Made by a program: the position numbers and the translations under genes
The notes under the pieces: generated by a model
What the model saw: the letters and a program-made list of their open reading frames with translations, nothing else
What the model was told of the DNA's origin: nothing
Databases searched by the model: none
In this document: positions 1-32,000 of the stretch, in pieces
Position numbering within the stretch: position 1 is the stretch's first letter
How the letters are laid out: the number at the start of each line of letters is the position of its first letter
Assembly (NCBI GenBank): GCA_964640155.1
Contig: CAZXEQ010000001.1
Span: 516,403 to 548,402 of the forward strand
Direction of reading: 5' to 3'
Source of the DNA: an uncultured bacterium
GTDB lineage: Bacteria > Auribacterota > JACPWU01
DNA: 32,000 nt

Positions 1-920
1 TGCATTGCTTTACCATCCTTCACAATAAACACAGAATCCCCATAGGGCGCATAACTAATGGAAGAAGCTGGAACAGAAATAACGGTTTGTTCTGCCATAA
101 GAACCTTGATATTCACAAACATACCCGGTTTCAATTTGTGTTCGGCATTTTTCACCGTGCCTTGAATTGCAACATTGCGCGTGGATGGATCCAATCGCGA
201 TTCAATCGCAGTAATTTCACCGCTAAATTCTTCTGCGTCTAGTCCGACAGCATTGATCCGGATTCGTTTACCGATTGAGATGTCGTTGAGGTTTTGCTGG
301 GGTAACGCGAACTCCACATAAATGGGGTCAATCGATTCCAACTGTACAATGGGTGCACCGACATTCAGATATTGTCCAAGATCTACTTTTCGAATACCCA
401 GCTGACCATCGAATGCGGCAATAATGTTCTTACGGGCAATCAACGCTTGAGCCTCATCTACCGCAGCAACCGCCTGACGGTACATACTCTGGGCCTCGTC
501 AAGACTGGATTTGGCAATAGCACCCGTTACAATCAACTTTTGTTGGCGTTCCTGAATTAATTTCGTTAAATCACGACGCGCTTCGGCCGAACGTAACTGC
601 GCTTCTTCCTGCTGACTGTCGAGTCGGACCAGTAAATCGCCTTTCTTTACTGTTGCTCCAGACTGAAACTTTATCTCTGCTACAATACCTGGAAGATCCG
701 TGCTAACCGTAACGCCATTAACGGCCTTCAGCGACCCCACTGCATTCAAAGTAGGTTGCCATTTTACCGGTTCAACAATAATCGTCGTAACCGCTGTGGG
801 AGGCGGAGTCATTTGTTTCATCATCGCAATCCCAGCACGCACTTGTTTTATCTTATATCCACCAATTGCAGCGATAAAAATCCCCACCACGACCAGCATA
901 ATTAACATTCTCTTTTTCAT
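1..920 (-). CDS. RND/efflux periplasmic adaptor (membrane fusion protein, HlyD/MexH-like); 3' end runs off the left edge
   Basis: Absent from the ORF track because it is open at the window edge. My minus-strand translation from ATG 920 (in-frame alternative ATG 929) reads MKKRMLIMLVVVGIFIAAIGGYKIK...VGSLKAVNGVTVSTDLPGIVAEIKFQSGATVKKGDLLVRLDSQQEEAQLRSAEA...AFDGQLGIRKVDLGQYLNVGAPIVQLESIDPIYVEFALPQ...VKDGKAM with no stop down to base 1. It shows the signal anchor, lipoyl-like motif and coiled-coil hairpin typical of MFP adaptors. Confidence 0.85.
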   Translation of the reverse strand, partial: MKKRMLIMLVVVGIFIAAIGGYKIKQVRAGIAMMKQMTPPPTAVTTIIVEPVKWQPTLNAVGSLKAVNGVTVSTDLPGIVAEIKFQSGATVKKGDLLVRLDSQQEEAQLRSAEARRDLTKLIQERQQKLIVTGAIAKSSLDEAQSMYRQAVAAVDEAQALIARKNIIAAFDGQLGIRKVDLGQYLNVGAPIVQLESIDPIYVEFALPQQNLNDISIGKRIRINAVGLDAEEFSGEITAIESRLDPSTRNVAIQGTVKNAEHKLKPGMFVNIKVLMAEQTVISVPASSISYAPYGDSVFIVKDGKAM

Positions 921-940
921 AACATTCATCCTCTTTCTAT

Positions 941-954
941 ATTGACTAGTCAAT
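941..954. promoter_or_regulatory. Candidate TetR operator (perfect palindrome ATTGACTAGTCAAT) between the tetR stop and the adaptor start
   Basis: Perfect 14-bp inverted repeat. The same half-site TTGACTA/TAGTCAA recurs at 1601-1616 upstream of the TetR gene. Confidence 0.5.
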
Positions 955-975
955 TAAGACGTAAAACAAAAAAAT

Positions 976-1587
976 TTAGCCTACAACTGGTAAAACCTTT
1001 GCACCCAGCAGTCGAAAGATTGCAGGTTTGAGTTGGCGAACAAGTTCTAATTTATTTTGTACTTTGGCTTGAAGTAATACACCCTCGATCAATGCATGTA
1101 TATCACTTGCCAACGCGCTCACATCAGTCGGGGCAATAACTTTCTCCCGGATTGCATCGTGCAGAGTGTCTTCAAAATACTTGATGATCCTTCCAAATAA
1201 CTCCGTGGACTTTTGACGGATGGATTCTTCCAACGTACTTTGCTCAGAAGCAATGGAACCATAAGGACAACCACATACTTTCCCCGTCTTTTCCATTTTT
1301 TCCTTCTGACTCTCATAAATGGCATCGCAAAAAGTTGCGATTCGCTCTAGGGGTGATATTTGAGAGGAAAAAATGGTGTCCAACTTACCTCGATTCTGCC
1401 TCCAGTAATCCTCCAGTGCCTCTACAGCCAGCTCCGCCTTTGATACAAAAAAATGATAAAAACTACCTTTATTCACTCCTGCCTTTGCACAGATATCATC
1501 TACACTGACCGAGCCATAATTGCTGGCAGAAATCAACTCATTCATGGTATTCAAGAGTTTTTGCTTGGTATTTGATCCTGGTTTCAT
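976..1587 (-). CDS. TetR/AcrR family transcriptional regulator
   Basis: 203-aa ORF. The N-terminal HTH signature KQKLLNTMNELISASNYGSVSVDDICAKAGVNKGSFYHFF is typical of TetR_N. It lies directly upstream of the efflux adaptor on the same strand. Confidence 0.9.
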   Translation of the reverse strand: MKPGSNTKQKLLNTMNELISASNYGSVSVDDICAKAGVNKGSFYHFFVSKAELAVEALEDYWRQNRGKLDTIFSSQISPLERIATFCDAIYESQKEKMEKTGKVCGCPYGSIASEQSTLEESIRQKSTELFGRIIKYFEDTLHDAIREKVIAPTDVSALASDIHALIEGVLLQAKVQNKLELVRQLKPAIFRLLGAKVLPVVG

Positions 1588-1600
1588 GCTCGCATCATAC

Positions 1601-1616
1601 TTGACTATTTAGTCAA
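1601..1616. promoter_or_regulatory. Candidate TetR operator TTGACTA-TT-TAGTCAA (autoregulation site)
   Basis: Inverted repeat 14 nt upstream of the tetR start codon (1587). It shares half-sites with the palindrome at 941-954. Confidence 0.5.
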
Positions 1617-1801
1617 CTGCAAGTATTTAAATTATGCTTAACACAATTTTTATAGATCTTTACTTAAATTATTGAGTGAAGCCATATTCTTTTCGAGTTC
1701 GAGCAAGATTAACTTTTTTTAAGATGATTTTAACTTTAATTTAATGTTTTTTTGTTAGATTGATTCCAAGAAAAAACGAATGTACTGGAGGATAAAAACA
1801 A

Positions 1802-2767
1802 ATGGATGCCATTACTAAATCATTTTTAAGCAAGGTGAATTCTCAAAAGGGCCCTCAAATTTATGAACTTTCCGTAAAAGAGGCTCGGGAAGTACTTTCC
1901 AAAGCACAAGCCGGCAAAGTAAAAAAACTCGCTGTTGATATCGAAGATCTAGAAATTCCGTGCGGTCCCAAAGGAAGCGTTTCCATACGTATTGTTCGGC
2001 CCAAAGCCAATCAGACGAAGTTGCCTGTGATTATGTATTTTCACGGAGGCGGTTGGGTGCTTGGAGATAAAAACACTCATGATCGATTGATCCGGGAAAT
2101 CGCCAACGGCGCCCAAGCAGCAGTTGTTTTTGTGAATTTTACGCCATCGCCAGAGGCACAATATCCTGTTCCAATTGAAGAAGCTTATGCAGCAACAAAA
2201 TATATCTCAGATAACGGAAAAACTTTTAATCTTGATTCTTCAAGATTAGCGGTAGTAGGCGACAGCGTAGGGGCAAATATGGCAGCTGCAGTCACTCTTT
2301 TAGCTAAGGCCCGGGGCGAACCTCATATTACTGTTCAAGTGCTTTTTTATCCTGTCACTGATTCTGATTTTGACACTCCATCGTATCACGAGTTCGCTAC
2401 AAATTACTTCCTGACCCGTGAAGCAATGAAATGGTTCTGGAATCATTATTTGCCCGATAAAAATTCAAGAAAAAAGCCCACAGCATCTCCACTTCAAGCT
2501 TCAATGGATCAACTAAAGAAATTACCACCTGCTCTGATTATTACAGCTGAATGTGACGTGCTGCGCGACGAAGGCGAAGCTTATGCGCATAAACTCATGG
2601 AAGCGGGCGTCGATGTGACGGCTGTTCGATATTTAGGAATTATCCATGATTTCGTAATGCTCAATGCACTTTCAGAAACCGCTCAAGCACGCAGCGCCAT
2701 TGCTCTTGCAAATAGTACTCTTCAAAAATTTTTCAGAACTTTCAATAACAATCCCAAGCCTGTTTGA
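1802..2767 (+). CDS. alpha/beta-hydrolase fold-3 esterase/lipase (hormone-sensitive-lipase family)
   Basis: 321-aa ORF with the oxyanion motif HGGGW, nucleophile elbow GDSVGAN and late D/H residues (ECDVLRDEG, IIHDF). SD-like GGAGGA lies upstream of the ATG. Confidence 0.85.
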   Translation: MDAITKSFLSKVNSQKGPQIYELSVKEAREVLSKAQAGKVKKLAVDIEDLEIPCGPKGSVSIRIVRPKANQTKLPVIMYFHGGGWVLGDKNTHDRLIREIANGAQAAVVFVNFTPSPEAQYPVPIEEAYAATKYISDNGKTFNLDSSRLAVVGDSVGANMAAAVTLLAKARGEPHITVQVLFYPVTDSDFDTPSYHEFATNYFLTREAMKWFWNHYLPDKNSRKKPTASPLQASMDQLKKLPPALIITAECDVLRDEGEAYAHKLMEAGVDVTAVRYLGIIHDFVMLNALSETAQARSAIALANSTLQKFFRTFNNNPKPV

Positions 2768-2873
2768 TGGCCTATATTTTAATTAAAAAGCAAGATGGAA
2801 ATATTTCATTTAAAAAAATGCTAAAATTATAATGTAAAGTTGCTTCTTGAGCCTTAAAGAGAAAGGAATCATT

Positions 2874-3272
2874 ATGAAAGGATTTACAAGTAACATTGAA
2901 AAAGACACGGTAGAAAATAACCATTTTCGTAAGGTTCTTTATACAGGAAAGCATTGCCAGTTAGTACTCATGAGCCTCCAGCCGAAGCAAGAGATCGGAT
3001 TAGAAACACATCCAGAGAATGACCAATTCTTCCGCTTTGAAAAAGGAGAGGGGAAATGTTTCATCGATGGCAATGAATACAGCGTTGGAGACGGCGTCGC
3101 CGTTATTGTACCTGCAGGGGCAAAACATAACGTGATCAATACTTCTGCCTCAGAAGAATTAAAAATGTATACGATATATTCTCCACCCCATCACAAAGAT
3201 GGCATCGTAAGGGAAACCAAAAAGGAAGCTGAGGCCAAAGAAGCAGATTTTGACGGTCAAACAACCGAATAA
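2874..3272 (+). CDS. cupin domain protein
   Basis: ORF 2847-3272. I prefer the ATG at 2874 (MKGFTSNIEK), preceded by AAAGAGAAAGGAA. It has cupin motifs GLETHPENDQFFRFEKGEG and VIVPAGAKHNVIN. Confidence 0.75.
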   Translation: MKGFTSNIEKDTVENNHFRKVLYTGKHCQLVLMSLQPKQEIGLETHPENDQFFRFEKGEGKCFIDGNEYSVGDGVAVIVPAGAKHNVINTSASEELKMYTIYSPPHHKDGIVRETKKEAEAKEADFDGQTTE

Positions 3273-3355
3273 ATATACTGCATAGAGATGGAAGATTTAA
3301 TCAGTCAAATGGATATTTCTAAGATTTGTGCCCGGAAAACCAAAGAAAAAACCGG

Positions 3356-3399
3356 TAGGGTTACACCCCATAGCAAAGTGACAGCCTATGCAGTAGCAT
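3356..3399 (+). promoter_or_regulatory. Island promoter copy A: dyad TAGGGT-TAC-ACCCCA (3356-3370) plus TAGCAT hexamer (3394-3399)
   Basis: Dyad centre 3363 is 31 nt from the first base of the hexamer. A weak -35-like TAGCAA sits 17 nt upstream of the hexamer. The ATG of the downstream gene is at 3435. Confidence 0.55.
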
Positions 3400-3434
3400 G
3401 CTCATAGAAGGAAGGAAATAAAAAGGAGGACGCC

Positions 3435-3599
3435 ATGTTATCCTGGGCAGTTATATTTCTTATTATTGCAATCATTGCTGCTGTTTTTGGGTTTGGCGGA
3501 ATCGCTGTTGCAGCTACAGGTATTGCGAAAATCCTATTCTTTGTCTTCCTCATTTTGTTCGCTTTGTCTTTGATTATGGGATTGGCTAAACGTGCCTAA
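3435..3599 (+). CDS. DUF1328-type small membrane protein (54 aa)
   Basis: Below the ORF-track size cutoff. Strong SD AAAAGGAGGA lies 4 nt before the ATG. Translation is [54 protein letters not shown], which matches my memory of the DUF1328/UPF0391 pattern (FGFGGIA...AKILFF). Confidence 0.8.
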
Positions 3600-3632
3600 G
3601 CAAAAAACGAGTCACCTTAAAAAGAGGTTTAT

Positions 3633-3785
3633 ATGAAAAACATCTTTGCCTTGACTGTAGTTTTTGGTTTATTAACCCTGTGTTCTGGCTGCCATCGTAA
3701 TTCCTATATCAGGGACGATTGCGACCGTCATCATTATCGTAACCATCACCCATCACATCATAGCGCAATGGTGGTTGTAAGATAA
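3633..3785 (+). CDS. small secreted/lipoprotein-like His-rich peptide (50 aa)
   Basis: SD AAGAGG precedes the ATG. Translation is MKNIFALTVVFGLLTLCSGCHRNSYIRDDCDRHHYRNHHPSHHSAMVVVR: a hydrophobic leader, then a Cys/His-rich tail. It shares a CxGC(H/N)R...YR(N/S)H.P.H motif with the 117-aa protein at 11726. Confidence 0.55.
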   Translation: MKNIFALTVVFGLLTLCSGCHRNSYIRDDCDRHHYRNHHPSHHSAMVVVR

Positions 3786-3815
3786 TTAATCCATTATGGG
3801 TTTTGGCTACGCTGA

Positions 3816-3854
3816 GTAGACTATTCTCGAATTTAAGAATGGTCTACTATTTTT
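3816..3854 (+). terminator. Rho-independent terminator after the DUF1328/His-peptide unit
   Basis: 12-bp stem GTAGACTATTCT / AGAATGGTCTAC (one G-U pair), 8-nt loop, followed by TATTTTT. Confidence 0.6.
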
Positions 3855-3939
3855 CACGTCTCGGTAACGATCACTTGAATCCCCAAGGGGACTACAAAAG
3901 ACCGCAGACAGTTTTGTTAAACATGGAAAGGGTTTGTCA

Positions 3940-4719
3940 ATGACACTCGCCTATGAAAGTGCAGGACAAGGGATTCCCTTGATATTGATTCATGCTTTTC
4001 CACTTTCTTCTCAAATGTGGAATCCCCAAATAAAAGGACTGGAACAAAGGGTAAAAGTCATCGCTCCTGATCTTCCTGGATTTGGACGATCACCCCATCA
4101 AGCTAAACCCTGCATTGAGGAAATGGCTCAAGAAGTCGATCGCTTACTTGATTCTCTCAAAGTAAAAGAGCCTGTGATCATGGCTGGGCTTTCTATGGGA
4201 GGCTATGTTGCTTTTGAATTTTTGCGTCAGTTCCCTCATCAAGTGAGAGGGCTGGGACTATTCTCAACTCGAGCCGGTGCTGATACTGAACAAGCACGTG
4301 AGAAAAGATTGAAGACGGCTCAGAGCATTCGTGACTCAGGGCTTGGACCCTTTGCAAAAAGCATTCTTCCTAATCTTCTAGGGAAGACCACACTTGAATC
4401 CAAGCCAGATCTCGTTGATGAAACTAAACGAATGATCCTTGAAAACAACAGCGAAGGCATCGCTTCTGCACTTCTTGCAATGGCGGATCGACAAGACTCA
4501 ACTGAACTTCTGGCGTCCATCCAATGTCCAACTTTGATTATTGCTGGAAATGAAGACTCTCTTATCCCCTTTTCAGAAGCAGAAACCATGCATCGTAAAA
4601 TCCCAAATTCACAACTTCACATCATTGAGAAAGCTGGGCATCTTGTGAATCTTGAACAGCCAGAGGAATTTCAAAAGATTTTAGAAGAGTTTCTCATAAC
4701 AAAATTTCTTCCCAGTTAG
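3940..4719 (+). CDS. alpha/beta hydrolase (serine hydrolase)
   Basis: ORF 3934-4719. ATG 3940 is preceded by GGAAAGG. It has the motifs LILIHAFP, nucleophile elbow GLSMGG and a C-terminal AGHLVNLEQPEEF. Confidence 0.85.
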   Translation: MTLAYESAGQGIPLILIHAFPLSSQMWNPQIKGLEQRVKVIAPDLPGFGRSPHQAKPCIEEMAQEVDRLLDSLKVKEPVIMAGLSMGGYVAFEFLRQFPHQVRGLGLFSTRAGADTEQAREKRLKTAQSIRDSGLGPFAKSILPNLLGKTTLESKPDLVDETKRMILENNSEGIASALLAMADRQDSTELLASIQCPTLIIAGNEDSLIPFSEAETMHRKIPNSQLHIIEKAGHLVNLEQPEEFQKILEEFLITKFLPS

Positions 4720-4729
4720 TGATGATGAT

Positions 4730-5689
4730 TTATTCTAGCTTCTCATTTATCTGATACAAAACCCCACCTGCAATATTAGGTTGAGGTAAAAAATATTTGC
4801 GGGCGATAATCGTTATTTCTGTCTTATGCTCTTCTCTTTTTTTGAGTCTAAGTGTTACATTCGTTCCATTTATTTTTGCTTTAATGAGCCCATGGGTCGC
4901 ATCATCTTTAATTATTTTTCCCATACGTTTTATGACATTCAGACTGGCTTCATACACATGTTCAAAACTTTGTTCAATGGTCTCTTTCACGCTAGATTTA
5001 CCAAAAAATTTTACTGCGAAGACAACAGGCAATACCTCTACACCTGCTAACATCGCAACCTTGTAAATCAGAGCATTTTTTATTGCACCTTTTATTCCTG
5101 CAACCATGAGAGGTTCGGCAAGTAAAAGGACCGTCAACTGTTGTGCGCTGGTAATATTCTTAAAGGTTTTATGGATATTCACATCATGGACTTGAATGCC
5201 AGGCTCCTCACTATTCGTATAATCCTTGTAAACCACTTTCCCGATGTTTAAAGTGAGAAAATCAATTTGCAGGGGAATAGGCTTTGATTTTTGTTTTCCC
5301 GTTTTACCTTCTTCCTGAACGACCTTTAATGAATCTACATTGAGTTTTCCTTCTTTATTTTTGGTAAGGCCGACTTCTTCTATTTTGATCTCTGCAACGA
5401 GGAAGTGAAATTTGCGCTTAAACAAATCAGAGCGATCATAAATAACATTCATTTCAGGGCAAGAGACAAGAATGCCTTCTGGGAACCCGCTAGGATTATA
5501 AATTTTGAATCCGGATATGCGTATCGTTGAGCTTAAAATATTTAATGATAAATGGTCCATTTGGACCGGGGCACCTATAAGCTTAGAAGCAACTCTTATT
5601 ACCCCATATTTAATAATCTGATTCTTAAAAATCGCAATACCACTCAAGATAAAAACAATGACTCCCAGCACCATCAAAAGTTTCTTCAT
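4730..5689 (-). CDS. membrane-anchored hypothetical protein, last gene of the two-component operon
   Basis: ORF 4730-5716. The likely start is MKKLLMVLGVIVFILSGIAIF (ATG 5689), which gives an N-terminal TM helix. The C-terminal third (VKETIEQSFEHVYEASLNVIKRMG...TEITIIARK) resembles DUF3568-type domains, but that is weak recall only. Confidence 0.65.
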   Translation of the reverse strand: MKKLLMVLGVIVFILSGIAIFKNQIIKYGVIRVASKLIGAPVQMDHLSLNILSSTIRISGFKIYNPSGFPEGILVSCPEMNVIYDRSDLFKRKFHFLVAEIKIEEVGLTKNKEGKLNVDSLKVVQEEGKTGKQKSKPIPLQIDFLTLNIGKVVYKDYTNSEEPGIQVHDVNIHKTFKNITSAQQLTVLLLAEPLMVAGIKGAIKNALIYKVAMLAGVEVLPVVFAVKFFGKSSVKETIEQSFEHVYEASLNVIKRMGKIIKDDATHGLIKAKINGTNVTLRLKKREEHKTEITIIARKYFLPQPNIAGGVLYQINEKLE

Positions 5690-5734
5690 AGATGCCGCTT
5701 CCCATCTTTCTCTCATAAATCCCAGAGAAAATAC

Positions 5735-6280
5735 TTACATTTTTGTCGGATCCAATGTGGAAAGGATACTTGCTAAATCATCTGCATGTTCTTCTTCCAT
5801 CGCAAGAATGCTTTCCAGCATTCTGCGTGTAGTAGGATCCTTATCACCCAGATACCGAATCATTTCAGCATAAGATTCGACAGCAATGCGCTCCGCAATT
5901 AAGTCCTCTTTCACCATGTCAGTCAGAGAGTTTCCTTCTACATATTCCGAGTGGCTGCGCATGCTCAAACCATCCGGGTCAAAATTAGGTTTGCCGCCAA
6001 GCTGAGTGATTCGTGCCGCAATTTGATCAGCATGGAGCTGTTCATCGTTAGCATGTTGTAAAAATTCCTGCGCAACAGGTTCAGCATTTATTCCTTTGGC
6101 CATAAAAAAATGGCGCTTGTATCGAAGAACGCAAACGATCTCCGTCGCCAAAGCCTCGTTTAAAATCTTCACAATCGTCGTTCTGTCCCCTTGATATCCT
6201 TGAGTCACGGCACCTCGTTCAATATGTTCTCGTGCACGTCGACGAAGTCCTTTTATATCTGTAAGAAATGGTTTATCCAT
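5735..6280 (-). CDS. ferritin-like (bacterioferritin/Dps superfamily) protein
   Basis: ORF 5735-6382. I prefer ATG 6280 (MDKPFLTD), preceded by AAAGGA. It carries di-iron-type helices: LNEALATEIVCVLRYKRH, EFLQHANDEQLHADQIAARI, EDLIAERIAVESY and LAMEEEHADDL. Confidence 0.8.
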   Translation of the reverse strand: MDKPFLTDIKGLRRRAREHIERGAVTQGYQGDRTTIVKILNEALATEIVCVLRYKRHFFMAKGINAEPVAQEFLQHANDEQLHADQIAARITQLGGKPNFDPDGLSMRSHSEYVEGNSLTDMVKEDLIAERIAVESYAEMIRYLGDKDPTTRRMLESILAMEEEHADDLASILSTLDPTKM

Positions 6281-6390
6281 TTTTAGTATCCTTTGTTTAA
6301 AATGATTTTGCTGAATTTCTTTCTCATCTGCCATCATAAACTGAGAAACGCATGAAGAGCTATGGGGTGAACACCCACCCAAAAACAGCG

Positions 6391-7068
6391 TTAAAGAATT
6401 GTTACCTGAATGCTACTTTCGATAATGCCCGCAGAAATGGCATATCGAGTAAGTCCTGCGGTATCATGAATATTAAGTTTTTCCATCAGACGCTGTCGAT
6501 GTTTTTCTACCGTTTTTATACTGATCTTAAGCTCCGAGGCAATTTGTTTATTGGCACTGCCTTCAGCAATAAGTTGAAGCACTTCCACCTCGCGTGAGCT
6601 TAAGGAAGCGTCTCCTTTCTTGAGGCGTCCTCCTCGATGAGAGGATTTCTGAACAGGATTTTGAAAACGATTAGAAATGGAGGGACTAAAAAATGTGTTC
6701 CCCTTTTGAACTTCCCGAATGGCTTTGGATAAAATCTGGGCAGAGGTTTGTTTGATCAAATAGCCTGCTACGCCTAATGCATTGACTTGTTCAATATAGG
6801 CGTCATCACTGTGTGCAGAGAGAATGATCACCTTCGTAGCAGGAACGGCTTTAAGGATTTGCCGAGTCGCCTCCAATCCATTTAAAAGCGGCATCGCAAT
6901 ATCCATGACGACGACTTCAGGACAAAGTTTTTTGGTAAGTTCCACCGCTTGGCGGCCATTTTGTGCTTCGCCCACCACCTCAATATCGCGTTCGGCTTTT
7001 AATAAAGAGTGCAACCCCTCTCTCACGACGGTGTGATCATCAGCCAAGAGAACAGTGATGGGCTTCAT
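6391..7068 (-). CDS. response regulator, NarL/FixJ (LuxR-type HTH) family
   Basis: 225 aa. The receiver domain reads ITVLLADDHTVVREGL...VVVMDIAMP and the C-terminal LuxR HTH reads LSSREVEVLQLIAEGSANKQIASELKISIKTVEKHRQRLMEKL. It lies 2 nt downstream of the kinase gene. Confidence 0.9.
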   Translation of the reverse strand: MKPITVLLADDHTVVREGLHSLLKAERDIEVVGEAQNGRQAVELTKKLCPEVVVMDIAMPLLNGLEATRQILKAVPATKVIILSAHSDDAYIEQVNALGVAGYLIKQTSAQILSKAIREVQKGNTFFSPSISNRFQNPVQKSSHRGGRLKKGDASLSSREVEVLQLIAEGSANKQIASELKISIKTVEKHRQRLMEKLNIHDTAGLTRYAISAGIIESSIQVTIL

Positions 7069-7070
7069 AA

Positions 7071-7991
7071 TTATAAACCCTCCTTCTCACACGGAATTGT
7101 GGCTCGTATCGTCGTACCTTGAGCTGGAGCCGATTTAACCGTGAAGCTGCCACCGACCATCTCCAAGCGCTCTCGCATGCCAAGAAGTCCCAATCGTTTG
7201 TAACGCTTGGCGAAGAGGACGTGTTCTACTTCAAAACCTTTTCCGTTGTCATTTATTTCCATAAGAATTTCATCCTTCAATTTCTGAATACTCACTTTTG
7301 TCTGACTGGCTTTGGCATGTTGCATAACATTATTAAGAGCGGACTGAGCAACCCGATAGAGAATGGTTCGCTTCGCACTTTTTAATCGTTCCACCCCCGC
7401 AAAAGCCGTGAAATGAACGTTAATTCCAGAGCGTTTTTTAAAATCTTTTAAAAAAGAATGAAGAGCAGGAATGAGGCCTAAATCATCCAACACCGTTGGA
7501 CGTAATTCACGCGCAAACCGATGCACAATGTTCACTGACTTTTCAACCAATTGTTGCGTGCGCGTGATTTTTTTTTCAAGGCCTTTGGTATTAACCATGG
7601 CTTCTATTTTCAACGTTGCAAGATGAACGTTGATCCCTGTCAAAGTCTGGGCGATTTCATCATGTAATTCACGACTGATTTCTTTACGTTCTTCCTCCTG
7701 AGCCCACAAAAGTTGACGGGATAAATGCCGCAATTGTTCCTGCATACGACGCGATTCTTCCAACAACTGGGTATAATGTTGTTTGCTTTTCTTAAGAGAA
7801 ACTTCCGAAAGCTGACTTTGAATTCTTTCTTGTTTCAACTGCTGATTTGCAGCAGCTAGTTCTTTGGTACGCTGGTGCAAACTATTTTCTAATTTTCTCA
7901 AGTAGACTTCAGACTGCAAAGCAGTGCCATGCGTTTTTTTGATAATTTTGGAAAATTTGGGTTGAGGCAATTTGTTTAACTTATCATTCAT
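7071..7991 (-). CDS. histidine kinase, HisKA_3 type, cytoplasmic, no recognisable sensor domain
   Basis: 306 aa. The H-box is EEERKEISRELHDEIAQTLTG and the HATPase motifs are NNVMQHA, DNGKGF and GLLGMRERL. The N-terminal ~90 aa are only coiled-coil-like (Q/E/K/L rich), with no TM segment. Confidence 0.9.
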   Translation of the reverse strand: MNDKLNKLPQPKFSKIIKKTHGTALQSEVYLRKLENSLHQRTKELAAANQQLKQERIQSQLSEVSLKKSKQHYTQLLEESRRMQEQLRHLSRQLLWAQEEERKEISRELHDEIAQTLTGINVHLATLKIEAMVNTKGLEKKITRTQQLVEKSVNIVHRFARELRPTVLDDLGLIPALHSFLKDFKKRSGINVHFTAFAGVERLKSAKRTILYRVAQSALNNVMQHAKASQTKVSIQKLKDEILMEINDNGKGFEVEHVLFAKRYKRLGLLGMRERLEMVGGSFTVKSAPAQGTTIRATIPCEKEGL

Positions 7992-8033
7992 AAGAATATC
8001 TTTCTAATTCACGCGCCACTATGACCTTACTCT

Positions 8034-8077
8034 ATTATCCGATACTTATTTCAATCCGTCCATGGGGTAAAACCCTA
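8034..8077 (-). promoter_or_regulatory. Island promoter copy B-prime (minus strand): dyad TAGGGT-TTT-ACCCCA (8077-8063) plus GATAAT (8039-8034)
   Basis: Read on the minus strand: GTAGGGTTTTACCCCATGG...CGGATAAT. Dyad centre 8070 is 31 nt from the hexamer's first base at 8039. The kinase ATG is at 7991. Confidence 0.45.
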
Positions 8078-8097
8078 CTTGCCATTAAAGATCCTGC

Positions 8098-8229
8098 ATA
8101 TAAAAGTGTGTCCTTTATAGATGCGGGTGACACTTGGCGGGGTGCCCCATCGCGCGCAACTTTTCGTGAGCACGATGGGGCTGACAAGTGGCAGGACCCG
8201 CCACTTTTTTAAAGGACACACTTTTATAT
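8098..8229. repeat. Family-1 hairpin element, copy 1 (132 nt, near-perfect long palindrome with a conserved GC-rich core)
   Basis: Arms are ATATAAAAGTGTGTCCTTTA / TAAAGGACACACTTTTATAT. Inner helices are GCGGGT/ACCCGC, CACTTG/CAAGTG and CCCCATCG/CGATGGGG. A second copy lies at 18723-18856. Confidence 0.75.
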
Positions 8230-8287
8230 ACAACATGGCCATAAATACTGCTCGAACTGCCAGAACGAAGAAAGCGGGTCTACGAGG

Positions 8288-8331
8288 TAGGGTTTTACCC
8301 CATAGTAGAAGCCAACTATATGGCGTAGTAT
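8288..8331 (+). promoter_or_regulatory. Island promoter copy B: dyad TAGGGT-TTT-ACCCCA (8288-8302) plus TAGTAT (8326-8331)
   Basis: Dyad centre 8295 is 31 nt from the hexamer. It sits upstream of the glycosyltransferase gene. Confidence 0.5.
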
Positions 8332-8373
8332 GTTAGTGGTTAGTTGCAAAGCTAAGTGGGGAACGATCTAAAA

Positions 8374-10677
8374 ATGGAAATAAAAACAAAGTCTGATCTA
8401 CAACAAATTGCAGTCATTGGTGGCTACTTGCCGAGGCAATGTGGTATCGCTACTTTTACCAGTGATTTGTGCGAGTCGCTGGCCACTCAGTTTCCAGCCA
8501 GCCAATTTTTTGCAGTACCGGTTACAGACGCACAAGCCGGGTACGACTACCCTCCACGCGTCCGCTTTGAGTTTGCGGAACGTGACATCGACTCCTATAC
8601 AGGAGCGGCAGATTTCTTGAATCTTAATGATGTCGATATCGTCTCTGTTCAACATGAATATGGAATTTTTGGAGGTTCAGCGGGCAGTTATCTTTTAGCT
8701 CTGTTGCGTGATTTACGTATGCCGGTCGTTACAACACTACACACCATTCTTCAAAATCCAAATCCCGATCAGAGGCAAGTCATGGGAGAAATTGGACGTT
8801 TATCAGATCGTCTGGTGGTGATGAGCCACCGTGGAAAACAATTTCTTCAGGAGATTTACAAAATACCCCCTGAGAAAATAGATTTGATACCCCATGGCAT
8901 TCCTGATGTACCTTTTACAGACTCCAGTTTTTTCAAGGACAAATTGGGGGTGGAAGGTCGATTTGTTTTGCTCTCTTTCGGACTTCTTTCAGCAAATAAA
9001 GGCCTTGAAAATGTTATAGAAGCACTCCCTGCGATCATCGCTCGCTACCCTAACGTCGTATATGTGGTCGTTGGCGCAACACATCCGCATGTTCGTCAAA
9101 GTGAAGGGGAATCTTATCGACTTTACTTGGAACAATTAGCGCAAGACCTTGGCGTGGCACATTGTGTGATTTTTCACAATCGCTTCGTCAGCATCAACGA
9201 ACTATTAGAATTCATCGGGGCAGCAGACATCTACATCACGCCGTATCTGAACCCGGCTCAAATTGTTTCTGGTACTTTAGCTTACACCGTGGGCGCTGGC
9301 AAGGCAGTTATCTCGACTCCTTATTGGCACGCAGAAGAATTGCTGGCTGAGGGCCGAGGACTATTAGTCCCTTTTAAAAATCCCCAAGCCATCGCAGAGC
9401 AAGTCTTATATCTACTGACTAATGAGACAGCACGACATGCGATGCGAAAGCAAGCTTACTTACATGCCCGAAATATGATTTGGCCGGCAGTTGCCCAACA
9501 ATATATGTCTTCTTTTGAACGAGCACGTGACGAACGTCGACAGAAACCACGTGCCATGTTTGTGGCTCCGACTCTTGACAAAAGGCCTCGAGCCTTGCCA
9601 GATATTGATCTAGCACATATTCACAGAATGACCGACGATATTGGAATTCTTCAACATGCAATTATTACTGTTCCCAGTTACGCTGAGGGCTACACCACAG
9701 ACGACAATGCACGAGCACTGGGACTGACCGCTCTGATTGAGCAATTCGGAGAAATTGCATTGCCCGAGGTTCAAAATCTCATGTCCCGATATCTTGGATT
9801 TCTTTGGTACGCCTATAACGCTCAGACGGGGCGGTTTCGTAATTTTCTCTCTTTTGATCGTCGCTGGACGGAGGATGTGGGCTCTGAGGATTCTCACGGA
9901 CGTGCACTTTGGGGACTGGGTTGTTTACTCGGGCACTCGCACAATTTAGGATTACGGGGTTCAGCAAGTCGGCTTTTCCAACTCGCCTTACCTGCTGCGA
10001 TAGATTTAAAGAGCCCTCGCGCCTGGGCCTTCACCATTACAAGCTTACATGAATACTTGAAACAATTTCAGGGAGACAGAACCGCAACAACGGTTCGAGA
10101 TACTCTTGTACAGAAATTGATGGATTCCTATCTCGCTCACAGCACCCCCGATCGACCGTGGTTTGAAGACTCCCTCTCCTACTGCAATGCCCATCTTCCA
10201 TGTGCTTTACTTTTAGGCGGACAAAGTTTGGGAAAACCTGAAATGACGCAAGCGGGATTGAAAGCATTGGAATGGCTTGTAGGCGTTCAGCGACCCGAAG
10301 GCAAACATTTTGTACCCATCGGATCCAATGGATTTTATCCGAATGGCGGAACTCGAGCACGCTTTGATCAGCAGCCGATTGAAGCTTACGCAACTCTCTC
10401 CGCTTGCCTAGAAGCACATCGTATTACAGGGGAGGAACGTTGGAAAAAAGAGGCACAACACGCATTCGATTGGTTTTTAGGTCGTAACGATTTACGGCTC
10501 TCTTTGTATGATGCTGCGACGGGTGGCTGTCGTGATGGTCTACACTCAGACCGATTGAATCAAAATGAAGGAGCTGAATCTACTCTCGCATTTCTGCTTT
10601 CTCTTCTGGAATGGCGATTATCAGAAAACGTTATCATCAATGGAAGGAAAACAAGCAATGGCAATCATCGGACATGA
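8374..10677 (+). CDS. GT4-family glycosyltransferase fused to a ~370-aa C-terminal domain of unknown function
   Basis: ORF 8356-10677 (GTG). The ATG at 8374 gives MEIKTKSDLQQIAVIGGYLPRQCGIATFT. The N-terminal ~400 aa have a GT-B/GT4 pattern (VSVQHEYGIFGG, LLSFGLLSANKGLE, ADIYITPYLNPAQIVSGTLAYTVGAGKAVISTP). The C-terminal part (HIHRMTDDIGILQHA...YTTDDNARAL...WFLGRN) is helical-repeat-like. Confidence 0.85.
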   Translation: MEIKTKSDLQQIAVIGGYLPRQCGIATFTSDLCESLATQFPASQFFAVPVTDAQAGYDYPPRVRFEFAERDIDSYTGAADFLNLNDVDIVSVQHEYGIFGGSAGSYLLALLRDLRMPVVTTLHTILQNPNPDQRQVMGEIGRLSDRLVVMSHRGKQFLQEIYKIPPEKIDLIPHGIPDVPFTDSSFFKDKLGVEGRFVLLSFGLLSANKGLENVIEALPAIIARYPNVVYVVVGATHPHVRQSEGESYRLYLEQLAQDLGVAHCVIFHNRFVSINELLEFIGAADIYITPYLNPAQIVSGTLAYTVGAGKAVISTPYWHAEELLAEGRGLLVPFKNPQAIAEQVLYLLTNETARHAMRKQAYLHARNMIWPAVAQQYMSSFERARDERRQKPRAMFVAPTLDKRPRALPDIDLAHIHRMTDDIGILQHAIITVPSYAEGYTTDDNARALGLTALIEQFGEIALPEVQNLMSRYLGFLWYAYNAQTGRFRNFLSFDRRWTEDVGSEDSHGRALWGLGCLLGHSHNLGLRGSASRLFQLALPAAIDLKSPRAWAFTITSLHEYLKQFQGDRTATTVRDTLVQKLMDSYLAHSTPDRPWFEDSLSYCNAHLPCALLLGGQSLGKPEMTQAGLKALEWLVGVQRPEGKHFVPIGSNGFYPNGGTRARFDQQPIEAYATLSACLEAHRITGEERWKKEAQHAFDWFLGRNDLRLSLYDAATGGCRDGLHSDRLNQNEGAESTLAFLLSLLEWRLSENVIINGRKTSNGNHRT

Positions 10678-11602
10678 TATTTTATTTGAACGTTACAATC
10701 GAAACCCAATCCTGAGTGTCGCATCTTGGCCGTACCCCGCTAATACAGTCTTTAATCCAGGGGCCACACTATTAGAGGATGGTACTACACTCCTACTCTG
10801 TCGTGTGGAGGATAGGCGTGGACATTCTCATCTCTGTGCAGCAAGATCTGTAGACGGAATTGAAGGTTGGCAAATTGACAAAGAACCTACCCTGTTGGCC
10901 GATCCCATACAATATCCAGAGGAGATCTGGGGTATTGAAGACCCACGCATCACTTATTTAGCTGAATTAGAAAAATTTGCCATCGTCTATACCTCCTTTT
11001 CACGGGGAGGACCTGGCGTATCTCTTGCTCTCACCCAAGACTTCAAACACTTTGAGCGATTGGGCATGGTGATGTCACCGGAGGACAAAGACGCAGCACT
11101 TTTTCCACGAAGAATTGGAAAATACTGGGCCATGATTCACCGACCTGTCGGTCCCCTTGGAGCCCACATGTGGATTTCCTATTCCCCCGATTTACGGCAC
11201 TGGGGAAGCCATGAACTGATGCTTGAAGCACGGCGTGGCTCCTGGTGGGACGCAAACAAAATTGGGCTATGCTCACCTCCTATCGAAACTCCTGAGGGCT
11301 GGCTCGTCATTTATCATGGGGTTCGCCAAACCGCTGCCGGCTGTTTGTACCGACTGGGACTCGCCTTATTCGATCTTCAAAAACCAGCTAAATGTCTTCG
11401 TCGCAGTCCTGCTTGGGTTTTTGGTCCAGAAGCTCCCTACGAACTTGAGGGTGACGTAGATAAAGTAGTTTTCCCATGCGGTCACACCATCGCGCCGGAC
11501 GGCGACACCATTCAAATCTATTATGGGGCTGCTGATACATGCGTCTGTTTGGCCACCGGAAGCATACGGTCTCTCTTGGCCTGGCTCAAAGAAAACGGAT
11601 AA
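10658..11602 (+). CDS. GH130-family glycosidase/phosphorylase-like protein (PH1107-related glycosidase)
   Basis: ORF 10565-11602. ATG 10658 (MAIIGHDILFERYNRNPIL) is preceded by GGAAGGA and overlaps the GT stop by 20 nt. Motifs NPGATLLEDGTTLLLCRVEDRRG, WGIEDPRITY, EDKDAALFPRRI and YYGAADT are typical of GH130 five-bladed propellers. Confidence 0.85.
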   Translation: MAIIGHDILFERYNRNPILSVASWPYPANTVFNPGATLLEDGTTLLLCRVEDRRGHSHLCAARSVDGIEGWQIDKEPTLLADPIQYPEEIWGIEDPRITYLAELEKFAIVYTSFSRGGPGVSLALTQDFKHFERLGMVMSPEDKDAALFPRRIGKYWAMIHRPVGPLGAHMWISYSPDLRHWGSHELMLEARRGSWWDANKIGLCSPPIETPEGWLVIYHGVRQTAAGCLYRLGLALFDLQKPAKCLRRSPAWVFGPEAPYELEGDVDKVVFPCGHTIAPDGDTIQIYYGAADTCVCLATGSIRSLLAWLKENG

Positions 11603-11637
11603 ATGACCTGATTTTCTAACACTCAAATAATTTAAGG

Positions 11638-11681
11638 TAGGGTTACACCCCATAGCACAGGATCATTACATGACGTAGCAT
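11638..11681 (+). promoter_or_regulatory. Island promoter copy C: dyad TAGGGT-TAC-ACCCCA (11638-11652) plus TAGCAT (11676-11681)
   Basis: Dyad centre 11645 is 31 nt from the hexamer. The downstream ATG is at 11726. Confidence 0.55.
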
Positions 11682-11725
11682 CATATTCGTATGAAGTTAC
11701 AAAAAAATTCAAAAGGAGTCATCTT

Positions 11726-12079
11726 ATGAAAAAACTTTTTTTACTTCTCTTACCAGTCTTAATGTTTTTTTCAACACCCTCTCTGTATGCTTACCATGAT
11801 TATGACTCGTCTGGTTATTATGGACACCGGGATCGATTTTTGTTTTGTCCTGGCTGCAATCGCTACCATTATCGTAGTCATCCTCACTTTCAACAGATCT
11901 ATAGTACAGGAGATTACTATCATCCTCGTGCTACCCATTATGGGGCACATAAAGACAGAGCAGGTCAACATGTCCGTACGGAGAATGTTACAAACCCCTA
12001 TCAGCATGGCGTACGTCATGGAAATCGTTATAGATCAAATGAAGGACAACATTCAGGAAGCTACTACAGACATGAATAA
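11726..12079 (+). CDS. secreted His/Tyr/Arg-rich low-complexity protein (117 aa)
   Basis: SD AAAGGAG precedes the ATG. The signal peptide reads MKKLFLLLLPVLMFFSTPSLYA. The mature part is rich in H, Y, R and G (YHDYDSSGYYGHRDRFLFCPGCNRYHYRSHPHF...GSYYRHE). Confidence 0.6.
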   Translation: MKKLFLLLLPVLMFFSTPSLYAYHDYDSSGYYGHRDRFLFCPGCNRYHYRSHPHFQQIYSTGDYYHPRATHYGAHKDRAGQHVRTENVTNPYQHGVRHGNRYRSNEGQHSGSYYRHE

Positions 12080-12117
12080 TTTATCCTTATATTTTATTTG
12101 ATAGCCGGACTCCTCAC

Positions 12118-13239
12118 ATGTCGGGAATAACTTCAGATCGTCTCAAACGAAGCAAAGAAAAGATCATATCCCTGTGGGAACAGCGCGCCCTAAAAGAGAT
12201 TCCATCTGCAGGGATGGTATCCACTCTGATTCTGAGGAACTCAATACCCGTTTATTTAGAACATCTGGCTAAGTCTCTTTCTACAAGCCAAAAAATGGAT
12301 AGTAAGTCTGTTTTTGATCACGACGCGGAAGCAATGCGAATTGGGAAACTTCATGGCAGTGAAAGAGCGGGAAGCGTCCATTATATTCTGAGTGAGGTGA
12401 TCTCTGAATATCACATCTTAAGAGAAGTCATTTTCCAAGTTTTGGAAGAGGAAGATCCCCTCTCTAAAGATGAACGTGACATCATTTTAGATTCAATAGA
12501 ACAAATCATAAACGATGCTGCCGTTAAATTCACACAAGTCCACTCAGACATACAACAGAAGTTTATCAATACTTTAACTCACGATCTGAAGAGTCCTCTT
12601 ACTGTCGCAAAAGCGAGTGCACAACTCATTTTAAAGCAACCTGATATATCTGACGTTAGTATAAGTTTTGCAAAAAAAATTGTTGCAAGCATAAACCGTC
12701 TGGACGCCATGATTCATGATCTTTTAGATGCGAGTAGAATTCGTGCTGGTGAAGAACTAACGCTTCAATTTACTGAATACGACTTGGACGCTCTTATCCA
12801 CGAAGTGATTGATGAAATGGTTATTGTTCATGGCGACCGTTTCATATTACACTCCCCAACTCAAGTCATGGGACATTGGGGATGTGACGGACTCAGACGA
12901 ACGATAGAGAATTTGATTGGCAATGCAGTCAAATATTCTACGCCTGAAACTCCAATTACAATTTCGTTAAAAAAAATGGATACTTTTGTCCAGCTTGTTG
13001 TCCACAACGAGGGAGCAGCCATCCCTGAAAAAGAACAACCCTTTTTATTCCAGCAATTTCGACGGGTTAAGAATGATAATGAAAGCATGAACACCGGCTG
13101 GGGATTAGGTCTTACCTTGGTAAAAGGGGTTGTAGATGCTCATAAGGGAACCGTTCGTGTCGAAAGTGTAACAGGACGCGGAACAAGTTTTATTATTGAA
13201 ATCCCTCTTTCTAAACTTCCATCCTTGGTACAAGTTTAA
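12118..13239 (+). CDS. cytoplasmic sensor histidine kinase (HisKA + HATPase_c) with a ~140-aa helical N-terminal domain; no cognate regulator adjacent
   Basis: 373 aa. The H-box is FINTLTHDLKSPL and the N, G1 and G2 boxes are NLIGNAVKYS, HNEGAAIP and GWGLGLTLV. No TM segment is present. Confidence 0.85.
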   Translation: MSGITSDRLKRSKEKIISLWEQRALKEIPSAGMVSTLILRNSIPVYLEHLAKSLSTSQKMDSKSVFDHDAEAMRIGKLHGSERAGSVHYILSEVISEYHILREVIFQVLEEEDPLSKDERDIILDSIEQIINDAAVKFTQVHSDIQQKFINTLTHDLKSPLTVAKASAQLILKQPDISDVSISFAKKIVASINRLDAMIHDLLDASRIRAGEELTLQFTEYDLDALIHEVIDEMVIVHGDRFILHSPTQVMGHWGCDGLRRTIENLIGNAVKYSTPETPITISLKKMDTFVQLVVHNEGAAIPEKEQPFLFQQFRRVKNDNESMNTGWGLGLTLVKGVVDAHKGTVRVESVTGRGTSFIIEIPLSKLPSLVQV

Positions 13240-13283
13240 AGTTTCCGCTCTCATTATTTGAGTAACACCTCCCATCGTTCAAG

Positions 13284-13327
13284 TAGGGTTACACCCCATA
13301 GCAAAGGACCCGCCTATAGCGTAGGAT
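13284..13327 (+). promoter_or_regulatory. Island promoter copy D: dyad TAGGGT-TAC-ACCCCA (13284-13298) plus TAGGAT (13322-13327)
   Basis: Dyad centre 13291 is 31 nt from the hexamer. The downstream ATG is at 13363. Confidence 0.55.
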
Positions 13328-13362
13328 GCACTTGAACAATAAACTAAAAAAGGAAATACAAA

Positions 13363-14142
13363 ATGAAAAAGAACATGACTCTGCTTCTCGCTATTGCATT
13401 TGCATTGCTGTTGACAGATCGAGCGCCACTTCGTGCCGCAGATACAGACAGTCGTATCGAAAACTCATTCAAAGACTCCTACGTCTATAAAACATTTCTT
13501 AAAGACGAGCACATCAAAATCAGTTCAAAAGATGGAGTTGTAACTTTGTCAGGCGATGTATTTGATCCATCTCATAAACCTATGGCCCAGGATACTGCTG
13601 AAGCTTTACCAGGGGTCAAGAGCGTGGACAATCGCATTGAACTCTCAGGGGAACAAGCTGCCGAGCGCTCAGATACATGGATCAGCATGAAAGTAAAATC
13701 AGCGCTGCTCTATCGCCGTAGCGTAAGCGGTCTCGACACTGAAGTTTTTGTGAAGGATGGAATCGTCACATTAAAAGGTGAAGCCAGCAATACCGCACAA
13801 AGAGATCTAACGACTCAATACGCTCAAGATATAGATGGTGTCAAAAGCGTCAATAATGAAATGAGTATTGCTAAGGCTCCGAAAGAAGATATCCGAACAA
13901 CGGATGAAAAAATTGATGATGCTTCCATCACAGCTCAAATTAAAAGCACACTCCTTCTTCACCGTTCAACCAGCACACTAAGGACGGATGTAGAGACAAA
14001 AGAGGGCGAAGTCACACTAACGGGTGATGCGAAGAACCAAGCAGAAAAAGACTTGGTCAGTAAACTCGTAGGTGACATTAATGGTGTAAAAAGCGTGAAT
14101 AACAACATGACCATAGGGCAGAAATTAGCAAAGAACTCATAA
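13363..14142 (+). CDS. periplasmic BON-domain protein (three BON repeats, OsmY-like)
   Basis: 259 aa. The signal peptide reads MKKNMTLLLAIAFALLLTDRAPLRA. Three repeats follow the pattern ...(V/I)TL(S/K/T)G(D/E)...DI(D/N)GVKSVNN. Confidence 0.9.
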   Translation: MKKNMTLLLAIAFALLLTDRAPLRAADTDSRIENSFKDSYVYKTFLKDEHIKISSKDGVVTLSGDVFDPSHKPMAQDTAEALPGVKSVDNRIELSGEQAAERSDTWISMKVKSALLYRRSVSGLDTEVFVKDGIVTLKGEASNTAQRDLTTQYAQDIDGVKSVNNEMSIAKAPKEDIRTTDEKIDDASITAQIKSTLLLHRSTSTLRTDVETKEGEVTLTGDAKNQAEKDLVSKLVGDINGVKSVNNNMTIGQKLAKNS

Positions 14143-14159
14143 ACAGATAGATAACTACT

Positions 14160-14180
14160 GCGGGTGCGACATGCACCCGC
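14160..14180 (+). terminator. GC-rich hairpin between the BON gene and the next small gene (possible partial terminator or processing site)
   Basis: GCGGGTGC-GACAT-GCACCCGC, an 8-bp perfect stem. It is followed by TTGTAGTG rather than a clean U-run, hence the low confidence. Confidence 0.35.
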
Positions 14181-14216
14181 TTGTAGTGAATACAAAGTAA
14201 GAGAAAGGAGAATGCT

Positions 14217-14366
14217 ATGTTGTGGACAATTGCAGTAGTCATGTTCGTTCTGTGGGCACTAGGACTTGTCAGTAGTTACACAATGGGAGGGTTCATTCAT
14301 ATCCTACTGGTAGTTGCCATCGTCATGGTGCTCGTCAGCTTTATTTCAGGGCGACGAAAAGTATAG
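14217..14366 (+). CDS. lmo0937-family small membrane protein (49 aa)
   Basis: Below the ORF-track cutoff. SD GAAAGGAG precedes the ATG. Translation is MLWTIAVVMFVLWALGLVSSYTMGGFIHILLVVAIVMVLVSFISGRRKV, which matches my memory of the MLWTI...GGFIH(I/L)LLV...GRR family pattern. Confidence 0.75.
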   Translation: MLWTIAVVMFVLWALGLVSSYTMGGFIHILLVVAIVMVLVSFISGRRKV

Positions 14367-14400
14367 AAATTATTTGAGATAAAAATGGAGGAACAAAAAC

Positions 14401-14607
14401 ATGAACAAATCAATCTCTCTCGCACTTCTTGTAGGAGGCATTGCACTTATAATCATCGGGATCAATGCGACAGACTCGTTTAGCTCCGATGTTTCCCGGT
14501 TTTTCACAGGTTCTCCAACTGACAAGGCAATATGGATGCTCATCGGTGGTATCGCCGCATCAATCGTCGGAGCAGTAGGTCTAACGCGCGGATCATCAGC
14601 AGTTTGA
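14401..14607 (+). CDS. DUF3185-type small membrane protein (68 aa)
   Basis: SD GGAGGA precedes the ATG. Translation is MNKSISLALLVGGIALIIIGINATDSFSSDVSRFFTGSPTDKAIWMLIGGIAASIVGAVGL; the FTGSPTDK motif between two TM helices is characteristic. Confidence 0.8.
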   Translation: MNKSISLALLVGGIALIIIGINATDSFSSDVSRFFTGSPTDKAIWMLIGGIAASIVGAVGLTRGSSAV

Positions 14608-14649
14608 ATACAATCTCTTTTCTACCCAGTGTTCTATAAGGAATTCTTT

Positions 14650-14871
14650 ATGAGATCCAAAAATCTTAGTTCCAATCATTCTAATCACGCTCGCCCCTTT
14701 GATCTTCGATTACCAGGGCATCATTTATACGACCAGTGGATAGCGTATCAATTTCATTCTGGCTTACCTGGGGACCGAAAAAATCAAACATGCTCCACCA
14801 CCGCCGATTGTTGGAGTACCCATACGGGCTGGCGAAATCGTCTTACTAATCACGACCAACCGAAAGCCTAA
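14650..14871 (+). CDS. hypothetical protein (73 aa), doubtful
   Basis: ORF 14629-14871. The internal ATG 14650 has SD AAGGAA at a 7-nt spacing. The protein (MRSKNLSSNHSNHARPFDLRLPGHHLYDQW...) has no recognisable family and no TM or signal sequence. Confidence 0.3.
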   Translation: MRSKNLSSNHSNHARPFDLRLPGHHLYDQWIAYQFHSGLPGDRKNQTCSTTADCWSTHTGWRNRLTNHDQPKA

Positions 14872-15110
14872 CTATCTGTATCCACACAAAATAACTCTAA
14901 CAACACATGACAGAAGTAATTGTGCTATGGGGGTTATTACTTAAAGGGGGAAGTATTATGAAAAGAGCTCTATGGGATAACTTGCAGGAAGACAAAAGAA
15001 TGGAAGTGTTAGTATTTTCTTATATTGCATCGACTCTTAGAACGTAAAAAATACAGAACAGGATTGAACAAAAACCTAGGAAGTTTTATTTGTTTTTAAA
15101 CAAACCAATT

Positions 15111-15236
15111 TTATTTTCCTTGAATAGCCTCGCCCGTCTTCTCCACATCTTTGCCCAAACCTCTATATGCATTACAACCCACAACCAATGATGTGATAAC
15201 GACAAAACAGGCTAGAATAAACATGATTTTTTTCAT
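15111..15236 (-). CDS. entericidin A/B-type small lipoprotein (41 aa)
   Basis: Below the ORF-track cutoff. Translation is MKKIMFILACFVVITSLVVGCNAYRGLGKDVEKTGEAIQGK, with a lipobox-like VVGC followed by the N.xRG.G.D motif of entericidins. SD AAGGAGA lies upstream. Confidence 0.7.
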   Translation of the reverse strand: MKKIMFILACFVVITSLVVGCNAYRGLGKDVEKTGEAIQGK

Positions 15237-15283
15237 TTTTATCTCCTTAGTTTTGTAATGAACTATTCCCATATGAATCCCAT

Positions 15284-15907
15284 TTACACGTAGACACGCT
15301 CTCTCTTTTGCTTTGCAATATTAAATCGATCCTGGACTTCCTTCCAATAAATGGCTTTCAAGAAAGTGAGAATATATTGCTCTCGTTCTAAACCATAATC
15401 TGTCATAAAGGCATGTTCAAAAACATCCATGACGAGCATGAGCTCAGTACCAGCTAGAAAGCCTAAATCATGTTCGTTGATCCAAACATTAAAAAGCCTG
15501 TTTCCAATACTGTCATAAGCCAAAATAACCCATCCGATTCCTCGCATGGAACCCATCGCAACAAATTCTTTACGCCAGTTTTCGAATGATCCAAAATCTT
15601 GCGAAATTTTTTCGGATAAGGTACTTGCGGGTGCTAAGAGATTTATATCTTTTCCCATATTTCCGAAGTAATATTCATGCAGCCTCATGCCATTAAATTC
15701 CCACCCGAATCTGCGTTTTAACTCTGAGAATCCAGGTTTCTTATATTCCTCGGGAGTCTTGATTGAAGTAAAAAAATCACTCAATTGATTTGTATTTTTG
15801 ACATAGCCTTCGTACAACTTAAAATGAGTTTCTAATAGTCTATTGCTAAAGCCAGGGATTCCCAGCAAATACTCAAAACTCTTCGCTTCATAATGTTTAA
15901 CTATCAT
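15284..15907 (-). CDS. Fe/Mn-family superoxide dismutase
   Basis: 207 aa. The metal-ligand contexts are conserved: ETHFKLYEGYV, EFNGMRLHEYYF and MDVFEHAF. SD GAGGAA lies upstream. Confidence 0.88.
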   Translation of the reverse strand: MIVKHYEAKSFEYLLGIPGFSNRLLETHFKLYEGYVKNTNQLSDFFTSIKTPEEYKKPGFSELKRRFGWEFNGMRLHEYYFGNMGKDINLLAPASTLSEKISQDFGSFENWRKEFVAMGSMRGIGWVILAYDSIGNRLFNVWINEHDLGFLAGTELMLVMDVFEHAFMTDYGLEREQYILTFLKAIYWKEVQDRFNIAKQKRERVYV

Positions 15908-15922
15908 TTTTTCCTCTATTTC

Positions 15923-16081
15923 TTACAAACGACCTGTCAACAAAAGAACGACTACCACAATAACAATCACTGAAACAAGACCACTGGGCGCATATCCCCA
16001 ACTACGGCTATGGGGCCATGCTGGAATGATTCCCACCAATAAAAATACCAACACGATCGTCAACAACATTCCGATATTCAT
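15923..16081 (-). CDS. DUF3309-type small membrane protein (52 aa)
   Basis: Below the ORF-track cutoff. SD GAGGAG precedes the ATG. Translation is MNIGMLLTIVLVFLLVGIIPAWPHSRSWGYAPSGLVSVIVIVVVVLLLTGRL; the P.WP.SR.WGY.PSG motif is diagnostic as I recall it. Confidence 0.75.
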   Translation of the reverse strand: MNIGMLLTIVLVFLLVGIIPAWPHSRSWGYAPSGLVSVIVIVVVVLLLTGRL

Positions 16082-16108
16082 ATTTGTCTCCTCTTTATAT
16101 CAACTATC

Positions 16109-16154
16109 ATGATACGACTGGAAACCCTACAAGCGCTATGGGGTATTCACCCCA
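16109..16154 (-). promoter_or_regulatory. Island promoter copy E (minus strand): perfect dyad TGGGGT-GAAT-ACCCCA (16154-16139) plus TATCAT (16114-16109)
   Basis: Minus-strand reading is GTTGGGGTGAATACCCCATAGCG...GTCGTATCATGA. There is one extra spacer base and 24 rather than 23 nt between the proximal half-site and the hexamer. The downstream ATG is at 16081. Confidence 0.5.
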
Positions 16155-16203
16155 ACTCAAGATCTACTGTCTAGGGATAAACTAAAATCTAAAACAGAAT
16201 CTA

Positions 16204-16232
16204 TTTACCAAAGCAAATTTGATTGCTATAAT
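16204..16232 (+). promoter_or_regulatory. sigma-70-like promoter for the peptidase/ATP-grasp pair (TTTACC-17 nt-TATAAT)
   Basis: -35 TTTACC at 16204-16209, a 17-nt spacer and a perfect -10 TATAAT at 16227-16232, 27 nt upstream of ATG 16259. Confidence 0.4.
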
Positions 16233-16258
16233 TTTAGAGGAGCAAGTGACTATTACCT

Positions 16259-17335
16259 ATGGGTACAGCTAAAGCACTTTCAAAAGCTCAGAAAGACTTT
16301 CCTCTTCGGGGAACTGCCCCTCTTAAAAATATCTTAAGTCAAATCGATCAACACCATCCTCATATTTTATCTCAAAAAATTAGAGATTTAGGATTAAAAC
16401 TAGAAGGTTCTGTTCTTGAAAATCTTATTCAAAAACTATTTAAAGAATTAGAAGCAACAGGCATTTCCTTTAAACCTGCATGCTATCTTTCTAATGAATG
16501 GGGATGCCCTCATGGCATTCCCGCCATAGGTATTCCTTTCTATTTAGTCGACCATGAACTTTCTAAAATTGAACTCGAAACCATGCATGAAATTGAGGGA
16601 GAAAATGAAGATGAAATTATGAAGATTTTAAGACATGAAGCAGGACATGCTTTTAATTATGCTTATCAACTCTATAAAACGTCTGCATGGCGTAAAATTT
16701 TTGGAAAAATTTCTGAACCCTACAGTGATCACTATCGCCCAAATCCTTTCAGCAAAAAATTTGTGAAACATCTGGATAATTGGTATGCCCAAAAACACCC
16801 TGACGATGATTTTGCAGAAACTTTTGCCGTATGGATTACACCTGATTCTGATTGGCATAAACGCTATAAAGGTTGGGGCGCCTATAAAAAGCTGGAATAT
16901 GTTGGGGAAGTCGTTCGCAAATATGCAGGCAAACCCTCTAAAGTCACTTCTTTGGATCTTGACCAGCCTGTAGAGAAAATGGATATCACTTTAGAAGAAT
17001 ATTACGTCTCAAAACTTGAGGAAGTCAGCGACGAACTTCCCGAAAGATTTGACCCGGATCTGATTGAAATCTTTTCTAAAGAGATGCCAAATACTTCTCC
17101 AGCCGAAGCTTTTATTCAAGAACATAAAACCAATCTCATCAATACCATCTCAAATTGGACCGGAGAGAAAAAATACATTGTTCGCATGCTTCTAAGCAAA
17201 CTTTGCGAACGCACCAAAGAATTAAACCTTTTTGTTCTAGATTCAGACAGAGACAAGACGTATGCACATCTCTTGACCTATTGCACGACCCTGACCATGA
17301 ATTATCGCTATTTAGGGAGATTTTTTATTTACTAA
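16259..17335 (+). CDS. putative zinc metallopeptidase (HExxH; resembles the Peptidase_Mx family that co-occurs with ATP-grasp ligases)
   Basis: 358 aa. It has the zinc motif ILRHEAGHAFNYAY and a downstream acidic ligand region HPDDDFAETFAVWI. There is no signal peptide. Confidence 0.7.
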   Translation: MGTAKALSKAQKDFPLRGTAPLKNILSQIDQHHPHILSQKIRDLGLKLEGSVLENLIQKLFKELEATGISFKPACYLSNEWGCPHGIPAIGIPFYLVDHELSKIELETMHEIEGENEDEIMKILRHEAGHAFNYAYQLYKTSAWRKIFGKISEPYSDHYRPNPFSKKFVKHLDNWYAQKHPDDDFAETFAVWITPDSDWHKRYKGWGAYKKLEYVGEVVRKYAGKPSKVTSLDLDQPVEKMDITLEEYYVSKLEEVSDELPERFDPDLIEIFSKEMPNTSPAEAFIQEHKTNLINTISNWTGEKKYIVRMLLSKLCERTKELNLFVLDSDRDKTYAHLLTYCTTLTMNYRYLGRFFIY

Positions 17336-17362
17336 GAGTTTCCTGAAACAAGGAGAGTCTCT

Positions 17363-18382
17363 ATGAAAAAACTCAATATCACAATTCTAGCCAACAAAGC
17401 GCTTTCTCCAGAAGATCCCGGCTATGAAAAAATGGAAAAAGACTGGGATGAAGTGGAGCATGATATTTCAGACGCTTTGACCGCAAAAGGACATACCCCC
17501 CATATTTTAGGAATTAAAGAAAATGTAAAAGCCTTTCTAGATGGTTTGATGGAGCAAAAAACAGATATTGTCTTTAATGTCTGTGAAGCCTTTAGAGACA
17601 ATTCCCATCTTGAAATGCATATTGCTGCTGTACTTGAACTTTATGGGCTTAAATATACAGGATCTGGACCTCAAGGCTTACTCTTAGGCCAGAATAAAGG
17701 ACTCACCAAGGAAATTCTGGCCTATCATGGAATCAAATTTCCAAATTTTAAGATTTTTGCTCCCGGAGCTTCTGATCCACGCCCCTCTGATCTTAGATTT
17801 CCACTTATTGTAAAACCTTTAAAAGAAGATGCTTCTATTGGGATTAATGGGAATTCTATTGTAAAAAACGATGATCAACTCATGGAAAGAATTCATGACA
17901 TCCATGAAAAATTCAACCAAGAAGCCATTGTTGAAGAATACATTGAGGGAAGAGAGTTTTATGTGGGCATGATGGGCAATGAAAAATTAGAGCCCCTTCC
18001 CTTGATTGAACTTGATTTTGCAAATATTCCGGACAACAAACCTAAGGTTTATAGTTATCGTGCAAAATGGGATGCAAAATATAGAAAAGAAAAAGGGATT
18101 AAAAGTATTTTCCCAAAAGATATTTCTGAAGAACTGATTCAAAAAATCTATCAAACCTGTAAAACAGCCTATCACGCCTTAAGTTTTAGGGACTATGGTC
18201 GAATGGACATTCGAGTCACGCATGATCATGAAGTCTATATTATTGAAGGCAATCCCAATCCTTACATTGCCAAAGATGAAGACCTTCCTGATGCCGCTGA
18301 GAAAATGGGAATTTCTTATGAGGACTTCATTGAAAAAATTCTGCAATTTGCTTGGGAAAGATATAAGTCATCCGAGAAATAA
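17363..18382 (+). CDS. ATP-grasp ligase, D-alanine--D-alanine ligase-like family
   Basis: 339 aa, with SD AAGGAGAG. ATP-grasp motifs are FPLIVKPLKEDASIGI, AIVEEYIEGREFYVGMMG and YGRMDIRVTHDHEVYIIEGNPNP. It starts 27 nt after the peptidase gene. Confidence 0.85.
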   Translation: MKKLNITILANKALSPEDPGYEKMEKDWDEVEHDISDALTAKGHTPHILGIKENVKAFLDGLMEQKTDIVFNVCEAFRDNSHLEMHIAAVLELYGLKYTGSGPQGLLLGQNKGLTKEILAYHGIKFPNFKIFAPGASDPRPSDLRFPLIVKPLKEDASIGINGNSIVKNDDQLMERIHDIHEKFNQEAIVEEYIEGREFYVGMMGNEKLEPLPLIELDFANIPDNKPKVYSYRAKWDAKYRKEKGIKSIFPKDISEELIQKIYQTCKTAYHALSFRDYGRMDIRVTHDHEVYIIEGNPNPYIAKDEDLPDAAEKMGISYEDFIEKILQFAWERYKSSEK

Positions 18383-18722
18383 TCTCATTCTTGAATACCT
18401 TCTAAATCTACAAAAAAATACCCCACCTATGCCGTTAGAAAGACCTCTTTTGCGCAAAACCTCATTCATGTGGGTTCGCTATGTTCTATTTCAGACTACT
18501 CCGATTTTCACCGGAGCCTGTCATCCATAAACCAGGCAGCGTTCCCCGCTTTTCTTTTGTTGGCTAAAAGATATGTCTTCCCGTGACGTACACTGCAGGG
18601 TATTTTTTTAAATTCAATTTTAAAAGAGCACTAAAAACCAAAAATCTTTTATTTATAGTTAATATTTTCGACCTCTTTTTTGAGAAAAGCAAGTATTTTT
18701 TGAGGAAAAGAAAAAGAGGCCA

Positions 18723-18856
18723 TCTATAAAAATATGACCTTTATTGATGCGGGTGATGCTCGGCGGGGCGCCCCATCGAGCGCAACTTTTGCTGAGCACG
18801 ATGGGGCTGACGAGCAGCAGGACCCGCTACTTTTTCAAAGGTCATATTTTTATAGA
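18723..18856. repeat. Family-1 hairpin element, copy 2 (134 nt)
   Basis: Arms are TCTATAAAAATATGACCTTTA / CAAAGGTCATATTTTTATAGA. The core is about 86% identical to copy 1 by my hand alignment. It lies between the convergent ATP-grasp gene and pheT. Confidence 0.75.
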
Positions 18857-18910
18857 TAATTCTGCTATTCGAAGAATAAAAACCAGAGAGATAGGGATCT
18901 TCTAGAGAAA

Positions 18911-21286
18911 CTACCGAAATTGACAGCCCAAATTTTCAGTCAATTTGGATTTGATCTGACTTTCAAAAGTAACCACTTCTTCTTCTCTTAATGTCCCCTC
19001 CAAGGAGCGAAAGCATAAAGAAAAAGCCAAACTCTTCTTCCCCTGAGGGACCTGGCTACCCTGATAAACATCAAAAACTTTCACAGCCTCTAAAACAGAA
19101 GGAGCATTTTGATAAATTATTTTCAAGACTTCATCATGCGTCACCTGCTGATCTAAAATTAAAGCAATGTCTCGGGTGACACCCGGATATCGAGGAAGTT
19201 CAGAAAATCGAGGGTTTTCTCCAGAAGCTTTCAAAAGTTTTTCCAAATGAATCTGGGCCACATAAACCTTTTGCTTTAAGTCAAATTTTTTGGAGATATC
19301 GGGATGAATTTCGCCTAACCATCCTACTGAATTTTCATTTAAAAAAATTTCTGCCGAACGACCTGGATGAAAAGTTTCATTTTGGCCTTGTTGATATTTC
19401 ATTTTATCCAATCTTAAAATTTTAAAAAATTCTTCAACAATCCCTTTTAAATAAAAAAAGTCTATATCTATCTCCTCTTTCCAAGGACCCCCCACTTTTC
19501 CCATCATCGCCAAAGCAAGATGAGCAGATTCTTCTCGAGGAATTGAAAAACAAGATCCGATCTCAAACTGACGAACATTAAGATTCTGATGATGTTCATT
19601 CAAAGCCAGACTGCGTAAAAGATTTGGGATTAGGCTTGTTCTTAAATGCGACAAATCCTGACGAACTGGATTGATCAATGAAGGGGCTGTCTCTACAGGA
19701 ACTTTTGCTTTTTTTAAGTAATCGGGTGAGATAAAACTATATGTAATCGCTTCCGAAAGTCCTAATCCCTGTAAAATATTTTTTGAACATTGCTGTAAAA
19801 TATGTGAATGTGAAAAAATTTGATTCTTTTCGTCAAATTGAATCACCGGAGAAACAGCAGGGACTTTCTCATATCCCCAAATTCTCACAATTTCCTCAAT
19901 TAAATCAACTTCCCTTTCTAAATCAGGTCGATAAAGAGGAACTTGAACAGACCAGATTTCATTTGATTGTTTCTCAATCTGAAAATCTAATTTTCCGAAA
20001 ATCTGTTCCATCTCATTTGACGAAATCGGAGCGCCTAAAATGTTTTGACACCGTTTGGGGCGAAAATTGATTTTGCGAAAAGAAATCTTTTGAGGATAAA
20101 CATCTTGAATTTCTAAATCTAGAACTCCACCTGCCACCTGTTGAATTAAAAAACAAGCTCGATCCAAAGCTTCTTTTAAACCCATCGGATCCACTCCTCT
20201 TTCAAATCGATAAGAAGATTCAGAACTTAAAAGCAAAGCCTTAGATGTTTTACGAATGGTCTTGGGGTCAAAATAAGCACATTCAAGAAAAATGTTCTGA
20301 GTGTTTTCATCTACTTGCGTCCCTTTGCCACCCATAATGCCCGCTAACGCAATGGGACGACTCTTATCTGCAATAATCAGCATGGAAGAATTGAGCGGTC
20401 TCTCTATATCATCCAAAGTCAAAAGTTTTTCTTCTGGTTTTCCCCAACACACCAAAATTTCATTGCCTTGAATTTTCCCAAGATCAAACGCATGCATGGG
20501 ATGTCCAAGCTCAAGTAAAATAAGATTAGTAACATCCACTACATTATTGATCGAGCGCTGTCCCATACGTTCCAACCGCTGCTTTAACCAATAAGGCGAA
20601 GACCCTATTCTGACATTTTGAATAATCCGTCCCATATATCGAGGACAGGCGTCAGGCGCTTCAATCTTAATTTGCATCTTTTTAGAAGAATTTTTTTGAT
20701 CTATTTTTAAATCACTTTGAGGAGCACGAATCTTTTGGCCGGTCATCGCCGCAATTTCTCGAGCAATCCCTCGAATGCTTAAGGCATCCGGTCTATTGGG
20801 AGTCACATTTAAAACTAAAGCCATATCTTGAAGTTTTAAAGCATCGACAATATTTTCTCCTTTAGGAAAAGATTCTGGGAAAATCCATATCCCTTGTATA
20901 TCACTTGGAAAACCCAATTCGCTTTTTGAACAAAGCATCCCTTGAGAAAATTCTCCTCGAATCTTTGAAGAAGTTATTTTTTTATCTCCAGGCAATTGAG
21001 CTCCATCCAAAGCAACAGGAACAAAATTTCCAATCGAAATATTTTTAGCCCCGCACACAATGCGCAAGATCTCTTTACCTACATTGACATTGCAAAGACT
21101 TAAACGATCTGCATTGGGATGAGGATGAATTTCAAGAATTTCACCTACGACTACATTAGAAAAATTTGCAGAGAAATCTTCAACAGCCTCCACTTCAAAA
21201 CCTGCCATGGTCAGTCGATGGCAAAGCTCTTCTGTTGAGAAATCCCAATCCACAAACTCACGCAACCAACTTAATAAAACTTTCAT
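18911..21286 (-). CDS. pheT: phenylalanine--tRNA ligase beta subunit
   Basis: 791 aa. It has the N-terminal tRNA-binding domain (MKVLLSWLREFV...GEILEIHPHPNADRL) plus B3/4, B5 and FDX-ACB-like regions, and sits downstream of pheS. Confidence 0.95.
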   Translation of the reverse strand: MKVLLSWLREFVDWDFSTEELCHRLTMAGFEVEAVEDFSANFSNVVVGEILEIHPHPNADRLSLCNVNVGKEILRIVCGAKNISIGNFVPVALDGAQLPGDKKITSSKIRGEFSQGMLCSKSELGFPSDIQGIWIFPESFPKGENIVDALKLQDMALVLNVTPNRPDALSIRGIAREIAAMTGQKIRAPQSDLKIDQKNSSKKMQIKIEAPDACPRYMGRIIQNVRIGSSPYWLKQRLERMGQRSINNVVDVTNLILLELGHPMHAFDLGKIQGNEILVCWGKPEEKLLTLDDIERPLNSSMLIIADKSRPIALAGIMGGKGTQVDENTQNIFLECAYFDPKTIRKTSKALLLSSESSYRFERGVDPMGLKEALDRACFLIQQVAGGVLDLEIQDVYPQKISFRKINFRPKRCQNILGAPISSNEMEQIFGKLDFQIEKQSNEIWSVQVPLYRPDLEREVDLIEEIVRIWGYEKVPAVSPVIQFDEKNQIFSHSHILQQCSKNILQGLGLSEAITYSFISPDYLKKAKVPVETAPSLINPVRQDLSHLRTSLIPNLLRSLALNEHHQNLNVRQFEIGSCFSIPREESAHLALAMMGKVGGPWKEEIDIDFFYLKGIVEEFFKILRLDKMKYQQGQNETFHPGRSAEIFLNENSVGWLGEIHPDISKKFDLKQKVYVAQIHLEKLLKASGENPRFSELPRYPGVTRDIALILDQQVTHDEVLKIIYQNAPSVLEAVKVFDVYQGSQVPQGKKSLAFSLCFRSLEGTLREEEVVTFESQIKSKLTENLGCQFR

Positions 21287-21391
21287 AATAACTTTCTATT
21301 TAAAATCTTTACAAAACTTTGTTCAGAGATTGCTCCAAAAGAGTCATTTTAACAATCCCTAAGATTTTTCTAAGATCCTCTCACTGTCACA

Positions 21392-21513
21392 GTCTGATCA
21401 AAAAGCCTCAAGATGCAAGGCGCATGCAAGTGACTGCGGAGGCGTATATTTTCTAATACGCCGCACAAAGAAACGTAGCGTGCAACGAAGCAGATTGGGC
21501 TTTTTCATCAGAC
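21392..21513. repeat. Family-2 hairpin element, copy X (122 nt), inside the pheS-pheT spacer
   Basis: The outer stem is GTCTGATCAAAAAGCC / GGCTTTTTCATCAGAC (one mismatch). Conserved flanks are TGCAAGGC...TGCAAG.GACTGCGG and CGCACAAAGAA.CG.AGCG..CA.CGAAGCAG. The apical hairpin is GGCGTAT/ATACGCC. On the minus strand it starts 2 nt after the pheS stop codon. Confidence 0.7.
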
Positions 21514-21515
21514 TA

Positions 21516-22556
21516 CTAAAACTGCTTTAAGAACCTATCATCATTTTCAAAAAATAATCGTATGTCATTAATCCCATATTTCAACATCGCAATTCGCTCA
21601 ACACCCATACCAAATGCAAAGCCTGTGTATTTTTCTGAATCATATCCTACCGATTCAAGAACTTTGGGATGTACCATGCCAGCCCCTAATACTTCTAGCC
21701 AGCCCCGGGAAGAACAGACACGACAGCCAGAGCCTTCACAAACAGAGCAAGAGACGTCGACTTCAGCACTGGGTTCAGTAAAAGGGAAAAAACTGGGACG
21801 AAAACGAAGTTTGGCCTTATCACCAAAAATCTTTTTAGCAAAATAGGTTAGAACAAACTTCAAATGACTAAAACTCACATTTTCATCGATCAAAAAACCT
21901 TCTATTTGATGAAACATGGGCGAATGCGACACATCCACTTCGTCTCTGCGATAAACTCTACCTGGAGCAATGATGCGAAGCGGAGGTTTACGCTCTTTCA
22001 TAACATGGATTTGAATTGGGGAAGTATGTGTTCTCAACAAAAGTTCATTGGAAAGATACAGGGTATCTTGCATATCTCTTGCGGGATGATCTTTGGGAAT
22101 ATTTAAGGCCTCAAAATTATAATAATCTGTTTCAATCTCTGGGCCTTCTTCAATCGAAAAACCAATTTGCACAAAGGCTTGAATGATTTCATCTCTTACT
22201 TGTGTGAGGGGATGTAAATGCCCATGGTTTTTAGAGAGCCCTGGCAAAGTAACATCTAAGGTTTCTGATTTAAGTTGAATATTTCTTTGATGAGATTCTA
22301 GTTTGAGACGTGTGTTTTCAAGAAGTGATTCGACTTTGGCTTTACCCGCATGAATCAATTGTCCTACTTGAGGTCGATCTTCAGAAGAAAGGGTTCCTAG
22401 CTGTTTTAAAAGTTCTGTAATCAGGCCTTTGCGGCCTAAAAAATGAACTCTTTTTTCTTCTAGGCAATCCAAGGTAGAGAGTTGTGGGATAGCTTTCTGG
22501 GCATCCGCTACAATGCCATCAATTGTCTTAGTCCATGTCTCAACAGATTGATTCAT
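21516..22556 (-). CDS. pheS: phenylalanine--tRNA ligase alpha subunit
   Basis: 346 aa with class II aaRS motifs (HPLTQVRDEI, FRPSFFPFTEPSAEVD, GMGVERIAML). Confidence 0.95.
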   Translation of the reverse strand: MNQSVETWTKTIDGIVADAQKAIPQLSTLDCLEEKRVHFLGRKGLITELLKQLGTLSSEDRPQVGQLIHAGKAKVESLLENTRLKLESHQRNIQLKSETLDVTLPGLSKNHGHLHPLTQVRDEIIQAFVQIGFSIEEGPEIETDYYNFEALNIPKDHPARDMQDTLYLSNELLLRTHTSPIQIHVMKERKPPLRIIAPGRVYRRDEVDVSHSPMFHQIEGFLIDENVSFSHLKFVLTYFAKKIFGDKAKLRFRPSFFPFTEPSAEVDVSCSVCEGSGCRVCSSRGWLEVLGAGMVHPKVLESVGYDSEKYTGFAFGMGVERIAMLKYGINDIRLFFENDDRFLKQF

Positions 22557-22684
22557 ATAAAGCGTTCCTCGTATCTCCTTCAGGGGCTAGAAAATCTTGT
22601 CTAGTGAAGCGTATCTCGTCGAATAAACAAAAAACAATACACTCTAACAACGAAATACGAGATACGAATAACGAACAGCGTTTT
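22557..22684 (-). promoter_or_regulatory. rplT-pheS spacer with three mutually complementary segments (possible translational-coupling or attenuator leader)
   Basis: On the minus-strand RNA, S1 CGCUGUUCGUUAUUCGUAUCUCGU (22680-22657) can pair with S2 CGACGAGAUACGC (22621-22609, 10 bp) or with S3 GGAGAUACGAGGAACGC (22578-22562). S3 contains the pheS SD GAGGAA. Confidence 0.4.
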
Positions 22685-23035
22685 TTACAATGCTTTCTTA
22701 GCTGTCTCGACAAGGCTGGAAAAAACTTCTTTTTGATTTACAGCCAAGTCTGCCAAAATCTTACGATTCAAAACAATTCCAGCCTTTTTTAAACCAGAAA
22801 TGAATTTGCTGTAAGAAATGCCTAATTCCTTACTGGCGGCTCCAATTCTCGTAATCCAAAGACCTCGAAAATCTCTTTTTTTGGCAAGACGATCACGGTA
22901 AGCATAGCGAAGCGCTTTGAGAAGCGTGAATGTCGCTAGCTTATAATTGCGACGGGCATTGTAAAAACCCTTAGCTAGTTTTGTTTTCTTTTTTCTCCTC
23001 GCACGTCCGGCAGGAGCATTTGTAGAGCGCGGCAT
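22685..23035 (-). CDS. rplT: 50S ribosomal protein L20
   Basis: 116 aa, [34 protein letters not shown]...; a typical L20. Confidence 0.95.
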
Positions 23036-23110
23036 ATATATTTTCCCTTATCGTAAAAATTTACTTACAAAAATAAGTTTACAGTTAACAGTGTACCGAA
23101 AAATGACTGA

Positions 23111-23308
23111 CTACCCATTCGGAAGAAGGCGCTTGATACGACCTACATCTGAAGGATCAACAACTTTAGATCCCCTTAAAGTAAGCTTTCTCTTCTGTTT
23201 TTTATGGGCCATCAAATGACTTCCAAAAGCACTGTAACGAAGAACCTTACCGGTTCCTGTAATTTTAAATCTTTTTTTTGCACCTTTATTCGTCTTAATC
23301 TTTGGCAT
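23111..23308 (-). CDS. rpmI: 50S ribosomal protein L35
   Basis: 65 aa, MPKIKTNKGAKKRFKITGTGKVLR...; a typical L35. Confidence 0.95.
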   Translation of the reverse strand: MPKIKTNKGAKKRFKITGTGKVLRYSAFGSHLMAHKKQKRKLTLRGSKVVDPSDVGRIKRLLPNG

Positions 23309-23326
23309 AAAATTTTCCTTATTTCT

Positions 23327-23878
23327 TTACGCACCCGCCGGATGAGCCACCTTACCGCGGCCTGGAGCAATCGTCATAATCATACTTCGTCCCAAAAGTT
23401 TAGGATACTGTTCTACAGCTCCAACTTCAGCAACATCATTTATCAAACGATCCAAAAGACGTTTCCCAAATTCCATATGGGCCATTTCACGTCCTCGAAA
23501 CATCATCACTGCCTTGACCTTATTCCCTTTTTGCAAAAACTCTACAATATGTCTTAACTTTACTTCGTAATCATGATTTTCGATATTAGGATGAAATTTC
23601 ATTTCCTTAATTTTCACCACATGCTGCTTCTTGCGAGCTTCTTTCTCCTTGCGGGTTTGCTCGTAACGAAATTTCCCAAAATTAATGACGCGACAGACAG
23701 GAGGATCTGCATCGGGAGCAACTTCCACCAAATCAAGACTACGGCTTACGGCCAAAGCCAAAGCTTCTTCTTTAGTAAGAATACCTACTTGACGACCTTC
23801 GTCGTCAATCGTCCTCACCTTTGGAGCACGAATTTCATGATTCACTCGAACATGCATTATAGGAGAAACCCAAACCAC
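23327..23878 (-). CDS. infC: translation initiation factor IF-3 (start codon uncertain)
   Basis: The ORF contains VNHEIRAPKVRTIDDEGRQVGILTKEEAL...KEMKFHPNIENHDYEVKL. The maximal ORF starts at GTG 23878. In-frame ATA 23860 and ATG 23857 are alternatives, and IF-3 genes often use unusual start codons. Confidence 0.9.
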   Translation of the reverse strand: MVWVSPIMHVRVNHEIRAPKVRTIDDEGRQVGILTKEEALALAVSRSLDLVEVAPDADPPVCRVINFGKFRYEQTRKEKEARKKQHVVKIKEMKFHPNIENHDYEVKLRHIVEFLQKGNKVKAVMMFRGREMAHMEFGKRLLDRLINDVAEVGAVEQYPKLLGRSMIMTIAPGRGKVAHPAGA

Positions 23879-23942
23879 CTTTCCTAATAAAATTTAAGTG
23901 CGAAAAAGGTATCATAAAAGAAATTTCAATGCAATGAGAAAA

Positions 23943-25691
23943 CTAAAAGGTCTTACTTTGAATCTCTTGGGAAAGTTTATCTAGAAAAGCAGCGATGGCC
24001 ATTGTCCCTAAATCACCCTTTTTTCGATCTCGGACTGCAACGGTTGCAGCTTTTTCCTCTCTATCTCCAACCACCAACATGTAAGGGACCTTTTCAACTT
24101 GAGCTTCTCGAATACGAAAACCTATTTTTTCAGCTCTATCATCTAATTCAAAACGAATTCCATGCTTAAGCAATTGCTCAGCAATGCTTTTCGCATAAGT
24201 GATTTGTGCCTCAGTAATCGGAAGGATCTTGACTTGAACAGGCGCTAACCACACCGGGAAAGCTCCTCCAAAATGCTCAATCAGAATCCCTAGAAACCTC
24301 TCCATACTTCCCCAAACCGCACGATGAACCATCACCACCGGATGATGTTTCCCATCAGAAGCCACATAAGTTGCTTCAAAGCGCTCCGGTAAATTAAAGT
24401 CCACTTGAACTGTTGGACCTTGCCAACCTCTACCTAAAGCATCCACTAATTTGATGTCAATTTTAGGGCCATAAAAAACGCCTTCACCTGGATCAATTTT
24501 ATAGGGAATATTTTTGACTTTAAGAGCATCTTCCAAGGCCTTTGTCGCCTGATCCCATCGTTCAATGGTTCCTGTAAATTTCTCGGGCCGAGTACTCACA
24601 GCGACTTCATATTTAAATCCAAAGGTTTTCATCATAAAATCAACTAAATCCAAAACATTTTGAATTTCGTCTTGAAGTTGTTCAGGTGCACAAAAAATAT
24701 GTGCATCATCTTGAGTGAAACCCCTAACACGCATGAGACCATGAAGAACTCCCGTTCTCTCAAAACGATAAACGGTTCCCAACTCGGCAAAGCGCAAAGG
24801 AAGATCCCGATAACTTCTCACCCCCGAACGAAACATCAGAATATGGCCAGGACAATTCATCGGTTTGGCAACATACTGAACTTCTTCTAACTCCATGGCG
24901 GGATACATATTTTCACGATAATAATCCCAATGGCCACTTTGCTTCCATAAATCAACACGAGCCACATGAGGGGTATAAACAAATTCATACCCACGGCGAA
25001 AATGTTCATCTCTCCAAAATGTTTCTAGAATCCACCGAAGACGTCCACCCTTAGGCTGCCAGAAAACAAGACCTGGACCCGCTTCTTGATGAATGCTGAA
25101 AAGGCCTAATTCTTTACCTAATTTGCGATGATCTCTGGCCTTAGATTCTTCAATTTGTTTTAAAAAATCATCTAATTCTTTTTGAGAAGGAAAAGCGGTG
25201 CCATAAATTCTTTGAAGCATTTTATTCTTTTCATTACCACGCCAATAGGCTCCAGCCACACTTAAGAGTTTAAAAGCTTTTAGCTTGCCCGTGCTTTTTA
25301 AATGAGGACCACGACAGAGATCTAAAAACTCGCCTTGCTCATAAAGGCTGACTTTGTCATCTTGAATACCTTTAAGGATTTCCACCTTGAAAGGTTCTTT
25401 CATTTCTTCAAAAATTTGAATGGCTTCCGAGCGAGGAATTTCTTTACGAATAAAGGGAAAGTTTTCTTCTTTTATTTTAAGCATTTCTTGTTCAATACGA
25501 GCAAGATCTTCAACAGAAAAGGGATGCTCTAAATCAAAATCATAATAGAAGCCCGTTTCAATAGCGGGACCAATGGCAATCTTTGTCCCAGGAAACAAGC
25601 GCTTTACAGCTTGTGCCATGATATGCGCACCACTGTGGCGACATGTTTCCAATTCTGGACTTAAACCTTCAAAATGTTCTTCACCGTACAT
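23943..25691 (-). CDS. thrS: threonine--tRNA ligase lacking the N-terminal TGS domain
   Basis: 582 aa. It starts MYGEEHFEGLSPELETCRHSGAHIMAQAV, so the editing-domain HxxxH motif is at residue ~19 instead of ~70. Class II catalytic and anticodon-binding regions are intact (KPMNCPGH, RVRGFTQDDAHIF, HRAVWGSMERF). Confidence 0.93.
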   Translation of the reverse strand: MYGEEHFEGLSPELETCRHSGAHIMAQAVKRLFPGTKIAIGPAIETGFYYDFDLEHPFSVEDLARIEQEMLKIKEENFPFIRKEIPRSEAIQIFEEMKEPFKVEILKGIQDDKVSLYEQGEFLDLCRGPHLKSTGKLKAFKLLSVAGAYWRGNEKNKMLQRIYGTAFPSQKELDDFLKQIEESKARDHRKLGKELGLFSIHQEAGPGLVFWQPKGGRLRWILETFWRDEHFRRGYEFVYTPHVARVDLWKQSGHWDYYRENMYPAMELEEVQYVAKPMNCPGHILMFRSGVRSYRDLPLRFAELGTVYRFERTGVLHGLMRVRGFTQDDAHIFCAPEQLQDEIQNVLDLVDFMMKTFGFKYEVAVSTRPEKFTGTIERWDQATKALEDALKVKNIPYKIDPGEGVFYGPKIDIKLVDALGRGWQGPTVQVDFNLPERFEATYVASDGKHHPVVMVHRAVWGSMERFLGILIEHFGGAFPVWLAPVQVKILPITEAQITYAKSIAEQLLKHGIRFELDDRAEKIGFRIREAQVEKVPYMLVVGDREEKAATVAVRDRKKGDLGTMAIAAFLDKLSQEIQSKTF

Positions 25692-25713
25692 AAACTACCT
25701 ATCTTTTCAAAAT

Positions 25714-25738
25714 TAAGATCTGGGCGATACAGGGATCG
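25714..25738. repeat. Direct repeat, left copy: 25-nt perfect duplicate of the tRNA-Val 3' end plus 7 flanking nt
   Basis: TAAGATCTGGGCGATACAGGGATCG is identical to 25950-25974. It sits 22 nt upstream of the thrS ATG on the minus strand. Confidence 0.9.
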
Positions 25739-25949
25739 GCGCCTTCGGGACTCGTCTACCCCGATATTCATCGGGGACCTTCGGACGACTCGCCCTTCGG
25801 TCGGCCATCCGCCCCTCCTACCAGTCGTACATCAGCCCCCGCCCGGCTGATGTACATTATCATGTGTCGGGACTCCATTCGATCCCTTTTGGAAATCTTT
25901 CAAAGCTCTTTCCACAAAACTTGAGCTTACTCCACCGATACTTTCTTAC
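25739..25949 (-). other. 211-nt insert between the direct repeats; its thrS-proximal ~120 nt are GC-rich and hairpin-dense
   Basis: There is an 11-bp perfect hairpin GTACATCAGCC/GGCTGATGTAC (25827-25855) and a 7-bp hairpin CCCCGAT/ATCGGGG (25759-25776). CCTTCGG occurs three times on the plus strand. My hand count over 25739-25860 gives about 63% G+C, against clearly AT-rich flanks. Confidence 0.6.
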
Positions 25950-25974
25950 TAAGATCTGGGCGATACAGGGATCG
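25950..25974. repeat. Direct repeat, right copy (overlaps the last 18 nt of tRNA-Val)
   Basis: Identical 25-mer. The repeats diverge immediately outside it on both sides. Confidence 0.9.
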
Positions 25975-26030
25975 AACCTGTGACCTCGAGCGTGTCGAGC
26001 TCGCGCTCTAGCCAGCTGAGCTAATCGCCC
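25957..26030 (-). tRNA. tRNA-Val (anticodon GAC), no encoded CCA
   Basis: Hand-folded cloverleaf of GGGCGATTAGCTCAGCTGGCTAGAGCGCGAGCTCGACACGCTCGAGGTCACAGGTTCGATCCCTGTATCGCCCA. The acceptor is GGGCGAT/ATCGCCC, the D stem GCTC/GAGC, the anticodon stem CGAGC/GCTCG with loop UCGACAC, and the T arm ACAGG-TTCGATC-CCTGT. Confidence 0.85.
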
Positions 26031-26182
26031 GTTAAAAGCAGAGAATAGTGTTTAGTGATAAGTGAATAGAGCTAATAATAAGGTCATCACATCTCACTAA
26101 AGTCTATTTTTCTCTGAAATACTATACACAACCTTTCAAAGATTTGTAGAGTAAATTTCATTCCCCTGTTAAAATAAGGTGA

Positions 26183-26566
26183 ATGACGCCTTCAAAAGAG
26201 AAATCTGTTTCACTAAAAATTTTATATCATCAAGCTTTTGGCAAAGCCCGCCGATGGTTTAAAAGCTATGTTTATACACGCCAAACTGTCCAAACTCTTT
26301 CTGCACGCACTGGTGAATGCAATCGTTGTGGAGCTTGTTGTAAAATTATTTTTCAATGTCCTTTTTACTTAGAAGAAGATGGCAAAGGAAACTGTCGTAT
26401 TTATGGCCAGCACTTTTCACAATGCAAACTTTTCCCTTTGGAACCAAAAGATTTAATAGGGATAGACGATCAGTGCGGGTATAAATTTGATACCAATAAA
26501 TTGAAGGATCTGGCAGGCAAGAGTGTCTTTACTTCGATTAGGCTAAAATTCGGGTTGCGTGAATAA
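26183..26566 (+). CDS. YkgJ-type cysteine-cluster protein (CxxCxxCC zinc/iron-chelating domain)
   Basis: 127 aa with CNRCGACCK followed by CPFYLEEDGKGNCRIYGQHFSQCKLFP. Confidence 0.7.
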   Translation: MTPSKEKSVSLKILYHQAFGKARRWFKSYVYTRQTVQTLSARTGECNRCGACCKIIFQCPFYLEEDGKGNCRIYGQHFSQCKLFPLEPKDLIGIDDQCGYKFDTNKLKDLAGKSVFTSIRLKFGLRE

Positions 26567-26921
26567 CAAAAGTCCCCGTTGAAGTCTGAAGATTTCCGCT
26601 AAAACTATTGCGATCATTAGAGAATTGAATCACAGCTGTTGCAGATTGACCATCGCTATGAATGAAGGTTGATCGGACCTGATTGTTACTCATGGTTCCT
26701 GAAAAAGCAAAATCTCCCGTTCGACTATCAATGGCAATAGTAAAAAGATTCCCAGAGTTATTAACAGTCGCAGTTCCTGCAGAGCTTCCTCCTTGTGGAT
26801 TCACAACAACAGCCGTATACCCACCTGAAGCCTTTTTAACAGTACCATTCTTACATCCAGAAGCAATGAAGACAAAACTCAACAGAAACAAAAAAGAGAG
26901 GGTAGTGAATTTGGATTTCAT
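26538..26921 (-). CDS. small beta-rich lipoprotein, unknown function
   Basis: ORF 26538-27005. The internal start MKSKFTTLSFLFLLSFVFIASGCKNG (ATG 26921) gives a signal peptide plus lipobox ASGC. Its 3' end overlaps the convergent ykgJ-like gene by 29 nt. Confidence 0.6.
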   Translation of the reverse strand: MKSKFTTLSFLFLLSFVFIASGCKNGTVKKASGGYTAVVVNPQGGSSAGTATVNNSGNLFTIAIDSRTGDFAFSGTMSNNQVRSTFIHSDGQSATAVIQFSNDRNSFSGNLQTSTGTFVIHATRILA

Positions 26922-27025
26922 GTGGAGAATTCTACCACAACTGTTGGAGATGCAAGAAAAATTTTTGCTCATGAATCTTTTTTTCAAAACTATTTGGGTG
27001 ACCAACGAACTCTAAATAAGATTTA

Positions 27026-27580
27026 TTAACTTCTTCCCAAATATTGTCCTGTTCGAGTGTCTACCTTAATCACTTCTCCCTGCTTAATAAAAATAGGGAC
27101 TTGAATACTGTAGCCTGTTTCAACTGTTGCAAGCTTCATAACATTGGTAACCGTATCACCTCGACTGCCTGGTTCTGTTTCAAGCACTTTCAAAAGAACG
27201 CTGGCCGGCATTTCTAAATCCACCACCACCCCATCATTAATCGAAAGCTTTACCTCTAAATTTTCGGCTAAGAAGTGACTTCTCTCTCCGACAATTTCAG
27301 CCGAAACAGCGTGATTATGATAATCCTCTAAATCTAAAAAATAATATTGTCCATCATTATGATAAAGATATTGGCAATCCTTGGATTCTAACATCACGGC
27401 TTCTACAGAATCTTGAGGTCGAAAACGATTTTTGACGGTTTTGCCCGTTTTTAAATTTTTTAAGGTGGTCTGAACCATGGCCCGCCAATTTCCAGGAGTC
27501 ACATGCTGATACTCCGTTACCACATGAATTTGACCATTAAAATTAATGGCCATTCCTGGTCTCAATTCTCCTGCTTGCAT
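27026..27580 (-). CDS. efp: elongation factor P family protein with a non-canonical beta3-beta4 loop (PGNWRA)
   Basis: ORF 27026-27622. ATG 27580 (MQAGELRPGMAINFNGQIHVV) is preceded by GAGGAG at an 8-nt spacing. It has the C-terminal EF-P signature ETEPGSRGDTVTNVMKLATVETGYSIQVPIFIKQGEVIKVDTRTGQYLGR. Confidence 0.9.
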   Translation of the reverse strand: MQAGELRPGMAINFNGQIHVVTEYQHVTPGNWRAMVQTTLKNLKTGKTVKNRFRPQDSVEAVMLESKDCQYLYHNDGQYYFLDLEDYHNHAVSAEIVGERSHFLAENLEVKLSINDGVVVDLEMPASVLLKVLETEPGSRGDTVTNVMKLATVETGYSIQVPIFIKQGEVIKVDTRTGQYLGRS

Positions 27581-27710
27581 AATAAAATCTCCTCTAAAGC
27601 CCCTTCTTAAACGACAGAACATCAGAAAACAAAGATCAAAACATGATGTTCAATGTACGATCTTTCATTAAAGTTGTGCTAATATAAAGCCCGATCAACA
27701 TTTTTGCAAT

Positions 27711-28988
27711 ATGAAAACACTCGCTCTCGCAACCGATCCCAAAGGGGAAGTCTTAAAATTAGAAGATTGGGCTATGATGGCTCGATCGGGAGATCTCTAT
27801 CGAGAACCTTTGGAAGAAGAGCTTTGCGACTTTCCCAAAACAGCCGAAATTTCTTTTCTCCCCAAGCGTTCTCCCATTGTTTGGAGCCCAAAACACCATC
27901 AGCCCCAGATACTTGAGCAAGACCCTTTAACAGGACAAAGCCTTTCCACTGCTTCTGCAATTTTGCCCATTGGTTATTTAAGGACACTCCTTCCAGCTTC
28001 AGCTCCTGCCCATAAAGACTTTTTACCTCAATGGGCTTATACCGCTATAGGACTTCAACAAAATAAATGGAAAGTAGCAGGGATTAAAATTGAAACCCAG
28101 AATGATCATTGGGAAAATCATTATTACAATACCCCTGAACTTTCTGTGAAACTTCAAAAAAAACTACTTCAACAACCTAAAAATCGCGTCCTTCAACAGC
28201 TTTCAATCTGCGCTAAAGATTATCACTGTAGCACCGCACAAAATATTTTCTATGAACGCTGGGAAGGAGCTCTTCCTGTTTCCCCTGCTTGTAATGCCCA
28301 ATGTGTCGGTTGCATCAGTCTTCAACCTGAAGATTTACCTCCTTCAAGCCATGAACGCATCCGATTTGCACCTACTGTAGAAGAAATCGTAGAAGTCGCT
28401 AGCTCTCATTTACAAAACGCACCTGATCCTATTTTATCTTTTGGACAAGGCTGTGAAGGAGAACCTCTATTAGCCAGTTCTCTTATTGAAAAAGCAATTT
28501 TAGAAACTCGCAAAATAACCAATCAGGGAACTCTCAATCTCAACACCAATGGCAGCCGACCTGAAGCGTTCAAAAAGCTATGTGAAGCTGGACTTCAAAC
28601 CACACGTATCAGCATGAACAGTGCACTCAAACAAACTTATGAGAACTATTATCAACCCAAGGGATATCAATTTGAAGATGTTCAACAAACAGCTCGAATT
28701 GCACATGAAGAAGGGTTAGGCGTTTCAATTAATCTTTTGACTTTCCCAGGAGTTACAGACCGCGAAGAAGAAGTGGAGGCTTTAGTAAAATTTATTCATG
28801 AAACAAAAATCCATGCGATTCAATGGCGAAATCTTGCCATTGATCCCGATCAATATCTGTTATCTTTACCTAAACGCCAAGGAAAAATCTTGGGTATTCC
28901 ATCCTTAATCCACCATCTTAAAAAAATATTCCCCCAACTCCATCACCTTTCCTTCAGTCGACCCAAAGAGTTTTTTAATGATCATTAA
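27711..28988 (+). CDS. radical SAM protein (NifB/MoaA-like core) with a ~190-aa N-terminal extension of unknown function
   Basis: 425 aa. The CX3CX2C cluster sits in LPVSPACNAQCVGCIS, followed by FGQGCEGEPLL and NLNTNGSRP. It is divergent from efp. Confidence 0.85.
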   Translation: MKTLALATDPKGEVLKLEDWAMMARSGDLYREPLEEELCDFPKTAEISFLPKRSPIVWSPKHHQPQILEQDPLTGQSLSTASAILPIGYLRTLLPASAPAHKDFLPQWAYTAIGLQQNKWKVAGIKIETQNDHWENHYYNTPELSVKLQKKLLQQPKNRVLQQLSICAKDYHCSTAQNIFYERWEGALPVSPACNAQCVGCISLQPEDLPPSSHERIRFAPTVEEIVEVASSHLQNAPDPILSFGQGCEGEPLLASSLIEKAILETRKITNQGTLNLNTNGSRPEAFKKLCEAGLQTTRISMNSALKQTYENYYQPKGYQFEDVQQTARIAHEEGLGVSINLLTFPGVTDREEEVEALVKFIHETKIHAIQWRNLAIDPDQYLLSLPKRQGKILGIPSLIHHLKKIFPQLHHLSFSRPKEFFNDH

Positions 28989-28993
28989 AAAGA

Positions 28994-29983
28994 TTACTTA
29001 GCACTGCCGTGCCTCTCGGGCAAATTCTTTTGATAAATAGCAAATCCCCGCTTAGGACCTGCTTTTGAAGGAGGAGTAGAGCGAGGTCGGGCTAATAATT
29101 TCCAAGGTTCATTTCTTAAAGTTCTCATAAATTCTTTGGCATGTTCTGAGGTTTCCTCCAAATTTTTCATCATGCGGTCAATGCCAGGACTATTGGAATG
29201 GATCAATGTCTTGGCCTCTTTAAGAAGCTCGTCCATTTCTTGAACCGTCGTATTCATTCGCTCCAAAAGCGATTGAATCTTAGGAGCGGCCTCTTTAAAT
29301 TGACCCTTCACATCCCCCGATAATTCATACATGTTTTGAAGTGTTTCACGAATGTGTTTTCGATTCTCTTTCAGAATGCCATTAATTCTTTTCGTTAGCC
29401 CTTGAGCCTGATCCATGAGGTTTTGAACTTTTTTCTCATTTGCTATCTGTTGAACCACTTCATCTACACGTGACACAGAAGAATGAATTTTATTCATGGT
29501 ATCTTTAATCACAGGCAGCATTTCATCCAATTCCTTGCCGAATTTTTCCATCACATCGGTAATATCTGAAGGACTCCGTCCAATAATAATGCTTCCTTCA
29601 GGTAAGGACTCACTGTTTTTGCCTCCCGGAGTCAACTCAATATATTTTTCGCCTAAAAAACCTAAAGATCTAATTTCCGCATCAGAATCTTTTCTGATAA
29701 TCACGTCTTTACTTAATCGAACAGAAACTTCGATATCCTTTTCGTATTGAGTCCTTTCTTCGGCAGATAAAATTCGAACCTGCACCACTTGCCCCACTTT
29801 AAAACCAGAATAAGTGACAGGTGAATCTAATTTTAAATTTCCCAAAGAAGAAAAAAGAAGTTTGTAATTTTGGGTTTCTCCCATCAGACACACCTGTCCT
29901 GCATGCATTGAAAAATAAGCCAAGACAGCACATGCAATCAAAAAGAAAATCGCAACTTTTATGCTTGATCGTAAATAATCCAT
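28994..29983 (-). CDS. mlaD: MCE/MlaD-family protein with a long helical C-terminal extension
   Basis: 329 aa. It has an N-terminal TM helix (IKVAIFFLIACAVLAYF), an MCE core (SPVTYSGFKVGQVVQVRI...GEKYIELTPG) and then ~180 aa of coiled-coil-like sequence. Confidence 0.8.
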   Translation of the reverse strand: MDYLRSSIKVAIFFLIACAVLAYFSMHAGQVCLMGETQNYKLLFSSLGNLKLDSPVTYSGFKVGQVVQVRILSAEERTQYEKDIEVSVRLSKDVIIRKDSDAEIRSLGFLGEKYIELTPGGKNSESLPEGSIIIGRSPSDITDVMEKFGKELDEMLPVIKDTMNKIHSSVSRVDEVVQQIANEKKVQNLMDQAQGLTKRINGILKENRKHIRETLQNMYELSGDVKGQFKEAAPKIQSLLERMNTTVQEMDELLKEAKTLIHSNSPGIDRMMKNLEETSEHAKEFMRTLRNEPWKLLARPRSTPPSKAGPKRGFAIYQKNLPERHGSAK

Positions 29984-30034
29984 AAATACATGCCCCCTCG
30001 TTTAAAAATCAAAACTTCTAATCTTTAATTTTAT

Positions 30035-30826
30035 TTAGCCCACCAATGTCTTTAAATATTCGCCACTATCCCTACGCAAAGGAATCGGTCCTTCTGCAGA
30101 ACCATTGATAAATTGCTGAACTATTGGATTTTTAGAATTTCGTATCTCATCCGGTGTTCCAGACTCAATGATTTTACCTCCATGCATCATCACCATTTGA
30201 TCTGCAATGCGAAAACCGGATGTCATTTCATGTGTTACCACAATAGAAGTAATTCCTAATTTTTTACTCAAGTCCAAAATCATTTGATCAATAGAAGCTA
30301 AAGTAACAGGATCTAAACCTGCTCCCGGTTCATCATAAAAAACCAATTCTGGATCAAGCGCTAAAGCTCGGGCAATCCCTACCCTCTTTTTCATTCCTCC
30401 ACTGATTTGAGAAGGCATCAAGTTTTCAAATCCACTTAAACCTACCAGTTCTAATTTAATGCGAACCATGATTTGAATAATTTTATCATTTAAAGAAGCA
30501 TGCTCTCTTAAAGGGAAGGCCACATTTTCTCCCACCGTCATTGAATTAAAAAGAGCAGCACTTTGATAAAGAATCCCTATTTTTCTTCGAATCTTGTCAA
30601 GTTCACCTTGATTCATTTGCGTAATATCTTCATTAAAAAGAAGAATGTTTCCACTATCTGGACGCAAAGTCCCCACCAAATGTTTAAGGAAAGTACTTTT
30701 TCCACAACCACTCATTCCCATAATCACGAGAATAGACCCTTTTTTAACGGTGAGATTGAGCTGATCCAACACTCGTCTTGGACCAAAACTTTTCACCAAA
30801 TTTTTAACTTCGATAATTGCGTCCAT
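30035..30826 (-). CDS. mlaF: ABC transporter ATP-binding protein, MlaF-like
   Basis: 263 aa with Walker A GMSGCGKST, the signature QISGGMKKRVGIARAL and Walker B LVFYDEPGAGLD. Confidence 0.9.
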   Translation of the reverse strand: MDAIIEVKNLVKSFGPRRVLDQLNLTVKKGSILVIMGMSGCGKSTFLKHLVGTLRPDSGNILLFNEDITQMNQGELDKIRRKIGILYQSAALFNSMTVGENVAFPLREHASLNDKIIQIMVRIKLELVGLSGFENLMPSQISGGMKKRVGIARALALDPELVFYDEPGAGLDPVTLASIDQMILDLSKKLGITSIVVTHEMTSGFRIADQMVMMHGGKIIESGTPDEIRNSKNPIVQQFINGSAEGPIPLRRDSGEYLKTLVG

Positions 30827-30866
30827 AAATTATCCACTCTATCTTCAAAACTATTCTGGTTAATAG

Positions 30867-31004
30867 ACCTCTCAAAAAGGTTTAGCTGCAAGGCATCTGC
30901 AAGCGACTGCGGTGATCCCGATATATCGGGACCGCACAAAGAAGCGCAGCGGACAGCGAAGCAGTCCTTTAGGGCAACACAGCAGATGAGCCTTTTTCAG
31001 AGGT
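30867..31004. repeat. Family-2 hairpin element, copy Y (138 nt), inside the mlaE-mlaF spacer
   Basis: The outer stem is ACCTCTCAAAAAGG / CCTTTTTCAGAGGT, with the same single C/G mismatch position as copy X. It has the same conserved flanks and an apical hairpin TCCCGAT/ATCGGGA. On the minus strand it starts 1 nt after the mlaE stop codon. Confidence 0.7.
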
Positions 31005-31005
31005 T

Positions 31006-31788
31006 TTACAAAAAATAAAAGTATGCATTCCAAATACAGTCCACAATAATAACGAGAATCATTGAGGCAACTACAGAAAGTGTCGTTGCTTTTCCTACCC
31101 CTTCCGCCCCTCCTTGTACAATCAAACCTTGATAACATCCCATAAAGCTAATAATGGCACCAAAGGAAAAACTTTTAATCAACCCCGTCTGAATATCCTT
31201 TAAAACCAACGATTCAAATGTGCGTGAAATATAATAGGTTGTATCAATGTCTAAAGTAAGATGCCCTATGATATAGCCGCCTATAATTCCAATGAGATTG
31301 GCCAAAATAGTGAGGCAAGGAACCATCAAAAAAAGAGCTAAAAAACGTGGAGCCACCAAATAACGAACAGGATCCACTCCCATGGTTTCAAGAGCATCAA
31401 TTTCTTCAGAAACTTTCATGGTACCAATTTCAGCCGCAATTCCAGCTCCAACGCGACCTGAAACAACAATGGCTGTTACAAGAGGTCCCAATTCACGGGT
31501 AAAAGAAATTCCTACCAAGCCTGCAATTAAAATTTCTCCCCCTAATTTTTTAAGCTGATACGCAGTGAGCATAGCAAGCGTCAGCCCTAAAAAAAACGAG
31601 ACAAGAGAAACAATGGTTAAAGAACGAACTCCTCCATCCAACATTTGCTTCACTGTTTCTTTAAGACTCACGGGTTTACGCCTGACAAAACCCATCACAA
31701 GCCAAACAAAAGTTTGCCCCATCAAAAAAAGAAAGCTTTCCAAATGACAAAGAGCCGGTTTAACCCAAAGCTGCCAAGATTTGATCAA
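31006..31788 (-). CDS. mlaE: ABC transporter permease, MlaE-like
   Basis: 260 aa, polytopic, with the MlaE-type motifs ELGPLVTAIVVSGRVGAGIAAEIGTMKVSEEIDALETMG. Confidence 0.9.
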   Translation of the reverse strand: MIKSWQLWVKPALCHLESFLFLMGQTFVWLVMGFVRRKPVSLKETVKQMLDGGVRSLTIVSLVSFFLGLTLAMLTAYQLKKLGGEILIAGLVGISFTRELGPLVTAIVVSGRVGAGIAAEIGTMKVSEEIDALETMGVDPVRYLVAPRFLALFLMVPCLTILANLIGIIGGYIIGHLTLDIDTTYYISRTFESLVLKDIQTGLIKSFSFGAIISFMGCYQGLIVQGGAEGVGKATTLSVVASMILVIIVDCIWNAYFYFL

Positions 31789-31789
31789 T

Positions 31790-32000
31790 TTACATTCCTT
31801 TCAGTGCTTCAACTTCATCTTTGTAAATTTGAAAAACCTTCTCCAGGCGTGTGATTTCAAACAGCCCTTGTAAACCCGCACTCACAGCAAAAAGAGCAAA
31901 GAAGACATTGCGCTTCTTTGCAATTTGAAAAGCCTCAATAAGCGTGGCAAGCCCTGAGCTATCCATATACGAGACTTGCTTTAAATTGATCAAGAGTTTG
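31790..32000 (-). CDS. STAS-domain protein (anti-sigma-factor antagonist / MlaB-like); 5' end beyond the right edge
   Basis: The reading frame is open to base 32000. The visible part, ...KLLINLKQVSYMDSSGLATLIEAFQIAKKRNVFFALFAVSAGLQGLFEITRLEKVFQIY, is a typical STAS C-terminal half. Its stop is 1 nt before the mlaE start. Confidence 0.75.
   Translation of the reverse strand, partial: KLLINLKQVSYMDSSGLATLIEAFQIAKKRNVFFALFAVSAGLQGLFEITRLEKVFQIYKDEVEALKGM

Follow-up and report, generated by a model that had tools for sequence, protein, structure and literature searches.

In the window, i.e., the whole stretch of 32,000 nt that was analyzed, seven transcription units are preceded by a copy of the dyad described below; they are listed here with their genes.

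Unit 1, 3435–4719, plus strand: DUF1328 membrane protein (3435–3599), His-rich lipoprotein-like ORF of 50 aa (3633–3785), alpha/beta-hydrolase (3934–4719)
Unit 2, 4730–6280, minus strand: ferritin/Dps-like protein (5735–6280), DUF748 protein (4730–5716)
Unit 3, 6391–7991, minus strand: cytoplasmic HisKA_3 histidine kinase (7071–7991), NarL/LuxR-type response regulator (6391–7068)
Unit 4, 8356–11602, plus strand: GT4 glycosyltransferase (773 aa), GH130 mannoside phosphorylase-like protein
Unit 5, 11726–13239, plus strand: secreted His/Tyr-rich protein of 117 aa (11726–12079), second histidine kinase, HisKA-type (12118–13239)
Unit 6, 13363–14607, plus strand: triple-BON OsmY-like protein (13363–14142), DUF5670 (14217–14366), DUF3185 (14401–14607)
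Unit 7, 15111–16081, minus strand: DUF3309 (15923–16081), Fe/Mn-SOD-like protein (15284–15907), entericidin-like lipoprotein (15111–15272)

A genuine MITE-like palindrome is also found in the window, at 8100–8230 and 18726–18856.

Putative operator copies in the window

The sequence-only reading had reported six copies of a dyad, TRGGGT-N3/4-ACCCCA, in the intergenic regions. All six are present, at 3356–3370, 8288–8302, 11638–11652 and 13284–13298 on the plus strand and at 8063–8077 and 16139–16154 on the minus strand, and a seventh had been missed. This seventh copy begins 10 nt past the stop codon of the regulator and lies upstream of the ferritin/Dps-like gene (ATG at 6280). On the ORF map, all seven copies are intergenic, and the ACCCCAT side of each points to the downstream gene. 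The copies are listed below with their forms, −10-like hexamers and weight-matrix scores.

3354–3375, plus strand: copy 1, form A, GGTAGGGTTACACCCCATAGCA; −10 TAGCAT at 3394–3399; 28.3 bits
8286–8307, plus strand: copy 2, form A, GGTAGGGTTTTACCCCATAGTA; −10 TAGTAT at 8326–8331; 22.9 bits
11636–11657, plus strand: copy 3, form A; −10 TAGCAT at 11676–11681; 24.5 bits
13282–13303, plus strand: copy 4, form A, AGTAGGGTTACACCCCATAGCA; −10 TAGGAT at 13322–13327; 26.5 bits
16134–16156, minus strand: copy 5, form B, GTTGGGGTGAATACCCCATAGCG; −10 TATCAT at 16114–16109; 28.2 bits
8060–8078, minus strand: copy of the kinase-regulator operon, form A, GTAGGGTTTTACCCCATGG; −10 GATAAT at 8039–8034; 26.3 bits
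6362–6379, minus strand: copy 7, N4 with a degenerate distal half, GGTGGGTGTTCACCCCAT; −10 TATGAT at 6338–6333; 25.9 bits

The hexamers of the six previously reported copies lie where they had been placed. Smaller details required correction: the copy at 13282 starts with AG instead of GG, and the minus-strand strings, which had been given one base off, are located at 8078–8060 and 16156–16134. The spacer of copy 5 holds an additional half-site-like GTAGGGTTT.

With at most one mismatch, GGGTNNNACCCCAT has 5 matches in the window, compared to 0.15 expected, and none of 100 shuffles reached 5. A weight matrix was trained on other genomes only and then applied to the window; the seven sites scored 22.9–28.3 bits, the next best position in the window scored 11.2 bits, and no site was detected within 16.2–32 kb.

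Site architecture and promoter geometry

The site is an 18-bp near-palindrome of two 9-bp half-sites and has two forms, in which ACACCCCAT is preceded by GGTAGGGTT (form A) or by ATGGGGTGA (form B). Form B is palindromic over ATGGGGTG..CACCCCAT, and its center has an orientation (GAAC). In form A, the distal half is offset by 1 bp and strongly conserved as GGTAGGGTT, which is not predicted by a simple palindrome model. The promoter-proximal flank, ATrGC, is better conserved than the mirror-image flank, and the 23–24-nt spacers are also conserved, in three sub-classes. The asymmetry of the flanks, the conserved spacers and the oriented center of form B suggest that the promoters are read by more than a symmetric dimer. 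Depending on the genome, the promoters of orthologous genes (the kinase-regulator operon and DUF3309) carry either form A or form B, which points to one regulator for both forms, the forms being interchangeable.

The distance from ACCCCA to the −10 hexamer is 23 nt in the five N3 copies reported previously and 24 nt in the N4 copy among them; in copy 7, TATGAT is also located 24 nt downstream. In other genomes, TAnnnT occurs exactly 23 nt downstream of 45 of the 99 form-A cores, where every other offset accounts for at most 4, and form B has a −10 spacing of 23 or 24 nt. This phasing is kept over a G+C content of 40 to 67%. Single palindromes are also found between divergent −10 elements, e.g., in locus L001 at 12184/12195.

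The proximal end of the site adjoins the expected position of the −35 hexamer. In a sigma-70 scan, just one of the seven promoters matched with both hexamers, and the other six had no −35 match. The TAGCAA previously taken as −35-like is better read as the conserved proximal flank ATrGC of the site, and the corresponding TAGCGC in the copy with TATCAT is separated from the −10 hexamer by 18 nt instead of 17 nt. If transcription is assumed to start 7 nt past the hexamer, the dyad would be centered at about −43 to −44.5, which agrees with the class II activator geometry proposed from the sequence. The combination of a −10 element (TAnnnT) at a fixed distance of 23–24 nt with the absence of a usable −35 element suggests that these promoters depend on the bound regulator.

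Recurrence of motif, regulator and target genes across genomes

The regulator (6391–7068) consists of a REC and a GerE domain and is 67–81% identical across Verrucomicrobiota, Kiritimatiellota, Lentisphaerota, Phycisphaerae and Omnitrophota. Among 120 homologues, the recognition helix KTVEKHR shows an invariance of at least 98%, matching that of the DNA motif, and LuxR-type dimers typically bind inverted repeats of this type. In the PDB, the regulator matches VraR (1e-42) and NarL (3e-29), both of which are closer than DevR. Among the NCBIfam models, MctR, UvrY/GacA and NarL fit best; none of their equivalog cut-offs was reached (192 of 300 bits for MctR, 165 of 280 for GacA and 130 of 250 for NarL), and the kinase likewise scored 173 of 700 bits against MctS. 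The kinase of the window has 306 aa and contains no RsbU_N-like, GAF or haem domain.

The association between motif and regulator was examined in both directions. For the regulator-anchored set, 80 loci (1.14 Mb, G+C 0.47–0.68) were collected from other PVC-group genomes with an orthologue of the adjacent NarL-type regulator as the sole criterion, which biases the set towards the regulator by construction. These loci contain 190 matches to the strict motif, compared to 0.9 expected from Markov simulations, i.e., an enrichment of more than 200-fold. At least one strict site occurs in 55 of the 80 loci, the other 25 having none in the stretch fetched, and the motif is densest immediately ahead of the kinase gene and immediately past the regulator gene. 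For the motif-anchored set, metagenomes were scanned by the motif alone, which yielded 120 loci, 50 of them at least 5 kb long; regulator orthologues (57–76% identity) were found in 13 of the 120 loci and in 12 of the 50 longer ones, a test that corrects the bias only partly because the kinase promoter itself fits the search pattern. The proposed link to the adjacent regulator is thus reciprocal.

The genes downstream of the motif in the regulator-anchored set encode HisKA_3 kinases (17), BON (8), FA_desaturase (6), DUF3309 (5), DUF5670 (5) and PRC (3) proteins. In the motif-anchored set, they encode BON/OsmY (10), DUF5670 (6), HisKA_3 (5), PRC-barrel (4), YflT (4), CsbD (3), dodecin (2) and OsmC (2) proteins, and DUF3309 was also recovered by the motif-only scan. 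BON and DUF5670 genes, both of which are present in unit 6, are the commonest motif-driven genes elsewhere, and the GT4 orthologue of unit 4 is also motif-driven in loci L049 and L111. The element is therefore not confined to the source genome; the palindrome, the regulator and the stress genes recur across Verrucomicrobia and relatives. The idea of a single regulon, which had been put forward from the window, is supported by the same motif with the same phasing before orthologous gene families in many other genomes, and co-occurrence with the same gene families was found in both locus sets. An exact-core site stands ahead of the kinase-regulator operon in 20 of the 58 loci having enough upstream sequence; this copy, on which the suggestion of autoregulation had been based, is recurrent but not universal.

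Proposed function of the dyad and comparison with known systems

The fixed distance ahead of seven stress operons and the recurrence beside a conserved regulator indicate that the dyad is most likely the binding site of this regulator. The adjacent HisKA_3/NarL pair probably uses the dyad as its operator and would activate a general-stress-like regulon and its own operon. The NarL/LuxR-type regulator, acting together with the cytoplasmic HisKA_3 kinase, would bind the dyad, and the bound dimer, presumably phosphorylated upon an inducing signal, would recruit RNA polymerase at the target promoters by class II activation. The regulon would be a general-stress or dormancy-type gene set, comprising in the window the OsmY-like BON protein, the small membrane proteins DUF1328, DUF3309, DUF5670 and DUF3185, the entericidin, Dps/ferritin-like and SOD-like proteins and the glycosyltransferase/GH130 pair; CsbD, YflT, OsmC, PRC-barrel and dodecin proteins may be added in other genomes. 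Because the kinase-regulator operon is itself a target, positive feedback would be expected.

The dyad could instead be the operator of another transcription factor encoded elsewhere, with the kinase-regulator pair as a member of the regulon and not its master. In favor of this reading, the motif precedes the kinase-regulator operon just as it does the other targets, a nearby regulator orthologue is missing from 38 of the 50 longer motif-anchored loci (at least 5 kb), and extra factors are hinted at by the asymmetry of form A and by the spacer conservation. However, this is unlikely, since the adjacent regulator is the sole DNA-binding protein recurring beside the motif across phyla, and LuxR-type dimers are known to bind such repeats, as exemplified by DosR (PMC3177182). 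Moreover, a single-copy gene is expected by our estimate in about 0.2% of 9-kb windows, compared to 24% observed, and the recognition helix equals the motif in its invariance.

Repression would fit a site that overlaps the −35 region equally well; the adjacent regulator would occlude this region and be removed by a stress signal. Sigma region 4 is expected at about −36, the position at which the proximal half-site ends, and NarL-family regulators can repress from such positions. Such repression is nevertheless improbable, as six of the seven promoters have no recognizable −35 element to occlude, DosR activates with the same geometry, and strict −10 phasing over such a range of G+C content is typical of contact between activator and polymerase, not of steric blocking.

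It is very improbable that the block is the promoter of an alternative sigma factor, e.g., of the ECF type, with a −35 element ACCCCATAGC, a −10 element CGTAnnnT and no activator. GCGTAGCCT is frequent at the −10 position of form-A promoters, CGTA is common in ECF −10 elements, the flank ATrGC is conserved outside the palindrome, and one motif-driven gene in locus L045 belongs to the sigma-70 family. However, the distal half-site is conserved as much as the proximal one, form B is a true palindrome, and two divergent −10 elements can share one palindrome. The "AAC" signature of −35 elements is absent, the gap of 23–24 nt is too long for a −35 element centered on ACCCCA, and no motif-linked sigma/anti-sigma pair was found in the window, nor did one recur among the loci.

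The reading as a genome-specific REP/MITE-like element, an RNA hairpin or a terminator that takes no part in initiation is effectively refuted: copy 1 read on the minus strand was flagged as terminator-like (TGGGGTGTAACCCTA followed by a T-rich stretch) and the window does contain the MITE-like palindrome noted above, but no minus-strand gene runs into copy 1, the stems have only 4–6 bp, there is no match to an Rfam family, and sequence, orientation and −10 distance are conserved before orthologous genes in several phyla, unlike in mobile repeats or terminators.

The palindrome most likely serves as the binding site for a master stress switch of Verrucomicrobia and relatives that had not been described before. 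No earlier description was found; the motif strings were absent from the papers searched and topical literature searches gave no match, in line with the earlier statement that the operator belongs to no described regulon.

DosR/DevR of the Mycobacterium tuberculosis dormancy regulon is also a NarL-family regulator, and its operator is a palindrome of about 18–20 bp with G-triplets in each half (PMC3177182, PMC13486717). The DosR box at hspX is centered at about −43.5 beside a suboptimal −35 element, and class II activation has been shown structurally, the dimer contacting sigma region 4 and alpha (PMC13486717). A stress/dormancy regulon with autoregulation is likewise known for DosR (PMC3177182, PMC13486717) and is proposed here. 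The GGG...CCC spacing of form B (TGGG-N8-CCCA) equals that of TTSGGGACTWWAGTCCCSAA. However, the half-site is ATGGGGTGA here and SGGGACTW in DosR, the present kinase has no GAF or haem domain, and each promoter has one site here, whereas DosR requires two to four tandem boxes. The recognition helix KTVEKHRQR also differs from KTVKNYVSR of DosR at the base-contacting positions of the latter. The regulator is not a DosR/DevR orthologue.

The VraR/LiaR, NarL, UvrY/GacA and MctR systems have in common with the present pair the REC and GerE domains, a partner kinase of the HisKA_3 type and the binding of inverted repeats as dimers. In place of a general-stress set, their regulons cover cell-envelope stress, nitrate respiration and carbon storage, and to our knowledge their operators are unrelated in sequence to the motif. 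NreBC of Staphylococcus, another system with a NarL-family regulator and a GC-rich dyad, has the operator TAGGGN4CCCTA, whose TAGGG half-site equals the distal half of form A. The inner triplets are GGG-N5/6-CCC here, compared to GGG-N4-CCC in NreBC, whose kinase is an Fe-S PAS protein and whose regulon serves nitrate respiration. This similarity is no more than a lead.

An RsbU_N-like N-terminal domain precedes HisKA_3 in 13 of the 17 orthologous kinases of other genomes, with four further cases, as in the RsbU_N histidine kinases that are proposed stressosome/RsbT outputs, whereas the kinase of the window lacks it. No rsbRST genes were found beside the kinase-regulator operon in the loci examined, and we know of no regulon or operator described for RsbU_N-containing histidine kinases.

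The gene content overlaps with general stress regulons in CsbD, YflT, OsmY/BON, OsmC, Dps-like, PRC-barrel, entericidin and small membrane proteins. These families belong to the SigB regulon in Firmicutes, the RpoS regulon in Gammaproteobacteria and the EcfG regulon in Alphaproteobacteria. In contrast to these systems, the promoters described here carry an activator dyad with a housekeeping-type −10 element in place of a sigma-specific −35/−10 pair, and the output device would be a two-component regulator.

Sites and transcription units in the window

The six copies of T(A/G)GGGT-N3/4-ACCCCA reported by the sequence-only reading are all present in the window: four on the plus strand (3356, 8288, 11638 and 13284) and two on the minus strand (8077-8063 and 16154-16139). 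The total of six was wrong, however, because a seventh copy, GGTGGGTGTTCACCCCAT, is located at 6379-6362 (-). This copy starts 10 nt past the stop codon of the response-regulator gene and is followed by TATGAT 24 nt downstream and by the ATG of a ferritin/Dps-like gene at 6280. The phasing claimed for the -10-like TAnnAT hexamer was also observed, at 23 nt downstream of ACCCCA in the copies with a 3-nt centre (form A) and at 24 nt in the copy with a 4-nt centre (form B), and a ribosome-binding site and a start codon are found 20-50 nt beyond the hexamer at the reported copies. Two details of that reading are corrected here: the copy given at 13282 starts with AG, not GG, and the coordinates of two minus-strand strings were off by one base.

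The frequency of the motif in the window is far above chance, as GGGTNNNACCCCAT with at most one mismatch gives 5 matches against 0.15 expected. A weight matrix trained on other genomes only scores the seven sites at 22.9-28.3 bits, and the next best position in the 32 kb reaches 11.2 bits; this clean gap excludes additional weak copies in the window. The ORF map places all seven sites in intergenic regions. The matrix scan gives one site per promoter and none in the housekeeping half of the window (pheST, infC, thrS, efp).

As listed below, the seven sites precede seven transcription units, one each. Comparable gene sets in other bacteria are controlled by SigB, RpoS or EcfG.

Transcription units behind the seven sites of the window (coordinates and strand of genes where given)
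DUF1328 protein, small His-rich ORF and alpha/beta-hydrolase
ATG at 6280 (-): ferritin/Dps-like protein, and DUF748 protein
7071-7991 and 6391-7068 (-): HisKA_3 kinase and NarL-type regulator
8356-11602 (+): 773-aa GT4 glycosyltransferase and GH130 protein
His/Tyr-rich secreted protein, and second kinase of HisKA type (12118-13239)
Triple-BON (OsmY-like) protein, DUF5670 protein and DUF3185 protein
DUF3309 protein, SOD-like protein and entericidin-like lipoprotein (site at 16134-16156, -)

Two small ORFs in motif-driven units, at 11726-12079 (+) and 3633-3785 (+), encode secreted or lipoprotein-like products in which His, Tyr and Arg are very abundant, e.g., YHDYDSSGYYGHRDR...HYRSHPH. Neither has a Pfam match, and both may bind metal.

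At the DUF3309 promoter, the spacer at 16109-16133 (-) contains an extra half-site-like GTAGGGTTT between the dyad and the -10 hexamer, and its counterpart in other genomes is cGGTTTCCCGG. When the same palindrome is read on the plus strand, towards the Peptidase_Mx/ATP-grasp genes (16259-18382), TAAACT is found at 23 nt. This reverse reading was left out of the site count because the gene pair has a good sigma-70-like promoter of its own, TTTACC-17-TATAAT with a TG extension, at 16204-16232 (+).

The window also contains a palindromic repeat of about 130 nt, separate from the dyad motif, whose two copies agree at 92% of the aligned columns. The first (8100-8230) lies between the two divergent dyads of the kinase/GT4 intergenic region, and the second (18726-18856) separates the 6S RNA gene from pheT. 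On either strand the repeat folds into one long hairpin of -65 kcal/mol (z = -8.5 and -10.1), and three differences between the copies in the outer stem are compensatory (GTGTGTCC/GGACACAC versus ATATGACC/GGTCATAT), the repeat being a MITE-like element or a structured RNA. The only Rfam matches in the window at the gathering score are a 6S/SsrS RNA gene at 18416-18604 (-), just past the end of the stress island in which the motif-driven units lie, with 64 bits against a gathering score of 46.4, and a tRNA gene at 25957-26030 (-), upstream of thrS.

Recurrence of the motif in other genomes

The regulator has thousands of close homologues. Full-length identity is 72-81% for the 120 best of them, and the named sequences in this set belong to Verrucomicrobiia, Verrucomicrobiota and Kiritimatiellaeota. 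A scan of species-representative genomes gave 80 loci anchored by regulators with 67-77% identity. The Verrucomicrobiota among them include Opitutaceae, Akkermansiaceae, Pedosphaera, Limisphaerales and Methylacidiphilales, and the other loci come from Kiritimatiellota, Lentisphaerota, Phycisphaerae/Sedimentisphaerales and Omnitrophota, with a few bins labelled otherwise. The G+C content of these loci is 0.47-0.68, compared with 0.40 for the window.

The 80 loci contain 249 GGGT-N3/4-ACCCC cores. The strict form GGGT-N3/4-ACCCCAT occurs 190 times, compared with 0.9 in first-order Markov simulations, and at least one strict site is present in 55 of the 80. As in the window, the site density is highest at the two flanks of the pair, immediately before the kinase gene and immediately after the regulator gene. 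For form-A cores, TAnnnT is found exactly 23 nt past ACCCCA in 45 of 99 cases, and every other offset occurs at most 4 times; for form B the offset is 23 or 24.

In the reciprocal test, metagenome contigs were scanned with the motif alone (GGTAGGGTTNNACCCCATRG), which gave at least 120 loci. Orthologues of the regulator (57-76% identity) are present in 13 of the 120 motif loci listed, and in 12 of the 50 that are 5 kb or longer, whereas our own estimate for an arbitrary single-copy gene is about 0.2%.

The gene families behind the motif in about 200 related loci were counted from pooled Pfam scans on heuristic GC3-based ORF calls, some of which are wrong. Among the motif-anchored loci listed, these are BON (10), DUF5670 (6), HisKA_3 kinases (5), PRC-barrel (4), YflT (4), CsbD (3), dodecin (2), OsmC (2) and helical lipoproteins. 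The regulator-anchored set gives HisKA_3 kinases (17), BON (8), fatty-acid desaturase (6), DUF3309 (5), DUF5670 (5), DUF948 (3) and PRC (3). The co-occurrence of the motif with orthologous gene sets, which had been proposed as a check, is thus seen in both sets of loci. The presence of the same families in both indicates that the motif marks a conserved, dispersed general-stress-like regulon, which, judging from these loci, tends to cluster around the HisKA_3/NarL system. The suggestion that the copies form one regulon is supported by this recurrence of motif, phasing and gene families across genomes.

The pair of a GT4 protein with a long C-terminal extension and a GH130 mannoside-phosphorylase-like protein is headed by the operator in the window, in one regulator-anchored locus (L049) and in one metagenome locus chosen by the motif (L111). 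We take this pairing to be reminiscent of compatible-solute synthesis of the mannosyl-glucosylglycerate type in Planctomycetes.

The housekeeping genes of the window point to a Chlamydiota-like organism, as PheS (21516-22556) is 76% and 71% identical to proteins of 'Chlamydiae bacterium' MAGs, and the nearest named relatives of the regulator are from Verrucomicrobiota. Two relatives, GCA_016196915.1 and GCA_016178005.1, keep the efp-thrS-infC-rplT-pheST synteny; beside their pheT the stress island is absent, and no motif occurs in the stretch examined. The difference in G+C content between the island (0.427) and the rest of the window (0.392) is small. From these comparisons, it is possible that the island was acquired by transfer.

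Anatomy of the site and promoter geometry

In a single register, the element is an 18-bp near-palindrome, an inverted repeat of half-sites about one helical turn apart. Form A consists of GGTAGGGTT and ACACCCCAT, and form B of ATGGGGTGA and ACACCCCAT. Both forms share the promoter-proximal half; the distal half mirrors it in form B, and in form A it lies 1 bp further inward. The oriented logo of form B is aTGGGGTgAAC ACCCCAT, the centre being oriented with GAAC towards the promoter. Orthologous promoters, namely those of the kinase-regulator operon and of DUF3309, differ between genomes in whether they carry form A or form B, which indicates that one regulator probably reads both. A single form-B palindrome can also lie between two divergent -10 hexamers, e.g., at 12184/12195 in the regulator-anchored locus L001.

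If the -10 hexamer is placed at -12 to -7, the 18-mer of form A would occupy -52 to -35 with its centre at -43.5, and that of form B would occupy -52/-53 to -35/-36 with its centre at -43.5 or -44.5.

The proximal flank, ATrGC, is far more conserved than the mirror-image flank, and the spacers of 23-24 nt are conserved across phyla in three sub-classes. The spacer of form-A stress genes is ...GC.aagg.cc.gCccat.GCgTAg..T, and that of the kinase operon is ...GGACgGaTTGAgGCAAtcGTCaGAnAgTGAC. In the form-B/24 class, the spacer ...GCgcccGCacggttTccCgGCtTAT..T.atg spans phyla and an ATG is often located at the expected transcript start; at L001:10733, L002:10741, L010:5574 and L046:3754, ATG or GTG lies about 7 nt past the -10 hexamer. 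This arrangement suggests leaderless mRNAs for that class; every copy in the window has a leader with a Shine-Dalgarno sequence. Together with the oriented centre of form B, these features mean that more than a symmetric dimer reads these promoters; contacts made by the polymerase, another factor or a specialized sigma factor could be involved. Conservation of the 18-mer and the spacer across phyla, at G+C contents of 40 to 67%, is in itself unusual for non-coding DNA.

The candidate regulator, competing explanations and known systems

The regulator consists of REC and GerE domains (Pfam Response_reg, 2.7e-26; GerE, 9.2e-21), and its nearest solved structures by sequence are VraR/LiaR, NarL, DesR and DevR. 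Across 120 homologues, the invariance of the recognition helix KTVEKHR is at least 98%, in parallel with that of the DNA motif. None of the NCBIfam equivalog cut-offs for NarL, NarP, UvrY/GacA, MctR, UhpA, EvgA, RcsB and FixJ is reached (e.g., 192 of 300 for MctR, 165 of 280 for GacA and 130 of 250 for NarL), so that the regulator belongs to no named orthologous group. The kinase scores 173 of 700 against MctS.

The partner kinase is a cytoplasmic protein of 306 aa, with a coiled coil followed by HisKA_3 and HATPase_c only. The Pfam scan gives no RsbU_N-like N-terminal domain in this protein (7071-7991, -); of the 17 orthologous kinases in the regulator-anchored set, 13 have such an N-terminus (cf. 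L001:8801-9955), which is a feature of the kinase family at large, not of the window locus. The Omnitrophota orthologues in L016 and L073 are short like the window's kinase. The second kinase (12118-13239) has a weak RsbRD_N-like N-terminus, with an E-value of 7e-4 that is below the cut-off. The RsbU_N-like domain is the docking place of RsbT-type partner-switching kinases in SigB signalling, and it has been remarked that histidine kinases bearing it may act as outputs of the stressosome (PMC12143880, PMC9237108).

Taken on sequence evidence, the dyad is probably the operator of the adjacent HisKA_3/NarL pair, which would activate the stress-like regulon and its own operon. In the proposed mechanism, the regulator, presumably phosphorylated, would bind the 18-bp site and activate transcription from a class II position. 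The link between regulator and motif that had been suggested is supported by their reciprocal association across genomes, and it is unlikely that a different factor binds the site; the exact core is present as an autoregulatory copy ahead of the kinase-regulator operon in only 20 of 58 loci. It is less likely still that the adjacent regulator binds the site but represses. In the sigma-70 scan, a -35 match is lacking at six of the seven window promoters and the kinase promoter alone has a weak two-hexamer match, which indicates that the promoters are not self-sufficient.

The conserved block could also be read as the promoter of an alternative sigma factor of the ECF type, and a CGTA-type -10 is found, in form A only. 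However, the motif core is palindromic and serves divergent promoters, AAC is absent at -35, and no sigma gene is present in 1-18 kb of the window. The interchange of forms A and B and the palindrome shared by divergent -10 hexamers argue for a dimeric DNA-binding protein and not a sigma factor, and we regard the sigma reading as improbable. A repeat element, RNA hairpin or terminator is hardly credible, as no copy has an Rfam match, the stems are only 4-6 bp, and the terminator scan flags copy 1 alone (3356), on the strand without an incoming gene.

On a wider scale, it is conceivable, although we consider it doubtful, that the HisKA_3/NarL pair and the 18-bp operator form the master general-stress/dormancy switch of the PVC group as a whole (Verrucomicrobiota, Kiritimatiellota, Lentisphaerota, Planctomycetota-Phycisphaerae and Chlamydiota-like lineages) and of Omnitrophota. 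Such a switch would take the place of SigB, RpoS or EcfG with a two-component system, receiving its input in most lineages via the RsbU_N domain of the kinase from an RsbT-type partner-switching module, and would have been kept, cis-element included, since before the phyla diverged or spread by gene transfer. Verrucomicrobia, Lentisphaerae, Kiritimatiellia, Omnitrophota and environmental chlamydiae are abundant in soil, freshwater and gut and are poorly tractable, and nothing was found in the literature searched on the organization of their general stress response. The present analysis offers a cis-element with a precise definition, a candidate for its regulator whose DNA-reading helix hardly varies, and a regulon prediction that can be made directly from the sequence of any genome or metagenome in these phyla. 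The content of the PVC stress regulon, its control by a two-component system or a sigma factor, and sensing by RsbU_N-type kinases therefore become directly testable. The motif is also a ready annotation rule, by which dozens of small 'DUF' membrane proteins are predicted to be stress-induced.

A literature search for the exact motif strings gave no match, and no description of the motif or regulon was found in the literature searched on general stress and two-component systems of the PVC group, on DUF3309/DUF1328/BON/CsbD regulons or on stressosome-linked kinases of Planctomycetes. The class of mechanism, a response-regulator operator at a class II position, is well known; the particular operator, regulator clade and regulon appear to be undescribed.

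Among known systems, DosR/DevR belongs to the same protein family as the regulator. At hspX, the DosR box has its centre at about -43.5 with a suboptimal -35 alongside, and the DosR dimer touches region 4 of sigma as well as the alpha subunit (PMC13486717). With the transcription start assumed from the -10 hexamer, the window promoters would have a similar box centre, and they likewise lack a good -35. In contrast, Dev boxes occur at least two in tandem per promoter (PMC3177182), whereas the window has a single site per promoter, and the motif shares only the GGG/CCC triplets with the Dev-box consensus TTSGGGACTWWAGTCCCSAA. The match of the regulator to DevR (3c3w, 4e-27) is weaker than that to VraR (1e-42), and the DosR/DevR kinase has GAF/haem sensor domains, which the window's kinase does not have. 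Membership in the DosR/DevR regulon is ruled out by regulator similarity, kinase domains, box sequence and box number.

Follow-up and report, generated by a model that had tools for sequence, protein, structure and literature searches.

Family-2 is probably a mobile DNA repeat, non-coding and non-autonomous, that measures 120-150 nt, is assembled from modules and folds into a hairpin, with any effects on RNA being secondary. The window, a stretch of 32,000 nucleotides from an uncultured Candidatus Auribacterota MAG (G000), contains two minus-strand copies in the same orientation, one at 21391-21514 between pheS and pheT and the other at about 30864-31008 between mlaE and mlaF. The pattern noticed in these two copies by a preliminary description extends beyond them, as a genome-wide nhmmer search finds 23 full copies in G000, 21-22 of which are adjacent to a stop codon. 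Four relatives carry 10-30 copies each (30 in G001, 23 in G003, about 10 in G002, and a variant in G019), and the core of the element is also present in MAGs of Omnitrophota, Planctomycetia, Nitrospirota and Ca. Undivivens. We put a mobile DNA repeat first because of its unshared sites, target duplications, an excision footprint, solo ends and differences in module content.

The element is dispersed, and is present or absent among congeners; G000 and G001 share only about 5-6 sites out of roughly 50. Direct repeats surround the element plus its tail at L127 (12/12), L121 (10/11), L068, L062 and C2:133163 of G000. Target duplications of 10-12 bp occur in some copies, although they are clear only in a minority, and enrichment across all copies is only about 2-fold over non-cognate flanks. 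Precisely at the site of one G001 copy, G000 carries TTTTACGGTT twice in tandem, and this tandem duplication is an excision footprint, seen at one site. Solo left ends of 25-28 nt are found behind stop codons. Some "empty" sites are decayed remnants, and therefore turnover may be mostly loss. Orthologous copies are conserved like adjacent coding DNA (89% versus 88%), which, together with the cross-phylum core, is compatible with functional selection but equally with gene conversion or recent transfer. A transposase with ends matching those of the element did not turn up, and G000 lacks multi-copy IS as well as any Y1 HUH transposase, RVT_1 or real DDE_Tnp_1.

A tight link to stop codons in gene orientation had been proposed from the window copies, and the larger set supports it. 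In counts of stop anchoring and strand polarity that cover the copies outside Geobacter, 78 of 89 copies are stop-anchored: a reading frame of 80 codons or more either ends 5-21 nt ahead of the invariant TGAAAAAG or takes the TGA of this motif as its stop. Some 85-90% of copies begin at the stop codon of a long ORF in their own orientation, and in 54 of 77 the hairpin base falls between -3 and +5 nt relative to the stop. If copies were placed at random in permissive DNA, 8.6% would be stop-adjacent (P about 1e-20 for G000, and 1e-17 to 1e-23 per genome). All six copies in convergent spacers still abut a co-oriented stop, none of the copies lies inside a real gene, and the genes upstream are functionally unrelated. 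Moreover, the copies follow the replication strand more strictly than would be expected from gene orientation alone. Leading-strand orientation is seen for 23/23 G000 copies and for 29 of the 30 G001 copies mapped onto G000 by synteny (the other is ambiguous), against a background of 73-79% leading-strand genes. In this genus, Family-2 occurs only behind leading-strand genes, with no copy after a lagging-strand gene among the G000 and mapped G001 examples. The conserved copy C5:19695 is opposite to both neighbouring genes and retains the leading-strand orientation.

In the pheS-pheT spacer, the 124-nt minus-strand copy (nhmmer E = 2e-34) forms one long imperfect hairpin, with an RNA fold of -50.3 kcal/mol (z = -6.3). 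Its left outer arm, AGTCTGATGAAAAAGCC (21498-21514), begins 1 nt past the pheS stop codon TAG (21516-21518) and pairs with the right outer arm, GGCTTTTTGATCAGACT (21391-21407), except at a single G.G mismatch. The apical hairpin (21441-21462) is of the common type, GGCGTAT-loop-ATACGCC, whose stem covaries among copies (GGCGTAC, GACGTAT, GATGTAC, GGTGTAC and GGCGGAT). The flanking genes, also on the minus strand, are pheS (21516-22556; Pfam tRNA-synt_2d, 1e-106) and pheT (18911-21286; Pfam B3_4, tRNA_synthFbeta, FDX-ACB and B5). Between the element and the start of pheT lies additional unique spacer (21287-21390) that is lacking in the congener, where the two genes are only 11 nt apart. This spacer includes a 13-nt exact match, CTTTTGGAGCAAT, to the 3′ end of pheS in G003 and terminates in ATTTTAAATAGAAAGTTATTATG, which resembles the congener stop-to-start junction. 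Judging from these matches, the spacer may be what remains of an earlier pheS 3′ end after decay.

The second copy (30864-31008, minus strand; nhmmer E = 1.3e-22) has an RNA fold of -57 kcal/mol (z = -5.3) and occupies a site that is empty of Family-2 in the congener. Its left outer arm, ACCTCTGAAAAAGG (30991-31004, with the start at 31004 or 31005), is matched by the right outer arm CCTTTTTGAGAGGT (30867-30880), and the mlaE stop codon TAA (31006-31008) belongs to this outer stem or abuts it. The apical hairpin (30916-30931) is of a second type, TCCCGAT-AT-ATCGGGA. An optional 21-nt insert, TGTGTTGCCCTAAAGGACTGC (30961-30981), sits at the module boundary that follows CATCTGC, and two further copies have inserts of equal length at this boundary. 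A spacer (30827-30863) separates the element from the start of mlaF, whereas the congener stop-to-start gap is only 7 nt. The neighbours on the same strand are mlaE (31006-31788; Pfam MlaE, 7e-78) and an mlaF-like ABC ATPase (30035-30826; Pfam ABC_tran, 7e-32). Pfam thus upholds the gene identities proposed earlier, and we also confirm that both elements start close to a stop codon and share one mismatch position, a G.G arising from TGA in both arms. The outer stems that had been described are present, but at 14-17 bp they are longer than was given.

Both strands of the window copies fold far better than shuffled sequences (z = -5.3 to -7.0), and the entire Family-2 unit folds into a single long, imperfect hairpin: covariation is seen in its outer, inner and apical helices, while its internal loops stay constant. 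As stated in the preliminary description, the two copies have conserved flanks and different apices (GGCGTAT/ATACGCC versus TCCCGAT/ATCGGGA). However, its view that the flanks are not complementary does not hold, as in 75 copies they form 13 pairs in interrupted helices. These positions are paired in 89% of cases, versus 74% in shuffles (maximum 76%) and at most 52% in slid controls, and double-change cells number 153 versus a shuffle mean of 48 (maximum 64). Only the internal loops are both unpaired and conserved, for example the CATCTG direct repeat present once per arm. Nor is the apical hairpin free in sequence, since it comprises two discrete conserved types. The element is put together from a left arm, a core, an apical hairpin that can be exchanged, a 28-nt hairpin that is optional, and a right arm; many copies add a second right-arm-like tail, and arm tips vary from copy to copy. 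The apex type is swapped between orthologous copies as well, and these also differ in having or missing the 28-nt module. Among the 31 CCCGAT..ATCGGG hairpins of G000, 3 lie within Family-2 and most belong to other repeat families. The earlier interpretation as a functional module is supported in that the element is structured and holds conserved unpaired sequence, but a mobile DNA repeat is the reading that the evidence favours first.

It is possible, although we consider it unlikely, that Family-2 is a selected cis-acting RNA of 3′ UTRs or intercistronic regions, in which the base of a long hairpin is opened by the terminating ribosome. Such an RNA could keep 3′ exonucleases off the upstream message, tune or insulate the translation of neighbouring cistrons, or bind a conserved RNA-binding protein via its constant loops. 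Escherichia coli REP sequences stabilise upstream mRNA, and, in work by Liang, Rudd and Deutscher from 2015, a REP within about 15 nt of a stop reportedly lowers translation via ribosome stalling. Co-orientation with the upstream gene, nucleotide-precise position at the stop, covariation in every helix, conserved loops, a core shared across phyla and orthologous copies conserved to the level of coding DNA are all in keeping with this proposal. However, wobble pairs do not favour the transcribed strand (G.T 107 versus A.C 111), the excess outside two fixed positions is on the non-transcribed strand, and the consensus folds better as antisense (-41 versus -30). Sites are also mostly unconserved among congeners, upstream genes share no function, and C5:19695 keeps its leading-strand orientation against both neighbours; the absence behind lagging-strand genes is not predicted by RNA function.

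Alternatively, strict replication-strand polarity, equally good folding of both strands and the absence of an RNA-strand signal might reflect a DNA-level host function on the lagging-strand template that preserves dispersed copies. Examples would be a BIME/REP-like site for a protein such as gyrase, IHF/HU or Pol I, or a hairpin like those of single-strand initiation or primosome assembly. The conserved internal loops, with CATCTG repeated in each arm, fit this idea, as does a hand count from published coordinates that places 24 Geobacter copies in two large same-strand chromosome blocks. Nevertheless, it leaves the contact with stop codons unexplained, sites turn over fast among congeners and no candidate binding protein was identified, and we find it quite improbable. 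The chances are slimmer that the element is a mobile, perhaps bidirectional, intrinsic terminator or attenuator made of an A-tract, a long GC-rich hairpin and a T5 run, with intra-operon copies tolerated only where a ribosome at the nearby stop prevents hairpin formation. Contrary to the earlier statement that there is no U-run, a T5 run does immediately follow the inner hairpin. AAAAA and TTTTT bracket this hairpin in PVC-group copies, and a consensus scan detects a single small hairpin with T-run in the copy between pheS and pheT, but none in the mlaE-mlaF copy. Furthermore, the T-run is paired within the outer stem, the essential genes pheT and mlaF lie downstream, and copies in convergent spacers remain stuck to the stop. 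In the Geobacter homologues the T-run lies 5′ and the A-run 3′, so the order of hairpin and then U-run is not conserved across the family. That the element is not a plain terminator, as initially concluded, is supported.

[quoted passage not shown] 2009, PMC2700814, Additional file 4). These are likewise multi-copy and intergenic, about 112-125 nt long and closed as an entire unit by a variable outer stem, and they keep the order and orientation of the core: CCATCT..CG.., GCTCC(C)TTTGTGCGGCGTA[G/C]C - loop - G[C/T]ACGCCTCCGCAGTC, then GCCTTGA.CTTG. They differ in their arm tips, in their outer runs (TTTT left and AAAAA right, the reverse of Family-2) and in the apex, which is GCGTAGC-GCTGCTACGC rather than GGCGTAC-N8-GTACGCC or the CCCGAT type.

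REP/BIME sequences and REPINs of Proteobacteria are also extragenic palindromic repeats located mostly just 3′ of genes, and they resemble Family-2 further in lying in transcribed DNA, including within operons, in being mosaic and modular, and in lacking a transposase adjacent to individual copies. However, a REP unit measures 20-40 nt, has a conserved GTAG head and depends on RAYT (Y1 HUH) genes, and G000 has no Y1_Tnp gene, whereas Family-2 forms one unit of 120-150 nt whose conserved core is not palindromic, is anchored far more tightly to stops and is exclusive to the leading strand. Long-hairpin MITEs (ERIC/IRU, Correia/NEMIS and Chunjie) share similar size, terminal inverted repeats, presence/absence polymorphism, target duplications in some copies and transcribed intergenic targets. 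Their tips are conserved, their duplications are short and fixed (TA), they insert in both orientations and their parent IS is known or inferred. In Family-2, by contrast, the tips differ among copies and covary, visible duplications measure about 10-14 bp, orientation is single relative to gene and replication, and a parent IS was not found. By analogy, Family-2 might work like attC sites and IS200/IS605 ends, where structure matters over tip sequence and replication strand imposes polarity; attC also lies directly 3′ of an ORF stop. Unlike in integrons, the genes involved are core genes and not cassettes, and reading of the sequences reveals no R''/R' boxes (RYYYAAC/GTTRRRY) at Family-2 termini. 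Furthermore, IS200/IS605 and attC systems produce no target duplications, and G000 lacks a Y1 transposase.

If Family-2 is a mobile DNA repeat, then a folded single strand would be recognised and moved, and this would be the top strand, which is both the lagging-strand template and the non-template strand of the gene. The mobilising enzyme would not be encoded beside the element and may be a host enzyme. Insertion would occur within the final codons or at the stop codon through a staggered cut, which would yield duplications of about 10-14 bp, and in some copies the element's own TGA (in the arm tip or in CTGAAAAAG) would have become the stop of the gene. Deletion would later erode copies to solo ends, whereas gene conversion would homogenise or re-assort them and thereby swap apices. 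Two considerations count against a mobile repeat: variable arm tips are unusual for ends recognised by a transposase, and we know of no mechanism for finding stop codons. For the pheS-pheT and mlaE-mlaF messages, the effect of a very stable hairpin right behind the stop, comparable to REP sequences close to stops in E. coli, is probably secondary, and it is possible that a role in RNA processing, stability or translational coupling arises as a by-product of insertion.

Both window copies of Family-2, a dispersed hairpin repeat of 120-150 nt, lie on the minus strand directly behind a gene. Copy 1 (21391-21514; arms AGTCTGATGAAAAAGCC and GGCTTTTTGATCAGACT) starts 1 nt past the pheS stop codon TAG (21518-21516), and the arms of copy 2 (about 30864-31008; ACCTCTGAAAAAGG and CCTTTTTGAGAGGT) adjoin the mlaE stop codon TAA (31008-31006). 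The identities of the surrounding genes (pheS, pheT, MlaE and the ABC ATPase) are upheld by Pfam. The two copies are 77% identical in alignment, differing in the apical hairpin (apex) and in a 21-nt insert in copy 2, and each forms one long hairpin from either strand (-50 to -58 kcal/mol, z = -5.3 to -7.0 against shuffles). In the congener G001 (JAYRIK01), the same junctions read pheS-TAA-11 nt-ATG-pheT and mlaE-TAG-7 nt-ATG-mlaF, and both window copies therefore split tightly coupled junctions in essential operons. The pheS-pheT spacer carries a suggestive relic of a duplicated upstream-gene 3' end and is the only spacer to show one; a long duplication of this kind was rejected as a general feature, with local alignment giving 16.1 for cognate and 15.7 for non-cognate flanks. 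A mariner-like TA duplication is absent at both window copies, and a hammerhead core in copy 1 (CUGAUGA) was dismissed because it is not conserved in Family-2, where the consensus is YTGAAAAAG. In two other genera, other GC-rich palindromic repeats lie shortly behind the pheS stop (loci L003 in G003 and L004 in G002, with pheS-pheT spacers of 193 and 251 nt). The pheS-pheT junction, and post-stop positions generally, attract several unrelated hairpin repeat families.

Iterated nhmmer searches of the whole 2.44-Mb genome, which belongs to an uncultured PVC-group bacterium of Candidatus Auribacterota, recovered 23 full copies and a variant with the same arms. Relatives carry 30 (G001), 23 (G003) and about 10 (G002) copies, while a variant in G019 has a different left arm, and matches to the core pattern also occur in MAGs of Omnitrophota, Planctomycetia, Nitrospirota and Ca. 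Undivivens. This core is shared with the published alignment of the 24 "predicted short RNA elements" Gmet_R1001-R1024 from Geobacter metallireducens, in which the blocks CCATCT..CG, GCTCCCTTTGTGCGGCGTAGC-GCTGCTACGCCTCCGCAGTC and GCCTTGA.CTTG occur in the same order (PMC2700814, Additional file 4); no function was given for these elements (PMC2700814). Like the Geobacter elements, which are about 112-115 nt long, Family-2 is multi-copy, intergenic and present in several species. The Geobacter elements have a central palindrome GRCGTAGC..GCTACGCC between TTGTGCG and CTCCGC (PMC2700814). Copy 1 and most other copies have TTTGTGCG-GCGTA[CT]..[AG]TACGC-CTCCGCAG at this place, whereas copy 2 keeps the palindrome flanks but has an alternative apex of CCCGAT type. 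The window copies are a further member of an uncharacterized repeat family that spans several phyla. At the gathering threshold, Rfam matched only tRNA and 6S RNA in the window and left Family-2 unmatched; at E up to 10 it gave merely chance snoRNA matches, with no family model for Family-2. The plasmid and phage collections that we searched likewise contained no match to Family-2.

Several other features accompany Family-2 in the window. The 6S RNA gene (18416-18604, minus strand; RF00013, 64 bits) is located between downstream genes and one copy of a 135-nt palindromic element, a third repeat family whose two copies (8095-8233 and 18722-18859) are 84% identical and have AT-rich terminal inverted repeats of 21-32 nt. 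Four co-oriented copies (3353-3424, 8285-8340, 11635-11706 and 13281-13352) represent a different dispersed family, whose basic sequence is GGTAGGGTTACACCCCATAGC..GTAGCAT. There is also a perfect 25-nt direct repeat, TAAGATCTGGGCGATACAGGGATCG, at 25714-25738 and 25950-25974, 236 nt apart, and its second copy overlaps a tRNA gene (25957-26030).

The consensus fold of Family-2, derived from 75 copies without optional modules, is a single long interrupted hairpin. Pairing in its outer helix reaches 92%, compared with 67% after column shuffling (173 versus 58 double-change cells), and the apical helix is 98.5% paired against 92% (40 versus 8). The flanks, which the preliminary description took to be non-pairing, hold covarying inner helices (89% paired against 74%; 153 versus 48). 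Each of these three sets of helices scores above all 300 shuffles and every slid control. The parts that are both unpaired and constant are internal loops, including a CATCTG direct repeat found in both arms. The arms reach 7-9 bp past the invariant TGAAAAAG/CTTTTTGA, and their tips are the most variable part of the element, yet they always match the partner arm. Judged from these alignments, such a pattern fits an element whose fold, rather than its tip sequence, would be recognized. The idea that the outer arm is a copy of the target was rejected, as arm tips are unlike empty sites. Wobble pairs carry no strand signal (107 G.T and 111 A.C, with two fixed positions opposed), and the consensus folds somewhat more stably as the antisense strand (-41 versus -30).

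The apex had likewise been thought free in sequence, but it is drawn from a small repertoire. Most copies have GGCGTAC-N8-GTACGCC, of which compensatory variants are seen, while CCCGAT..ATCGGG forms the apex in copy 2 and a few more; this hairpin occurs at 31 sites in the genome (for example, C1:542162), most of them apices in other repeat families. CCCGAT-loop-ATCGGG caps at least three other palindromic families with different arms and behaves as a cross-family module. Between orthologous copies in the source genome and its congener, apices have been swapped in near-identical flanks (C1:242668 and C6:39974), and at four orthologous sites only one of the two species has a 28-nt hairpin module; these differences imply gene conversion or cassette-like exchange. 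In many copies, the tail past the right arm is a second, better-matching right arm, GGGTTTTTCAGAGGTTTC. At one locus in G002 (L130; G002:C12, about 1500-2063), a non-coding insert of ~440 nt, itself full of small GC-rich palindromes, sits exactly in the apical hairpin loop, and no credible ORF was found in it.

The stop-adjacent, co-oriented placement first noticed at the two window copies extends to the family at large. In the source genome, 21-22 of the 23 copies begin a few nucleotides from the stop of a long co-oriented ORF. When five genomes and the cross-phylum loci are considered together, 78 of 89 copies are accompanied by an ORF of 80 or more codons, which either finishes 5-21 nt ahead of the invariant TGAAAAAG or takes the TGA of that sequence as its stop. 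In 54 of 77 copies, the hairpin has its first paired base within -3 to +5 nt of the stop, and the internal TGA is used in 10 more. Random placement in permissive DNA, defined as non-coding DNA together with the final 12 nt of each gene, would yield 8.6%, which corresponds to P values of 1e-17 to 1e-23 per genome and puts Family-2 on stop codons about ten times above chance. Part of this anchoring is due to the element bringing its own TGA (offsets +1 and +10), but in half of the copies a native stop lies 0-5 nt ahead of the element. Stops adjoining copies are richer in TGA and TAG (35% and 27%, versus 26% and 18% genome-wide). After examination of the frames that span copies, none of the copies proved to lie inside a real gene. 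In-frame read-through of the RPE kind was not observed, as the long spanning frames are metH or ftsK upstream extensions or antisense frames in a genome of 60% GC. Even in convergent spacers of 200-450 nt, the copy still abuts the co-oriented stop (6/6), so placement cannot be accounted for by a mere safe place to insert.

Orientation relative to replication is strict. GC skew is strong and uniform along each contig, and in 23 of 23 copies the top strand of the element (TGAAAAAG...) coincides with the leading strand, which serves as template in lagging-strand synthesis. Genes show this bias only to about 73%, or 79% where a co-directional neighbor comes next. When congener copies are placed on the source genome via synteny, 29 of 30 have the same polarity, and the exception lies at zero skew. 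Because most sites are independent, this amounts to roughly 48/48 against an expectation of 0.73-0.79 (P between 1e-5 and 1e-7). Within this genus, the genes that Family-2 follows are exclusively those of the leading strand. At C5:19695, a copy that the two species share is anti-oriented to the genes on either side yet retains the leading-strand orientation. By a hand count of the published coordinates, which is suggestive, the 24 Geobacter copies form two large same-strand blocks of the chromosome.

Turnover of sites is heavy, with only about 5-6 of roughly 50 common to the two congeners. Direct repeats of variable length, about 10-14 bp, flank the element plus its tail at L127 (12/12), L121 (10/11), L068, L062 and C2:133163, and end at the stop or just past it; across the family, 10 of 102 cognate pairs have at least 9/10 matches compared with 31 of 607 non-cognate pairs, a ~2-fold excess overall. 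Among the loci with clear duplications, L063 is a footprint case: at C1:600475-600500 the source genome has a tandem TTTTACGGTT TTTTACGGTT exactly where the congener carries a full copy, and this looks like an excision-type footprint that retains both target duplications. Some seemingly empty sites are remnants. Two genes end N-L-stop in both congeners, with the element's AAC CTC TGA in G001 and AAT TTA TAA or AAT CTT TGA in the source genome. Solo left ends of 25-28 nt follow three stops in the source genome (C1:115973-115997, C1:292925-292948 and C3:137711-137735), all finishing at AATCTGC with the ribosome-binding site of the next gene ahead, and a solo right part is found at C3:139387-139463. 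A good deal of the turnover is thus loss, and new insertions make up an uncertain share of it.

A partner enzyme was sought in the source genome, which is 97% complete, but none emerged. It has no match to RAYT or Y1 HUH transposases (PF01797), although control genomes were matched, no reverse transcriptase and no real match to DDE_Tnp_1, and no arm pair in it encloses an ORF that could mark a parent element. Self-BLAST revealed no multi-copy IS, returning only tuf and repeats within giant genes; the two tuf (EF-Tu) copies are 100% identical and 16 kb apart (C2:368817-370014 and C2:384572-385769). In Ssn systems, the repeats flank a GIY-YIG gene (cd10448); the source genome has a GIY-YIG ORF of 112 aa (C6:87015-87353), and no Family-2 copy flanks it. 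The published search pattern for Ssn-related motifs (NTS/SRM), HGTCWYN(0-2)YYVSBRHN(0-5)WNVSBRGN(0-2)RNCYNB (Chenal et al. 2025), matches twice in the genome and never inside Family-2 copies. In appearance, Family-2 resembles REP/BIME elements and long-hairpin MITEs, and in its presumed working it may be likened to attC sites or IS200/IS605 ends; nevertheless, it falls short of the definition of each. It shares small non-coding size and terminal inverted repeats with MITEs, the non-autonomous DDE transposons, but neither a parent IS with the same ends nor a cognate transposase turned up in the genome. Similarly, it is extragenic and behind genes as in REP/REPIN-RAYT systems, but the RAYT gene is missing.

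The data fit a non-autonomous mobile DNA hairpin that is acted on as a folded single strand, given the mosaic and modular copies, the heavy turnover, the duplications and footprint, the solo ends, the strict replication polarity and the absence of an RNA-strand signal. What the preliminary description observed is therefore real and very non-random, but its interpretation calls for correction: there is pairing within the flanks, the apex is built of modules, and the element is primarily mobile DNA. A role of the RNA that is under selection, be it in stability, in insulation or through opening by the ribosome, is possible. Orthologous copies are 89% identical in the two congeners, against 88% for adjacent coding DNA, and are more conserved than neutral spacers, which often fail to align; the wobble pairs favor neither strand. 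Termination is unlikely to be the core function of the family: a terminator scan picked up a single weak local hairpin for copy 1 and nothing for copy 2, the T5 run takes part in outer-stem pairing, and the Geobacter homologues carry such a run on the other side.

Palindromic repeats scattered through genomes are common, and for most of them no rule of site choice has been described. To our knowledge, stop-codon homing has not been described as a targeting principle for any mobile element. A more specific form of the mobile hairpin, which we consider improbable although worth stating, is a structure-specific single-stranded DNA element that homes to translation stops in at least five phyla by means of an enzyme not its own. 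Such an enzyme, possibly belonging to the host, would act on the coding (non-template) strand and place the folded hairpin at the point where, after the ribosome's departure from the message, this strand first lies exposed; it would do so only where that strand also serves as template for the lagging strand.

The core of this non-coding unit is conserved from Geobacter to PVC-group bacteria, and the present analysis adds to the picture of the family its leading-strand exclusivity, the duplications and footprint, and the exchange of apices between orthologous copies. Because Geobacter is culturable and carries the same family, the question of placement is testable there. A mechanistic origin of the placement would imply a hitherto undescribed insertion pathway able to read the state of translation or replication. 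A selective origin would instead imply a widespread function of RNA or DNA at 3' ends, overlooked since 2009.
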